Assembly (NCBI GenBank): GCA_002868945.1 | Contig: PKTX01000068.1 | Coordinates: forward strand, 4,505 to 68,504 | Length of the DNA stretch: 64,000 bases | Direction: 5' to 3' | Source of the DNA: Desulfobulbaceae bacterium | GTDB taxonomy: Bacteria > Desulfobacterota > Desulfobulbia > Desulfobulbales > SURF-16 | In this document: one piece after another, positions 1 to 64,000 of the stretch | Position numbering within the stretch: position 1 is the stretch's first letter | Layout: the number at the start of each line of letters is the position of its first letter | Notes under the pieces: generated by a model | Databases searched by the model: none | The model's input: the letters and a program-made list of their open reading frames with translations, nothing else | Told to the model about the DNA's origin: nothing | Position numbers and translations under genes: made by a program

Positions 1-1815
1 CTTGTGCACCTTTTTTACCACATCGCTGATGGAGCTGCTTTTGCCCACCACACCGGTGCTGAGCAGGTGATTCTGCAGGTCGACAATATACTTTAAGACA
101 TCGGGTCGTTTAAAGACCTGATCCCGGTTGCGGAAGGTGTCTACCTTGGCGATCAGGTCGTCCCAGACATCATAGGTCGTCTCATCGGCCAGGTCCATAT
201 TGTCCAGGAGGTCGTTTTCCAGGAGCGTCAGCATGGCCTCGGTGGAATCCTCTTTGGCGGCCCTGGTAAGAACAGCCAGGGCCTTGGCCACTACTGCCTT
301 GCTGGTTTCATCGGCGGCCAGGCTTTTGAACATATGGGTCAGTTCCGCCTCCGCCTTGGCCGGCGTCAGCTCCGCAAGTTGCGACTCCAGGATCAGGTAG
401 GCCTCGTAGGTGCCGCGAAAATGATTGTTGAGGATCTCGTCCGCCACCCGTATCTCATGATTTTTGGTAAACCATTTCACAGGGTTGTCGTTGACCTGAA
501 TTTTGCTGATACCATAGAAGGCAAAGAGGGTCATGATCATGGTGGCCATGATGATCAGTTTGGGCCAGCGGTGGACAAAACGGCCCTGGCCGCGCAGGAG
601 GCGGGCCAAAAGGGAACCGGTGCCGACGTGGCTGTCGCCGCTGCCCTGGGCTGCGAGTCTGTGCAGGCTCGACTCGGGCATCATCATGATGTAGGCGGGG
701 ATGAAGATGATGGTGCAGAACCAGGCGATCATGATGCCGATGGCCACAAAGATACCAAAGGCCTGCACCGGCGGGATGGGGGTCAGAGCCAGGGAGGCGA
801 AACCGGCCGCCGAGGTCAGCGAGGTGTAGAGCATGGGCATGAAGAGCTGGTCAATGACATGCAGCAAGGCCTTGCGCCGGTCGCCGACACGGGGATATTC
901 GTCAAAGAATTCGCTGAGGATGTGGATGGAATCCACCACGGCTATGGGCATGAGAAAGATGGGGATCATCGAGCTCATGATGTGCAGCGTGTTACCGGTG
1001 CCGATAAGCAGCCCCATGGTGGAGGTCACCGCCACCATGGCGACGATCATCGGCGAGATAACAAGTCGAAATTGTTTGAAAAAGTAGAGCATGAGCAGGA
1101 AGATGACGAGCATGGCCAGAGGCGCCGATACCGCCATCTGCACGAACATCTCCTTGCCGAAGGTGTCTTCCGCCACCGGCAGGCCGGTGATGTGGTATTG
1201 ATCGCCGTTGTCGCTTAAGGTGGCGATTTTCTCCTTGAGCTGCTCACTCAGGGTGTGGGCGTATTTTTTGGAGGTGATGGGCAGGTAGATGCCCATGGCC
1301 TTGCCGTCCTCGGAGGCCAGGGTTCCCTTGAGAAGCGGATTATCCATGATCAGGTCGCGGATTTCCAGGGCCTTTTCCTGACTGGTGGGCGGCTTGGCCA
1401 TCAGCCAGTCAAAGCTGACCTGACCCAGGCCGGCCTGGACAATGGCATCAACATTGGATGGGGCTATGATGTTGCGGCTCACCACCTTGTAGTCGGGGTT
1501 CTCCGGATCGGAGAGGGTGGCGGCATATTGGCTCAGCTCATGGACGTGCCTGAGTGTTTCCGGGTTAAAAACCCCCTGCTCATGCCGTTCATTGACAACG
1601 CCCAGGACAAGAACGTCGTAGAGGGCAAATTCCTCTTTGGTGGCCGTGTGAAAGAGACGTACCGCCTCATCCTCGGCCAGCATGTTCTCCGGATCGGTAT
1701 CAACATGGACTTGCGGGATAAAGGCGCCGAGGCCGAGGGTGAAGATCACCATGAGGATGGTGATCAATTTGGGGCGTTGGATGGAAAACTGGATGAGTGT
1801 GCTGCCAAGTTTCAT
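1..1815 (-). CDS. MMPL/RND-family transporter permease (partial, runs off the left edge)
   Basis: Manual translation from ATG at 1815: MKLGSTLIQFSIQRPKLITILMVIFTLGLGAFIPQVHVDTDPENML..., many hydrophobic TM segments and a second repeat starting VNDNPVKWF. Not in the ORF track because the stop lies outside the window. Confidence 0.85.
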   Translation of the reverse strand, partial: MKLGSTLIQFSIQRPKLITILMVIFTLGLGAFIPQVHVDTDPENMLAEDEAVRLFHTATKEEFALYDVLVLGVVNERHEQGVFNPETLRHVHELSQYAATLSDPENPDYKVVSRNIIAPSNVDAIVQAGLGQVSFDWLMAKPPTSQEKALEIRDLIMDNPLLKGTLASEDGKAMGIYLPITSKKYAHTLSEQLKEKIATLSDNGDQYHITGLPVAEDTFGKEMFVQMAVSAPLAMLVIFLLMLYFFKQFRLVISPMIVAMVAVTSTMGLLIGTGNTLHIMSSMIPIFLMPIAVVDSIHILSEFFDEYPRVGDRRKALLHVIDQLFMPMLYTSLTSAAGFASLALTPIPPVQAFGIFVAIGIMIAWFCTIIFIPAYIMMMPESSLHRLAAQGSGDSHVGTGSLLARLLRGQGRFVHRWPKLIIMATMIMTLFAFYGISKIQVNDNPVKWFTKNHEIRVADEILNNHFRGTYEAYLILESQLAELTPAKAEAELTHMFKSLAADETSKAVVAKALAVLTRAAKEDSTEAMLTLLENDLLDNMDLADETTYDVWDDLIAKVDTFRNRDQVFKRPDVLKYIVDLQNHLLSTGVVGKSSSISDVVKKVHK

Positions 1816-2028
1816 GATCTCTTTCCTGTGACCGACGCATGCCGGAAGGTAGTAAGGTCGCAGGCACGAGGATCGGCCCCGCCCCCCGGGGATGATCTGT
1901 AGTGCCGCTTGCCTGCCGACCATGTTGTTGGCGCCGAGATCAGCCGCGCTGGGTGGCCAATGCTGCGGCGATGCCGGAGGTGGCGCCAGATGGTTCGGCC
2001 CTGGTGAACGGTTATGCCTGGTGAGGTG

Positions 2029-2325
2029 TTATTCGGGAATTGACTCCTGGCAGTAGAGCTTGCTCATGGTCTGCATCAATTCCAGGACACGGATATCATT
2101 AATACGGTTGTAGATAAAATTTGCATCCTTTCGATAGCCGATGATGCCTTGATTGCGCAGGATGGAGAGGTGTTGGGAGACGTTGGCATTGGTTGTCTTA
2201 ACCTCTTCCCGGATGTCACCTACGGTCATCTCCTTGTCCTGCAGAAGACAGAGAATTTTCAGGCGAATGGGGTGGGCCATGGTTTTCAACATGCCGGCGA
2301 TGGATTCGATATGGTCGTTGTCCAA
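2029..2325 (-). CDS. ArsR/SmtB-family regulator, BigR/SqrR/YgaV-like
   Basis: AHPIRLKILCLL, NVSQHLSILR winged HTH, C-terminal LYC; TTG start. Confidence 0.9.
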   Translation of the reverse strand: MDNDHIESIAGMLKTMAHPIRLKILCLLQDKEMTVGDIREEVKTTNANVSQHLSILRNQGIIGYRKDANFIYNRINDIRVLELMQTMSKLYCQESIPE

Positions 2326-2749
2326 AATGATGCCTTACATTTTCATGTGTTTACTGTGATGTTTTTGGCTCTCATTTGTCAAATCTGATTTGAACGGGGA
2401 AACTTTAATGATAGCCAGCTTCGCAATTTTTTCAATCGTTTTTATGTAATTTAATTAAAAGCTGAATCGTGCACACCTGCACGGTTTTGCCTCTTTTTCA
2501 GGCGCTATGCCGGGCCGGGCAGGGGCGCCCGCCCATTGGGCACGGTTCCGTGGCGGAGAGAGGCCGCCTTTTTGTTCTGCGGCAAATTGCCGCTGTGGGG
2601 CAGCTACAACATATTGCATTTTAATAGAGAAAATCAAGCCTGGAGCGCAGTTAATCCCATCTGATGTTTTTGGGTTTGTTATTGTCCCGAAGTTTCGTCT
2701 TTTTTAGGTTCGCACCTGTGGAGCAGCGCTTGGCTGAGAGCTAAGGCAC

Positions 2750-2791
2750 CAAGGTGCAAGGCCCAAGGCTCAAGGTGCAAGGTTCAAGATG
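2750..2791 (+). repeat. Heptamer tandem repeat (CAAGGYN-like) x6
   Basis: caaggtg caaggcc caaggct caaggtg caaggtt caagatg. Confidence 0.85.
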
Positions 2792-3015
2792 GAGAGGTGC
2801 TGCTTCTCCGTGGCCCCGTGCATTTCCTGGACTGCCGTGTCGCGGCCCACGCCGCTGTAGGCAGGCAAAGCCACGGTACGCCATGAGCCGCCTCTCCCCA
2901 TCTTGTGTTATCTTGTTGATGTTGTGTGGATTAAGAGTGGCGTGGCGAGGTTTTTTCAGCATGCCGGAATGCGGAAGGCAGAACAACTGCTTTTTACGCT
3001 TTTCTCCTGACGCCA

Positions 3016-3057
3016 AACTCTTAACTCCTGACTCCTAACTCCTGACTCCTGACTCCT
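3016..3057 (-). repeat. Heptamer tandem repeat (AGGAGTY on minus strand) x6
   Basis: Plus strand reads aactctt aactcct gactcct aactcct gactcct gactcct. Confidence 0.9.
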
Positions 3058-3088
3058 CAATTCCACCTGGAAAGTTGCAGTTGATTGG

Positions 3089-3919
3089 TTACTGTTTGTC
3101 GGTGTTGCCGCGGTGTGCCGGTGTGGCAGGCGGCCTCTTTTTCTCGACAACAACGGGCATGCCCGGCTTCAGATGCAGGCTGCGGGTGGCATTGCCGTGT
3201 GCCAGGGCGATTTCCAGTTGGTTATTGCTGTTGATGAGGGCAATGGCCGTTGCCGCGGTCGGTTCATAGGTCTGACTGAGGCCGGCAATGCACCTGTCCG
3301 CCACCCGTATCAAGAGGGGCTGGTCGTCGGCCGGAAAGGCCTGCAGGTCGGCAGCGTTGATGGTGGTGGCCATATTGCCGAAATGATCGGCCTGCAGACA
3401 TTCTCCTCGCAGTTGGTTGCCGACGAATCTTGCGCGGCGCTGCTTCAGGGTGACCAGGTTTTCCGTTTTCAGGACAGGACCCAGCTCCGACAGGGCCAGA
3501 CCGTTGGCCAGGGCCGCGGCCACCGGTGCAAAGATGTCGCGGCCATGAAAGGTGGCGGAAACGGGCTGCAGAAAGAGGGATTCATTGCTCACCTGAACAA
3601 CCCTCTGCGCTGCGGCCAGTACTGGGGTGAGCAGGCCGTTGTCCGGCGCCAGGAAGAGGTGGTGGGCCGTCTCCAGACAGATGATGCGACGCCTGCTGCC
3701 GACACCGGGATCAACCACCGCCACATGGATGGTTGCCGGCGGGAAAAAAGGGGCGGCCTGGGCCAGGGTGCGAGCGGCGGCGCCGATATCCTGGGGCGGG
3801 ATGGTGTGGCAGATGTCAATGATGTCACAGCGGCGCCCGCGGCCGAGGATCACCCCCTTCATGACAGCGACAAAGGCATCGTCATGGCCGAAATCCGTGG
3901 TCAGGGTAATGATGGGCAT
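3089..3919 (-). CDS. SAM hydroxide adenosyltransferase (DUF62, chlorinase/fluorinase family)
   Basis: ITLTTDFG, VAVVDPGVGS, APDNGLL, TFHGRDIFAP and DHFGN motifs. Confidence 0.92.
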   Translation of the reverse strand: MPIITLTTDFGHDDAFVAVMKGVILGRGRRCDIIDICHTIPPQDIGAAARTLAQAAPFFPPATIHVAVVDPGVGSRRRIICLETAHHLFLAPDNGLLTPVLAAAQRVVQVSNESLFLQPVSATFHGRDIFAPVAAALANGLALSELGPVLKTENLVTLKQRRARFVGNQLRGECLQADHFGNMATTINAADLQAFPADDQPLLIRVADRCIAGLSQTYEPTAATAIALINSNNQLEIALAHGNATRSLHLKPGMPVVVEKKRPPATPAHRGNTDKQ

Positions 3920-3923
3920 GCCT

Positions 3924-4904
3924 TTACTCCATGAGGCTGCTCACCGGCACCAACTCCACCTGCTCCTTGAGCCAGTTTGCCTCTCGTCGCAGGACAGCGA
4001 TGGTGGCCGGGCGCGGATGGCCGATGCCGATGGCTGAGCCATGCCGTCGGGCAATGGTGACCAGTTTGACGAGCTGCGCCTTTATCTTGGCCTCGTCCTG
4101 GTCATTATCAATAAAGATGTCGCGTCGCCCGGTTTTGACCTGCATCCTGGCGGCCTCGGCAAAGGCCACGGAGTCGGCGATGGTGATGGAATCGAGAAAG
4201 AAAAGGTCACGTTCCTTGAGGGCGGCCAGTACGGCCAGCATGGCCTCTCTGTTGCTGGTGAATTTGGAGCCCATGTGGTTATTGACCCCCACGGCCAGGG
4301 GGATATCTTCGAGATTCTTACGAACCTGCGCCTTGATGGCCCTGGCGGCCATCCGGGTGTAGAGGGCGCCGGGGCCGGGATCCCATTTGTCGGAGAGGGG
4401 TTCCATGGGCTGATGCAGGAGGATTTCCCGATTTTCGGCCCGGGCCATTTCCATGAGGGCATGGCCGTGGGGGGTAAAGGGCAGGATGGCAAAGGTGAGG
4501 TTGAGGTCAAGTTCAATGAGTTGTCGGCCCGGTTTCTGGCGGAAGCCCATGTCGTCAATGAGCAGGGCCAGGCGTGGCTTGTGGTGCTGCGGGGTGGGGG
4601 CTGGTCGGTCCGTCGCTTCTCTTTCCACCAGGGGCAGGGCCTCTTCCTCATGGGCCGTTGTGGCCGGGGAATAGGGGGGGACATGTGTCTTGCCCGTAGT
4701 GGACAAGGCCGGTTTTTTAATCTGGCCCAGGCGACTGCTGCCGGGTGTGAGAAAGACAAAATAAATCGTCGCCGCCAGGGTGGATGTCAACAACAGAATG
4801 AGCAGCAGTGGCAAGATAAATCGACTTTTCGAGGCCTTAGCCCTTCTGCGGCCCGACTTTTTCTTTTTGTTTTTTTGGGGCGCCATTTTTTCGGTAGATG
4901 TCAA
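3924..4904 (-). CDS. Divergent polysaccharide deacetylase (YibQ-like), N-terminal membrane anchor
   Basis: LIDDMG, LLHQPMEP, GVNNHMGS, FFLDS and AIGIGHP motifs. Confidence 0.9.
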   Translation of the reverse strand: MTSTEKMAPQKNKKKKSGRRRAKASKSRFILPLLLILLLTSTLAATIYFVFLTPGSSRLGQIKKPALSTTGKTHVPPYSPATTAHEEEALPLVEREATDRPAPTPQHHKPRLALLIDDMGFRQKPGRQLIELDLNLTFAILPFTPHGHALMEMARAENREILLHQPMEPLSDKWDPGPGALYTRMAARAIKAQVRKNLEDIPLAVGVNNHMGSKFTSNREAMLAVLAALKERDLFFLDSITIADSVAFAEAARMQVKTGRRDIFIDNDQDEAKIKAQLVKLVTIARRHGSAIGIGHPRPATIAVLRREANWLKEQVELVPVSSLME

Positions 4905-4932
4905 TCCGGCGGGCCGGTCGCTGCGGGTTTTT

Positions 4933-5958
4933 TTATTTGTCGCGGCTTAGCACATAGTGGGCCAGGCCGTGCAGGATATCCTTGCTTTCACACTCCTTAA
5001 AATCGGCAAGGGCCTCAAGGGCGGCGCTGACCAGGGTTTCGGCCCCCTGTTTGGCGTAGTAGAAACCACCGGCCTCGGCAATAATGGCGGTGACGTCGGC
5101 AATACGGGCTTGCCGGTCGGCCGGCCCGCCGCTGGTCAGCAGGTCGGTGAGCAGCTGCTTTTGGGGGGGCGGACTATTTTTGATGGCATGGATCAAGGGC
5201 AGGGTCATTTTCCCTTCACAGAAATCATTGCCGATGGCCTTGCCGGTGCTGGCACTGTCACCAAGGTAATCAAGAAGATCATCCACCACCTGGAAGGCGA
5301 GGCCCAGAGCGTCGCCAAAGGTGCGGATGGCGGCTCGTTGGTCCCTGTCCGCCCCGGCAAAAAGGGCCCCCACCTCGCAGGCCGAACTGATCAGGGCCCC
5401 TGTTTTGCCGCGCAGCACGGCAAAATAATTTTCCTCGGAGAGATTGACGTCGGCCACGGTCTGGGCCTGCAGGAACTCGGCGTCGATCATGGCGCCGGTG
5501 GCCTGCCCGATGAGGCCCAGGGTCTCCTGGCCCCCCACCAGACCTGCCAGGGTCATGGCCCGGGTGTGCAGGTAGTCGCCGGCCAGAATGGCGGTGCTGG
5601 CACCCCAGACCTCGTTGGCGGTCTTTTTGCCGCGCCTGGTGTCGGCATGGTCGATGACATCATCATGCAGAAGGCTGGCGGCATGGAGAAACTCGAAGAC
5701 CATGGCCAGGCGGTAGAGGTCCGGCGGCGGCCGCAGATCCTCCTCATCGGCAATGCCCTCCGGCATTCTGGTGAAGGCCACCAGGCGGCCCATCAGTACG
5801 GTCAGCAGGGGGCGCAGACGTTTGCCGCCGTTAAAGACGGCATAGTCAACAACCTCGGCAAGCCGACTGCTGCCGATGGAGCTGAAGTCGGCAGCCATGC
5901 TCTCGTTGATCAGCTCAATATCCGGTTGCAGGCCGGCCAGCAGTTCTTGTTTGTTCAC
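4933..5958 (-). CDS. ispB: Polyprenyl (octaprenyl-type) diphosphate synthase
   Basis: GGKRLRP, LLHDDVID (FARM), FQVVDDLLD (SARM), GKMTLP; GTG start with AGGAGG RBS. Confidence 0.88.
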   Translation of the reverse strand: MNKQELLAGLQPDIELINESMAADFSSIGSSRLAEVVDYAVFNGGKRLRPLLTVLMGRLVAFTRMPEGIADEEDLRPPPDLYRLAMVFEFLHAASLLHDDVIDHADTRRGKKTANEVWGASTAILAGDYLHTRAMTLAGLVGGQETLGLIGQATGAMIDAEFLQAQTVADVNLSEENYFAVLRGKTGALISSACEVGALFAGADRDQRAAIRTFGDALGLAFQVVDDLLDYLGDSASTGKAIGNDFCEGKMTLPLIHAIKNSPPPQKQLLTDLLTSGGPADRQARIADVTAIIAEAGGFYYAKQGAETLVSAALEALADFKECESKDILHGLAHYVLSRDK

Positions 5959-5980
5959 CTTGTTCCTCCTGGACCCTTAT

Positions 5981-6121
5981 CAGCCCGTTGAAAAAACTAC
6001 TGCATTTACTGATGCGTCGTCAAAGTTCGGCTCAAAATGCTCATTTACCCTATGCAAACTGCGCTTTTTCGCCTCATTTTTCCTAGCCTCAGCGGCGCTC
6101 GCTACGTTTTTCAACAGGCTG
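5981..6121. mobile_element. MITE-like element, family A, copy 1
   Basis: Terminal inverted repeats CAGCCCGTTGAAAAA...TTTTTCAACAGGCTG; abuts the helicase stop; homologous to 15684-15875. Confidence 0.75.
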
Positions 6122-8167
6122 TTACGGGGCCGGATAAGCCGTGCCCGTGGACGCCGTGTCGAGCGAGGCAGGCATGGTTTCACTGTTGAAAAAGTCACGC
6201 ACCTCAGCCGTGCTGCGAATGACCGGGCTGGGCGGCATGCTCCGTAAAAAGAGACGGCCATAGGATTTTGTGTAGAGCCGGGTATCAAGCACCGCCAAAA
6301 GTCCCTGGTCGGTGGAGGAACGCATGAGGCGGCCCAGTCCCTGGCGCAGGGTAAGGATGGCCCGGGGAACATGGAAGTCAAAAAAGGGATTACCACCCGT
6401 TTCCTTGATCCGCTCCACCCTGGCCATGATAACAGGATCAGAGGGAACTTCAAATGGTAGTTTGTCGATGATAACGGCGCTCAGGGTGTTGCCCGGCACA
6501 TCCACACCCTCCCAGAAGGAGGCCACGGCCAGCAGCACCGAATGGGTTTCGGCCCGGAAGGCCTCCAGCAGCTTTTGTTTTGGGGCCTCGCCCTGGACCA
6601 GGACGGGAAAGGGCAGGCAGTCGCTGAGATAGGCGTACATGTGGTCCATGGCCCTGATGCTGGTAAAGAGCACCAGGGCGCGGCCGGAGGAAGCCATGAG
6701 CAGTTCGTGGATCTCCTCCTGGACACGGCCGAAGAAGCTGCGGTCGCTGGGCAGGGGAAAGCCCTTGGCCGGGATATAGAGGCGGGTCCGGTTTTCATAG
6801 TCAAATGGGGTGGGCAGCTGCAGGGTGGCGGTGTCGTCGTCCAGGCCGAGGCGTCCGAAAAAGTAGGAAAAATTGTTGCCGGTGGTCAGGGTGGCGGAGG
6901 TGAAGAGCACCGATTTGACCGTATTGTAGAAGGAGTTTTGCAGATCGCGGGCAATATCAATGGGGGAGGCGGTTAGGGCCACGGTCTTTTCCCGCCGCTC
7001 ATACCAGTAGACATAGGAGGCATCGGGCGGTGCCGTAAAGTGTTCCAGGGTGGCGCCGGCCTCAGCTGTGCGGCGCAGAAAACCGTGCCAGCTTTCATAA
7101 CGCTGGGTCACGGTCTCAAGCTGACGGGCCAGATCCGTCAGACGGCCGGCCAGCAGGGCGGTTTCCCGAAACCACGCCTCCTCATTGGCGGCGATAAAAT
7201 CAACCAGGGGGAAACGCCCCTTGACCAGGGGGAAGAGACTGACGAGGCGCTGCGCCTGCCGGCTGACGCTGAGGGCCAGGTTCAGGGCCTTTTCCTGCTC
7301 CTTGTCGCCCACGGAGTCGGCCGCGGCCTTTTCGATATCGCGGGCCAGGTCAAGGAACTGGTAGTGGCTGAGACTCAGGCCGAAATAGCGGGTGGCGATA
7401 TTCTCAATATGATGGGCCTCGTCAAAGATCACCGATTCATAGCGCGGCAGGACCTCGGCAAAACCATGCCGACGCAGGGCCAGGTCGGAGAAGAAGAGGT
7501 GGTGGTCGACGATGAGCAGCCGGGCTCGACCAGCCTGCTTGCGCAGCCGGGTGATAAAGCAGGCGGCATAGTCTGGACAGTTGCTGCCCAGACATTGACT
7601 GGTGGTGGCGCTTATTTCACGCCAGAGGGGGCTGTGGTCCGGCAGCCAGTCGAGCTCGGCTCGGTCACCGGTGCCGGTCTCCTCCACCCAGTCGGCCAGG
7701 GCGTCAAGGCGTTCATTGGCAAAGAGGGGGCTCTGGGGTGAGGCGGTGAATTGCTGATAACGATAGGTGCAGAGGTAATTCTGCCGACCTTTGACACAGA
7801 GGGCCTGCAGGGTTGGGTCAATATGCTTTGTGATAAAGGGTATTTCTTTATGAAGGATCTGTTCCTGCAGATTGATGGTACCGGTGGAAATCACGACCTT
7901 CTGGCCGCTGAGCACGGCCGGCACCAGATAGGCGAGGGTCTTGCAGATGCCGGTTTCCGCCTCAATGGCCAGTTTTTTTCCCAGGACAACCGTATGTCCC
8001 CAGGGGTCATCCTCCTGCAGCATGTCGGCGATGGCCTCGGCCATGGCCAGTTGTCCAGGCCGCGGGTCATAGCCGGGCAGGGTCTGGGAGAGCAGACCGT
8101 CGGCACCGAAGATGCGCTGCATCTCGGCGACCGGCTCCAGGTTGAGATCTGAATCTAACCCTTGCAT
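6122..8167 (-). CDS. DinG/YoaA-family ATP-dependent helicase with Fe-S cysteines
   Basis: Q motif RPGQ, Walker A region AETGICKT, KGRQNYLC, DEAHH, TSATL, SFWEGVD, QGLGRLMR. Start placed at ATG 8167, overlapping the upstream gene end. Confidence 0.9.
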   Translation of the reverse strand: MQGLDSDLNLEPVAEMQRIFGADGLLSQTLPGYDPRPGQLAMAEAIADMLQEDDPWGHTVVLGKKLAIEAETGICKTLAYLVPAVLSGQKVVISTGTINLQEQILHKEIPFITKHIDPTLQALCVKGRQNYLCTYRYQQFTASPQSPLFANERLDALADWVEETGTGDRAELDWLPDHSPLWREISATTSQCLGSNCPDYAACFITRLRKQAGRARLLIVDHHLFFSDLALRRHGFAEVLPRYESVIFDEAHHIENIATRYFGLSLSHYQFLDLARDIEKAAADSVGDKEQEKALNLALSVSRQAQRLVSLFPLVKGRFPLVDFIAANEEAWFRETALLAGRLTDLARQLETVTQRYESWHGFLRRTAEAGATLEHFTAPPDASYVYWYERREKTVALTASPIDIARDLQNSFYNTVKSVLFTSATLTTGNNFSYFFGRLGLDDDTATLQLPTPFDYENRTRLYIPAKGFPLPSDRSFFGRVQEEIHELLMASSGRALVLFTSIRAMDHMYAYLSDCLPFPVLVQGEAPKQKLLEAFRAETHSVLLAVASFWEGVDVPGNTLSAVIIDKLPFEVPSDPVIMARVERIKETGGNPFFDFHVPRAILTLRQGLGRLMRSSTDQGLLAVLDTRLYTKSYGRLFLRSMPPSPVIRSTAEVRDFFNSETMPASLDTASTGTAYPAP

Positions 8168-9243
8168 GTCGCGGTACGGCGGGAGGGCAGGGCCAGCAGG
8201 CCATGGCTCCATTGGGGGGCTGCGGTCGCTGTGTGTTTGCGGCCGCACAGGCGGGCCAGGAGAGTGGTAATGGGCTGGCTGAGGAGGTAGATCTCAAGAT
8301 GAGGGGTGGCGCAGCCTTTTGCCGGAACCGGAGCACCAGTCGGCCCGGACCAGGGGTTGTGTTGCTCATGGGCCGAGGTCCACAGGGCGGCCAGCCGGCT
8401 CAGGTGGGTCAGGGAGGAGGAGGTCGGCCCCTGGGCGGCGATGGCCTGCAGCTCGCCAGCGAGCTGCTCCCGGCACTCCGCCACCTCCTGCCGCCAGGTC
8501 TGCCGCTTGGTCTCATAGTGGTGCGGATCCACATCGGCCTGGGGCAGGGGCAGACGCAGCAGGCGACTGGGGCGCTTGCCGCTCATCACTTCGTTGACCT
8601 CAAAGAGGGCCTCGGCCGCCTCGTTGGTGAAGCAGTGGAGGCACCAGGGTTGCCGGTCACCGGCCAGCATCAGATGGCCCCAGGCCTTGATCAGTTTATC
8701 AAGGTGGATGGGAAAGTGCGGTGCCGTGACCTCGGCCAGCGAGGGCATGAGGTCCTGCATTTCCGCCTCGCCTTTGAGCTCCTTGAGGAGGTCGCCCTGG
8801 CGCTGGTTGGCGCGGGTCAAATCCTCCTGCAGCTCACGCTGTTCGCGGCACAGCAGCTCGGCAAGTTTGAGCAGCAACCTGGCCTGCCACAACTGGTGGC
8901 GCTGGGCGCTGGGTGCCGTAGTGGTGGCTGAACCTTGTAGGGTGTTGATGATGTGGGAAATGGTATCCGGGTCGCGGTTCTCCAGATACTCCAGGGCCAT
9001 GTTGGAGAGCTGCCCCTGGTAAAAGGCGGCCTCGTTGCCCTTGAGCTCGGCCAGCAGCTGCTTAAAACGGGGCAGGTCCTCGGCCAGCGGGGCAGGGGTA
9101 TAGGCAGGGCAAAGCTCGTCCTGGTCCTCCGTATCCCCTTCATGGGCCTTCAGGTGGATGAGCTGGTCAAAGAAGAGAAGCTGATTGCGGAGATCGGCTG
9201 TTGCGATATCGGTTTCAGGAAAGTGGTAGGCGCTCAGTTGCAT
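8155..9243 (-). CDS. Hypothetical protein, probably co-transcribed with the helicase
   Basis: 362-aa ORF with host-like codon usage and a helical middle; no recognised motif. Confidence 0.7.
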   Translation of the reverse strand: MQLSAYHFPETDIATADLRNQLLFFDQLIHLKAHEGDTEDQDELCPAYTPAPLAEDLPRFKQLLAELKGNEAAFYQGQLSNMALEYLENRDPDTISHIINTLQGSATTTAPSAQRHQLWQARLLLKLAELLCREQRELQEDLTRANQRQGDLLKELKGEAEMQDLMPSLAEVTAPHFPIHLDKLIKAWGHLMLAGDRQPWCLHCFTNEAAEALFEVNEVMSGKRPSRLLRLPLPQADVDPHHYETKRQTWRQEVAECREQLAGELQAIAAQGPTSSSLTHLSRLAALWTSAHEQHNPWSGPTGAPVPAKGCATPHLEIYLLSQPITTLLARLCGRKHTATAAPQWSHGLLALPSRRTATCKG

Positions 9244-9335
9244 CGTGTTATTTTACTACATCAATGGGGGAAAAAATGGTAAGGCCTTACGCAAGGCCCT
9301 GTGAGACTGGAGAATCAAGAAAAAAAGTGATTGAA

Positions 9336-9626
9336 ATGACGAACAAAGAGAAAATATCCCTGGCCGGGTTGGTGCTTTTTTATCTCATCTGCGTGATCCG
9401 TTATATCCCCGGTGATCTTGGCATGACCCTCTATCATACGGTGAAGAGCTTTGTGACCCTGGCTCCCCTTGCCATCGGTCTGACCATTCTGGTGGTGGCG
9501 GCCATGCAGAAGATTGTCGGCGACAAGTTGCCCTGGGATCGTATCCTGCGCTTCTATCTCTTTTTCGGCATCATAATCGAAATCTTTGCCGGGTTGTATA
9601 ATTATTTGGATCAGGCCCAGGGCTGA
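9336..9626 (+). CDS. Small hypothetical membrane protein (about 3 TM)
   Basis: MTNKEKISLAGLVLFYLICVIRY...; three hydrophobic stretches. Confidence 0.7.
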   Translation: MTNKEKISLAGLVLFYLICVIRYIPGDLGMTLYHTVKSFVTLAPLAIGLTILVVAAMQKIVGDKLPWDRILRFYLFFGIIIEIFAGLYNYLDQAQG

Positions 9627-9636
9627 AAGGCCATTT

Positions 9637-9734
<98 letters not shown>

Positions 9735-9967
9735 GCCGCCGCCGGGCTCTGACCGGTTTGAACGTTAATGAAACTAATTGAAGTTTCATAAGAGGAGTCA
9801 GCAGCAACGCTGGCGCGCAGCGGTTTTTTGCTGCGCCTGACGACTCTCTCCTTGCCGACTCCATCTTGAAGCAAAGGAGGGATAGTCAAAAAAGACGAAA
9901 TTTTAATGTCTTCCGACCAGTCTGAAGGTTGAGTGGTTCATTGTTGCATGACACCCTGAAGCTTTGT

Positions 9968-10023
9968 CCTGCAAAAAAAAAACGCGGAATCCCGAGAAGG
10001 GGTTCCGCGTTTTTTTTTGCAGG
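9968..10023. terminator. Bidirectional intrinsic terminator
   Basis: A-tract, CGCGGAATCCC-GAGAA-GGGGTTCCGCG hairpin, T-tract, between convergent genes. Confidence 0.85.
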
Positions 10024-10063
10024 GTGCGCGGCCTTGTGGGGACCGCAGCCTCTTGCCTGAACT

Positions 10064-10930
10064 CTACTGGTGAATGGTCACCTGATACTTCTCCTTGAGA
10101 TTGGCCAGGATGTTTTCCACCTCACTCTGCTGGTTTTCGGCCTGAACCTTCTGCTGGATCTCTTCCTTTACCTCGGCCAGGGGCGTTACACCGGCGGCCT
10201 TGCTGTCGGTGACCCTGATCAGGTGCCAGCCGAACTGGGTGAGAGTCGGTTCGCTGATGTCGCCCTTCTTGGTGTTAAAGGCGGCCTCCTCAAAGGCGGG
10301 GACCATGCTGCCCCTGCTGAAAAAGCCGAGATCGCCGCCATTCATGCTGGAACCCGGATCATCGGAAAACTCCTTGGCCAGGTCGGCAAAGGAGGCGCCT
10401 TTGTCGAGGCGAGACTTGATGTCCGCTATTTTGCGGCGCGCGGCAGCCACCTCCTCCTTGTTGTCCGCGTCGTCAACCTTGATAAGGATGTGTTGGGCCT
10501 TGATCATCTCGTCGTGGGAAAATTCGTTCTTGTGGCTGTTGTAATAATCCTGCACAGCCTGGTCGGAGACCTCTGTCTTGCCGGTGTTCCGCTGCAGATA
10601 TGCCTCCACCAGTATGCGGGTGGTCATGTCTTTGAGTTTGTTGCGCACCTCGGGCTTCTTGTCAAGGCCCTGGGCCTGGGCCTCCTGGGCCAGAATAGAG
10701 AAGTCGGCCCAGCGGTTGAGCATACTGTCGAGCAGGGCCGGTTCATTGTCCATCATGGCCTTGAGCTCCGGCGGCATGCCGGTCAGCATCTGATTGAACT
10801 CAGCCTGGGTGAGGGTCTCGTTGCCTGCGGTAACCAAGACCTTGGCGTCGTCTGCCGCCAGGGTGGTGCCGGCACTTGCCGAAAAGAGGAAGAGCCCGAT
10901 AAAGAGGGGAAGGATGTTTTTTTTCTGCAT
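10064..10930 (-). CDS. Exported PpiC/parvulin-type peptidyl-prolyl isomerase
   Basis: Signal peptide; AQHILIK, FADLAKEFSDD, GGDLGFF, MVPAFEEAAF, TQFGWHLI. Confidence 0.93.
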   Translation of the reverse strand: MQKKNILPLFIGLFLFSASAGTTLAADDAKVLVTAGNETLTQAEFNQMLTGMPPELKAMMDNEPALLDSMLNRWADFSILAQEAQAQGLDKKPEVRNKLKDMTTRILVEAYLQRNTGKTEVSDQAVQDYYNSHKNEFSHDEMIKAQHILIKVDDADNKEEVAAARRKIADIKSRLDKGASFADLAKEFSDDPGSSMNGGDLGFFSRGSMVPAFEEAAFNTKKGDISEPTLTQFGWHLIRVTDSKAAGVTPLAEVKEEIQQKVQAENQQSEVENILANLKEKYQVTIHQ

Positions 10931-11094
10931 GCACGTTACTCCTGTTATTATTGTTAAGTACTCAACTTGTCTGAAAGGTCCGTTGCTCCTTACTGTCGGT
11001 CCTCCTGAAAAAAGCTGCGGCTGCTGCCGCTTGGCAATGACCGGTACGGACCTCGGAAATCAGGGAGCGTTTTTTCCGGTGGCCTGGTCGGCAG

Positions 11095-11898
11095 TCAACC
11101 GCGAATAATCGAGCAGCCCCGGTGCAGCCCTGACGGGGCGGTGGTGTTCGGCAGCAGCATGGAGCGAGGCCCGAGCAGCGTGCCTGGGTTGGTCACCGAA
11201 TTACAGCCGGTCTGCACGTCGTCGCCCATGATTGCCCCGAATTTACGCAGGCCTGAGTCCACGGCACCCTCCGCGGTCCTGACTTGGACAGTGCCGCTGG
11301 TAAAGCGCAGGTTGGCAAGCTTGGTGCCGGCCCCCAGGTTGACGTTGTTGCCGAGGATGGAGTCACCCAAATAGGCGAAGTGGCCGGCCTTGGCGTCATC
11401 CAGAAATATGGCATGCTTGACCTCGGTGACATGGCCCACCACACAGCGTTTACCAAAGAGGCAATGACCCCGTACATAGGCGCCCTGGCGGATGACGGTG
11501 CAATCATCAACAATGGTGGGCGACGAGATCATGGCGCCCGGTTCAATGAGAACCCCCTTGCCGATCCTGAGCCGGTCGCCCATCAGGGAGACACCGGCCA
11601 TGATCACCGAGGCGCCGGTCAGGGGCCGGCCCTCCTTGCTCACCTTGAGCAGGCCCTTGGGGGCATCGCCGAAGTCGATCTCCACCTCGTCGCCACTGAA
11701 CACTTCATTTTTGTGAAGGACAATGGTTCTGGTTAAAGGTTCACCGTTTTTCGGTAAAAAGGTGCTGTAGTCGGGGTAGGTGGCCTGCTGCATGTAGGCC
11801 TTGAGGCGGCTGAGGGCCTCCCAGGCATATTCCGTCTGCATGAAAAGATCGGCAAAGGCGAAGCGGCTGAGGTCGAAAAAAGAGGCACAGGTGAGCAT
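11095..11898 (-). CDS. Left-handed beta-helix acyltransferase, similar to the GlmU C-terminal domain
   Basis: Hexapeptide repeats; HFAYLGDSILGNNVNLGAGT, RKFGAIMGD; no nucleotidyltransferase domain. Confidence 0.8.
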   Translation of the reverse strand: MLTCASFFDLSRFAFADLFMQTEYAWEALSRLKAYMQQATYPDYSTFLPKNGEPLTRTIVLHKNEVFSGDEVEIDFGDAPKGLLKVSKEGRPLTGASVIMAGVSLMGDRLRIGKGVLIEPGAMISSPTIVDDCTVIRQGAYVRGHCLFGKRCVVGHVTEVKHAIFLDDAKAGHFAYLGDSILGNNVNLGAGTKLANLRFTSGTVQVRTAEGAVDSGLRKFGAIMGDDVQTGCNSVTNPGTLLGPRSMLLPNTTAPSGLHRGCSIIRG

Positions 11899-12230
11899 GG
11901 CGGATAGAGGGGATGAGGTTTTTTGAGGGGTTGTTCGACAAGGAGAGGAAACAAGTAGCTATAATGGTGTAAAATCTCTCTTTGTTCAAGGGAATTATGG
12001 CTTTTGGGCAGAGGGGTGCAGGGGTGATGCAACGGCTGAAAATATCAAGGATATCGCTCTTTCTCTTCCTTGACTTCGATAGCTCCAGTGTTTACGTTTA
12101 TACGACTTTGCTCCCTAGAGCCGTGCCTTGCCTCGTTATTCTGCATGACGAAAATGGTTGAAGGGCCGGTTACCCCTGAACTTATGCTCCGCTTCTGTCG
12201 CTTGCCCGCGGCGCAGGCGGTTACCCCTAT

Positions 12231-14615
12231 ATGGAGGTTTTTGTGGATATAAACGATCCTCTTACCGCAGGTATCGGTGATCTTGTCGACATTGACGAGC
12301 CGGATATCCCTGAGCAGCTGCCGGTCATGGCAGTGCGCGATATTGTTGTCTTTAACTATATGATTATCCCGCTCTTTGTGGGACGGCCTGCCTCGGTGGA
12401 GGCGGTTGAAGATGCCTTGTCCAAAAACAAGCTGCTCATGCTGGTCACCCAGAAGGACTCCGCCATTGACGAGCCCACGGCCGAAGACGTCTACAAGGTG
12501 GGCATGGTCTGTATGATCATGCGTACCCTGAAGCTGCCTGACGGCCGTCTCAAGGTGCTGGTGCAGGCCATTCAAAAGGCCGAGGTCAGGGAGTTTGTCC
12601 AGGTTGACCCCTTCTTTATTGCCGAGATCGATGTCATTGAAGGCCAGGAAGAGGTGGAAATGACCGTGGAGATCGAGGCCCTGATGCGCAACGTGCGCGA
12701 GCAGACCGAGAAGATCCTCTCCATGAAGGGGGTCATGTCCTCGGAGCTTCTGGCCATCTTAAACGGTATCGAGGAGCCGGGTCGTCTTGCCGATCTGGTG
12801 GTCTCCAACCTGCGTCTCAAGCCTCAGGAGTCACAGATTGTCCTGGAGACCTATGATCCGGTGGCCCGCCTCCACAAGGTGCTGGAGTATCTCAATAAGG
12901 AGCTTGAGGTCTCCACCATGCAGGCCAAGATTCAGTCAGAGGCCAAGGAGGAGATGGGCCGCACCCAGCGCGAGTATTACCTGCGTGAGCAGATCCAGGC
13001 CATGAAAAAAGAGTTGGGTGAGTATGATGAAAAATCCCAGGAGATTGAGGAGTTGCAGCTGCGCTTCAAGAAGGAGCGCATGCCCTCCGTTGTCAAGAAG
13101 GAGGGGGAAAAGCAGCTCAAACGTCTGGAGATGATGCACCCCGATGCCTCGGAGGCCACCACCATTCGCACCTACCTGGACTGGTTGCTTGATGTGCCGT
13201 GGCGCAAGTCCACCAAGGACCGCCTTGATCTGAAAATCGCCAAACAGGTACTGGACGAGGATCACTACGGTCTGGACAAGATCAAGGAGCGTATCCTGGA
13301 ATACCTGGCGGTGCGCAAGCTCAATAAGTCCACCAAGGGTCCCATTCTCTGTTTCGTCGGCCCTCCCGGTGTCGGCAAGACCTCCCTGGGCCGCTCCATT
13401 GCCCGGGCCATGGGCCGCAAGTTTTTCCGTTTTTCATTGGGCGGTATGCGTGACGAGGCCGAGATCCGCGGTCATCGCCGTACTTATATCGGCGCCATGC
13501 CGGGCCGTATTATCCAGGGCCTGAAGACGGTGGGCTCAAACAACCCCATCTTTATGCTGGATGAGATCGACAAGGTGGGTGCCGATTATCGCGGGGATCC
13601 CTCCTCCGCCCTGCTGGAGGTCCTTGATCCGGAGCAGAATGTCGAGTTTTCCGATCATTACCTCAACATCCCCTTTGACCTCTCCAAGGTGATGTTCATC
13701 ACCACGGCCAATATGAGTGACACCATTCCCGGCCCGCTTCTCGACCGCATGGAGGTGATCACCCTGGCCGGTTATACCCACGAGGAGAAGCTGGAGATTG
13801 CCAAGCGCTATCTTGTGCCGCGCCAGATCAAGGAAAACGGCATCAGCGAGAGGCATATCAAGATTGACGACGATACCCTCACCCTGATGATCAGCCACTA
13901 TACGCGCGAGGCGGGTCTGCGTAATCTGGAGCGTGAGATCGGCAAGGTGTGCCGCAAGGTGGCGCGCAAGGTGGCCGAGGGCGGCAAAGGGCCCTATGCC
14001 ATCTCCAAACGAACCCTGGCCAAGTATCTTGGTCCGCCCAAGATTATTCCGGAGGCGGATGTCGATAATATTGATCAGCCCGGTCTGGCCACCGGTCTGG
14101 CCTGGACCGAGGTGGGCGGTGAGATTCTCTACATCGAGGTTTCCATCCTGCCCGGCAAGGGCGGTCTCATGCTCACCGGCCAGCTGGGCGAGGTCATGAA
14201 GGAATCGGCCCAGGCCGCTCTGACGGTCTGTAAATCGATGCTCAAGAAGCATAAGCTGCCGGAGGACTATTTCGACAACCACGATATCCATATCCATGTG
14301 CCGGCCGGCGCCATTCCCAAGGATGGCCCCTCCGCCGGCATCACCATGGCCGTGGCCCTCTATTCGGCCATGTCCGGCAAAAAGGTGCCCAAGGATCTGG
14401 CCATGACCGGTGAGATCACCCTGCGCGGCCGGGTGCTGCCCATCGGCGGCCTTAAGGAAAAGGCCCTGGCCGCCCTGCGCGCCAACATTAAAAAGGTGCT
14501 CATTCCGGATCAGAACAAAAAGGATCTGGTGGAGATTCCCGAAGATCTGCGGCGGCAAATTACCTTTGTGCCGGTAAAAAACATCTCCCAGGTCTTTAAC
14601 AAGGCCTTTAAGTAG
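12231..14615 (+). CDS. lon: Lon ATP-dependent protease (endopeptidase La)
   Basis: LON N-domain, [23 protein letters not shown] catalytic Ser, GGLKEK. Confidence 0.98.
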
Positions 14616-14623
14616 CGCTGCTG

Positions 14624-15682
14624 ATGGCCCTCTATCCCCCGGAAATTTCCCTGCAGAAATGGGGCAGGTTCATGGCCTGGCTGGTTATCCCGGCCATTGT
14701 TGTTTTCAGTCCCCTTTACTGGTTTTTTTCCTACGGCATGATTCCCGGACCAGGCCCGCAGAACGGTGATGAAGTCCGGGTTGTCATTCCGCAGGGCCAG
14801 GGGTTTCAGGGGGTCTACCGGGCCTTGGTCGACAGTGGTGTCATTGCCGAGGATGTTCGCTTCGGCCTGCTGGCCAGCTGGCGCGGTATCTCCAAAAAAT
14901 TGAAGGCCGGCGAGTATGCCTTCCAGCGTCCCGTGCCGCCGTCACAGGTCCTGGACAGCCTGGTGGCCGGTTCCAGCCTGCATCATCCCCTCACCTTTCA
15001 GGAGGGGCTCACCATGCGACAGGTGGTGCGGCAGCTCAGCCGCCAGGAGTGGGGAAGTCAGCAGGAGCTTCTGGCCCTTTGCTCTGATCCCGATTTTATA
15101 GCATCCCTGGGCCTTGATGTCCCCACCCTGGAGGGCTACCTCTTTCCTGATACCTACTACTTTTCGCGCGATCAGGGTGGTCGGGCTATCTTGCGGATGA
15201 TGGTCAACCGCTTTTTTGAGGTAGCCCGGGAGCTTGATCTTGTGCAGGGCTCCGGCGAGGCAGGTGACGCTGCCGCGTCCCATTCCCTGAGCCTGCATGA
15301 GATAGTCACCCTGGCCTCCATTATCGAGAAGGAGGCTGGTGTGGCGGTTGAACGGCCCATGGTGGCCCGCGTCTTTCTCAACCGCCTCGAACGTAATATG
15401 CGTCTTCAGGCCGACCCCACCGTTATCTATGGTTTGAGTGATTTTGACGGCAACCTCACCCGTCAGGATCTGCGCACACCCACCGCCTATAACACCTATC
15501 TTCTCAAGGGCCTGCCCTTTGGTCCCATTGCCAATCCCGGCCGCGATTCTCTCCAGGCTGTCCTGGAACCGGCCGACGGCGATTGGACTTACTTTGTGGG
15601 CCGCGGCGACGGCACCCACCACTTCTCCACCAATCTGACCGAGCATAACCGGGCCGTCTATGAGTTCCAGAAGAAGCGCTGA
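14624..15682 (+). CDS. mltG: Endolytic transglycosylase MltG
   Basis: N-terminal TM; LEGYLFPDTY, LASIIEKE, LQADPTVIY, YNTY..GLP.GPIANPG. Confidence 0.95.
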   Translation: MALYPPEISLQKWGRFMAWLVIPAIVVFSPLYWFFSYGMIPGPGPQNGDEVRVVIPQGQGFQGVYRALVDSGVIAEDVRFGLLASWRGISKKLKAGEYAFQRPVPPSQVLDSLVAGSSLHHPLTFQEGLTMRQVVRQLSRQEWGSQQELLALCSDPDFIASLGLDVPTLEGYLFPDTYYFSRDQGGRAILRMMVNRFFEVARELDLVQGSGEAGDAAASHSLSLHEIVTLASIIEKEAGVAVERPMVARVFLNRLERNMRLQADPTVIYGLSDFDGNLTRQDLRTPTAYNTYLLKGLPFGPIANPGRDSLQAVLEPADGDWTYFVGRGDGTHHFSTNLTEHNRAVYEFQKKR

Positions 15683-15683
15683 A

Positions 15684-15875
15684 CAGCCTGTTGAAAAAGG
15701 GAGCCAGCGAGGCTGAGGCTAGGAAAAATGAGGCAAAAAAGCGTAGTTTACATGTTGTTTAGGAGCATTTCGGAGTCTCGCTCCGCTTGCTTGGCTCAAG
15801 CCGAATTTTGACGACGCATCAAGCAGAGAGCGAACGAAGCGTGATCTTCGAGCGCAGTAGTTTTTTGACGGGCTG
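15684..15875. mobile_element. MITE-like element, family A, copy 2 (inverted, with two internal insertions)
   Basis: CAGCCTGTTGAAAAA...TTTTTTGACGGGCTG; colinear with the reverse complement of 5981-6121; directly after the mltG stop. Confidence 0.75.
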
Positions 15876-15929
15876 TGAAGGGGCGCGTCTAGTGGTAGGG
15901 TTCTGTGTGGCTTATTTGGTTTTGGTGGT

Positions 15930-16150
15930 GATTGATACTTGTCCCTTTTTGCTCGCCCAAAAAGGAACCGAAAAAGGGCGCCCCAACAGCACTGGCCTGA
16001 CGGCGCGCTCGCTGTGGCCCGGCAAAGGGGAATTGCAGAAACTCACACCATGCGGGTGTTCAAACATGTTGCGCCCAGCGGAAGTGCCCTTGAGGTGCAA
16101 TCCAAATCCCTTTGCCGAACCACAACGAGCTCAGGGCTGGATGGGGAACT
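15930..16150. repeat. Structured intergenic palindromic element
   Basis: Hairpins CCTTTTTG...CAAAAAGG and GCTCG.TGTGG..CGGCAAAGGG...CCCTTTGCCG..CCACA.CGAGC; boundaries approximate. Confidence 0.5.
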
Positions 16151-16326
16151 GTAATAAGGATGCCCTGCGGGCCCTATCGAATTTTTCGGCCCTGAAAGGA
16201 TTGCGGCGACATCATGGCCAATTACGTTTTGTTAACCGAATTCCGAACGAACAAAATCCGGTGCTTTCAGCTGTTTTTGGTGGCGACTGACCAAAGTAAT
16301 TAGCTGAGATGAAGAAACATTATGGA

Positions 16327-16384
16327 CATCACAATAAAAAAAGGGCGATTGAATTGCTTCAATCGCCCTTTTTTTATTGTGATG
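16327..16384. terminator. Long perfect hairpin, bidirectional terminator downstream of rne
   Basis: CATCACAATAAAAAAAGGGCGATTGAA-TTGC-TTCAATCGCCCTTTTTTTATTGTGATG. Confidence 0.9.
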
Positions 16385-16394
16385 AGGTCGGCGC

Positions 16395-18227
16395 TCAGCT
16401 GTTGCGGATGAATTTCACGTCGCCGTCGGCCGGCGTCATGGCTGGGTTGCCGGTGATGATAATGTCCACCTTGTAGCGCTGTTCAATCTCACAGATCTCC
16501 GAGCGTTTATGGTTGAGGAGATACTGGGCCACCTTGGTGGGCAGGTCGCAGTGGATACCGCTGATCTGGCGCTTGATGGCCGCGGTCTGGATGCGGCGCA
16601 TCAGGGCCAGGGCCGTGGTCTCCACAGATTTGACCATGCCGCTGCCCTGGCAATGCTCACAGGTGATATAGTTGCCCTTCTGGATCGGCGGACCGAGACG
16701 CTGGCGGGAGATCTGCATGAGGCCGAACTTGGAGATGCGGCTCATGTCCACCTTGGCCTTGTCCTTTTTCATGGCGTTTTTCACCTGTTTCTCCACCTCG
16801 CGGATATTCTTTTTATCGCGCATATCGATGAAGTCAACGACGATGAGGCCGCCCAGGTCACGCAGGCGCAGCTGGCGCGCCATCTCGTCGGCCGCCTCCA
16901 TGTTGGCCAGGAAGATGGTCTTTTCGAAATTCTTGTCCTTGGAGGTGCGGCCCGAGTTGACATCAATGGCAACCAGGGCCTCGGTGGGATTGATGACAAT
17001 GGAACCACCGGACGGCAGGGGTACGGCCGGCCGATACATCTGTTCGATCTGCTCCTCCACCTGAAACTGGTTGAAAATGGGCTTGGAGCCTTTGTGGAGG
17101 CGAACCTTTGTTTTGCGCTGCCGGGCCGGAAGCAGTTCCATGAACTCGTTGATCTTGTCAAAGACCTCCTGGTTGTCCACCAGGATCTCTTCGATATCCG
17201 GGGTGAAGTGGTCACGCAGAAAGCGGGCCACCACATCCTGTTCCTTGTAGACCAGAGCCGGTGCCTTTTCGGTCTGGCCCTTTTTCTTGATCTCCTTCCA
17301 CAGGTTGAGCTGGTAGCGGATGTCCTGCATAAGCGCGGTTTTGGTGACATCCTCGCTGGCCGTGCGGATGATGTAGCCGATTTCCTCGGGCAGCTTGGCG
17401 GAGTCGACAATCTCACGCAGCTTGGCGCGACGCTCCTCATTGCTGATCTGGCGGGAAATGCCGTGCGAGTCGCTGCCCGGCATCAGGACCACGTAACGGC
17501 CCGGCATGGAGAGGTAGGTGGTGATATTGGCGCCCTTGTTGCCGGTGGGTTCCTTGACCACCTCCACCAGAACCTCCTGGCCCTTGAGGAGGACCTCCTG
17601 GATGTTCAGGGATTTCCAGTGGGCGTTGCCCACGTCCTTACAGTAATATTCAGGGTGGATATCGCCAAAGGCCAGAAAGCCGTTCTTGCCGGTGCCCATG
17701 TCAACAAAGGCGGCCTGCAGGTTTGGTTCAATAGCCGTGATGATGCCCTTGTAGATGTTGCCCTTGGTCTGGGCCTGGACCACGGTCTCGACATTAAAGG
17801 ATTCCACCTTGCCGTTTTCCAGCAGGGCGATGCGGCACTCCTCCGGCTCATCGGCATTGATGAGCAGCTTGTAGGAGACCTTGTCGCTGCTTTTGCTGGC
17901 CGTTGCTTTGGTCTGGCTGGGCTTGGCCGTGCTTCTGCTCCGGGTGGAGCGGCCTTTGCCGTTCTTTTTTGGGGGGGTGGGAGATGATTTTTCCTCGGAG
18001 GTCGTTTCCGGCAGCGCCTCATCGCTGCTGGTGTCGGGGCTTGCGGGCTGGGTCTTGGCAGAGGAGGCGGTCTTCTTGCGGGCCGGTCTTTTGCGGGGCC
18101 GGCGATTTTGTTTGGGTTTTTCCGTTACCTGCTGCTGCGTATCCTGCTTCGTTTCCGCGCTGTTTGTTGCTGTGCCGCTTGTCTGGGGGCTTTTTTCCTG
18201 TGGTTGTTCGTTGTTTTCTTCGGTCAT
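16395..18227 (-). CDS. rne: Ribonuclease E/G family endoribonuclease
   Basis: KGNIYKG, AAFVD, AIDVNSG, RQLRLRDLGGLIVVDFIDM, Zn-link CEHC; low-complexity N-terminal extension. Confidence 0.93.
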   Translation of the reverse strand: MTEENNEQPQEKSPQTSGTATNSAETKQDTQQQVTEKPKQNRRPRKRPARKKTASSAKTQPASPDTSSDEALPETTSEEKSSPTPPKKNGKGRSTRSRSTAKPSQTKATASKSSDKVSYKLLINADEPEECRIALLENGKVESFNVETVVQAQTKGNIYKGIITAIEPNLQAAFVDMGTGKNGFLAFGDIHPEYYCKDVGNAHWKSLNIQEVLLKGQEVLVEVVKEPTGNKGANITTYLSMPGRYVVLMPGSDSHGISRQISNEERRAKLREIVDSAKLPEEIGYIIRTASEDVTKTALMQDIRYQLNLWKEIKKKGQTEKAPALVYKEQDVVARFLRDHFTPDIEEILVDNQEVFDKINEFMELLPARQRKTKVRLHKGSKPIFNQFQVEEQIEQMYRPAVPLPSGGSIVINPTEALVAIDVNSGRTSKDKNFEKTIFLANMEAADEMARQLRLRDLGGLIVVDFIDMRDKKNIREVEKQVKNAMKKDKAKVDMSRISKFGLMQISRQRLGPPIQKGNYITCEHCQGSGMVKSVETTALALMRRIQTAAIKRQISGIHCDLPTKVAQYLLNHKRSEICEIEQRYKVDIIITGNPAMTPADGDVKFIRNS

Positions 18228-18438
18228 CTGTTATCCTTTGGCAAAAAAGGCGGCAGTCCTTGGCATGTCACAGCATGCACGCCTGTCGCGTTTTTTTGCG
18301 TGTTTTCCGGCGCCAGCGCCCTTAAGAAAGAGCGGCGATGGCGCCATCTGTTTGATTTTATCCGACCATTACAGGGGACAGGCACCCTCGGGGTGACTCC
18401 ATCCGGGTCGAATAACTGTTGGCGGCCGCCACATGGTA

Positions 18439-19374
18439 TCATGAGTGGGGCGGCTGGTAATAAGTCTTGCCTTGGTGCTGCAGCCGCAAAACGAGCCCTT
18501 GATCGGCAAGTTCCTCCATGAGCTTTTCTGTTGTCGCAGGCTCAAGATTGAGGGCCTCGCTGATGTCCGAGGCGGTGCAGGGGCGACGTTGAAGCATCTC
18601 CAGGATCTCACCGGTGTCCGGTGTGCGCCTGGAGTCGTGTTGCCGTGTGGCAAAACTGGCAATAATTTCGACATTGCCGGGCAGCTGCCCGGCAATAGCC
18701 GTTAACTCCTCGTGGGTCAGTGGTTCGGCAAAGCTCTCCAGGGGAGGGCGAACCACGGTGTTCAGCTGGACCCGATGCGGCTTAATGCGTTTGATGGCCT
18801 CGCTGAGGGCCGTGATGTCATCGGGGTGGTCGTTCAAGTTCCTGACCAGCATGACCTCCAGCCATACCTGGCCGGAAAACTGCCGACAAAAGGTGGCCAT
18901 GCCGTCAATAATCTCGGCCAGATCCACACAGCCGGCCGGCCGATCTACCTTGCGAAAGCTTTGTGGCCGGGCCGCGTCCAGAGACGGAATGACAATATCC
19001 GCCTCGGCGAGTTCCTGCCGTACATCGGCGCGGTGCATCATGGCGCCGTTGGTGAGCACGGCCACCGGTTTACCGGTTTTTTTCTTGATGTGGCGAATGA
19101 TCTCACCCAGGCCGGTATGCAGAGTGGGTTCGCCCGTTGCCGTGATGGTAAAGACATCAATGGGCTTGGCCAGGTCTTCGCGGCTCAGGAGTGTGTCGAT
19201 CTCCGCCAGAATATCGGCAGTGGGGGTGTACTCCTGCCGCTCACAGGTATGAATGGAGGTGTGGCCTATTTCGCAATAGACACAGTCAAAATTGCAGGTC
19301 TTGGTGGAAAGGAGATCAATGCCCTGGGAGAGGCCGAGCCGCCGGGAGTTGACCGGCCCAAAAAGATATTTCAT
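18439..19374 (-). CDS. Radical SAM protein with C-terminal HTH-like tail
   Basis: FGPVNSRRLGLSQGID, CNFDCVYC, GEPTL, VLTNG; start placed at MKYLFGP. Confidence 0.88.
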   Translation of the reverse strand: MKYLFGPVNSRRLGLSQGIDLLSTKTCNFDCVYCEIGHTSIHTCERQEYTPTADILAEIDTLLSREDLAKPIDVFTITATGEPTLHTGLGEIIRHIKKKTGKPVAVLTNGAMMHRADVRQELAEADIVIPSLDAARPQSFRKVDRPAGCVDLAEIIDGMATFCRQFSGQVWLEVMLVRNLNDHPDDITALSEAIKRIKPHRVQLNTVVRPPLESFAEPLTHEELTAIAGQLPGNVEIIASFATRQHDSRRTPDTGEILEMLQRRPCTASDISEALNLEPATTEKLMEELADQGLVLRLQHQGKTYYQPPHS

Positions 19375-19529
19375 AGGTATGGAGAAGGGCGCAGGCAGGG
19401 AGGTTGGCCGCCCAGTGTTTATCATCAAGAATAATTTACGTACATTAAAAGATTAATCTATAACAAGCTTTGTCGGTGCAGGCAAGTAAAAACGGCGTTT
19501 TGTCAGTGGGAAAGGCGGGGAAGTTTTGC

Positions 19530-19558
19530 TTGACACCCTGGGTGCCAGAGCGTAAATT
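19530..19558 (+). promoter_or_regulatory. Sigma70-type promoter for ilvD
   Basis: TTGACA-17 bp-TAAATT. Confidence 0.6.
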
Positions 19559-19722
19559 TTGGCGTTCTTAACACAGTTGCCGGCCATGAGCGGCAGGTGT
19601 TGGTGGGGCACAGGTGGTCGACGGACCACCTGTCAGCCAGGTCGGCATGTCGCCGCAGGCGATGTCTGATTGCTTTCCGATAAATTATCTACACCATATA
19701 AAAAACCAGTTAAGGGGAAGAT

Positions 19723-21390
19723 ATGCGCAGTGATGTCGTTACCAAGGGATTGGAGAGGGCGCCCCATCGTTCTCTGTTTAAGGCCATGGGCTATACCAAT
19801 GAAGAGTTAAGCAGGCCCCTGATCGGCGTCTGTCACGCCCATAATGAGATCATTCCCGGTCATATGCATCTGGATAAGATTGTCGAGGCGGTGAAGGCCG
19901 GTGTCAGGATGGCCGGCGGCACCCCTGCCTCCTTTGCCACCATCGGTGTCTGTGACGGTATTGCCATGGGGCATACCGGCATGAAATACTCCCTGGCCAG
20001 CCGTGAGCTCATTGCCGACTCGGTGGAAATCGTCGGTCGGGCCCATCCCTTTGACGCCATGGTCTTGATCCCCAACTGCGACAAGGTGGTGCCCGGTATG
20101 CTCATGGCCATGCTGAGGCTCAATATCCCGGCCATTATGGTCAGCGGCGGCCCCATGCTCACCGGCCGTCACCATGGCAAGGACGTTCATCTCGTCTCGG
20201 TCTTTGAGGGGGTCGGTCGCGTCAAGGCCAAAACCATGAGCCTGGAAGAACTGGCCGAACTGGAGGACGACGCCTGTCCCGGTTGTGGTTCCTGCGCCGG
20301 TATGTTCACCGCCAACTCCATGAATTGCCTCACCGAGGCCATTGGCCTGGGTCTGCCCGGCAACGGCACTATTCCCGCCGTCCATGCCGCCCGTATTCGT
20401 CTGGCCAAGCAGGCCGGCATGGCGGTGATGAACCTCTTTCACGAGGATATCCGGCCCCGTGATATCGCCACCCGTAAGGCCTTTGAGAATGCCATGGCCG
20501 TTGATATGGCCCTGGGCTGCTCCACCAATACCGTTCTCCATGTGCCGGCCATCGCCAAGGAGGCGGATGTCGACCTGCCGCTGGAATCCTTCAATGAGGT
20601 GTCAAAGCGGGTACCCCATATCTGCAGTCTGATCCCCGGCGGTCCCCACTCCATGGAACAGCTCTATGAGGCGGGTGGTGTCCAGGCCGTTATGCATGAA
20701 CTCCTGGAGACCAAAGAAGGTCTGCATCAGGATGTCATGACCGTCACCGGTCAGATCCTGGGTAAGAATCTCAAGAAGGCCGCGGTTCGCGATCGGCAGA
20801 TTATTCGCACCGTGGCTGAGCCCTATCACAAGATCGGCGGTATTGCCGTGCTCTACGGCAACCTGGCCCCGGCAGGAGCGGTGGTCAAGCAGTCGGCCGT
20901 GGCCGACGAGATGCTCACCCACAGCGGTCCGGCTCGGCTCTACGACTCCGAGGAGGAGGCCCAGAAGGCCATCCTGGGCGGTGCCATCAAGGCCGGTGAT
21001 GTGGTGATTATCCGTTATTGCGGCCCCAAGGGCGGCCCCGGCATGCCGGAGATGCTCTCCCCCACCTCGGCCATTATCGGCATGGGCCTCGGCACCAGTG
21101 TCGCCCTGATCACGGACGGCCGCTTCAGCGGCGGCACCCAGGGCGCCTGTATCGGTCACGTATCGCCCGAGGCAGCGGAAGGTGGCCCCATCGCCCTTGT
21201 TGAGGAGGGGGATACCGTGGTCATTGATATTCCTGGTAATGTTCTGCGGGTGGAGGTGGATGAGGCCGAGCTTGACCGGCGCCGGCAAAAATGGCAGGCG
21301 CCGGCCCCCAAGATCACCAGCGGCTATGCGGCCCGCTATGCCCGCATGGTCACCTCGGGTGCAACCGGCGCTGTTTTGAAAGACGAGTAA
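19723..21390 (+). CDS. ilvD: Dihydroxy-acid dehydratase
   Basis: [45 protein letters not shown]. Confidence 0.98.
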
Positions 21391-21396
21391 AACCAT

Positions 21397-21593
21397 GGTG
21401 GCGGCGCAGAGAGCGTCGACTTGGAGAGCGCCTTTTTTCCGGCGTTGTGGCGGCATCTCGGGGGTGGTATAGACCTGTTACGCTGTCGCGCCCCGGGCAC
21501 CGCCACTTCTTGCCAGTCTGACGAGCTTCGTTTGCCTGGCGAGGACTTGCCTGATTCATCTCAAGCGGTACGATGGACTTTTTGCGAGTCCGA
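21397..21593. mobile_element. MITE-like element, family C, degenerate copy
   Basis: Shares GTGGCGGCATCTCGGG, TACGCTGTCGCGCCC and TCTCAAGCGGTACRATGGACTTTTTGC with 35469-35631. Confidence 0.65.
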
Positions 21594-21638
21594 ATTTTTA
21601 TAGGCTCTCTTTTCTTCCCTTATCGATAACGGATCAAC

Positions 21639-24002
21639 GTGTTGCCCATCATTCCCTTTGCCCGAAATATTGCAGCCGGCCTGGCTGCCTGCTTTTTTTT
21701 GTTGTGCGGCGGCCCGCTTGCGGCTGCCGACCTCCTCAATCAACCCTGGAAGGTGGAGGCCGACAAGGTCAGCCGCAGTGTCAGTGAGCAGGAGATTATC
21801 GCCGAGGGCAATGTCGTGCTGGAACGCACCGGCACCCCCGGCAAGCCCATGACCATTCTGGCCGACTGGATTCGCTATGACACGGAGGCCGGTATTGTTC
21901 AGGCCCGCGGTAATGTTAAACTGCGTTCCAACACGGAAAAGGCCGATGCCCGTGAGGCCACCATTTTCCTGAGTGATCAGACGGCCCAGTTCATCGACAG
22001 CAAGATACATTTCATTGATACCAATATCACCCTGGAAAGCAAAGAGGCCCGTCGCGATGGCGAGATGGTCTATTTCTTCCGGGACGGCGTCTTTACCTCC
22101 TGCGATTATGACGAGGAGCGCAGTCCGGCCTGGAGTCTAGCACTCAAGGAGGCGGATATCGATGTGGACGGCTTCATCTTCATGAAGCACAGCGTCTTGC
22201 GTATTAAGCGCCTGCCCGTCCTCTATCTGCCCTTCATGGCCTATCCGGGCAGGATGGAGCGCCAGACCGGCTTTCTGGATCCGGAAATTTCCGGCTCCGA
22301 CCGGGGCGGCTCCGGCCTGATCACCCCCTTTTTCTGGAACCTGTCGCCCAGCTCGGATATTACCCTTTATCCCGGCTACTATGCCAAGCGCGGCCCCATA
22401 ATCGGCGGGGAGTTCCGCACCATGCAGGATGAGCGTTCACGTTTTTCCGTGCAGGGTACCTTTATCGATGACCGCGTCCAGGATGATCATGACGCTGACG
22501 ACCATTTATACATCCACAAGGATGATGCGGTGGCCGGGGTGGATTACCAGAAGAACGGCTATATCCCCCTGGGTGATTATTGGTATATGCCCCTCGGCGA
22601 AGACTACCAGGAGGACGGCTATCTGCGGACCCGCTCCAACCGCTACTGGGTACGCAGCAAGGCTGACTATGATTTCGGCGACAATCTCAAGCTGCTGGCT
22701 GATATTGATTTTGCCTCTGACCGTGATTTTCTCATGGAGTTTGACAACGGCATTATCGGTTCCGAGGACTCCCATGACGCCTTTCTCCGCGATTTTGATC
22801 GAGGCCTGCAGGAGGCCTCTTTGCCCTGGCGCCAGTCAAGCCTGCAGTTGGCCAAGCATTGGTCCCGGGTTTTTGTCGGTGCTGAAACGAGCTATGTTGA
22901 TGATCTCAACCCCTCCACCACTCCTGATACCACGGTCATTCACACCCTGCCCCGGTTGCTTACCATCGGTTCCCTGGGGGTGCCCTTTACCAGGCTCAAC
23001 CTGAACTGGCAGGGTGAATATGTCAACTATTGGCGTGAGGAAGGGGTGGGCATGCAGCGACTTGACCTGCATCCGCGTCTCACCACGCCCATTCCTTTGG
23101 GGCGCTGGCTGGAGGCCTCCATAACCGGTGGTTTTCGGCAGACCAACTATCAGGTGGAGACGTATGACGAGGCGCTGTATCTCGCCAGCGATGATAGCCA
23201 CCCCAGCCGACGGGCCTGGGATGGCGAGGCGCGCCTGTCCACCACCTTTCAGCGTGATTTCGGGGTCAAGGTGGGCTCACTGCGCTGGCTCAATCACACC
23301 GTTAAGCCGCATACCTCCTTTTCCTACATTGATCCGGATAACGAAGAGCTGGTGGTGCCTGATTTCGACGCCAAGGACACCCTGCGGGCCGCAAGCGAGG
23401 TGGGCTACGGTCTGGAAAACCACTTTCTCATCGGCGGTGTGAGTGGCGACGACAAGGAGTACAGCCGTTATTTCGGTTCGTTTAAGATCAAGCACTCCTA
23501 CGATTATCGCAAGGATGTTGAACCCTATGGCGATCTGCGCTTTGAGCTGGACATCTTTCCCCTCAAGGAGTTGCGCCTCAAGTATTCCACCGATGTCAGC
23601 GTCTATGGCCGCGGCGTCGTCGGCTATGATCTGCTGACTCGCTATACCAACCAGCGCGGCGATTTTCTTTCCGTGGATTACCGCTATAACCAGGGCAGCG
23701 ACACCCATGAAATTAACGGCCAGGGCAAGGTCCGTTTGACGGAAACGCTTTCCGTGGCCGCAGAGATTAAAAAGTCCCTGGCCCTTGATAATGTGGTGAG
23801 TCAGTCACTGTCCGTTATCTATCAGCCGGGCTGTTGGGGAATGCAGGTTGAGCTCTCCGAAAGTGGTGATGACCGCCAGCTCACCGTCATGTTTTCCCTG
23901 GTTGCCCTGGGCCAGGCCTTTGGCTTCGGTTATGAGGATAATCTCAGTGCCGATACCAGCTTCACCACCAGCACCGGTCCCTTGGAACATGATAATTTTT
24001 AG
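21639..24002 (+). CDS. lptD: LPS-assembly protein LptD
   Basis: Signal peptide, OstA-like N-domain (AEGNVVL, FTSC), RQTGFL.P, PFFWNLSPSSDITLYP, beta-barrel with YQPGCWG. Confidence 0.9.
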   Translation: MLPIIPFARNIAAGLAACFFLLCGGPLAAADLLNQPWKVEADKVSRSVSEQEIIAEGNVVLERTGTPGKPMTILADWIRYDTEAGIVQARGNVKLRSNTEKADAREATIFLSDQTAQFIDSKIHFIDTNITLESKEARRDGEMVYFFRDGVFTSCDYDEERSPAWSLALKEADIDVDGFIFMKHSVLRIKRLPVLYLPFMAYPGRMERQTGFLDPEISGSDRGGSGLITPFFWNLSPSSDITLYPGYYAKRGPIIGGEFRTMQDERSRFSVQGTFIDDRVQDDHDADDHLYIHKDDAVAGVDYQKNGYIPLGDYWYMPLGEDYQEDGYLRTRSNRYWVRSKADYDFGDNLKLLADIDFASDRDFLMEFDNGIIGSEDSHDAFLRDFDRGLQEASLPWRQSSLQLAKHWSRVFVGAETSYVDDLNPSTTPDTTVIHTLPRLLTIGSLGVPFTRLNLNWQGEYVNYWREEGVGMQRLDLHPRLTTPIPLGRWLEASITGGFRQTNYQVETYDEALYLASDDSHPSRRAWDGEARLSTTFQRDFGVKVGSLRWLNHTVKPHTSFSYIDPDNEELVVPDFDAKDTLRAASEVGYGLENHFLIGGVSGDDKEYSRYFGSFKIKHSYDYRKDVEPYGDLRFELDIFPLKELRLKYSTDVSVYGRGVVGYDLLTRYTNQRGDFLSVDYRYNQGSDTHEINGQGKVRLTETLSVAAEIKKSLALDNVVSQSLSVIYQPGCWGMQVELSESGDDRQLTVMFSLVALGQAFGFGYEDNLSADTSFTTSTGPLEHDNF

Positions 24003-24219
24003 AAGGCACCCCTCTCTAAGGGTGTCATGTCTTGATAGTTTTGCCTTGGTGCAGCGTGCTCTTGCCGGTGAAGGGTGAGATGTTATGGGTGAGGAGCAAA
24101 AAAGCTCTTGCCCGGCGGATTTTTTGATTCCCCTGACGCCCTGAAAAAATGGGCAATTAACCATGGTGGAAGGTCTTTCTGCCAAAGATCCACCTCCCTC
24201 TTTCCCTGGAGTTTCAGGT

Positions 24220-25185
24220 ATGGATATAGATATCTTTAATGGTGATGCCGATGGCATTGCCGCTTTGCAGCAGCTGCGTCTGGCCGAACCTCGTCAATCT
24301 CTCCTGGTCTCCGGGGTGAAGCGCGATATCCGCCTGCTCGACAAGGTGGTTGCCATGGCCGAGCATCGGGGGGCGCGCCTCACCGTGCTCGATATCTCCA
24401 TGGCCACCAACAGTGAGCCGCTGCAAACCCTGCTTGATGATGATTGCCGGATCTTCTACGTTGATCACCATCATCCCGGCGACATCCCGGAACATGTCGC
24501 CCTGGAGAGCCATATTGACGCGGACCCGGATATCTGCACCGGTCTCATTGTCAATCGCCTCCTTGGCCATCGCTATCCGGCCTGGGGAGTGGTGGCCGCC
24601 TTCGGCGATAACCTGCATGACGCAGCCCATCGCCTGGGCAAACAATGCGGCCTTGCCGAGCAGGCCATGGCGGTGCTGCGTGAGCTGGGTGAGCTTCTCA
24701 ACTATAACGGCTACGGCAGAGAGGTGGCGGATCTCCACTTTGATCCGGTCCAGCTCTTCAAGGCGGTGCAGCCCTATGCCGATCCCCTTGAGTTTTACAG
24801 GCAGAGCGATGCCCTGGCCACCCTGCGCCAGGGATTTCATGATGACATGGGCAAGGCCCGCGCCACCCGGCCCGAGGATGAGCAGGAGAGCGGGCGTATC
24901 TATATCTTCCCCAATGAGGCCTGGGCCCGGCGTACGGCCGGTGTCTTCAGTAACGAGCGGGCCCGTGAAAAACCGGATATGGGCCATGCCCTGCTGGTGG
25001 ATAACGGCCAGGGGGGCTATGTGGTGAGCGTGCGGGCGCCGCTGAACCGCAAGGAGGGCGCCGTGGAGCTCTGCAAATCCTTTCCAACGGGCGGCGGGCG
25101 TGCTGCGGCGGCCGGAATCAATGAGCTGCCCCAGGGCAGGCTGGCGGAGTTCAAGGCCGCCTTCTTTGCTGCCTTTCAGAGCTGA
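24220..25185 (+). CDS. DHH-family phosphoesterase
   Basis: FNGDADG, VLDIS, YVDHH, SVRAP, GGGRAAAAG. Confidence 0.82.
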   Translation: MDIDIFNGDADGIAALQQLRLAEPRQSLLVSGVKRDIRLLDKVVAMAEHRGARLTVLDISMATNSEPLQTLLDDDCRIFYVDHHHPGDIPEHVALESHIDADPDICTGLIVNRLLGHRYPAWGVVAAFGDNLHDAAHRLGKQCGLAEQAMAVLRELGELLNYNGYGREVADLHFDPVQLFKAVQPYADPLEFYRQSDALATLRQGFHDDMGKARATRPEDEQESGRIYIFPNEAWARRTAGVFSNERAREKPDMGHALLVDNGQGGYVVSVRAPLNRKEGAVELCKSFPTGGGRAAAAGINELPQGRLAEFKAAFFAAFQS

Positions 25186-25383
25186 TTTCTCCTCTGCCGG
25201 CCTTGCCTCGTCGCCATAACCGCTCTGTCGCCTCGTGCCTGCCCCAGGAGGCCGCCGGGCGGTTTTTTGCAAAAAAAACTTTGTGTCTGCCGCTACTCTA
25301 TGGTTTTCTTTTAGGGTGTTGCGATGCAGCCTTCTGTTTCAGGCCCCAGGTTCCCAAGCCTTTTCTCCCCAGAGAGTTTTGTC

Positions 25384-26424
25384 ATGCAAGTAGCTAAACA
25401 GTGTCTCATCCTGTTCCTTCTTCTTCTGTTATCCTCCTGGCCGGTCGCTGCCGCTGTGGCCAGTAAGCCCAAGGCCGCTGACCTGGTTGAGGACGGCCAG
25501 GCCATTGACCTCACCACCAAGCGTTACCAGGAGCTGTTTGCCGAGCTGCGCAGCAAGCACAACTTCAGTCGCCAGGAGCTCGATGCCATATTCGGCGGCC
25601 TGACCATCAAGCAAAGGGTTCTGGAATTAATGGACTCCCAGTGGGAGGCCAAACCCTATTTTGACTATTATCCCCGTTTTATTACGCCGGCGGTTGTTAA
25701 AGAGGGCAAGGAAAAGCTTCGGGAGCACAAGCCGCTCCTTGACCGGGTGGAAGAGAAATTTGGTGTGGACCGGCACGTGGTGGTGGCCATTTGGGCCATT
25801 GAGTCGAGGTTCGGTAAGCATACCGGCGGTTTTGACATGCTGCAGACCCTGAATACCATGTTTGACGCCTATCCGCGCCGCTCCAGCTTTTATCGCAGTC
25901 AGCTCATTCATTTTCTGCTCCTCTGTCGGGAAAATAATGTTGATCCCACCTCAGTGGCCGGTTCCTATGGCGGTGCCTTTGGCCAGACCCAGTTTATCCC
26001 GTCCAGTTTTCGCGAGTATGCCGTTGATTTCGACAAGGATGGTCGCCGCGATGTCTGGAACAGTGTTGACGATATCCTGGCCTCCATTGCCAACTATCTC
26101 AAACGGGCCGGCTGGGTACGGCAGGCACCGCTCTATGCTGAAATCGGTGCGACCCTGAAGGCCGCTGATCTGCAGAAGGCCTATGAGCAGGGACGCAAGG
26201 GACGGGTGAGCCGAGCCCGTATCGAAGCGGTCCAGGGGGTCACACTGCCGCCTTCACCGGCAGACAAGGAACTCTCCATTGTCGGCCTGGAGCTTGATGA
26301 GGAGGGCGCCATGCGCTTTGTGGCCGGTTATCCCAATTTTCACGCCATTACGGCCTGGAATCACTCAAACCGTTATGCCATGGCGGTTATCGAACTCAGT
26401 GAATTGCTGGCTGGGCTGAAATAA
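25384..26424 (+). CDS. mltB: Lytic murein transglycosylase B family
   Basis: Signal peptide; AIWAIESRFG, GSYGGAFGQTQFIPSSF, AVDFDKDG, SIANYL, WNHSNRYA. Confidence 0.9.
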   Translation: MQVAKQCLILFLLLLLSSWPVAAAVASKPKAADLVEDGQAIDLTTKRYQELFAELRSKHNFSRQELDAIFGGLTIKQRVLELMDSQWEAKPYFDYYPRFITPAVVKEGKEKLREHKPLLDRVEEKFGVDRHVVVAIWAIESRFGKHTGGFDMLQTLNTMFDAYPRRSSFYRSQLIHFLLLCRENNVDPTSVAGSYGGAFGQTQFIPSSFREYAVDFDKDGRRDVWNSVDDILASIANYLKRAGWVRQAPLYAEIGATLKAADLQKAYEQGRKGRVSRARIEAVQGVTLPPSPADKELSIVGLELDEEGAMRFVAGYPNFHAITAWNHSNRYAMAVIELSELLAGLK

Positions 26425-26641
26425 GGGTATCTTGAATAATTAGATATTTCGGAGTCTCGCTCCGCTCGCTTACCTGTTCGAGTTCACGAAGCATAGAAAA
26501 TAAAAAGCGCGCCCTGCAAGAGGTATGGGAGCCTGCGACACTCCGGGTGCCCTTGGGGTGCAGCATATTAATGATATGTGAGCATTTTTATTTTCGTAGC
26601 GCCGAAGAAATCGGCCAAAGTGGCAATTATTCAAGATACCC
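26425..26641. mobile_element. MITE-like element, family B
   Basis: Perfect 17-bp TIR GGGTATCTTGAATAATT / AATTATTCAAGATACCC, flanked by ATAA direct repeats that include the mltB stop. Confidence 0.85.
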
Positions 26642-26677
26642 ATAAGACGGTCTGCTCTCCGGCAGGCGTGTGATCAG

Positions 26678-28231
26678 GTGCAATCCTATCGGCTGAAAAT
26701 TAAAATTATCCTGGCCCTGGCCATCTTCATCGCCACCGGCATGCTGCTCATGGATATGGTGATCAGCATGACCGGCCATAAACGCCTGGTGCTGGCTGAG
26801 GTGGAGAAGGCCGAAGTCGTGGCCCAGGTCATGGCCCGTCGTCTGGAGGCGGCGCCGGCAATGTCAGACGGCCTCCATGCCGAGGTGGCCGGCCAGGCTT
26901 GGGGGCTGGGCATGGAACTGCTGGTGGTTGATGGCCGGGGAGCGGTGCGCTTTCCCGCGCCCGACCAGCTTGGTGCCGGCCCTGCCATGATCAAGGCGGC
27001 ACAAGAGGCCGTGGCCACCGGGCGTATGGCAAAAGGCACTGCCGGGCCCCGCTTCGGCCCCCTGGGGCGCCGTTATGAGACGCTGCAGGTGGCAGTGCCC
27101 CTGAAAAACGAGGACGGCCTGCTGAGCGGCGCCCTGGTCCTCTCCGTCAATCTCGCCGGCCTGCATGAGCAATTCTGGGCCGATCAACGACTCTTTGCCC
27201 TCTATATTCTCTTCAACCTGGCGATCCTTACCTTTGTCGCTTATCAGCGTCTGGCCAAGCTGCTGATCAAACCCCTGCAGCGTCTGGCCAGTCGGGCCGA
27301 GGAGTATCAGGATGACGAGTCCTTTTACTTTCTTACCGATAGAAGGGGTGATGAGGTAGCGGCCCTCTCCGCCTCGCTCAACCGCATGCTGCGCCGCATC
27401 AATACGGATCGCCACAAGCTGCAGGAGATGGTGGCTGCCCTGGAAGAGGCCAACCTTTCCCTGAAAACGGCCCAGCAGGAGGTCATTCGGGCCGAGAAAC
27501 TCGCCTCGGTGGGACGGCTGTCGGCCGGCATCGCCCATGAGATCGGCAATCCGGTGGGTATTGTTCTCGGCTATCTGGAGCTCTTGCAGCAGGAGGATCT
27601 GCAGCCAGGTCAGCGTCTTGACTTCATCCAGAGGGCAACCCATGAGATTAACCGGATCAGTACTATTATCCGTCAACTTCTTGATCTGTCACGCAGTGAT
27701 GAGGAGGAGCAGGGTGAGGTGCATATCCATGATCTGCTCGGCGATCTCTGTGCCGGTTTGCAGGAGCAGCCCCTGCTGGCCGGTCTCTCCGTCACCCTGA
27801 AGACCGCAGCCGCCGACGACCGCGTCTATGGGGTTGCCGACAGGTTACGGCAGGTTTTTTTGAATATTATTATGAATGCCGCAGATGCGGTGCGGGACAA
27901 TGGTCCTGAACGGCCGGGCCGACTGACCATAAGCACCGCGCTTGTTGAGCAGGCTGGTAAGCGACAGGGGCGGCCGGCCCTGCAGATCCGTTTTGCCGAT
28001 AATGGTCCGGGGATCAGCCCGGCCAATGTGGAAACGGTTTTTGATCCCTTTTTTACCACCAAGGAGCCGGGCAAGGGCACTGGACTTGGCCTCTCTGTCA
28101 GTTATATGATTATAGAAAATGTTGGCGGCAAGATCAGTGTCGCCAGTCGACCCGGTCAGGGAAGTGTCTTCAGCGTTATTCTGCCGCTGAGCCGGGCGGC
28201 GGAAAAGCAGGAGAAGCAGAGTAGACCATGA
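26678..28231 (+). CDS. Membrane HAMP sensor histidine kinase
   Basis: Two TMs; [11 protein letters not shown]-box, [30 protein letters not shown]. Confidence 0.93.
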
Positions 28232-29607
28232 TGCAGGTGCCGAAGAAGAAAATACTCATTCTCGACGATGAGCCCAATATGCGTCACATGCTCACCATGC
28301 TGGTGGAGAAGGCCGGTTATCAGGTGAGCGCCGGCGCGGACGGGGCGGAGGGGCTGGCCCTTTTGCGGGCGCACCATTTTGACTTTATCCTCTGCGACAT
28401 CAAGATGCCCACCATGGACGGCATGGAGTTCTTAAAGGCCTCCGCCGCCGACCGCGGTGAGGCCACCGTTATCATGATGTCCGCCTACGGCACCATTGAC
28501 ACCGCCATTGAGGCCATGAAGCTGGGGGCCTATGACTTCATCTCCAAACCCTTTAAGACCGATGAGGTGCTGTTGGCCTTGAAAAAGGCGGAGGAACGGG
28601 AGAACCTCAAACAGGAAAACCGCAGCCTCAAGCTGCAGATCAGCCAGGTCAAGGACGAGTACCGCTTCGGCACCATGCTGGCCCACTCCAAGGCCATGCG
28701 TGATGTCTTCCGTCTGGCCGCCAAGGTGGCGCGTTTCGACACCACGGTGCTCATCTCCGGCGAGTCAGGCACCGGCAAGGAACTGGTGGCGCGCGGCATT
28801 CATTATGCCTCGGCCCGGGCCGCCAACCCCCTGGTTGTGGAAAATTGTGGTTGTGTGCCGGAAAACCTGCTTGAGAGCCTCTTCTTCGGCCATGTCAAGG
28901 GTGCTTTTACCGGTGCTGATCATGACAAGAAGGGGCTTTTTGAAGAGGCGGACAGCGGGACCCTCTTTCTGGATGAGATCGGCGATCTGCCGCTGCCGCT
29001 CCAGGTCAAACTGCTGCGCGTCCTGCAGGAGGGCGAGATCAGGCCGGTGGGTGCGCCGGACATGCGGCGCGTTGATGTGCGGGTGGTGGCGGACACGGCC
29101 CGTGATCTGGGCCGCGAGGTGACAGAGGGCCGCTTTCGCCGGGATCTTTACTACCGGCTCAATGTTCTGCCCATTGTCCTGCCGCCCCTGCGCCGGCGGC
29201 CGGCCGATATCCCCCTGCTCTGTGAGCATTTCATGGCCAAGTTCCGAGACAAGATGGGGCCGGTGGCCCGCCGCATCGACAAGGAGGCCATGAAGCTGCT
29301 CCTGAAATATCCCTGGCCCGGCAATGTCAGGGAGCTGGAAAATACCATTGAGCGGGCCCTGGTTCTGGCGGCCGGCGATATTCTGGGCCCGGATGATTTT
29401 CCCATGCTCGGCCAAGAGGCTGGTCCGGGCGTCCCATCCCTCTTTGACGGCTATTCGTTGAAGGAGGCCAAGAAGTTCTGGGAAAAGAGTCTCATAGAGA
29501 AGACCCTGGCCGCCTGTCACGGCAACCGTACCCGGGCTGCCGAACTCCTTGAGGTAAGCTATCCTTCACTTCTTGCCAAGATCAAGGAGTATGGCGTCCA
29601 GGTCTGA
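28228..29607 (+). CDS. Sigma54-dependent response regulator (NtrC/AtoC family)
   Basis: REC domain, GESGTGKE, GAFTGA, LFLDEIG, WPGNVREL, Fis-type HTH; ATGA overlap with the kinase. Confidence 0.95.
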   Translation: MMQVPKKKILILDDEPNMRHMLTMLVEKAGYQVSAGADGAEGLALLRAHHFDFILCDIKMPTMDGMEFLKASAADRGEATVIMMSAYGTIDTAIEAMKLGAYDFISKPFKTDEVLLALKKAEERENLKQENRSLKLQISQVKDEYRFGTMLAHSKAMRDVFRLAAKVARFDTTVLISGESGTGKELVARGIHYASARAANPLVVENCGCVPENLLESLFFGHVKGAFTGADHDKKGLFEEADSGTLFLDEIGDLPLPLQVKLLRVLQEGEIRPVGAPDMRRVDVRVVADTARDLGREVTEGRFRRDLYYRLNVLPIVLPPLRRRPADIPLLCEHFMAKFRDKMGPVARRIDKEAMKLLLKYPWPGNVRELENTIERALVLAAGDILGPDDFPMLGQEAGPGVPSLFDGYSLKEAKKFWEKSLIEKTLAACHGNRTRAAELLEVSYPSLLAKIKEYGVQV

Positions 29608-29611
29608 GCCC

Positions 29612-30550
29612 TCAGTGGCTGTCGGGCCGGTACCAGGTCCTGATCTCGCTGTTCTCAAAGACCGCCACCTGGTTTTTGCCGTTATTCTTGGCATGATAGA
29701 GGGCCCAGTCGGCATTGCTGATCAGGGTGTCCTTGGCCTCGTCAGGTACAAACTGGGCCACGCCGAAGCTGCAGGTCAGATTGCCGATCTCCGCAAAGCG
29801 GTGTGACATGATACCGGCCCTGATCTTTTCCGCCAGCAAGGCGGCGCCCTGCAGTGTTGTTTCCGGCAGAAGCACGGCAAACTCTTCCCCTCCCCATCGG
29901 GCAAAATAGTCGCTTTGCCTGATAATGGCCTTGGTTAGGCCCCCTATCTCGATGAGGACATCGTCTCCGGCCAGGTGACCGTAGGTGTCGTTTACTGATT
30001 TGAAGTTGTCGATGTCAAAAATGATCAGGGAAAAGATCTTGCTGTGCCGATCCGCCTTTTTGACCTCGGCACTGAGGAGGTCGTTGAACATCTTACGGTT
30101 GTAACAACCGGTCAGGGTGTCGGTGGTGGCCTGCTTTTCCATGATCTGCAGGTTCTCGTCAATAACCGCCTTGGCCTCCAGCAGGGCCGTGTTGTCATAG
30201 ATGATGATGCTGGCCCGCTCCTCTGAAAGGGGACTTATCACCACCTCCTGCCGCATGTGGTTAAAGGTGGATTTGGTGATCTGCTGGAGTTTGATGGGGA
30301 TGATATACTTTTCCACCGATGAGCTGGTGAAGGTGGATGAGCCCAACTTCAGGGCGATTTTCACCTTGCGCTTAAGCAGATTGAAACCGGTCTCCGGAAA
30401 AAGATCAGACAGCAAGCGACCTTCTGCCTCCTGTCGGCTGATGCCGGTTTGCAGGGCCAACCAGCGATTCCAGAAGATGATCTTCAGGTCCGGATCAACG
30501 ATCAAAATACCATTTTCAATGGTGTTGAGGATCGATTTCTCATCAAACAT
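29612..30550 (-). CDS. PAS-GGDEF diguanylate cyclase
   Basis: DIDNFKSVNDTYGH, RQSD I-site, RWGGEEF. Confidence 0.93.
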   Translation of the reverse strand: MFDEKSILNTIENGILIVDPDLKIIFWNRWLALQTGISRQEAEGRLLSDLFPETGFNLLKRKVKIALKLGSSTFTSSSVEKYIIPIKLQQITKSTFNHMRQEVVISPLSEERASIIIYDNTALLEAKAVIDENLQIMEKQATTDTLTGCYNRKMFNDLLSAEVKKADRHSKIFSLIIFDIDNFKSVNDTYGHLAGDDVLIEIGGLTKAIIRQSDYFARWGGEEFAVLLPETTLQGAALLAEKIRAGIMSHRFAEIGNLTCSFGVAQFVPDEAKDTLISNADWALYHAKNNGKNQVAVFENSEIRTWYRPDSH

Positions 30551-31171
30551 CTAGATGTTTTCCAGGTAGTTGTTCAGGGCGGTGTGTAACCAGTTAAACA
30601 TCTCATCGGTGAACATGATAAAGAGTTTGCCGGCCACCTCCATGTCCTTAAAGTCCAGCACCGTACTGATAACAATAATATGTCGGTAGGACAGGGCACG
30701 CCTTTCCTGGGTGAGGGTATCGGCAAACTCTATGGAGGGCGGCGCAAAGGTCACATTGGTGCCCAGCAATTCCGCCAATTTGCCGATGCAGGAGGATCCC
30801 AGGATATTGGAGATCTCCAAGATGCTCTGCTTGAGCTCGTCGTCATCAAGTATCTCCTGGCTGCCCGGCCCTTCATCGGCAAAAATAATTCTTTGCATAT
30901 TGCGGGCACTGTGCCTGTCCATGGCAAAGACCACCTCTCCCTGGAAGCGGCCCTTGAACTGTTGGGTGGTGGTATAGACATCCTGAAGATTGAAGTCTTG
31001 AAAGATAAAGGTGTCAAGCTCATCCAGGGCAACAAAGCTGATGGCCGGCACATGGAGGGTGGCAAAGTTATCAAAGAGATCGGCGATGGTGGCGGTGGCC
31101 GAACCAAAGGCGATGTTAATGAGCTCGCCAAGTACCTCCTGGAGCTCTTCCGGGAGTTCTTCCTGAATCAT
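30551..31171 (-). CDS. CheC-family phosphatase
   Basis: Two E-x-x-N motifs (ELIN, EISN); abuts the DGC start. Confidence 0.85.
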   Translation of the reverse strand: MIQEELPEELQEVLGELINIAFGSATATIADLFDNFATLHVPAISFVALDELDTFIFQDFNLQDVYTTTQQFKGRFQGEVVFAMDRHSARNMQRIIFADEGPGSQEILDDDELKQSILEISNILGSSCIGKLAELLGTNVTFAPPSIEFADTLTQERRALSYRHIIVISTVLDFKDMEVAGKLFIMFTDEMFNWLHTALNNYLENI

Positions 31172-31427
31172 GGGATATCCTTATGTGACCGTGACGATTG
31201 TATGGCAAAAAAATAGTCGCTTCGGCCGATCTCTGCGTGATGGTCAATAAATAATCTTCTGAAATCTCAACGAGATGTCCCTGTTTGTTTCCGACTTTCT
31301 GATGTTGGACAAAAAACCTCTTTTCACCGATAGACACTGACAATTGCGGCGGTCCGGCTGAAAAACAGTGCGTTTAGCGATTGCGACGAGAGCCGGACCG
31401 ATAGCCGCCTCCCTCACTAACGGGCCA

Positions 31428-31787
31428 TTACGGCAAGGCAGCAAATATCTCTGCCAATCTTTTTTCGGCGATGGGTTTTGCTTCAACACTTATGGCGCCC
31501 ATACCCAGCACCTTTTCCTGGGATTTTGCCTGGATATCGGCGGTGACGATATGGACCCAGGAGTTCTGGTCAAAGTCGCGAATCAATTGCAGCGCTTCAA
31601 AGCCATCCATCTCCGGCATGGTGAGGTCCAGAAAAACAATGTCGGGACGGTGTTCTTTATAGAGGGCAACGGCCTCCAGGCCGTTGGCTCCCTGGAATAT
31701 TTCAGCAGACTCTTTAATGGCCGCGGGAATTCTCTTTAAAATGGTGAGCCGAGAGAGTTTGCTGTCATCGACGATGAGTATCTTCAT
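31428..31787 (-). CDS. Single-domain response regulator (CheY-like)
   Basis: ILIVDDS, FLDLTMP, VTAD, KP. Confidence 0.92.
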   Translation of the reverse strand: MKILIVDDSKLSRLTILKRIPAAIKESAEIFQGANGLEAVALYKEHRPDIVFLDLTMPEMDGFEALQLIRDFDQNSWVHIVTADIQAKSQEKVLGMGAISVEAKPIAEKRLAEIFAALP

Positions 31788-31962
31788 GGGCGGTAACTCA
31801 TGGATATGCTTTCAACAAAGTAATGATTTCTGGTGTTTTCAATCTTAGCAGGTAATGGTTGAAAAATGAACATGAAACCGAGCAGTACGCAATAAAATCA
31901 CGCAGCTGTCCGGTCCTGTTTGACAGGGGTACGGCCCGTCTTCCCAACTCTGAAAATATCCT

Positions 31963-32613
31963 CTAAAAAGGGGGAGGGGATGAGAAAAAAGAACGCCTGC
32001 CGGTGACCGGATGAAAAAAGGTGATTTCCGTGGCATGCAGCATGAGCTGGTCGCCCTCCCGACCTTGCCCGTAGAGGGGATCGCCGATGATGGGGCGCCC
32101 GAGACCAAGGGGATGGGCGGCATGGACGCGTAACTGATGGGTGCGGCCGGTGATCGGGGTAAACTCCACCCGGCTCCGTTGCTCGTCGGCCCGGAGAAGA
32201 CGCCATTTGGTAATACCTGTTTTGCCCTGGTGCGGGTCATAGATCTGGCGGGGCCGGTTGTCCGGATCAAGGCGGAAGGCCAGGCGGATTTCACCGCTTG
32301 TTTGGCTGACGGGCCCGGCCAGCAGCGCCATATATTTTTTGACCACCAGGCGCTCGGCAAATTGGCGGGAGAGGGCGGCATGGGCATGCCTGGTCAGGGC
32401 CAGCACCATGAGGCCGGAGGTGGCCATGTCCAGGCGATGCACGGCCGGCTGGTCGAGGCAGGGTGACACAAGGGCCTTAAGCCGATTGACCACGCAGTCC
32501 TGTTTGTCCGGGCCGCGGCCGGGCACGGCCAGGAGGCCGCCCGGCTTGTTGATGACCACAAGGTGTGGATCGTGGTGGATGATGTCAAGGTGTGGGGCAG
32601 GTGGCTTGGTCAT
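31963..32613 (-). CDS. RluA-family pseudouridine synthase
   Basis: NKPGGLL, VHRLDMATSG, TGRTHQLRVH, PIIGDPLYG, LMLHA; start at MTKPP. Confidence 0.93.
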   Translation of the reverse strand: MTKPPAPHLDIIHHDPHLVVINKPGGLLAVPGRGPDKQDCVVNRLKALVSPCLDQPAVHRLDMATSGLMVLALTRHAHAALSRQFAERLVVKKYMALLAGPVSQTSGEIRLAFRLDPDNRPRQIYDPHQGKTGITKWRLLRADEQRSRVEFTPITGRTHQLRVHAAHPLGLGRPIIGDPLYGQGREGDQLMLHATEITFFHPVTGRRSFFSSPPPF

Positions 32614-33425
32614 GGCTTGAGGCCGCAAAGGAGAAAGCCGAGGATGGGTCGGCACTTGGCTGTGCAGGATGGATAGAAGACGCCGTGCCGCCTGGTTTGT
32701 GAACGGTTTTCCCGGCCCAGGAAGAATTCGCTTATACCCAGGGGTCTGAGTTCGTGGCGGGCCGCATAGTTGAGGAGCTTGGGGGCACAACAGTCACCGG
32801 TGCCGGTGGGCATGCCCCCCGGGCCGATGAAGGCCTCGGCAAGTGTGCTGGTCTGACCGCGGAAATTGGTGAGCCGGTAGAGGCCGTGCAGCCTCTTCAT
32901 CAGCTGCTGCGATAAAAGCCGGCGCTCGGCCAGGAGATGGTGGCGCTGGGGGGCATCCTCGGCCAGCCGGGCGATATGGCGGCCAAGCTCTTTGATACGG
33001 GCCTCCTGCGGCTGGTTGACTTGATGCCACTGGCCAACGTCAAAGAGGGGCGGCACCCAACCTGCCACCTGCCATCTGCCGTTGTACTGGCCGGAAAAGG
33101 CGCGTAAGACACCGGTGGAGCCATCCCGGTCCTCATAGGTCAGGACGCCGAACATCTGGCCGCGGGCCGGCCCTGAGAGATGGTCAAGGACCAGTTCCGG
33201 ATCAGCAGCATGGTCAGCACTTGCAAGATCTATACGGCCCTCTTTTTCTAGCCGGGCCAGCAGTTGGGCGGCATGTCGGATGCTGTCTGCCTGACCCAGG
33301 CCATGATGGCGGCCGCACCGGCGGCAGAAACCGGCGCACTCCTCCGGCGCACTCCTTGCGGCTGAGGAGGCGGCTGACGGCATGGCCACGCTATGACGGC
33401 AAAGGCTAGGCGGCATGGTCGGCAA
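32610..33425 (-). CDS. Hypothetical protein resembling the N-terminal region of long RluA-family proteins
   Basis: GQMFGVL, RAFSGQ, WVPP, GTGDCCAPKLL, FYPSC..KC.PIL; ATGA overlap with the RluA gene. Confidence 0.7.
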   Translation of the reverse strand: MPTMPPSLCRHSVAMPSAASSAARSAPEECAGFCRRCGRHHGLGQADSIRHAAQLLARLEKEGRIDLASADHAADPELVLDHLSGPARGQMFGVLTYEDRDGSTGVLRAFSGQYNGRWQVAGWVPPLFDVGQWHQVNQPQEARIKELGRHIARLAEDAPQRHHLLAERRLLSQQLMKRLHGLYRLTNFRGQTSTLAEAFIGPGGMPTGTGDCCAPKLLNYAARHELRPLGISEFFLGRENRSQTRRHGVFYPSCTAKCRPILGFLLCGLKP

Positions 33426-33451
33426 GGGAAGATACCTGACTGGCGTTCATG

Positions 33452-35440
33452 TCAGGCGGCAGGGGCGGGCTGATTTGTTTGGTCGGCAAAGAGGAGGCTG
33501 ATGGCCTTGCTGAGCTCTTCTACCTTGTAGGGCTTGGGGATGACCCCGCAGAAACCATACTCCTTAAAATTGGCCATAATAGGATCATTGGCATAGCCGC
33601 TGGAGGCCAGAGCCCTGATCTGCGGATCAATTTCTTTAAGGGCTGCCAATGTTTCCCTGCCCCCCATGCCTCCGGGAATGGTGAGATCCATGATGACGCC
33701 AGTGTAGGGGGTGCCCGCCTTTCTGGCCTTGTCATACCTCTCCACGGCGGCATGGCCATCCTTGACGCTGTCCGCCTGGCAGCCGAGAAAGCTGAGCATC
33801 TCGCCGAGCACCTCAAGAATGATCTCCTCGTCATCCATGAGCAGGAGTCGGCCATGCTGTGCTGTGGTCTGCAGGGTGTGCTCCTCTTCAGGGACAACGT
33901 CCTGGCTGGATGCCGGCAGGTGGATAGTGAAGGTTGTGCCGTGGTTCGGCTCCGACTCGACGCTGATATGGCCGCCATGGTTGGCGATAATGGAGTAGGT
34001 GATGGCCAGACCAAGACCGCTGCCCGTCTTTTTCTTGGAAAAATAGGGGTCGAAAATTTTGCCGATATCTTTCTTGCTGATGCCGTTACCCTGATCCTGA
34101 AAGATGATCTCGATATATTTGCCGGCCGGCAGGTTGAAGATATTGTCGTCGGCAATATCAACATTGGCGGCCTTGATGGTCAGGATGCCGCCCTCCGGCA
34201 TGGCCTGGCCGGCATTAATGGCCAGATTCTGGGCCACTTGGCTGAGCTGGCCCTTGTCCGCCTCCACCGGCAACAGATTGTCCGCTAACTGATAGTGACA
34301 TTTGATTTTGGAGCCGCGCAGGCTGAAGTCGGTGGCATCCTTGAGAATATCGCTAATAGTGGTGGTGGTCTTTATGGGCTCTCCACCCTTGGAGAAGGTG
34401 AGGAGCTGTTGGGTGAGATTCTGGGCAAGGAGAGAGGCCTTTTCCGTCCGTTCCAGGCGTTCGTAGGCCTTGTCCTCCGGATTGATATACATCTTGGCCA
34501 GGGAGATGTTGCCGATGATGGCCTGGAGCAGGTTGTTGAAATCATGGGCGATACCTCCGGCAAAAACCCCGACGGATTCGAGTTTGTGGGCCTTGATCAG
34601 CTCCTCTTCCATCCGTTTTTTTTCGGTGATGTCGCGGAATATGCATTGGGTATAGAGGGGGGAGCCGTTTTCAAACTTGCAGATGGCATTGCCCTCGATA
34701 ATCACCTTCTTGCCGTTTTTGTCGGCAAAAACCGTGTTGATGTAATGGGTCTTTTCCTCGGTGATAACCTTGCTGAAGGTGGTCCGGCAGTGCTCCAGGC
34801 AGTCCGGTGCAATGAGGTCGAAGATGGAGAGATCTTCGACCTCCTCCTCGCTGTAGCCGAAGGTGCGGCGCCAGGAGTCGTTGACATAGAGGAGCTTGCC
34901 GTCCGGGCGGATGAGCTGGATAAGGTCGTGGGCGTTTTCAAAGAGGGTGCGGTACCTCATCTCGCTTTCGCGCAGGGCCGCCTCGTTGCGGCTTCGTTCG
35001 CTGATGTCCCGGAAGAAGCCGGTCATGCGGACGGCCTTGCCGTCCTGGAAATGGGTGGTGCACTGGCCTTCGACTATGAGCTTGCGGCCGTTCTTGGTCA
35101 CGAAAACGGTTTCGTTGCGGTCAATATTGTCCCCGGAAATAAGCTGCTGGAAGATGGCCCGGCAAGAGGCCCGGCACTCTTTGTCGACAATGTCCAGGAG
35201 CTTCAGTTCCTTGAGATCGGCGTCACTGTAGCCCAGGGCGTTTTTCCAGGCCTGGTTGACATAGAGGAAGGTGCCGTCCGGCTTGACGCTGTGGATGAGT
35301 TCCCGGGCATGCTCAATCAGACACTGATATTTTTCAATATCCTCCTCCAGGGCCAAGATGGTCCGGATGCGGTTTGCCGCCTCTTTTTCCAGGAGCTGAT
35401 TCTTCTTGAGCAGGTCTTGATAGCTGGGAGGAGTGGTCAT
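33452..35440 (-). CDS. Cytoplasmic PAS-PAS hybrid histidine kinase with receiver domain
   Basis: Two PAS domains, GGIAHDFNN, GSGLGL, C-terminal LLMDDE...MDLTIP...PKP. Confidence 0.93.
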   Translation of the reverse strand: MTTPPSYQDLLKKNQLLEKEAANRIRTILALEEDIEKYQCLIEHARELIHSVKPDGTFLYVNQAWKNALGYSDADLKELKLLDIVDKECRASCRAIFQQLISGDNIDRNETVFVTKNGRKLIVEGQCTTHFQDGKAVRMTGFFRDISERSRNEAALRESEMRYRTLFENAHDLIQLIRPDGKLLYVNDSWRRTFGYSEEEVEDLSIFDLIAPDCLEHCRTTFSKVITEEKTHYINTVFADKNGKKVIIEGNAICKFENGSPLYTQCIFRDITEKKRMEEELIKAHKLESVGVFAGGIAHDFNNLLQAIIGNISLAKMYINPEDKAYERLERTEKASLLAQNLTQQLLTFSKGGEPIKTTTTISDILKDATDFSLRGSKIKCHYQLADNLLPVEADKGQLSQVAQNLAINAGQAMPEGGILTIKAANVDIADDNIFNLPAGKYIEIIFQDQGNGISKKDIGKIFDPYFSKKKTGSGLGLAITYSIIANHGGHISVESEPNHGTTFTIHLPASSQDVVPEEEHTLQTTAQHGRLLLMDDEEIILEVLGEMLSFLGCQADSVKDGHAAVERYDKARKAGTPYTGVIMDLTIPGGMGGRETLAALKEIDPQIRALASSGYANDPIMANFKEYGFCGVIPKPYKVEELSKAISLLFADQTNQPAPAA

Positions 35441-35468
35441 AAATTATTCGCGTGCCAGAGGCAACCTT

Positions 35469-35631
35469 GACGGCGGCGCTGAAACTCTTTTTCTCCTGCG
35501 TCGTGGCGGCATCTCGGGTGCTTGATCGTACAATATGTACGCTGTCGCGCCCTCGACACCTCTACTCCGAGGATATCAAAGTTTTTGCTGAGCCGTCTCA
35601 AGCGGTACAATGGACTTTTTGCCGGTCCATC
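35469..35631. mobile_element. MITE-like element, family C
   Basis: Ends GACGG.../...CCATC, flanked by the 6-bp direct repeat AACCTT (35463-35468 and 35632-35637); related to 21397-21593. Confidence 0.75.
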
Positions 35632-35791
35632 AACCTTGGGAAGTAAGGGAAATTTTAACGGAATATCACGAAAAACATCACACTTGACAGTGTAGATGTT
35701 CGCCCTGTTTTTTCAAGGTTTTTTTTGGGTGGCGGTTGCCTTGCCGCTGCGCCCCGCCAGGCTGGCATGGGCGGCGGTTTTCAAGGTACTG

Positions 35792-37018
35792 CTACGAACC
35801 GGCCTCGGCAAATTCCTGCAGGACGTCAAGAAGAAAATCGATATCTTGTTGTGCATGGGCCGCCGACACCTGCAGGCGGATCTCATCGGCGCCGCGCGGT
35901 ACCACCGGGTAGCTCAGTGGCGTCACCAGTATGTTCTTGGCAAAGAGAAAGTCGGCCAGCCGGCGATTGCGGCCGGTGTCGCCGGTGACCACCGGCACAA
36001 TGGGGTGGTCACTTTCGATAATCTGAAAGCCCAGCTCGATAAGCCCCTGTTCCAGGTGTCTGGTCAGGCGGCGCAGGGTGCCGAGGCGCGCCGCACCCTC
36101 AGGCCCTGCCACCAGCTCGACGCTGCAGCGGGCCGCGGCTGCCTCGGCCGGTGTGATCGGGTTGGAGTAGATATAACAGGCGGCGCTCTCGCGCAGATAA
36201 CCAATCAGTTCGGCCGCACCGGTGACGTAGCCGCCGTTGACGCCAAAGGCCTTGCCCAGGGTGCCGATGACAAGATCCACCCGGCTCCGGCAAAACTCCT
36301 CGCAGCCGCGGCCGGTCGCGCCGAAGACGCCGACACCGTGCGAATCGTCGATAATGGTCAGGATGCCCTCGGCAAAGTCCTGGCCATACCTGTCGCGCAG
36401 GGAGGTGATGGCGGCCAGGGGGGCATGGTCGCCGCGCATGCTGAAAATGCCGTCACTGACAATGAGCACACGCCGCACCTGGCCCTGACATTCGGTAATA
36501 CATTTTTCCAGCTCCGCCATGTCGAGATGGCCATAGATCTTTTTGACCGCCGGTGTGGCCAGGCGCAGGCCGTTAATGATCGAGTTGTGGTTGAGTTCGT
36601 CGCTGATCACCGCGGTTTCCGGCGTAATCAGTGGGGCCAGCACCCCCAGCACCGCGGCATAGGCCGAGCTGAAGATCATGGCCGCCGGCCGCTCATGGAA
36701 ACGGGCCAGCTCACTCTCAAGATCGATATGGGGCTGCATGGTGCCGCTGATAAAGCGCACCGCGCCGTGGCCGACACCGTAACGGGCCACTGCCTCTTCG
36801 GCAGCCTTGGCAGGCGCAGGATGCTGGTCCAGGCCAAGATAGGAGTTGCTGTTCATGCGCAGGTAGGGGGTCTGGCCCTGGCCGGCCAGAAGAACGCGAG
36901 GGCCAAGGCCGTCTTTGCCCGGCACGATGGCGCTGATCACCCGCTCCTGCCCTTTGAGAATCCCTTGGCGGCGGTGCTCTTCAAGATCGGCGGCCAGTAC
37001 CTGGTGCAGCGTGTTCAT
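35792..37018 (-). CDS. kbl: Glycine C-acetyltransferase (2-amino-3-ketobutyrate CoA ligase)
   Basis: NSYLGL, VRFISGT, SDELNHNSII, DGIFSM, DDSHG, GTLGKA; coupled to the upstream threonine dehydrogenase. Confidence 0.88.
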   Translation of the reverse strand: MNTLHQVLAADLEEHRRQGILKGQERVISAIVPGKDGLGPRVLLAGQGQTPYLRMNSNSYLGLDQHPAPAKAAEEAVARYGVGHGAVRFISGTMQPHIDLESELARFHERPAAMIFSSAYAAVLGVLAPLITPETAVISDELNHNSIINGLRLATPAVKKIYGHLDMAELEKCITECQGQVRRVLIVSDGIFSMRGDHAPLAAITSLRDRYGQDFAEGILTIIDDSHGVGVFGATGRGCEEFCRSRVDLVIGTLGKAFGVNGGYVTGAAELIGYLRESAACYIYSNPITPAEAAAARCSVELVAGPEGAARLGTLRRLTRHLEQGLIELGFQIIESDHPIVPVVTGDTGRNRRLADFLFAKNILVTPLSYPVVPRGADEIRLQVSAAHAQQDIDFLLDVLQEFAEAGS

Positions 37019-37980
37019 GGCGTTTTTCTCCCTGTCGTGTCCGTGGCCAGGGCGGCCAGCATATCGGTCACCATGGCGGTCAGATCGTAGTGTGGCTGCC
37101 ACTCCCATTCGCGGCGGGCCACCGAGTCGTCCATGCTGTGCGGCCAGCTATCGGCAATGGCCTGGCGAACCGGATCGATGTTGTAGCTGATGGTAAAGCC
37201 GGGCACCTCTTTGTGGATGGCACGGGCCAGCTCGGCCGGCGTGAAGTTCATGGCCGTGACATTGTAGGCGTTGCGTTGCGTGAGACGATCGGCATCCGCC
37301 TCCATCAGGGAGATGGCGGCGCGGATGGCGTCCGGCATATACATCATATCCAGCCGGCTGTCTGGCCCGAGAAAGCAGCAATAGGGCTGGCCGGCCACGG
37401 CCGCATGGAAGATTTCCACGGCATAGTCGGTGGTGCCGCCGCCCGGCGCTGTCAGGGCTGAGATCAGGCCCGGAAAGCGGACGCCCCGGCAATCAACCCC
37501 GAAACGCTGGTAATAATAGGCGCAGAGTAGTTCACCGCTTAGTTTACTGATGCCGTAGATGGTGGTTGGATGCTGGAGGGTGACCTGGGGGGTGTGGTCG
37601 GGCGGCGTAGTGGGGCCAAAGGCGCCGATGGAGCTGGGAAAAAACAGGGCGCAGCCCTGCTGGCGACACACCTCCAGGACATTGAGCAGACCGCCCATGT
37701 TGACCTGCCAGGCCAGCTGCGGCTTGGCCTCGGCCACGGCCGACAGCAAAGCGGCCAGGTGATAGATGGTATCGATGTGAAAGTCGGCCACCACCTGGGC
37801 CAGGGCCGCCTGGTCGGTGACATCAAGATAGACAAAGGGGCCTGACTCTTTCATGGCCGTATTCGGCAGGCGCTTGCGGCCCGAGGCCACCACCTGATCG
37901 CCGCCATATCTGGCCCGCAGGGCCAGGGTCAGCTCCGAGCCGATCTGGCCGGTGGCCCCGGTGATAAGTATGCGTTGCAT
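37015..37980 (-). CDS. L-threonine 3-dehydrogenase, SDR/epimerase type
   Basis: GATGQIG, HLAALLSA, PSSIGAFG, YGISK, PGGGTTDYA, MMYMPD. Confidence 0.9.
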   Translation of the reverse strand: MQRILITGATGQIGSELTLALRARYGGDQVVASGRKRLPNTAMKESGPFVYLDVTDQAALAQVVADFHIDTIYHLAALLSAVAEAKPQLAWQVNMGGLLNVLEVCRQQGCALFFPSSIGAFGPTTPPDHTPQVTLQHPTTIYGISKLSGELLCAYYYQRFGVDCRGVRFPGLISALTAPGGGTTDYAVEIFHAAVAGQPYCCFLGPDSRLDMMYMPDAIRAAISLMEADADRLTQRNAYNVTAMNFTPAELARAIHKEVPGFTISYNIDPVRQAIADSWPHSMDDSVARREWEWQPHYDLTAMVTDMLAALATDTTGRKTP

Positions 37981-38002
37981 TCTGCCTCCTTGTCTTCTCC
38001 AA

Positions 38003-38032
38003 AGTATGCCCGGCCACAGGAGCGCCTGTCAA
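38003..38032 (-). promoter_or_regulatory. Sigma70-type promoter for the tdh-kbl operon
   Basis: TTGACA-18 bp-CATACT, followed by an AAGGAGG RBS. Confidence 0.55.
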
Positions 38033-38355
38033 ATCCCTTTGCCGGGATGGGTGGAGGTCAATAAACTTAAACGGAAATATCAAAGGTGGGCAAAAGGTAA
38101 CCAAATTCATATTTGGATTTTTGTGAAAGATTTTTTTGTTTCTGTTTTTGTTAGGTTTTTTCACTCTCTCACCTTAGGGAGACAGCTGGTGGGGTATGAG
38201 GGAATGTTTGGGTGTTTTGTTGTTTTTTCATGAAATTGGGAGGTTGGAAATGTCTTGACTTGGGAACGCAAGTGGGCTAAAAACGATTCTGTTTATATTT
38301 TTTGTCAGGGTGTGCCGGTTTAGATGGAGCAATTCGGTTAAACGTTGGGGGGTAC

Positions 38356-41300
38356 ATGGGCTCGATTTCGCGGGGTGAATTCCGGTGGATTGCCAAGCTG
38401 TTTTACATTTTGTTCATAGTGACTTTCTGTTCGTATGGATCGGCACAGGCAGATTTTATAGCGCAGACAATTGACCAGCAGGGCAGTGTAACTGTCATGC
38501 AGGTGACAGGTGATTACTCGGCTGATCTTTCTAATGGTTCTCCTAATCCCCTCCCTCGCCAGGAAATTGCCAAAGAGTTCTATAAAACCCATGCTGATGA
38601 CTATGATTTCCTGGTCATCTTTTCTAATTTCGATTTCCAGATGCCCGCCCTTGAGGCAGCGGCGTTTTATCTTGGCGTAAAAAACGACACGCACGGCATC
38701 GGGCAGGATCTTTTTGACCATTCCGGTTCTTTCGGCAGTGCGGGTAGATTGCAAGGAACTATTGATATGGGCAACGTGGCCAGCCTGGCCACTGACCCCT
38801 TATCTCCCGAATTTTCATTAACCCTTGGCCTTTTAAGCCATGAACTTTTGCACCGGTGGGCAGCACGATCTTCTTTTCAAAGATTAGATGGCGTCATCAG
38901 TTCTGATCTGTTGGGAATGGGTGGAAATCACTGGAGCTTTTTGCTTGATACAGCCGGTTCACTCCAATACGGCAATCGCTGGGTAGACAATGGTGATGGC
39001 ACCTTTACATCCCTGCCTGGCCGAAAGTATTTCAGCCCGATTGATCTCTATCTCATGGGCCTGCTGGAGAAGTCCCAGGTCCCCCCCATGCTTTTGATCG
39101 ACAATAAAGAAGTCGATCCGGCACAGCTTACTAAAAGCGGGGTGACAATCAGTGGGCAGGCAAGCTATGTAACAATCGATGATATCATCGCTGCTGATGG
39201 TGAACGGATACCTGGTTATACCGATTCCCAGAAGGATTTTAACATCGGCTGCATTCTGGTAACCCAGCCAGGTACCTACACGGGATCAGAGCTGCAGGGG
39301 ATTAACAACCTTGCCAATGCCTGGCCTGTCTGGTTCTCTAGCCTGACGGGTGGAGTGGGTAAAATAGCACTGAATGCAGAGGCACTTGACACCTTACCGT
39401 CTAACCCAGGAATAGTGGAACCTGTGGTTGATCCACGCAGTGCACCACCGGAAGTTCAGGATGGCGTTGCCTGGCTCCAGAATCATCAGCTTGCGGATGG
39501 CTCGTGGCAAGACGCCAGCCGCACCATGGGCAGAGACACTGCCGAAGCAGTTGCCGCTCTTGCCAACTTTACCACTGCCACTACTCATGTTGCAGACGGC
39601 ATCCAATGGCTCACCAATCATGAGCCGTTTCATCTTGATTTTATTGCCAGAAAAATTGAGGTTATGGCCCTTACCGGCAATGATGCTTCTGTCTGGCTCT
39701 CCGAGCTGGTTGGTCGCCAAAACCCTGATGGTGGCTGGGGTAGTCAGCGGAACTATCTCAGCAACCCTTCCGATACCGGCTTGGCACTGCGCGCCTTGTC
39801 CGGGGCCAATTTTTCAGACGAACAAACGGTTGGCAGGGCAGTTTCCTATCTTCTGGGAAATCAGCATGCAGATGGCGGTTGGGGTAATAACGACCAAGGT
39901 TCCATGGTGGAAACCACGGTCAATGTGTTGATGGCCTTTGAAAAATATCTGGATCTTTACGATGTCAGCGCAGCCCGTCAAGCTGCTGTGGACTGGTTGC
40001 TGACCAAGCAGAATGAAGATGGTGGTTTCGGCAACAGTCCCAGTACCATTTATAATACGGCTGCCGCCCTGATGGCGTTAAAAGAGCTGGGGATCAGCGG
40101 TGAGGCACCTGATAAGGCCTTGGCCTACATCCTTGAAAGACAGACCGCCACCGGTAGCTGGGCAGAAAGTCCGTATCAGACTGCCATGGCCATCGAGGCC
40201 ATTTGGCACAGTACCCAAGAGCCAGACCTGGTAATCCCCAACGATGCAATAACTTTAAGCCCGGCGATCATTAGCCAGATCCCAAGCACCTTGACCCTGA
40301 CTGCCAGCCTCTGGAATATTGGTTTAACTGATGTGGCGGATGTCAAGGTGGCACTCTATGCCGACGTGATAGCTGACTCTGCCAAGTTGAGCGAGCAGGT
40401 TGTCAGCATTGCCGGTCAATCTACCGTGCCCCTTAGCTTTGCCGTTGAGGTTGATGATGGCGAAGCCCATCGCTATTACCTGGTGGTGGATCCTGATGAT
40501 GCGGTGGAGGAGTCCAGCGAATCAAATAACACAGTTTTAAAAACCATCTATCCCGATGCCACCTATGATTTTGAGCTTACCTCAGCTGGTCTGACAGTTT
40601 CACCCGTCACTGTTGACTTCCTTCAGGACGTGACTATTTCTGCTACAGTAAAAAACAGCGGTACTCGTAGTGCGTATAGTGTGCCTGTGCGCTACTCAGC
40701 CATTACCCCAAGCGGCCAGATTGATATTGCAACTGTAACGGTTGATGTTCCTGCCGGTTCTTCAGCTACTAAAGAGGTGACCTGGCGAGCTGACCAAGTT
40801 GGCAGCGATATGGATGTCGTGGTTTCTGTCGATCCTGATAATAGCCTCCTTGAACTTGACGAAAGTAATAACTCTGGAACAAGCAAAGTCACGGTTAATG
40901 CTGCTACAGATCCGAACTTGACGGTTAACCATCAGGATATTCTTATTACACCTAGCCCTGCCTCTCAGGGTGACAATGCTATCATCACAGCCCTCATCAA
41001 GAACCAGGGTTTTTCAACGGCCAACAATATCACCGTTGAGTTTTATGTTGGTGTGCCGGGAGTTGACGGAGTGTTACTTGGTCGCCAAGTTATTCCAAGC
41101 TTGAACGCTGCCGAGAGCACTACTGTTGGTATTGACTGGCAGAATATACCAGCACCTGGCGAAAAGGTAATTACGGTGGTGGTTGATCCTGCCAACACCA
41201 TTCAGGAAATTGCTGAGGATGACAACAGTAGTTTTGTGACCTTACCCATTCTTAATTTACCTGACTTTGCCGTTCATACAGGATCTATCTCTTTTCTGCC

Positions 41301-44300
41301 CGCCGTGCCCAAGGATGGTGATGTGGTTACCATCAATGTTGTTGTTCAGAACCTTGGTGAGCAGGGCAGGGAAGATGTGTCAGTACATTATTATGAGGGG
41401 GAGAGTGTTATTAGCACTGAGGTTATCCCCGTTTTTGGTGGTAATAGCCAGCAAGAGCTTTCCTTCACCTACGATACCTTAAATAAGAGTGGCAGCCATC
41501 AGTTTCGTCTTGTTGTTGATGAACAAAATCTTGTTGTCGAACAGCGTGAGGATAATAACCAAGCCACTAGAATCTTAGGCGTCCAAAATGCTGATCTTTG
41601 GCTTAGTGAACGCTATATATCCCCTAACGGTGATGGCATTCAGGACAGTACCGAGTTTTTCTTCAGGCTTGAAAGTGCTCAAACTGTTCGAGTAGAGGTA
41701 GTGAACTCCAAAGGGTTCGTGAATCGCACATTTGCCGGTGGTGATCTTGAAGAAACCTTAGGCTCAACTCTGACTTGGGACGGACTCGCCGACAAAGGAA
41801 CGGTTGTAGCTGATGGCGAGTATCAAATACGTGTTGTTGATGGTGGAGGATCCGTGCTGGCTGCCTTGCCGGTGACGGTGGATAATGATCGATCGCCCCT
41901 TACAGAGGCCATAGGTACCGATTATCTTTTGCAAAATAATATCACATGTGAGTTGCCTGATATTGGCTATTTGAATTGGAGTAAAACTTGGTTGTGGAAT
42001 TGGACACCAGATGAAAGTGGAATTGTTTTCCTGATTAATAATTGGGATGAATTGTTGCCGGATTATCCTGCCGGTTTCTACTCCATGGGCCCAGATGGTT
42101 CGGATATTTCTCCCTACTTTCCAACCTCATGGCAGGACGACAGTATTTATAGCTATTATTACGAATTCGGGCTTGGAATGGCTTTGTCACAGTATAGTCA
42201 GAAACTTGCTTTTATTCGTACAATTTATAAAAAATCAACAAGTGCTCGAGATTATGAAGTTCAAGAGTTGTGGGCCGTAGATCGTAGTGGTGCGAATTTA
42301 ACCTTGCTGGATTCATATCTTACGAATGAATCAAAAATTGAGTTTGCAGGAGACGAAGATTATATGCCTGTTGGCGCTTGGTCGCCTGACGGTTCAAAAT
42401 TCGCCTATTTTATTCGTAAAAATTCTGGCTCTCGGGATGAAGCTGAAGAGGGCAAGTTGTACATTGTTAACGCAGACGGATCAGGAAAGATTGAAATACC
42501 TATAGGAGTTGTCACATATTATGCCGGATACCCCTTGAAATGGTCGCCTGATGGGAAGTTCTTAGCGTATACTGCCTTTGACCCTGATGATGATTACTTG
42601 CTTGAGCTTGGCATAGTTGACGGGGCGGATGGTTCAAAATTGGCCGTTGATAATGTGGCTAGGGGTTATGAGACATACTTTCTTTGGACCCAGGATAGCA
42701 GTTCAGTCGTTTATTTAACGAGTGCTTGGGCGGTTGGTTTGGATGACGCTGATCAAGCCTTGTTGAGCCTGAACACTGCAGGTGAACAGAAGCTGCTTTG
42801 GCAGACAGAAGATTGGGTTAGGTTTGATACTGTTGACGACTCTATATATGGACCACCTTTTACTCTGTTTGACGATAACACCATTGTAATTTCTGCCTAT
42901 GACTATGATATAGGCGAGCAGCAAATCTATCTCATTGATATCCATGGGGTTGCAGAGAACAATCGGCAATATACCCAGGTTGAGAGCATGGTTATTGATG
43001 GTGGCACTGGTTATGATGAATCAAACTATTATGGCGACTGTGAAGACTATGCCGTGAGTTCAGCCAGCGGGTTGGTTGCCTATGCAGACTGTAGTGATGA
43101 TACTGGATCCATTAAGGTCTGTGATAGCTTAGGGGGATGCACTAAATACGAGAATGGTCAACCACCTGCTGGTAGTGTGGGGTGGGGGTCTCCCTATGAT
43201 TTACGCTGGTCAGCAGATGGCAGGAGGCTTGCGTATATAGCACAATTACCTGTGGAGGAAAATGGCCACATTGCAAATAACTTCTTAGACACAGTGGTGA
43301 TTCTTGATGTAGGAAGTGGAGATAAGAAATTATTTGTTCTTGGGGTTGCAGAAAACGAACCATTTGCCGAGGCAGCTACAAGAGTTTATTACGAAAACAC
43401 CCTGCAGTGGATGGGAGATAACGTCTCCGTAATGGGGAGTGATGAGAACGGAACTTTTGTTGTCGATTCAGAAAATGGTGTTCTCAATTATCTTCCCATT
43501 GAGGCCTATGATTATTATCCCGAGGAAGTTCGCCTTTCTCCTCTTGGTAATTACATTACAGTAAACTCGTATAAAGACACTGTTACACCATGTGCCAGCA
43601 GCACTAATATCTGGTCTATCAGTTCATTACTAAATCTTAAAGCCGTTCTGGCAGTCACAAAAGACAGTTCTGCTCTCTACCTGAAAGGTACTGCTGCAGA
43701 TCGTAATTTCGAGAGTTTTACCCTAGAATACGCTGACCTGGATAACCCAACGCTTTGGCAGCTTATTGCTCCGCCAACTTATTCACCCCGCGTTAATGAG
43801 GATTTTACCTCTTGGGTTCCTCCCTATGAAGGCAATTTCCTGATCAGGCTGACCGTGCGCGATAAGGCCGGAAATGAAGCTTCGTCTCGGAAAAGGGTTT
43901 CTTGGGGAATGTCAGCCAGCCTGACCAATCTTTATCAAACAGAGAACATCTTTTCTCCTAATGGAGATGGTGTCAAAGACTCTGTAAATCTACATTATTC
44001 AGTCACGGAACCCATCCATCTTGAGTTCTTTATCTATGATGAAGATGGACTTCTTGTCAATTCGTATAGCAAAGATCACAGTGCTGCGGGGGTAGATTAT
44101 GTTACTTGGGATGGTCGTAACTCCATTGGCCAAGTTGTTGAAGATGGTGATTATGTCATTAAGGTTTTTGATTATTCTTTTGGCTTCACCGTTGATACCA
44201 GCCCCCCTCAAGCCAGAATTGGATTTTCAGGGCTTTATTTTGCCGATTCACTTCTTAAAGCACGATTGGAAGGTCATGTAGATGATGAAAATCTTCTTGA

Positions 44301-47300
44301 GTGGATTGTTGAATATGGCGAGGGAATTAATCCGCAGGAGTGGCATGAATATCTAATTGGTACAGCATCCGTGCTCGGGGATGGTCTGTTTAAGGCTTTG
44401 TCGGGTGGTAGTTTAGGGTTTGCAGTGAACAAGCAGTTTCGGATTACTGCCAAAGATGAAGCAGGCAATGTTGGTATTGCCCTTACCTCTGATTTGCTTG
44501 AAGAAGCATTGTTAATTACCCGGTTTGATGAGTCGTTTTTTAGCTCTGGAAAAGATGAGCAAGGCGAGTGGCAAACTTTAGATCGTGTTTCTTTAGATAA
44601 AAATATTCCTGGCAAACATTCTTTTACAGTCAATGAGACCTATATATCTTCCCTGTCGAGTGTAAATGTCCAATATCGGATAGGACAAGAATGGATCAAC
44701 GCTCCTGATTATTCGGCAGGTTTATCAGCTTTTGCAGTAATTCCCTGGGATAACTCAACACTGGCCTATAATGAAATTGAGGCCATGCGTGTAAGGGCTA
44801 CAACTGAGTCTGGGCAAGAGGTTTTTTCCAATGTTTTACTTTGGGCCGCTGATCTTGAGCCGTCTGAAGAAATTTTCTATGCGGGACTTTGCTATGACGA
44901 AAGTAGTCTAGAAAAATACAAAGGCGCTGCTCTTCTGAATTTGCCAGAAGATTCAGTCCAAGTGAAATTTCAGTACAGTGATTCTTCTGAAGACGTTTGG
45001 ACGGATTTCTTAGGTGTTGGTGTAGTAACTGTCCCTAATAGCATAGTATTTTATCCTTATCAGTATCTTGGTGATGATAATTACTTAATCAGAATGGTCG
45101 GTGAAAGTTTCGAAAATGAGTATTTCAGCGACAGTATAGCTTATCCTCCTACGACAAAATGTGAATCTGATGTTTCACCACCTAGCGGTGGTGGGGGTGA
45201 CTCTAGTTCTAGCAGTAAACCCGCTCTTTTCCTGTCTGTCGTTCTAGCTGAGGCTGAGGGTTGCAATAATGTTGCTCCAGGTCTGGCTACAATTTCTGCC
45301 AGTCCATTATATGTTGATGCAATCTTATTCAGGTCTCTTTCTTATTACCTTGAAAATGATTCCGGCAGTCGTCTTCTGAAGACATTTGATCTGACCTCAG
45401 AGCCGTGGGGCGAGGCAGTTGTTGATACAAATTTACTTGCTGAGGGAGCTTACACAGTCAAGGCTGTTTTTGAGTATGAACAGGATAGTAATAGTGAAAC
45501 CCTCACTGCCCAGAGCATCTTTTTTGTTGATCGGACTTTGCCGATAGCCCGACTCACGGGATTCTGTCCGGCCTTATTTGATGATCCAATCTCTGGCACA
45601 AAATGGTCTGGTCTCAAAATAGACGGTATTGCTGAAGATAATAAAGGAGTTAAAAGATACAGTCTCTTCTATGGGTACGGCGAAAACCCCACAAGTTGGG
45701 AGCCTGCACTTAATCATGATGGATACCAAATTACAGGTGGCAGCCGGGATGGTCTTCTCGGAGTATGGGATTATTCCAAACTGAAGTGGGACACCTATAC
45801 CATTCTCATTAAAACTGTAGATCGGGCCGGGAATATTAGCTGTGACACAAAACTGTTTACCATTAATGAAACAGGCCGTCTCAATGCTTCTCTTGATACG
45901 TTTCTGTTTTCTCCAAATACAGATGGGAAAAATGATTTTCTCAATATTTCCTATGACTTTACGGAACCTGCCACAATAACAACAGAGGTCTGGAATAATG
46001 ATGGGCTTGTAAGGCAGATATCCAGCTCAGAGAGCCTTGGTGCTCCGGAAACAATTGTCTGGGATGGTAAAGATGCTGCCGGTCCTGATGGTCAGCCTGT
46101 TGAGGACGGGGTTTACACTATTCGCATTCAGGCGACTGATAGCTGTGGTGCTGCTGAGCAACTCAGTTTCCAGGTCACTGTCGATAATACACCACCCGAG
46201 GTGTCGATTAGTTCTCCACAAGTTGCAGATAACCTGGCAATGCTCGTTCCCGTCGCTGGTGTTACTACAGATATTCACTTTGAACAATATATCCTTGAAG
46301 CTATTTCTGATACTGCAACAAACCAGATTTCAATCGGCTTCTCTCCTGTGTCAGAACAGCAACTTGGTAGCTGGAACATCAACGGTCTTGAAGGACAGTG
46401 GTCTTTACGGCTAGTTGCTACTGATCGCGCTGGGAACAGTAGTGAAGCCTTAGTTCCTTTTAATCTGGGTGCTAGAAATGACCTGCTTAAGGCGCTGTTG
46501 GCGGAGCCGGAAATATTTTCGCCAAATGATGATGGCAAACGTGATAGTGCTGAAATTCGTTATGAACTAGCACAGCCCAGTAATGCCAAACTGGAGATTT
46601 TTGATGAGTCGTCTACGTTGATAGAGAGCGCGGATCTAGGCGCTGTTGAACAAGGATCATATTCTTTTGTTTGGCAAGGGAATGACGGAACCACAGCTTA
46701 TCCTGATGGTAATTATCAGGTTGCTCTCACTGTTTCTTTAGCCAGTGATCCGACAATATCTCAAAGGGAAGTTGTAAAAGTAACTCTGGATAACACCTTG
46801 CCGGTTATTGATATTTCCAGCCCGCAGGATCAGGTGTTTTTGCAAGATCCTCAAACGATTGAAGGAAGCTTGGGCGACGATAATATTGCCACCTACTCGC
46901 TTGTTCTAGAGGATGAAAATGGCGTTGTTTGGGAAGAGCAGGGTGCCCAGAGCCGCTTAGATTATGTCTTTACCCTTATTGGTGATCTCGTCGATGGCAC
47001 CTACTCTTTAACTACGACAGTTACGGATCAAGCAGAAAATCTTAGCTCAAACACAATAGCATTTGTTGTTGATAAAACAGCACCAGGCCTACTCATTCAG
47101 TCCCCACAGAATGGTGAACTGTTTGGAGGAGTTAATGACCTCGTTCAGATTATAGGGAACCTAGAAGAGGTTAATCTTGATCATTTTGTTTTACGATATG
47201 GCGCTGGAAATGAACCATCCCTATGGACAGAGCTGGTCGCAGGTGATGTTCTGCCAAACAACGATGAATTAGCAAGCCTCACAGTTGGCAAAGATGCTGG

Positions 47301-50300
47301 TATTTCAGATGGGATATATACCTTGTCACTCCTTGCTATTGATAAGGCCGGCTGGGAGTCGGAAGTTCGTGTTGGCTTTGAAGTAGACAATACTCCCCCG
47401 GAGGTTACCTTCTTGGCACCGATGGCAGGTGGCTATGTCACGCAGCCGCTTGCCATTATCGGGTCAGTTTTGGATCAAAATCTTCGAGAATATTCTGTCT
47501 CGGTGTCACCTGGGGACTGCATTGATGCCTATAAGTGGCAGACGTTGGCAACTTCATACTCTGTAGTAAATAACGGTGATCTCGCCTCTTGGAAGATTTT
47601 ACCCTCTGACGGTAAATATTGTTTGGACATAGAAGCAGAAGACGCCAACGATTTTGTGGCAAAACAGAAGATTGATGTCCAGGTCGACACGTTGCCTCCG
47701 GCTCCACCAGTACTTACTGGCTTAATTGAAAAACGTTTAAACGCTGCTCTGAGTTGGAGCCAAAGTGGGGAGGCTGATCTTGCAGGATATAATCTCTATA
47801 AGGACGGCAAAAGGATTAACGAAAATCTTTTGAACGCTCTTGAATACAGTGAAGTAAATCTTCCTGAAGGTGAATATGTCTATACTGTTAAAGCTGTTGA
47901 TCATGCCGGTCAAGAGAGTGTTTCCTCCAATGAGATAGCTTTGCTCGTGGATGTAACCGGTCCGTCAGTGAACATTGCTTCGCCCCAGAATGATGACGTT
48001 GTCAGTGACCTGATTACCATAAAGGGTGGTGCCTATAGTAGTGGCGATTTTAAGGAATATCGGATTTATGTTGGTGTCGGTAGTAATCCTTCTGAGTGGC
48101 AGCAAATTAGAAGATCGCCTGTGCCTATACCTTATGGTGATTTGGCTAGCTGGGATACCCTCGGTCTTGCTGTCGGGCAGTACGCTATTAAGCTTGAAGC
48201 TGAGGATCTTTTAGGGAATGTCTCCAGCGCTGTTGTTGAGGTAAGTATCGACAATGAGCCTCCGTCGCCTCCTGTGTTGCTTTCTGCGACCCCTACTAAT
48301 GCAGATGTTGATCTTGTCTGGCAGACAAACAGTGAAACTGATGTTGCCGGTTACCTTCTCTATCGCAATCACCAACTAGTAAACGCACCCACTGGTACAG
48401 TGGTGGATGACATGTCGCTTTACCTGATCGATGGCACAGCCATTATCGATTCAGGAGTGCCGGATGGCACCTTTGTTTATTACCTGGAGGCCATGGACAA
48501 CGCCGGCAATATAAGCGGTCAGTCAAACAGTCTCGAAGTCAGCATTGATATGCGGCCACCACATGCTGAAATTGTTACTCCGCAAACGGGGCATGTCTTT
48601 GAGTATCCTTTGACTGTCAAGGCGGAGTCGATTGATTCCGATGTAGCCACCGTTCAATTCCAGTATAAGAGGGCATCAGATTCCGTTTGGCAAGACTTGC
48701 AGAAGGTATCCACAGTCCCATTTGTTATCTCTTTTGATCCTAGCGTCAAAGGCGAGCCCTATGGAGATTTTAATCTGCGGTCCATTGCCACGGATCAGGC
48801 TGGCAAGGTCGATCCTTTCCCCGAAGAAATTGTTGTCACCTATACTGATTTGACTCCACCACAACCTCCTGTCGGCTTGGCATCACTGACGCAGGGCGGT
48901 CAGGTTAATGTTGAGTGGCAGGCAAATAGTGAAACTGATTTTGCCGGCTACAATCTCTACCAGCTTATAGGTGAATCGAGGGTTAAACTGAATACTGCTC
49001 TGCTGGAAACTACAACCTTCTTGCACCAGGGTGACCAAGGACTTGATCTGGAAGATGGAACTTACGTGTATGGGCTTACCGCAGTGGATGGCCATGGTAA
49101 CGAGAGTAAACTCTCTTCTCCAGTTGAAGCCCTGATTTATGCCCCCCTCCTGCAACAGTCTTATACGCCTACCCTTGAAGCACAGAGTGTACTGATTGGT
49201 ACGGCGCAGCCTCAGGCACAAGTTGAACTCTGGCTTGAGAATGACCAACAAAATATTATTCTTGGAACGCCTCAAGCAAACGTTGATGGCTCTTTTACGC
49301 ACCAGGTAGATCTGTTGCCAGGTGAAAACAGTTTTTTTGCTAAAGCCACTGATGTCATTGGAAATGCCAGCAAGCCATCGGAACAGATGGTCGTTGTTCT
49401 GAGTGCTTTGCCATCTATGCCTACAGGTCTTGATGTTATTGTTGATGGCTATAACGCCACAGCCACCTGGAACGCCAACTCCGAAGCCGATATCCTTGGC
49501 TATCAGTTGGTTAGAAATGACCAGGAGGTTGAGCCGACAAGTCTTGTAAGTAGTGGCGTCACACATGCCTCTGATAGTGACTGGACCTCCTCACGAGCTT
49601 TCGACGGCAGCAGTAGCAGTTATTGGGGATCAAATAATTATTCAGATGTTTTTGGGCCTGTCTGGTGGCAGTTGGATATGCCGGAACAAAAAATGGTGAA
49701 TGAGGTTGCCATTGAGTGGCGTCAGAGCGGGGATACGATCTATTGCGCCAGTGACTTTGAGATCCAGGTCTGGTCTGGTTATGGCTGGGTGACCAAGGAA
49801 AAAATATCCGGTAATTCTGCTCCCCAGAACACTTTTGACTGGGACCAAGCCTACAGGACAGACAAGATAAGAATTTATATAACTGATCTTACCCCTCTAG
49901 ATAACGGCTCAAAATATGTCAGTATTTTTGAGGTAAGGGTTTCAGAGGAACATGTTATCTCTTCAACATCATATTCAGATACAGGGCTTACCGATGGTGA
50001 ATATCAATATCAGGTTGCCGCTATCAATGAACATGGTTTTAAAGGTCCTCTTACTCCTATATCAGAGGTGACGGTTGGTGATGTGGTTGCCCCTGAGCCG
50101 CCGATCAATCTTCTGGCTACAGTAACTGGCTCCGATGTCCAGCTAACCTGGGCAGCCAACAGCGAAGTGGATCTTGCAGGCTATAACGTATACCTGCAGA
50201 AAGAAACTGATTGGGTTAAGCTCAATACCGATCTTGTTCAAGAGGCAGCGTATCTGCATGGTGGGCTACGAAATGGTTCTTATTCCTATAGGGTAACAGC

Positions 50301-53300
50301 AGTAGATGGCGTTGGGAATGAGAGTCAACCTTCTCAAGTAGCTACAGCTGATATAGAAATCGCACTTCCTTTCTCATCTCCGCTTCTGGCGATTACCGCT
50401 CCGGCCGAGGGGAGTTCACTGTTCCTTACCTGGGGTGAGGTATCACTTGCTGCTGGTTATAACCTTTACCGCTCCACATCAGTGGGTGGTCCATATACGA
50501 AAACTCATACAGCTCCATTAAATGCACAATCATATAATGATAGCGGTCTTACAAATGGTATTTCGTATTACTATGTTGCTACAGCTGTTGACTCTTTGGG
50601 TAATGAGAGTGCCTACTCCAATGAGGTTATGGCCACACCCAACAAAACTCTCATCCCTGTTAAGCCTACTCTCTTGTCACCGACCACGACTGGTGTACCA
50701 CTAACTGTCCAACAAGAAACGGTCAGAGTAGCCGGTTGGGCTGAGCCTTTCTCCAGTGTAGAGCTTTACTCCGGAAATCTGTCTCTCGGTCGCACATATG
50801 CCACAGGTTCAGAGTCGACAGAGGATTATAACCTTTCAGACTATGTGAGTCAGGCAACGATGTCGCCTGATGGGCACAACATGGCTTATTTGTCATGGAG
50901 TTCCTTCTATATTTACAACACCGTTACAGAAGAAGCACAATATCTCGGTCGTAATGCGGAGAGTCCGAGTTGGGCACCTGATGGCAAAAGGCTTGCCTAT
51001 GTTATGTATGATTCATCTTGGGATATGCGACTGCATATATATGAAGTTGAGAATGATACATCTAGCCTCTTGATTTCTGATCAGGATGTCCAAGAGCGTT
51101 ATCCCTCTTGGTCGGCAGATGGTGCAAAGATTGCTTTTGTGAGCAGCAGAAATAATAGCCAAGGTATTTGGTTGAAGGATCTAATTACGGGGGAACTCAC
51201 TGAACTGGTTAGCGATGTCTATCCGAATTATATCGCTCTTGCTCCCGATGCTCGTCATCTCGTGTTCTCTCAAGGTGGCACCCTGTACCTAGTCGATCTG
51301 GTCACCAAAACAAAGACAACTATTGATGAAGCACTAAACAGCCGAGCAGACTACGGTAATACGCCATGCTGGGCGCCTGACAGTACCCTCTTGGCCTTTG
51401 CCTCTTCGCGTCAGGGTGATGTCTATATCTATGTTGTTGATATTGCTACTGGTGAGATAAACAAGCTCACTGATATTGCTAGCGAGTCATCACCTTTTGC
51501 CTGGTCTCCTGATGGTGCAAGGTTGCTCTATGTTGAACGACAAAGCGGCATGATATGGTCTGTTGATGTTGCTGAGCCGGGTGCAAGGGAGCTTGTTGCC
51601 AGTGAAGATCCATTTAGTGTGCGTTCAGTGCATTGGCCAAAGAGTGGAGAAATTTACTACGTAACAAATTACACATTAAGTAAGATTCGTCCTGCCGGGC
51701 TTTTTACCTTTGAAGATGTGCCGTTGGCAATTGGCGATAATATTTTAACTGCCATATCCACAGATTCTTCAGAAAACGTCAGTCCCTCATCCGATCCCAC
51801 TACAGTAACCCTTGATGCTGGAGCTTTTACTGATTTGGTCGTTGAACCTGCAGATATATTGGTTAACCCAATTGCTCCTTTATCCGGTGACATGACTTCG
51901 ATTGCTGTTGCTGTTAGAAATGAAAGTGGAGTTGTGGCTGAAAACGTTGATGTAAGCCTCTCAATGTGGGAGCCAGGTGGTCAGGTTGTTGAGCTTACTA
52001 CTGTAACCGTTGACACCATTCAGCCATACAATGAGGCCCTGATTCAGGTAGCGTGGGATTCAACAGCTAAGGCTGGTGAATTCACTATCCTCGCCACTGC
52101 TGATGTGAGCGGCAAAATTCTGGAGGTCTCTGAGGTTAATAATTTTGCCTCATCATCTTTCCATGTTGCCTTGGAAGAAGGGATAGGCTTTACAATGCAG
52201 ACGGATAAAGATAGCTACGCTGAAAATGAACAAGTGGCTATTGACCTCCGACTTCATAACAGTGGTATCGCTCAGGGTGTAACACTCAAGGTCGATATTG
52301 AGGATGGAAATAGTGTTCAGATTTCCTCCTTCGATGATATAAATGCTGCATTAACCTATGGAGGCGCAGAAGCATATTCATTAACCTGGAACACCGCCAC
52401 CACCTATGCCGGCACCTATCAGGTGCGAGGTCAGGTGTTTGATGCTGCCGGCTCGCTGCTGCGTGAAGAGGTGGCGCCGTTTACCCTCGAGCCGAATGAT
52501 TGCCTCGAGGCGGCCCTGAGCTTGGCACAAAGCAGCTTCGGCCCCCGTGAAGACGTGCGGATGACAGGTGATCTGATAAATTGCGGTTCCAACTATAATC
52601 AACCTGAGTTAAGCGTCCATTTTACCATTAACGACGGTGAAAACCCCCTTCACGATCAGTCCTATGACTTGCCCTGGTTGCTGGCCGATGGTGAGGCGCG
52701 CTTGAATGATCAGTGGAATACCGCCCTGCAGAGTCCCGGCGACTATACGGCCCAGCTGGAGGTGAGCCGTGACAATGTGATCCAGGCCGCTGCCAGTCAA
52801 TCTTTTACCATTGAGCCTGTGGTGCTGCTTGCCGGATCGGTGAAGGCAGATCCGAGTGTCAGCTTCCTGGGCAGACCGGTGGGGGTTGATTATCTGGTGG
52901 CCAATAACGGTAACACCACGGCCTCTGGCCTTGAGTTTACCATTATTGTCCAGGATGCGCAGACAGGGGCCGTGGTCGCCGAGGCCAGTCATACCCTGGG
53001 TCTGGACGTCAGCGCTACGTATAATAGCCGCCTCGATATCAATGGCAGCGTCTTTAGGCTCGGTAGCTATAATGTCCTCCTGCAGGCCGAACGGGCCGGA
53101 GAGGTGACCACCCTGGCCACCGATACGTTGCTCATCAAAGACGGTACGCCTCCGGTTGTTGAACCCCTGTCGCCGCTGGCGGCGGAGGTCTATAACGGCC
53201 CACTGTCGTTTGCCGTCAACGCCACCGATAATGCCACTGGCATTAAGTCTGTCGAATACAGCCTTGATGGCATCAAATGGCTGCCGCTGCCGGCTGCCGC

Positions 53301-55542
53301 ACCCGGCAGTAGCCGCTATACCAGGACCTGGAGTCCCACCGAGGACGATGAGGGCAACCGTAGGATACGCTTCCGGGCCACGGACGGGGCCGGCAATGTC
53401 TCGGAGCCGGTTGCCGTTGATTTTGTTGTTGAGCTGAAGACACCTTTCGAGAAGCTCGAAGGCAGTCTCTCGGTCAGTCCGAGCGTTGCCTACCAGGGCC
53501 AGGAGCTGAGGCTGCCTGTTACCATCAATAATGTCAGTAAAAAGGATCTGGCCAATATCACCGCTCGCGTCATCCTGCAAGACAAGGCTGATGACACCAC
53601 GGTAGCCAGCCTTGACAAGGAAGTCTTGCTGTCGGCCCTGACCACCTACCCGGATAGCTTTACTTACTCCAGCCTGGAACTCGAGGCCAAGGGGTATCGG
53701 GCCGTACTGCAGGTGATCTCGCCGGAGGAGGGGACCCGCGACCTCGCCACTGCGACCTTCACCATCAAATCCTCCCTGGCCGTCAATAAACAGATCTCCA
53801 GGCCGACAAACCTGCTCGTCTGGCTCAATACCCGGTGCAGGCACCATCGCCATCGTCACCAACAACATCAGCAGCATGACTATGGGTTTGGTGATGACGA
53901 TGATGACCATCATGTCCAGCGCAACAAAGACGAGAAGCAGCATCGCTGCACCAAGGCCTGCTTTGTCGCACCTGACTGTGATACTGACTGCCTCCGCCTC
54001 GATTTGCTGGAGGACATTCTGGAGGATGCCACCGATCACTACGCCCTCGTCTTTGATCGTGACGAGTTCCGATTAGAGCTTCGTAACCCCCTCTTTACCG
54101 ATATTGTCATCCTCGGGGACCAGCACCCTTTGACCGACCATTTTGACGAGGAGCTGCGCGACAAGGTCTACTCCGGTTCCGGTTTGATCGTCTCCGGCAG
54201 GCAGTCGCATACATTCTTTGCAGGTCACGACCATGATGACATCCTCGGGGTGGATGAAAAGGGCACCATTGCCGGTCAACACGAGGTTACTATCACCACC
54301 ACGACAAGCCCCATCTCTGAGGCAGACAGCTTTGCCGTTCGGGGCCAGGTTGCCAAGGTCGAGGCGGAGTCCGAGGCGACTATTGCCGCCTGGGCCAGCT
54401 ACGAGATCGCCTGCCCGCCGTCAAAATGGCCATGGCCTGGCAAGGACGACGACAAGGCAAAGACAGAGCAGACCCCTGCCATTGTCCTGCACCGCTACGG
54501 CCTGGGCGAGACCATCTATTATGGTTTTGAGCTCATGGCCAACCTCGACGACGCCTCCTTTCCGCAGCTTTCCGGTCTGATAACAAGAAGCCTGGCCCAT
54601 ATCCATGACAGTTCCGAGGATTTGACCGGGTTTTATCCCTATCAGCTGGTCAAGGTCCAGCGGCAGGTGGAAAGCCTGAGTGATCTCTTCACCATCGAGG
54701 TGCGCGAGGAGAGTTCTGCCGAACTCCTCCTCTTTGACCCGGAAAGCAACCAGTGGCTCACGGACAACCCGTGGACCATCACCATGGATCTCGAGGCCAA
54801 GGCAACAGTTGATTTGCCCTTCTATGTCCTGCTGCCCGACCAGGCCGGTCTGTTTACCACCAGTACGGAGGTGGGCTTCTGGATAGACGAGAAATACGTC
54901 CCCTTTGCCAGCCTGCTCACCGAGTTTGATCTCAGTCATGATCGTGATCAGCTCATCGACCAGCTCCTGGCAGAGGTTGCCGGGCTGCTGGTGAGCCGCA
55001 AGGAAAGGGGGCATGTCCGGGCCATTGAGACGTATCTTGCCAAGGTGGAGGGCCGGCCGCTTTTAACCGCCGAAGATATTAATAGAAATATCCACGACAT
55101 CGAGAAGGCGGTGAACGCCCTGCTCCGCATCGATAGTGCGGATATTCATCCCCTGCGTCTTGGGCTTGCAAGGCTGCTGCGCATCGAGCAGGGGCGCTTT
55201 TACTACTTCGTGCCGCCGCTTGATTATCTCACCGGGACGCTCACAGGGCCTCAACTTCCTCTGCAAAGCCGAGACACGGGCCGTTTCACCTACACCCTCA
55301 CCAACGACCAGGACGTTCATTTTGACGAACTTACGGTGCGGGTGCGGCTCGTGGAGGCGGCGAGTTGTTGGCCGCTCAGGGAAGAGGAGGAGAGAGAGCT
55401 GCCGGCCGTAAGCAGTGTGGAGGGCGAATTTCTGGTGAAGACCAGGAGGGCCAAACCTGGCACCTACCAGGCCATCCTCGAGGTCGGCCTTGATGGTGGC
55501 GATTACCGGGAATTGGCCCGAACCACCTTTGAGATCATCTAG
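38356..55542 (+). CDS. Giant (about 5,730 aa) secreted multidomain protein: zincin-like HExxH domain, prenyltransferase/squalene-cyclase-like repeats, CARDB, FlgD-like, TolB/PD40-like propellers, Ig/FN3, discoidin-like
   Basis: Single uninterrupted ORF; signal peptide ending AQA-D; HELLH; Q..DG[GS]W repeats; VDP...[IV].E..E.NN repeats; [FI]SPN.DG..D; WSPDG; start placed at ATG 38356. Confidence 0.9.
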   Translation: MGSISRGEFRWIAKLFYILFIVTFCSYGSAQADFIAQTIDQQGSVTVMQVTGDYSADLSNGSPNPLPRQEIAKEFYKTHADDYDFLVIFSNFDFQMPALEAAAFYLGVKNDTHGIGQDLFDHSGSFGSAGRLQGTIDMGNVASLATDPLSPEFSLTLGLLSHELLHRWAARSSFQRLDGVISSDLLGMGGNHWSFLLDTAGSLQYGNRWVDNGDGTFTSLPGRKYFSPIDLYLMGLLEKSQVPPMLLIDNKEVDPAQLTKSGVTISGQASYVTIDDIIAADGERIPGYTDSQKDFNIGCILVTQPGTYTGSELQGINNLANAWPVWFSSLTGGVGKIALNAEALDTLPSNPGIVEPVVDPRSAPPEVQDGVAWLQNHQLADGSWQDASRTMGRDTAEAVAALANFTTATTHVADGIQWLTNHEPFHLDFIARKIEVMALTGNDASVWLSELVGRQNPDGGWGSQRNYLSNPSDTGLALRALSGANFSDEQTVGRAVSYLLGNQHADGGWGNNDQGSMVETTVNVLMAFEKYLDLYDVSAARQAAVDWLLTKQNEDGGFGNSPSTIYNTAAALMALKELGISGEAPDKALAYILERQTATGSWAESPYQTAMAIEAIWHSTQEPDLVIPNDAITLSPAIISQIPSTLTLTASLWNIGLTDVADVKVALYADVIADSAKLSEQVVSIAGQSTVPLSFAVEVDDGEAHRYYLVVDPDDAVEESSESNNTVLKTIYPDATYDFELTSAGLTVSPVTVDFLQDVTISATVKNSGTRSAYSVPVRYSAITPSGQIDIATVTVDVPAGSSATKEVTWRADQVGSDMDVVVSVDPDNSLLELDESNNSGTSKVTVNAATDPNLTVNHQDILITPSPASQGDNAIITALIKNQGFSTANNITVEFYVGVPGVDGVLLGRQVIPSLNAAESTTVGIDWQNIPAPGEKVITVVVDPANTIQEIAEDDNSSFVTLPILNLPDFAVHTGSISFLPAVPKDGDVVTINVVVQNLGEQGREDVSVHYYEGESVISTEVIPVFGGNSQQELSFTYDTLNKSGSHQFRLVVDEQNLVVEQREDNNQATRILGVQNADLWLSERYISPNGDGIQDSTEFFFRLESAQTVRVEVVNSKGFVNRTFAGGDLEETLGSTLTWDGLADKGTVVADGEYQIRVVDGGGSVLAALPVTVDNDRSPLTEAIGTDYLLQNNITCELPDIGYLNWSKTWLWNWTPDESGIVFLINNWDELLPDYPAGFYSMGPDGSDISPYFPTSWQDDSIYSYYYEFGLGMALSQYSQKLAFIRTIYKKSTSARDYEVQELWAVDRSGANLTLLDSYLTNESKIEFAGDEDYMPVGAWSPDGSKFAYFIRKNSGSRDEAEEGKLYIVNADGSGKIEIPIGVVTYYAGYPLKWSPDGKFLAYTAFDPDDDYLLELGIVDGADGSKLAVDNVARGYETYFLWTQDSSSVVYLTSAWAVGLDDADQALLSLNTAGEQKLLWQTEDWVRFDTVDDSIYGPPFTLFDDNTIVISAYDYDIGEQQIYLIDIHGVAENNRQYTQVESMVIDGGTGYDESNYYGDCEDYAVSSASGLVAYADCSDDTGSIKVCDSLGGCTKYENGQPPAGSVGWGSPYDLRWSADGRRLAYIAQLPVEENGHIANNFLDTVVILDVGSGDKKLFVLGVAENEPFAEAATRVYYENTLQWMGDNVSVMGSDENGTFVVDSENGVLNYLPIEAYDYYPEEVRLSPLGNYITVNSYKDTVTPCASSTNIWSISSLLNLKAVLAVTKDSSALYLKGTAADRNFESFTLEYADLDNPTLWQLIAPPTYSPRVNEDFTSWVPPYEGNFLIRLTVRDKAGNEASSRKRVSWGMSASLTNLYQTENIFSPNGDGVKDSVNLHYSVTEPIHLEFFIYDEDGLLVNSYSKDHSAAGVDYVTWDGRNSIGQVVEDGDYVIKVFDYSFGFTVDTSPPQARIGFSGLYFADSLLKARLEGHVDDENLLEWIVEYGEGINPQEWHEYLIGTASVLGDGLFKALSGGSLGFAVNKQFRITAKDEAGNVGIALTSDLLEEALLITRFDESFFSSGKDEQGEWQTLDRVSLDKNIPGKHSFTVNETYISSLSSVNVQYRIGQEWINAPDYSAGLSAFAVIPWDNSTLAYNEIEAMRVRATTESGQEVFSNVLLWAADLEPSEEIFYAGLCYDESSLEKYKGAALLNLPEDSVQVKFQYSDSSEDVWTDFLGVGVVTVPNSIVFYPYQYLGDDNYLIRMVGESFENEYFSDSIAYPPTTKCESDVSPPSGGGGDSSSSSKPALFLSVVLAEAEGCNNVAPGLATISASPLYVDAILFRSLSYYLENDSGSRLLKTFDLTSEPWGEAVVDTNLLAEGAYTVKAVFEYEQDSNSETLTAQSIFFVDRTLPIARLTGFCPALFDDPISGTKWSGLKIDGIAEDNKGVKRYSLFYGYGENPTSWEPALNHDGYQITGGSRDGLLGVWDYSKLKWDTYTILIKTVDRAGNISCDTKLFTINETGRLNASLDTFLFSPNTDGKNDFLNISYDFTEPATITTEVWNNDGLVRQISSSESLGAPETIVWDGKDAAGPDGQPVEDGVYTIRIQATDSCGAAEQLSFQVTVDNTPPEVSISSPQVADNLAMLVPVAGVTTDIHFEQYILEAISDTATNQISIGFSPVSEQQLGSWNINGLEGQWSLRLVATDRAGNSSEALVPFNLGARNDLLKALLAEPEIFSPNDDGKRDSAEIRYELAQPSNAKLEIFDESSTLIESADLGAVEQGSYSFVWQGNDGTTAYPDGNYQVALTVSLASDPTISQREVVKVTLDNTLPVIDISSPQDQVFLQDPQTIEGSLGDDNIATYSLVLEDENGVVWEEQGAQSRLDYVFTLIGDLVDGTYSLTTTVTDQAENLSSNTIAFVVDKTAPGLLIQSPQNGELFGGVNDLVQIIGNLEEVNLDHFVLRYGAGNEPSLWTELVAGDVLPNNDELASLTVGKDAGISDGIYTLSLLAIDKAGWESEVRVGFEVDNTPPEVTFLAPMAGGYVTQPLAIIGSVLDQNLREYSVSVSPGDCIDAYKWQTLATSYSVVNNGDLASWKILPSDGKYCLDIEAEDANDFVAKQKIDVQVDTLPPAPPVLTGLIEKRLNAALSWSQSGEADLAGYNLYKDGKRINENLLNALEYSEVNLPEGEYVYTVKAVDHAGQESVSSNEIALLVDVTGPSVNIASPQNDDVVSDLITIKGGAYSSGDFKEYRIYVGVGSNPSEWQQIRRSPVPIPYGDLASWDTLGLAVGQYAIKLEAEDLLGNVSSAVVEVSIDNEPPSPPVLLSATPTNADVDLVWQTNSETDVAGYLLYRNHQLVNAPTGTVVDDMSLYLIDGTAIIDSGVPDGTFVYYLEAMDNAGNISGQSNSLEVSIDMRPPHAEIVTPQTGHVFEYPLTVKAESIDSDVATVQFQYKRASDSVWQDLQKVSTVPFVISFDPSVKGEPYGDFNLRSIATDQAGKVDPFPEEIVVTYTDLTPPQPPVGLASLTQGGQVNVEWQANSETDFAGYNLYQLIGESRVKLNTALLETTTFLHQGDQGLDLEDGTYVYGLTAVDGHGNESKLSSPVEALIYAPLLQQSYTPTLEAQSVLIGTAQPQAQVELWLENDQQNIILGTPQANVDGSFTHQVDLLPGENSFFAKATDVIGNASKPSEQMVVVLSALPSMPTGLDVIVDGYNATATWNANSEADILGYQLVRNDQEVEPTSLVSSGVTHASDSDWTSSRAFDGSSSSYWGSNNYSDVFGPVWWQLDMPEQKMVNEVAIEWRQSGDTIYCASDFEIQVWSGYGWVTKEKISGNSAPQNTFDWDQAYRTDKIRIYITDLTPLDNGSKYVSIFEVRVSEEHVISSTSYSDTGLTDGEYQYQVAAINEHGFKGPLTPISEVTVGDVVAPEPPINLLATVTGSDVQLTWAANSEVDLAGYNVYLQKETDWVKLNTDLVQEAAYLHGGLRNGSYSYRVTAVDGVGNESQPSQVATADIEIALPFSSPLLAITAPAEGSSLFLTWGEVSLAAGYNLYRSTSVGGPYTKTHTAPLNAQSYNDSGLTNGISYYYVATAVDSLGNESAYSNEVMATPNKTLIPVKPTLLSPTTTGVPLTVQQETVRVAGWAEPFSSVELYSGNLSLGRTYATGSESTEDYNLSDYVSQATMSPDGHNMAYLSWSSFYIYNTVTEEAQYLGRNAESPSWAPDGKRLAYVMYDSSWDMRLHIYEVENDTSSLLISDQDVQERYPSWSADGAKIAFVSSRNNSQGIWLKDLITGELTELVSDVYPNYIALAPDARHLVFSQGGTLYLVDLVTKTKTTIDEALNSRADYGNTPCWAPDSTLLAFASSRQGDVYIYVVDIATGEINKLTDIASESSPFAWSPDGARLLYVERQSGMIWSVDVAEPGARELVASEDPFSVRSVHWPKSGEIYYVTNYTLSKIRPAGLFTFEDVPLAIGDNILTAISTDSSENVSPSSDPTTVTLDAGAFTDLVVEPADILVNPIAPLSGDMTSIAVAVRNESGVVAENVDVSLSMWEPGGQVVELTTVTVDTIQPYNEALIQVAWDSTAKAGEFTILATADVSGKILEVSEVNNFASSSFHVALEEGIGFTMQTDKDSYAENEQVAIDLRLHNSGIAQGVTLKVDIEDGNSVQISSFDDINAALTYGGAEAYSLTWNTATTYAGTYQVRGQVFDAAGSLLREEVAPFTLEPNDCLEAALSLAQSSFGPREDVRMTGDLINCGSNYNQPELSVHFTINDGENPLHDQSYDLPWLLADGEARLNDQWNTALQSPGDYTAQLEVSRDNVIQAAASQSFTIEPVVLLAGSVKADPSVSFLGRPVGVDYLVANNGNTTASGLEFTIIVQDAQTGAVVAEASHTLGLDVSATYNSRLDINGSVFRLGSYNVLLQAERAGEVTTLATDTLLIKDGTPPVVEPLSPLAAEVYNGPLSFAVNATDNATGIKSVEYSLDGIKWLPLPAAAPGSSRYTRTWSPTEDDEGNRRIRFRATDGAGNVSEPVAVDFVVELKTPFEKLEGSLSVSPSVAYQGQELRLPVTINNVSKKDLANITARVILQDKADDTTVASLDKEVLLSALTTYPDSFTYSSLELEAKGYRAVLQVISPEEGTRDLATATFTIKSSLAVNKQISRPTNLLVWLNTRCRHHRHRHQQHQQHDYGFGDDDDDHHVQRNKDEKQHRCTKACFVAPDCDTDCLRLDLLEDILEDATDHYALVFDRDEFRLELRNPLFTDIVILGDQHPLTDHFDEELRDKVYSGSGLIVSGRQSHTFFAGHDHDDILGVDEKGTIAGQHEVTITTTTSPISEADSFAVRGQVAKVEAESEATIAAWASYEIACPPSKWPWPGKDDDKAKTEQTPAIVLHRYGLGETIYYGFELMANLDDASFPQLSGLITRSLAHIHDSSEDLTGFYPYQLVKVQRQVESLSDLFTIEVREESSAELLLFDPESNQWLTDNPWTITMDLEAKATVDLPFYVLLPDQAGLFTTSTEVGFWIDEKYVPFASLLTEFDLSHDRDQLIDQLLAEVAGLLVSRKERGHVRAIETYLAKVEGRPLLTAEDINRNIHDIEKAVNALLRIDSADIHPLRLGLARLLRIEQGRFYYFVPPLDYLTGTLTGPQLPLQSRDTGRFTYTLTNDQDVHFDELTVRVRLVEAASCWPLREEEERELPAVSSVEGEFLVKTRRAKPGTYQAILEVGLDGGDYRELARTTFEII

Positions 55543-55576
55543 CGATTTTGCCATACGTCTTTAACGAGTTATTTCT

Positions 55577-58500
55577 ATGAAGAGCTTTATGCCGCGTTTA
55601 CATAGCCTGCCGTTTCTTTTTCTGTTGCTTCTCTCTTTATTGCAGCCGGTTACATCCCTGGCAGCAAGTTTTGACCTGGAAAAGGAGGTGCAAACCTCCC
55701 TGGGCCAGATGCTGAGGCAGACCAAGAAAATCCAGACCCGCCTTGCTGAAGGCAGGCCAATAGCACATGAGGTGTCTGCCCTTAAAAAACGGGCGGCAGC
55801 AATGGCTCGCCAGCATGAGGCTCTGCAGGAGCGCTTCCGCAGCCGCGGAGATGCGGTGAATATTCATGGCCTGAAAATATGGCAGCGCCACCATGAGGTG
55901 TTTAGCCGATATCAAGAGACCATGGAGCGCATTTTGGCGCTGATCGATCTCCTGCCTGCTGACGGTTCCGTCACTGCCGAGGAGATAAACACCCTCCACA
56001 ACCTGCTCAACTCTGTTCTGCCCAGGAAAAAACAAAGAATTCTCGGCACCCTGCCGTACCGGAATCTCAATTACGGTGCAGTTGCCGCCCGCACCGAGCC
56101 AACCATTGTCCCGGCCTATAAGGGCGGCAACAAGGTGGTGGCAGAGCCTGACCTTGCCGGTTCGCCGGAGGCCCCCATCTCCCGGCCCATTGCCGAACTT
56201 GCTGAGAGTCTGCACTGGAACCCGGTGGAGATCTACCAGTGGGTCAAGGATAATATTAAGACCGAATGGTACTGGGGCTCCATGAAGGGAGCGGAGCAGA
56301 CCCTGCTGCAAAAAAGCGGCAATGATGCCGATCAGGCGGCGCTGCTGGTGGCCCTGCTGCGCTCGTCCGGTTTCCCCAGCCGGTATGTGCGCGGTGTTAT
56401 CGGCTTTTTCCCGGACATGGGGCGGGCCCGGCAGCTGCTGGGCATTGACAGCAATCAGGAACTGGCCGCCTTCTTTCAGAAGGCAGGCATCCCCTTTACC
56501 ATTGAGACAGTGGGGGGCGAGCTGGTTATTAATATCGAGCATATCTGGGTGGAGAGCTTTATCCCCACCGCCAATTATCGCGGCGCCGTAATAGACGAAC
56601 ATGGTAAGGCGTGGCTGGCCTTTGATACGGCCATCAAGGCCGAGGTGTCCTACAGCAGCCTGGCCGATACCATGAGCGCCTTCAGCTTTCATGATCTTAT
56701 CGCCGGCTATCTGGGTAGTAGCCGCAGCGAGAGCTTCAGCGACTACAGCCGGGCCGCCATTGTCGATTATTTGGCCAACCAGGCGCCTGAATCGACCTTT
56801 GCCGATCATCTGCTGAGCGCTACGGTGGAGCCGGAACGGTTGGAACTGCTGCCTGCCAGCCTGCAGTTCAGCCAGCTGGCCATCACCGGCGAGTACACCA
56901 GCCTGCCGGACGACCTCATTCATCAGGGCCGTTTTGTGGCCCAGTCCGCAAGCGGTGCTATCTTTTTTGACGAGAGTCTGCCGCTTCATCAGCTCTCCAA
57001 CCAGTCCATTGCCCTGACCTACGAGCCGGAAACCGTGGAGGATCAGGAGGTGATCAACTCCTATGGTGGGCTCAGTAACACGCCGGCCTATCTCATCCGC
57101 CTGCGTCCTGTTCTCACTGTGAACGGTCAGCGGCTGTTCATTGGCCAGGGCGGCATGGCAGCGGGCGAGGATTTTTCCTTCAAGGTTGAACTCGTAACGC
57201 CCCACGGCCCGGAGACCGTCGAGAACCAGGTGACCTGCGGTAATCTCGTTGTCCTTGGCCTGGTTAGCCAGCAGGTGGTGATGCCCGAGGAGCTGGTCAA
57301 TACCCGCAAGGGTGCCGAGCGCCTCCTCTTTGAGCAGGCCTTGAGCTATATCGAGTCCTGGAACAAGGCAGAGCAGGAGCAGACCGCCCTCCTGCAGCTC
57401 CAGCTCTCCCGCCCCATTCCATCCCTGATCACCATGGGTGGCGTGCTGGACGTCACCTATCTCTTTGATACGCCCTACAGCTATACCTGGAAGGGATTGT
57501 TTGTCGATGCCGACCTGCGTGCGGCTGAAACCGTTTCAGGCCTGGCCCTGCAGGACGGCAGCGAAACCGGCACCACCTTCATGCGCCTGGCGGCCCTGGC
57601 CGGTTCCGTGGAGGAGCATCGCGTCTTTGAGCAGGGCTTTGGGGTGGATAGCATCTCCACCGCCAAGATCTTGGGCCTGGCTGCTGAAAACGGTATGGAG
57701 ATCATCACCGTCGATAGTAGCAATATGGCAACCGTGCTGCCTACCCTTAATCTGCCGACGAGCGTCCGTGAGGATATCGAAAACAGTATCGATCAGGGCT
57801 TGCTGGTACGTATCCCGGCAAATGAGTTGAGCCGCAATAGCTGGAGCGGTATCGGTTACATCAAGGAGGATCGGCTCAGTGGCGAGGCCGGCTACATGCT
57901 CGCTGGCCTGCTGGCCGGTGGCATGACTACCCCTGCGCCGGGCGACTGGTCCGATTATTTCATCCGTGATCTGCTTGCCAACCCCTTCAGCGAGGCCCCC
58001 AACACCAATCCCGACGCCGTTACCGCCTTAAAAGTCATCCACGCCAGCGACTTTCAGGAGGGCATTGTCGGTCAGCCCCTGGCCACACCGCTGCAGGTCA
58101 TTGCCCTGGACAAGGACGGCCTGCCAGTGGCGGGCGTCACCGTTACCTTTTCGGTACAGGCGGGCGGCGGCGCCTTTGATGCCGGCTATGCCAGCAAAGA
58201 GGTAACCGTTCTCACGGATAGCAGTGGTATCGCCCAAGCACCTTTTTATCTCAGCAAGAGTACGTCGGAGAACCCGGCCTATCGCTGGATGACAACCGCC
58301 GTCACCCACCCTTATAATATCCAGAGCGCCACCAATACCAACAGCCCCCGAGTGGATGCCAGTATCATCGATGCCCAGACCACAAGCGGCATCATGGTTG
58401 CCAGCCCCATCACCGCGCTGGCCTTCCCGGATCAGCCGGTAAAGATGGTCAAGCTTCTCGGTGACAACCAGAGCGGCGCTCTCCTCACCTGGCTCGGACC

Positions 58501-61500
58501 GGTGATCGTCTCTGTGCAGGACCAGTACGACAACCCGGTGTCAAACGTCGATGTCACCTTTACTATCGCCGACCCAGTGGAACAGACGCCCTGCGCCAAG
58601 GCCAATCAGGACAGCCGTCCCGGCCTGCTGGTTTCCGTACTGGACCCCTGCATGAGCCAGGTGCCGGTCTATGGCGAATGCGGCAGCCCACAGCTGACCT
58701 TTACAAGCTCGGACCAGGGCAGCCCGGCCCAGATCATCCTGGGGGCCGTGCCCGATGCCGTCTATAAGGTAACTGCCAGCGGCGCCGGCCTGCAGCAGGT
58801 GTTTTCTGCCACCTCCCTGCCCTTTGGTAACTGTGACGACCAGAGCTTTCCGGAGCATAACCTGGTGCTTAAATCCATCTACCTGGCCGACGATAATGGC
58901 CAGACCATCAATGCCGGCCAGGTGGGCAGCTCCATCCCCCTTCAGGCCAGGATGTATTTTGCAAGCGAAGGCATGGAGGAGAGGGACGTCACCTTTAGCT
59001 GCAGCCCGGACAAGACCTGTCCGGTGGAATATGGCAACCGCACCTATAGCATCAATACCGATTTTGTCAGCGACTCGCTCACCTTCAATGGTCAGCAGGC
59101 CAGCGGCGGTGCCGGCACTGCCGGCCTCTACAGCCTGGATTACCAGGTGCCGGCTACACCGGGCAAGCACACCGTTGCCGTCCAGGGCACTGCCTCCACC
59201 TATTTTCATACCATCCCTGATGTCTGCACGAGCTGTGACGAGATAAATGAGGAGTTGTCCTTGGATGCCTCCGCCAGCCTCGAGGTCTACGCCGTTGAGG
59301 TGGTGACCGAGCCGAGCCTGGTGGTGCCTGTTGATCCGGCCGGTGTGCTGGCCTGTGACCTCCGGATTGACTATGAGATTCTGCCGGCCGACTACAGTGC
59401 CGGCAGCGCCTATGTCATTATCTCCGACGGCGAGCAGGAGCTCTTTCATATCCCTGGCGACTTACAGGGCCAGGGCTTTGTTACCCTGTCTCGCGGTTTC
59501 CCCTTTGAGATCAACAAGCAGTACAGCGCCACCGTGGTCCTCAATTATGGAGCCGGCTATTCAGAGGTTCGTTCCAGCACCATCCCCTTTGAACTCGGCC
59601 AAATAACCATCGACGCCTTGAGCCTCCAGGACGGCAAGCATGCGGTCATGCAGGGTAGTGATGAAGTCCTGCTGGCCCGCACCACGCCGGCTGGCCGCGA
59701 GGTAACCTACGAGATCGTCGCTGTCACCGAAGAGGTGGAGGCCGAGATCTTTGAGGGCAATAAGATCAAGGCCCTGCCGCACAGCAATAACGGCTACGCC
59801 ACGGTCAAGGTGACGGATGCCGAGTTCCCCTGCATCTATGAGCTTGTCGATGTGCCCATCGGCTGCCAGTCCTGCGCCACCGAGGCCGGGGTCATGTGTA
59901 AGTATAACGCCAAGTTTAATAACGGCAGTATTGATGCGGTCTTTAATATCGGTGCTGCTTCCAACGGCGGTATCGCCGGCAGCCTGATCCTGCGCGCCAA
60001 GCAACCCTCCACCCTGTTGGCCCAGCCCCAGGGCCTGCGCTTCTCGTCCCTTGCCGGCGGCGAGACCGAGGTGGTGGTTGACCCGGCCAGCGGTACGGTG
60101 GCCCAGCTTATCGCTCCGGCCTCCCTGGCCGATATCCAGGTGCTCAGCCCCTTTAGCTACCAGATCAGTCTCTATCCCATTTCTGCCAAAGGCGACATGG
60201 TGGATGGCCGCTACGAGATCGACCAGGAAAGTGTGCCCATCACCAGCTGGACCATTGAGAATCCGGCCCAGTCCGACACTGATTTTGGTACCCTGCGCAT
60301 CACCGAAGAGCGCGGCAAGACCTATGTCAGCGAGTATCACTGGGACGAGGCCACCAACGCCTGGACCCTGTCCCAGGGCAATGGCCAGCAGTTGGAGAGT
60401 AAGAGCGAGTCCGTCAACCTCGACGGTGACCGGGTGGTTACCCGCATCATCAGCGATAGCCAGGGTGTGGTGGCCTCAAAGACCGTTACCACCTACCATT
60501 ACTTCCCCTGGGGTGAGGAGATCATCTCGAAGGTGGTTGATCCGGACGGTGCAAAACTGACCACCATCTACAGCTACTACGAGGATATCGACCAGGTCGG
60601 CAGCTACAGCCGCCTGCGCCAGGTGGTTAATGCCGACGGCTCCTGGCAGCGCAGCGAGTATGACGAGTTGGGCCGTACCATTCGTGAGATTAGCAACTGG
60701 CTCGATGCCCCTGCCACGGCCTCTGCCGGCGAGGCCCGGATGGTGAGTTACGACTACACCCCGGTTGATCCAGGTGACCAAGACGCCCCCCGTTTCCGGA
60801 TGAGTCCGCGCACCACCACCGAGACCATCCTCGGCACCGTGGTCAGCAAATCCTTCAAGGCTTACATTGGTGACGGCCTGCTCTCCGATCGTCAGGAGAT
60901 CAGCGAGCAGTGCACCACACCTACCTGCTCCTACGGCAGTGCAGACAACCAGCGCACCGTCACTACCTATTACCTGTCCAATAACGTTGATCCCACCACC
61001 ATGCGGGTCCACCCCTCCTCGGGTAAGGTCAAATCGGTGTTGAGTGCTGATGGCCAGCTCACCAGCTATACCTATGAGACAGGCACCTTTACCACGAGCG
61101 GCACCCCGGACCAGTGGGCCTTCACTCCGGGCGATGGCTGGGACAGCAGGCAAATCGTTACCCACGGCACCCAGGCCAGCCCGGCTGGTGTGGCTGCTAA
61201 AACCACCAGGTCTATCACCATCAGCAATCGCTATAAACAAACCCTGTTTAACGAGACCCAGGTCTATACCGGCTCCGGCTATGAGCGCCTTAACTGGTCG
61301 GCCAATACCCTTGATGACCTGGGCCGCATCGCCAAGGTAGAACGCTCCGACGGCACCTACACCGAAACCGCCTGGGGCTGCTGCAATAAAGACAGTGAAA
61401 CCGACAGCCAGGGTAATACCACCACCTACCAGTACGACAACCTGCGCCGCCTGGTCTCCCAGGAGCGCCAGGGTCCCAACCTAAGCGCCATTACCACCGA

Positions 61501-64000
61501 TTATGTCTATGACGCAGCCGGCAGAAGAACCAAGCAGACGGTGACAGCCGGTGCCCTGAGCCAGACCAGCAGCTCAAGCTATGATAATGCCGGCCGCCTG
61601 CAAGATAGCATTGATGCGGCAGGTCTTGCCACCAGCCACAGCTATAGCGCTGACGGACTCACAACCATGGTGACCCGGCCAGGCGGTGCCACTGAGATCA
61701 CCGAGAACTATCCGGATGGTCAAATTAGGTCTATCACCGGCACAGGCGTCATCGCCCAGTACTATACATATACAATCAACAGCAATGGCAGCCGCACCAC
61801 CAAGGTCAATTCGGTTAATGAAACCTCGCCGCGCTGGCAGCAATCCACCGCTGATATGCTGGGTCGCACCATCCTGACTGAACAGCCCGGCGCCACGGCT
61901 GTGGAAAGCAGCGCCAGCTTCTACGATGATCTCGGTCGCCTGATCCGCACCACCACCACCGGCCAGCCTGATCGCCTCTACACATACGACGAGCTGGGTA
62001 ACCAGATCGCCTCCGGCCTTGACCTTGATACGTCCGGTGTCCTTGAAGAGGCCTCTGCTGACCGGATCAGCGCCACCATCAGCCAATATATCAAGATCGG
62101 TAGCGACTGGTGGCAGCAGTCCACAAGCCAGGTCTTTGCCACCACGGATGATGCCTCTGCCACCACCGTGGCCAGTCAGCGCAGCCGTGTCACCGGCCTT
62201 GGTGTAAACGGCCTCATCTCCGAGGCAGTAAGCATTGATATCCACGGAAATGAGACCATCAGTCGCAGCACCCTTGAGCGGTCCAGCCGTAAGGTGACAA
62301 GTGAAGTCACCTATCCTGATTCTGCAATGCCTGCCAGCCAGGTCAGTATCGGCGGCTACCTGCAATCAACAACCAGTAAAACCGATATCACCACCACCTT
62401 TGCCTACGACGATCTGGGCCGCCGCATCAGCACCACAGATCCGCGTACCGGAAGTAATACAACCCATTACGATGACAAGGGCAGGGTGGATTATGTTGAG
62501 GACGCTGCTGGCAACCGTATCAGCTTTGCTTACGATCAAAACACCGGCCGTAAGATCAGCCAGACCAATGCCGAGCAGAAGAGTACCTATTTCAGCTATG
62601 ATGAGCTGGGCCGCATTACCCATACCTGGGGCAGCGGTAGCTACCCTGTACAATACGTCTATGACGACTACGGTCAGCGTACTGAGATGCATACCTTCCG
62701 TGCTGAGAGCGGTTGGGATGCGCCCATGTGGCCTGCAACCACTGCTCCGGCAGACATCACCACCTGGCATTATGACGAGGCCAGCGGTCTGCTCCTGGCC
62801 AAGGAAGATGCCCTAGCCCAGCAGACCAACTACGCCTACATCACAGGCGGTCGTCTACTCACCAGGGCCTGGGCCCGCGCCAGCGGTAGCGTTACCACTA
62901 CCTATAATTATGATCCGCAAACAGCGGAGCTGACCCTCATAGATTACGCAGATAGCACCCCGGATATTAGCTTCAGCTATGACCGCTTGGGTCGCAAGAC
63001 TTCTGTGACCGACGGCTTGGGCGAGCGCACCTTCAGCTATACCCCGACCCTGCAGCTCGATAGCGAGGTGATTGTCGGCGGTGCATACGCTGCTACCCTG
63101 ACCAGACAGTACGACACCCTGGTGCCGGGCCGGCCAAATGGTATCATCCTGGATAGCGACTATCAGGTGACCTATGGCTTTGATGAGCTGGGTCGTTTTG
63201 ATAACCTGAGCTGGCAGCAGGGTACTCAGAGCGGTAGCAGCCAGTATGGTTATCTGGCTAACTCAAACCTCCTTGAGTCTGTCAGTAGCGAGGCAGGCGG
63301 TGTGGCTTATAGCACCAGCTACAGCTACGAGGCTAAGCGTAATCTCAAGACCGCTGTCAGCAACAAGGCAGATGCCACCACGGTCTCCGACTATCTCTAC
63401 GAGTATGACGCCCTGGGCCGCCGCAAGAACGTCAAGAACAGCGGTATAGCCTTTAATGCCGAGGCCTTCTCCGCCTATGACTATAATGATCGTAACGAGC
63501 TGATCGGCTCTGAGCGGTATCTGGGTACTGATATTGCCGATACCAGTCAGCCTGTTACTGACGAGAAGAGAAGCTACCAGTACGATGCTATTGGTAACCG
63601 CGAGCTTGCCAGCCTTGGTGACGGGGTAGGGCAGCAGGATATTGATTACACTGCCAATGCTGTGAACCAGTACGAGCAGGTGACTGGTGGCTCCATTACA
63701 GATCTGAGCTATGACGAGGATGGTAATCTGGTTGGTTACAGCAAGGATGGTAAAGCGCTAACACTTGTCTTCAATGCTGAGAATAGGTTGGTTGTTGTTG
63801 AGCCGGTTACTCCAGTGACTGGAGATAGCCGCTCTGAGTTTGCCTATGACTATATGGGCCGGAGGGTCAGTAAGGTTGTTTCCGGCTGGGATGGTAGTGG
63901 CTGGCAGCTTACTGACACTGGCTATTTTGTCTATGACGGCTGGAACCTGATTGCTGAGTTGGATGAGACTGGAGTAACCGAGGCTGCTTATGTTTGGGGC
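55577..64000 (+). CDS. Giant secreted transglutaminase-like / Ig-like / Rhs (YD-repeat) protein, partial (>2,800 aa)
   Basis: Manual translation MKSFMPRLHSLPFLFLLLLSLLQPVTSLAA-SF; GNDADQAALLVALLR..G.P.RYV.G, EHIWVE; DQYDNPV..V.VTF; many YD..GR repeats; ends YDGWNLIAELDETGVTEAAYVWG in the same frame; no terminated ORF in this frame appears in the track. Confidence 0.88.
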   Translation, partial: MKSFMPRLHSLPFLFLLLLSLLQPVTSLAASFDLEKEVQTSLGQMLRQTKKIQTRLAEGRPIAHEVSALKKRAAAMARQHEALQERFRSRGDAVNIHGLKIWQRHHEVFSRYQETMERILALIDLLPADGSVTAEEINTLHNLLNSVLPRKKQRILGTLPYRNLNYGAVAARTEPTIVPAYKGGNKVVAEPDLAGSPEAPISRPIAELAESLHWNPVEIYQWVKDNIKTEWYWGSMKGAEQTLLQKSGNDADQAALLVALLRSSGFPSRYVRGVIGFFPDMGRARQLLGIDSNQELAAFFQKAGIPFTIETVGGELVINIEHIWVESFIPTANYRGAVIDEHGKAWLAFDTAIKAEVSYSSLADTMSAFSFHDLIAGYLGSSRSESFSDYSRAAIVDYLANQAPESTFADHLLSATVEPERLELLPASLQFSQLAITGEYTSLPDDLIHQGRFVAQSASGAIFFDESLPLHQLSNQSIALTYEPETVEDQEVINSYGGLSNTPAYLIRLRPVLTVNGQRLFIGQGGMAAGEDFSFKVELVTPHGPETVENQVTCGNLVVLGLVSQQVVMPEELVNTRKGAERLLFEQALSYIESWNKAEQEQTALLQLQLSRPIPSLITMGGVLDVTYLFDTPYSYTWKGLFVDADLRAAETVSGLALQDGSETGTTFMRLAALAGSVEEHRVFEQGFGVDSISTAKILGLAAENGMEIITVDSSNMATVLPTLNLPTSVREDIENSIDQGLLVRIPANELSRNSWSGIGYIKEDRLSGEAGYMLAGLLAGGMTTPAPGDWSDYFIRDLLANPFSEAPNTNPDAVTALKVIHASDFQEGIVGQPLATPLQVIALDKDGLPVAGVTVTFSVQAGGGAFDAGYASKEVTVLTDSSGIAQAPFYLSKSTSENPAYRWMTTAVTHPYNIQSATNTNSPRVDASIIDAQTTSGIMVASPITALAFPDQPVKMVKLLGDNQSGALLTWLGPVIVSVQDQYDNPVSNVDVTFTIADPVEQTPCAKANQDSRPGLLVSVLDPCMSQVPVYGECGSPQLTFTSSDQGSPAQIILGAVPDAVYKVTASGAGLQQVFSATSLPFGNCDDQSFPEHNLVLKSIYLADDNGQTINAGQVGSSIPLQARMYFASEGMEERDVTFSCSPDKTCPVEYGNRTYSINTDFVSDSLTFNGQQASGGAGTAGLYSLDYQVPATPGKHTVAVQGTASTYFHTIPDVCTSCDEINEELSLDASASLEVYAVEVVTEPSLVVPVDPAGVLACDLRIDYEILPADYSAGSAYVIISDGEQELFHIPGDLQGQGFVTLSRGFPFEINKQYSATVVLNYGAGYSEVRSSTIPFELGQITIDALSLQDGKHAVMQGSDEVLLARTTPAGREVTYEIVAVTEEVEAEIFEGNKIKALPHSNNGYATVKVTDAEFPCIYELVDVPIGCQSCATEAGVMCKYNAKFNNGSIDAVFNIGAASNGGIAGSLILRAKQPSTLLAQPQGLRFSSLAGGETEVVVDPASGTVAQLIAPASLADIQVLSPFSYQISLYPISAKGDMVDGRYEIDQESVPITSWTIENPAQSDTDFGTLRITEERGKTYVSEYHWDEATNAWTLSQGNGQQLESKSESVNLDGDRVVTRIISDSQGVVASKTVTTYHYFPWGEEIISKVVDPDGAKLTTIYSYYEDIDQVGSYSRLRQVVNADGSWQRSEYDELGRTIREISNWLDAPATASAGEARMVSYDYTPVDPGDQDAPRFRMSPRTTTETILGTVVSKSFKAYIGDGLLSDRQEISEQCTTPTCSYGSADNQRTVTTYYLSNNVDPTTMRVHPSSGKVKSVLSADGQLTSYTYETGTFTTSGTPDQWAFTPGDGWDSRQIVTHGTQASPAGVAAKTTRSITISNRYKQTLFNETQVYTGSGYERLNWSANTLDDLGRIAKVERSDGTYTETAWGCCNKDSETDSQGNTTTYQYDNLRRLVSQERQGPNLSAITTDYVYDAAGRRTKQTVTAGALSQTSSSSYDNAGRLQDSIDAAGLATSHSYSADGLTTMVTRPGGATEITENYPDGQIRSITGTGVIAQYYTYTINSNGSRTTKVNSVNETSPRWQQSTADMLGRTILTEQPGATAVESSASFYDDLGRLIRTTTTGQPDRLYTYDELGNQIASGLDLDTSGVLEEASADRISATISQYIKIGSDWWQQSTSQVFATTDDASATTVASQRSRVTGLGVNGLISEAVSIDIHGNETISRSTLERSSRKVTSEVTYPDSAMPASQVSIGGYLQSTTSKTDITTTFAYDDLGRRISTTDPRTGSNTTHYDDKGRVDYVEDAAGNRISFAYDQNTGRKISQTNAEQKSTYFSYDELGRITHTWGSGSYPVQYVYDDYGQRTEMHTFRAESGWDAPMWPATTAPADITTWHYDEASGLLLAKEDALAQQTNYAYITGGRLLTRAWARASGSVTTTYNYDPQTAELTLIDYADSTPDISFSYDRLGRKTSVTDGLGERTFSYTPTLQLDSEVIVGGAYAATLTRQYDTLVPGRPNGIILDSDYQVTYGFDELGRFDNLSWQQGTQSGSSQYGYLANSNLLESVSSEAGGVAYSTSYSYEAKRNLKTAVSNKADATTVSDYLYEYDALGRRKNVKNSGIAFNAEAFSAYDYNDRNELIGSERYLGTDIADTSQPVTDEKRSYQYDAIGNRELASLGDGVGQQDIDYTANAVNQYEQVTGGSITDLSYDEDGNLVGYSKDGKALTLVFNAENRLVVVEPVTPVTGDSRSEFAYDYMGRRVSKVVSGWDGSGWQLTDTGYFVYDGWNLIAELDETGVTEAAYVWG

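Follow-up and report, generated by a model that had tools for sequence, protein, structure and literature searches.

A class of Sec/T2SS-class polymorphic toxins with an N-terminal inactive transglutaminase was described by Zhang, de Souza, Anantharaman, Iyer and Aravind (2012; PMC3482391). In the passages of that paper covered here, members of the class consist of a signal peptide, a transglutaminase domain minus a catalytic residue, sometimes a bacterial Ig domain, RHS repeats and a variable toxin; these passages name no partner gene and suggest that the dead domain binds cell-surface peptides (PMC3482391). The role of the inactive head has only been guessed at since 2012, and little is established about the route by which Rhs toxins, like other polymorphic toxins with plain Sec signals, exit diderm cells and arrive at their targets. 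T6SS Rhs effectors are linked to PAAR, prePAAR or VgrG and include Tle1 lipases, whose immunity proteins (Tli) are periplasmic. WapA is a Gram-positive protein with a signal peptide, YD/Rhs repeats, a variable tip and a downstream immunity gene, which acts from the monoderm wall independently of T6SS. In Tc (ABC) toxin complexes, adjacent genes encode a very large partner and an Rhs cage around a toxic tip.

The window, a 64,000-nucleotide stretch of DNA from a Desulfobulbaceae bacterium, ends inside the second of two giant genes, called A and B here. An earlier note on this DNA had reported two co-oriented giant ORFs 34 bp apart with signal-peptide-like N-termini on both. The ORF list agrees on the genes (A 5,728 aa; B 3,168 aa), and sequence pattern and hydrophobicity, applied as a rule of thumb, agree on the N-termini. 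The features are as follows.

38356..55542, plus strand: gene A, 5,728 aa with an ATG start (ORF, translation, Pfam domains)
38356..38451, plus strand: signal-peptide-like N-terminus of A, aa 1-32, ending ...GSAQA/DF (hydrophobicity heuristic)
38452..39405, plus strand: N-terminal conserved domain of A, aa ~33-350, a candidate zincin (alignment A2)
39478..40350, plus strand: alpha/alpha toroid of A, aa 375-665, prenyltransferase/squalene-cyclase/TED-like, the predicted docking site for B (Pfam, alignment A3, complex prediction)
40351..52383, plus strand: middle region of A, with CARDB, FlgD-Ig, Big_13, fn3 and F5/8-type-C arrays and TolB-like PD40 propellers
52384..55539, plus strand: C-terminal module of A, aa ~4677-5728, with CARDB, Big_7/OmpL47-type domains, a His/Asp-rich linker and an end of ~600 aa without a family
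55543..55576: gap of 34 bp between A (stop codon 55540-55542) and B (ATG at 55577)
55577..64000, plus strand: gene B, codons 1-2,808 of 3,168, an ORF still open at the window end
55577..55663, plus strand: signal-peptide-like N-terminus of B, aa 1-29, ending ...VTSLA/AS (sequence, hydrophobicity heuristic)
55673..56017, plus strand: helical bundle of B, aa 33-147 (AlphaFold2 model, pLDDT about 67-89 there)
56174..56656, plus strand: pseudo-transglutaminase core of B, aa ~200-360 (Pfam Transglut_core, alignment A1, 3isr)
56834..56872, plus strand: conserved segment of B, aa 420-432 (ERLELLPASLQFS), on which the predicted contact with the A toroid is centred
58088..58249, plus strand: Big_1 (invasin/intimin-type) Ig domain of B, aa 838-891 (Pfam)
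60254..64000, plus strand, continuing past the window: Rhs/YD-repeat shell of B, from aa ~1560 (RHS_repeat, TIGR01643, TIGR03696)

An alternative TTG start of A at 38302 would add 18 aa (ORF 38302..55542, 5,746 aa); the ATG at 38356 is preceded by a G-rich stretch, and the database cluster P0124 is identical to A and has the same 5,728-aa length. Complete B (L001:2082-11588) ends at window-equivalent position 65083. A and B are real genes, and their homologues are numerous, at least 302 for the N-terminal region of A and at least 210 for that of B. On a heuristic reading, the N-termini of A and B each combine a basic n-region with a hydrophobic core and close on a small-x-small pattern, with 10-residue Kyte-Doolittle maxima of 2.7 (A) and 3.1 (B). 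A hydrophobic N-terminal window is present in 90 of 92 B-homologue ORFs; on the A side, all but one of the 11 aligned sequences have comparable N-termini, the exception (L108) being about 7 residues short before the mature start. The search for a sigma-54 promoter upstream of A gave no match; the only hit in the window is on the opposite strand within gene A, and at least one match was obtained in 93 of 100 shuffled controls. The sequencing runs listed for this DNA are DNA runs of a single bioreactor metagenome study, with no RNA run among them.

The model proposed here gives the two proteins separate roles. B would be a Sec-exported polymorphic Rhs toxin in which a dead transglutaminase-fold plus Ig module of about 1,350 aa serves as the constant head of a large family, while the Rhs/YD cage, shut by the Rhs core, would enclose a 228-aa Tle1-like lipase tip. 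An overlapping lipoprotein would be the immunity protein of B, acting in the periplasm. A, a giant with domains of adhesin type (CARDB, Ig, fn3, discoidin, beta-propellers), would likewise be exported by Sec, and its thioester-less TED-like toroid near the N-terminus would dock the pseudo-transglutaminase head of B. In this way A would hold B on display, or in position, outside the cell, where B would attack neighbours without T6SS. This model as a whole, from the toroid-head contact to toxin display, is mildly favoured.

B resembles the class of Zhang et al. (2012) at each point, with a signal (heuristic), a lost Cys, a Big_1 domain and RHS repeats from aa ~1560. The earlier note had called the system poorly characterised, which does not hold for the B architecture, since the class was described in that paper (PMC3482391); its reading of B as a pseudo-transglutaminase-Rhs protein agrees with the Transglut_core match, D250 in place of Cys, the RHS repeats and the core. 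D250 (56324-56326) occupies the catalytic Cys position and is invariant in 11 of 11 sequences (alignment A1 and the 3isr_A alignment). The other two triad residues are retained, H322 in every aligned sequence and D350 in at least 90% of them. The transglutaminase fold was the only Foldseek match of the head, and a weak one (3isr, E 1.8e-3), and the stand-alone model of the head is poor (mean pLDDT 58.9). B also has a helical bundle of about 115 aa between the signal and the transglutaminase domain. It differs from the published class in that its head is a conserved N-terminal module of about 1,350 aa (extent from tblastn), inside which the Big_1 domain sits, and which in homologues also carries non-Rhs ends, namely lipases or phosphodiesterases. 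A further difference is its linkage to the toroid-bearing giant A, although Figure 5D or the supplements of Zhang et al. may include members of the family.

The shell start at aa ~1560 was read from the sequence by eye. The repeats match RHS_repeat (PF05593, E 1.1e-23) as well as TIGR01643, and the Rhs-associated core (TIGR03696) covers aa 2863-2940 with 85.2 bits against a cut-off of 32.5. The core ends in ...IDPLGK, a DPxG-type motif ahead of the tip (...RDPIAEKGGLNLYGFVKNRPVGLIDPLGK). The tip that follows has 228 aa and matches PF09994 (T6SS_Tle1-like_cat) with 38.1 bits against a cut-off of 27, a match that spans only profile positions 7-121 of 287. The tip contains GWSRG, which is presumably the GxSxG nucleophile motif of the Tle1 family; the PDB sequence search with the tip returned no solved lipase or other match. 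A 174-aa ORF starts inside the B stop codon (TGATG) and has a lipobox-like LSAC, which makes it a candidate immunity lipoprotein; it matched no Pfam or NCBIfam family and has no relative in the other loci compared. Beyond B there are also an IS200-like transposase and an orphan Rhs tip, which has a dockerin and whose end differs from the B tip. The orphan tip was considered as a displaced B tip and rejected, with only 28% protein identity to the B core end and no DNA similarity. Thus, the DPxG junction, toxin tip, immunity-like gene and orphan tip that had been predicted downstream of position 64000 were all found, as a DPLG core, a Tle1-like domain, a lipoprotein and the tip just described.

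The range of ends on the B head allows a second explanation, in which the pair is an exoenzyme display platform: the head would hang hydrolases on a giant scaffold to scavenge nutrients, with the Rhs-caged form of this window as a side branch. By hand count, the ends of the 120 B-head homologues listed include 28 PF01663 and 18 alpha/beta-hydrolase or lipase families and only 25 RHS repeats. The B homologue of L008 terminates in DUF900, and the dockerin of the orphan tip would also suit such a platform. However, the full Rhs cage, core, Tle1-like tip, overlapping lipoprotein and orphan tip form the layout of a polymorphic toxin locus, and a constant head with variable C-terminal ends is itself typical of toxin families. 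The nutrient-scavenging explanation is considered improbable.

The toxin reading of B raises the question of its export. With its cage, core, Tle1-like tip and lipoprotein-like immunity candidate, B resembles T6SS Rhs effectors; it differs from them in having a Sec-type signal and in lacking PAAR and VgrG, and its genome differs in lacking a TssC or PAAR match. The earlier note had recognised no PAAR, VgrG, RTX tail, TpsB or autotransporter barrel in the window, and Pfam and NCBIfam searches detected no PAAR, VgrG, RTX, TPS or autotransporter domain in A or B. The T6SS sheath protein TssC and PAAR (PF05943, PF05488) also gave no match in the organism's own genome, rated 99.99% complete, and delivery of B by T6SS was rejected on these absences in the genome and in B. 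B is similar to Tc complexes in that a very large partner adjoins an Rhs cage around a toxic tip, but A and B lack TcA, SpvB and TcB-type domains, and the predicted contact is between toroid and pseudo-transglutaminase rather than between propeller and TcA channel. A Tc-like route was rejected because Pfam and NCBIfam detected none of these families, nor the propeller families of Tc, in A or B. TPS and autotransporter routes were rejected for want of such domains; TPS, ShlB and filamentous-haemagglutinin families were absent from A, B, the flanking ORFs between 26678 and 37980 and the ORFs downstream of B. For A, a T9SS route was discarded, as the CHU_C/T9SS-type matches are internal, overlap FlgD-Ig and fall below the NCBIfam cut-offs, and no sorting signal is recognisable at the C-terminus. 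WapA shares with B the signal peptide, the Rhs repeats, the tip with a downstream immunity gene (a candidate in B) and the independence from T6SS, whereas it is not known to have a counterpart of the B head or of the partner A. The genome encodes four secretins, and B must therefore also cross an outer membrane. A and B are inferred to be exported by Sec and then to pass the outer membrane by T2SS, as the earlier note had suggested, or by another route.

A begins with a conserved domain in which H162-E-x-x-H166-R-W and H192-W-S are invariant. The HExxH (codons 38839-38853) is kept in 11 of 11 sequences of alignment A2 and sits in a predicted helix (151-169). Among the matches listed, with P0124 set aside, this domain is 50-69% identical to 119 homologues. 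It has no Pfam match, no PDB sequence match and no PDB fold match (best E 0.9); its model is of moderate to low confidence (pLDDT 66.0), and in the ESM Atlas the closest clusters that bear a name are metallopeptidases, with weak scores of 0.78-0.79. The processing protease previously attributed to A is a candidate, with the invariant motif in its favour and no family or fold match. At the other end of A, the C-terminal module is kept as a unit in L008, L051, L072, L089, L095 and L105; an ESM Atlas search with the last 599 aa was uninformative, every score being below 0.9.

The toroid of A scores 53 bits with SQHop_cyclase_C and 27.7 bits with TED_complement, the latter a weak match above a cut-off of 22. 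The TED match bears on another explanation, by analogy with the yfaS-yfaT (mag) operons, in which A would be an alpha-2-macroglobulin-like protease trap, in the periplasm or at the surface, with a papain/transglutaminase-fold partner. The giant of L018 has a TED_complement match of 37.4 bits together with a weak alpha-2-macroglobulin match, and MG2 (PF01835) is assigned to several A homologues. The type-2 alpha-2-macroglobulin operon yfaPQSTA of E. coli likewise combines beta-sandwich arrays and a TED-like toroid with a neighbour of the papain/transglutaminase superfamily, a likeness that is only an analogy. In it, the alpha-2-macroglobulin gene lies beside the DUF1175 gene yfaT, whose product has a weak NlpC/P60 match (E 3.8e-4). 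The CxEQ thioester of the alpha-2-macroglobulin TED is absent from A, because the toroid segment has no Cys; type-2 alpha-2-macroglobulins are not known to carry the thioester either. However, the yfa operons have no toxin module, the A toroid scores higher as squalene-cyclase-like than as TED, and the Rhs cage, tip, immunity gene and polymorphic ends of the B family would be left unexplained. The B head has no detectable homology to YfaT, which was rejected at an hhalign probability of 0.3%. The protease-trap explanation is regarded as highly improbable.

The proposed display of B by A draws on the distribution of the two families. An A-like gene lies directly upstream of the B homologue in L004, L008, L051, L056, L072, L089, L095, L099 and L105, and downstream of it in L052, L057, L062, L073, L074, L077, L080, L083, L086 and L108. 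L010, L013 and L057, in none of which an intact ORF spans the B match, were excluded from the adjacency counts; L057 is nevertheless included here. Distant B homologues of 25-30% identity adjoin toroid+CARDB proteins in L016-L018, L023, L003 and G077 (twice), and at this distance toroid and CARDB are the sole retained part of A. Across 401 genomes of the phylum, the toroid profile was found in 14, the B query in 16 and both in 13, and the genomes with both span six taxonomic families. Fisher's test for this co-occurrence gives p = 8.5e-21, or 1e-13 without the five genomes that gave profile rows; the profile was built from toroids beside B genes and may be tuned to that subfamily. For 14 A/B pairs in the protein tables, the longest contig was of identical size, which is a proxy for the same contig. 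The pairing of A with B put forward in the earlier note is thus upheld by synteny in many loci and by genome-wide co-occurrence, but it is facultative. None of the outcomes that the note had named as refuting its proposal came about. It appears to be new; no published account was found in the literature searched, whose scope ended before the figures and supplements of Zhang et al. (2012).

In the main competing explanation, B works alone as a Sec/T2SS-class Rhs toxin of the inactive-transglutaminase type, whose head anchors it to the producer surface as Zhang et al. proposed, A is an unrelated giant adhesin that often shares mobile islands with B, and the predicted contact is a false positive. 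The passages covered in Zhang et al. (2012) account for the head without any partner (PMC3482391). Among close-homologue B loci with at least 1 kb of upstream sequence, 12 of 71 have an A-like gene upstream and 59 do not; among loci with complete B and at least 3 kb downstream, 6 of 18 have one downstream. Where both sides are informative (n = 11), A is next to B in five loci and absent in six. G092 and G402 have B and no toroid match at E <= 1e-10, and in G045 no B is present within 11.6 kb of sequence downstream of A. Composition also separates the genes, A being a chimera beside a B of native composition: GC3 is 0.41 in codons 1-4676 of A and 0.69 in its C-terminal module, which matches the rest of the genome, and 0.65-0.77 in B, the genome level. 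The toroid thus lies in the low-GC3 part of A, and the recent histories of A and B may differ. On the other side, of the 14 genomes with the toroid and the 16 with B, 13 contain both families, and the linkage persists whichever gene comes first and extends to B homologues of 25-30% identity.

The contact itself was addressed by complex prediction, which places the B pseudo-transglutaminase on the A toroid. The ipSAE values were 0.76, 0.75 and 0.75, and the best of three controls reached 0.00, a difference that speaks against a B acting alone and for the partnership of A and B that the earlier note had proposed. Both partners have a pLDDT of at least 81, and at least 93% of the contacts agree between runs. 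In the calibration, 58 of 80 solved complexes scored this high, as did 2 of 110 mismatched pairs, counts that apply only roughly because own, shallow alignments were supplied; these mismatched pairs and alignments leave room for a false positive. The lowest-error contacts are at B aa 420-432, and the named contact residues are B aa 420-432 and 331-346. Within 420-432, P426 and F431 are invariant and A427 and L429 are kept in at least 90%. Conservation at the B interface is 0.70 against 0.58 for the rest of B, a value reached by 34 of 10,000 random residue sets and by 39 of 600 circular shifts. The A interface is no more conserved than the remaining toroid (0.515 against 0.507), which suits the explanation by B alone. 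On balance, the explanation by B alone is rather unlikely.

Together, the near-constant co-occurrence of the A and B families across genomes and the predicted docking suggest that the two may form a toxin-display system without type VI secretion. In such a system docking would occur in vivo, B would be toxic and neutralised by its candidate immunity protein, and the HExxH of A may have a role in processing. The locus gives a testable answer on the head: according to the prediction, it fits as a plug into the toroid of a giant protein inherited with it. If true, this would be a new partner-dependent route of display or delivery in anaerobic sediment and bioreactor bacteria, a function for several hundred unannotated proteins of 5,000-6,000 aa and a case of an enzyme fold that has lost its catalytic activity and been put to new use as a docking module. 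The cultured Geotalea uraniireducens carries a B-head homologue (P0121) and could make experiments feasible.

A broader reading is tentatively considered possible, in which the pair belongs to an undescribed two-component, extracellular and T6SS-independent system with the toroid as a socket and the dead transglutaminase as a plug, the plug being the constant head of interchangeable effectors and the gene pair recombining module by module. The GC3 break inside A suggests such recombination. In this socket-plug reading, the carriers are Desulfobacterota-type, Nitrospirota and Geobacteraceae genomes, and the effectors on the plug are Rhs-caged toxins, free lipases and phosphodiesterases.

Two co-oriented giant genes, A and B, lie at the end of the window, as the earlier note described, and are separated by 34 bp. 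Both products begin with Sec-signal-like N-termini according to a rule-of-thumb heuristic.

38356..55542, + strand: gene A, 5,728 aa
55577, open at 64000, + strand: gene B, 3,168 aa in all

The reading frame of A reaches back to a TTG start at 38302, and its stop ends at 55542. The start was set at ATG 38356, which was also the earlier choice, because a G-rich stretch precedes this codon and the resulting product, at 5,728 aa, agrees in length with the identical database cluster (P0124). The contig carrying the window (C27, with the window at positions 4505-68504) is 74,437 bp long, and B was read to its full length past the window end.

B combines an N-terminal module (the head) with RHS repeats (Pfam) and a C-terminal toxin domain (the tip).

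B aa 217-350: Transglut_core domain (Pfam)
B aa 838-891: Big_1 domain (Pfam)
B aa 2863-2940: Rhs-associated core (NCBIfam, 85 bits; cut-off 32.5)

The core region closes with ...IDPLGK. The remaining 228 aa form the tip, whose match to the catalytic domain of Tle1-like phospholipases scores 38.1 bits (cut-off 27) and spans profile positions 7-121 of 287 only. The transglutaminase domain is, judging by its residues, dead, with the catalytic Cys position taken by D250. In a profile alignment, the catalytic Cys of 3isr, a Cytophaga transglutaminase-like protease, aligns to D250. G248-N249-D250 and D252 are invariant in 11 aligned B heads, as is H322, and D350 is retained in 90% or more of them. 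Foldseek with the head model, which is poor, returned the transglutaminase fold as its sole match. Zhang et al. 2012 (PMC3482391) describe a class in which a signal peptide and an inactive transglutaminase, at times with Ig domains, are combined with RHS and a variable toxin, and place it under T2SS/Sec-dependent export. Taken alone, B is therefore a further member of this class.

At least 210 proteins, 1,742-5,544 aa long, are homologous to the first 820 aa of B, in a search that scored only the 8,000 candidates with the most words in common with the query. By tblastn, about the first 1,350 aa are common to B homologues. End domains were counted by hand over the 120 homologues listed: 25 carry RHS repeats, 28 the phosphodiesterase-type family PF01663, 18 alpha/beta-hydrolase or lipase families, and 49 nothing past the head. 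By these counts the head is a constant module with polymorphic ends, some of which have no Rhs cage.

The Rhs core end, tip, immunity candidate and orphan Rhs fragment predicted downstream of the window were all found. Directly after B lies an ORF of 174 aa that starts inside the B stop codon (TGATG) and has a hydrophobic N-terminus with LSAC. It matched no family in Pfam or NCBIfam, and relatives were absent from the other fetched loci; it is a candidate immunity gene for B. Two further elements follow in the fetched stretch L001, which holds B and its downstream region.

L001:12300-13001 (C27:70299-70997): IS200-like Y1 transposase, beyond the window, after the toxin-immunity pair
L001:13032-14853: orphan Rhs fragment, 505 aa, with RHS, a type I dockerin inserted ahead of its Rhs core, and a tip rich in Gly

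ORFs related to the transposase occur near B homologues in 16 loci, the window's own included; the one in L007 is a fusion with a DnaA_C HTH domain. The transposase could aid in moving or swapping toxin cassettes. The orphan fragment, whose end is overlapped by a 108-aa membrane-like ORF, shows only 28% identity to the B core end and is thus no recent copy of B. Contig C80 carries a third Rhs core. The final 103 bp of C27 (C27:74335-74437) are 99% identical to C27:70234-70336, the start of the transposase gene, and contig C35 likewise ends in a near-identical transposase fragment; the end of C27 is probably an assembly break at a repeated element. ORFs of ~300-330 aa, sometimes in tandem and one with a weak Big_1 match, lie directly behind B homologues in six other loci (L007, L049, L072, L074, L077, L088) and may be immunity or accessory genes. 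The domain scan gave no RHS matches for the L074 B.

A consists of a signal-like N-terminus, a ~320-aa domain, a toroid, domain arrays and a C-terminal module of ~1,050 aa.

A aa ~375-665: alpha/alpha toroid (squalene-cyclase, prenyltransferase and TED_complement matches, Pfam)

The toroid lacks Cys. The arrays comprise CARDB, FlgD-Ig, Big_13, fn3 and discoidin domains and TolB-like propellers (Pfam, NCBIfam). For the ~320-aa domain, in which HExxHRW and HWS motifs are invariant, at least 302 homologues were counted; the proteins containing them range from 3,160 to 10,056 aa, mostly 5,400-6,300 aa. The domain had no match in Pfam, PDB sequences or a fold search (model pLDDT 66), and the named ESM Atlas clusters closest to it are metallopeptidases with weak scores, so a protease function is hypothetical. 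The domain also occurs in shorter proteins of 2,214 and 2,942 aa at G173:C12 and G106:C6 (L115-L118). No B-like gene was present in the ~36 kb fetched around it (~17-18 kb per side), so the domain is not limited to the A-B module.

The pairing of A and B is conserved yet facultative, and not universal. An A-like gene lies directly upstream of the B homologue in two named MAGs (L004, L008; gaps of 24 and 57 bp) and in seven metagenome loci (L051, L056, L072, L089, L095, L099, L105). In ten loci (L052, L057, L062, L073, L074, L077, L080, L083, L086, L108), the order is B, 0-4 small ORFs, and an A N-terminus. The A N-terminal domain also lies upstream of B homologues in L053, L065 and L071. The only complete case is L065, where this HExxH domain is part of a 1,509-aa protein that also has the toroid, CARDB and RTX repeats. 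Distant B homologues (25-30% identity) adjoin proteins with only the toroid and CARDB part of A (L016-L018, L023, L003, both G077 loci), and in G269 a toroid giant begins ~9 kb downstream of one. A is upstream of B in 12 of 71 loci and downstream in 6 of 18; where both flanks were informative, 5 of 11 loci have A. In 10 loci (including L052, L055, L058, L062, L065, L074, L077 and L080), A-type genes are closely preceded by a conserved ORF of 111-172 aa that matches no Pfam family, and no counterpart was found upstream of the window's A. Window 26678-29607, about 9 kb upstream of A, encodes a histidine kinase together with a sigma-54-dependent response regulator, and 12 fetched loci have similar pairs. 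The region upstream of A showed no sigma-54 promoter consensus. Since these families are common, the association may be due to chance.

Co-occurrence was examined in 401 evenly drawn genomes of the phylum, with a B query and a toroid profile both at E <= 1e-30. B-like matches were found in 16 genomes and toroids in 14: both in 13 genomes from six taxonomic families, B only in three, and the toroid only in one (G379, 600 contigs). Fisher's test gave 8.5e-21, with related genomes not independent, and 1e-13 without the five genomes that had given rows to the profile. B was absent from all 24 same-family genomes examined, so the distribution of the pair is patchy and the pair itself probably mobile.

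Structure prediction points to a socket-and-plug contact between the A toroid and the B head. Modelled together, B aa 190-790 and A aa 375-665 gave ipSAE values of 0.76, 0.75 and 0.75, the highest of three control scores being 0.00. Partner pLDDT was 81 or higher, and the runs had at least 93% of contacts in common. In calibration, this mark was attained by 58 of the 80 solved complexes and by 2 of the 110 mismatched pairs, a guide that is only rough here because our own alignments were supplied. The predicted contact centres on the conserved ERLELLPASLQFS of B (aa 420-432) and aa 331-346, against the toroid loop face. Interface conservation in B is 0.70 versus 0.58 for the rest, a value reached by 34 of 10,000 random sets; in A it is not raised (0.515 versus 0.507 for the remaining toroid). 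The B head modelled alone gave a poor model. Literature searches found no description of the A pairing or of such contact with B, so both appear to be new; the class of B has been known since 2012. The earlier reading as a poorly characterised two-partner system is supported in part: the Rhs toxin with its downstream features was found and the evidence above favours a link to A, but B belongs to a known class and the pairing is not universal.

A plausible candidate export route, from gene content, is Sec plus T2SS. The own genome, rated 99.99% complete, had no match to TssC or PAAR and has four secretins. A GspK-like match (C42) and a weak GspL-like match (C64) each lie ~6 kb from a secretin; the former is weak evidence, since 10 of the 14 control genomes also contain a GspK family match.

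In composition, A is chimeric. Its GC3 is 0.41 over codons 1-4676 and 0.69 over the last ~1,050 codons, with a change point near 52384. The second value agrees with B and with the genome at large; GC3 lies between 0.65 and 0.77 in B and the remaining genes of the window. The break falls at the start of the C-terminal module, which is conserved en bloc in other A homologues. This pattern points to a recent replacement of the 5' 14 kb by recombination; the low-GC3 part holds the toroid, which here lies in foreign-looking sequence. Before the last ~600 aa of A, a His/Gln/Asp-rich low-complexity linker (CRHHRHRHQQHQQH...DDDDDHH; window ~53560-53700, aa ~5085-5130) is present. The A homologue of L008 has an acidic, His-rich stretch at the matching position, and the linker of A may be metal-binding.
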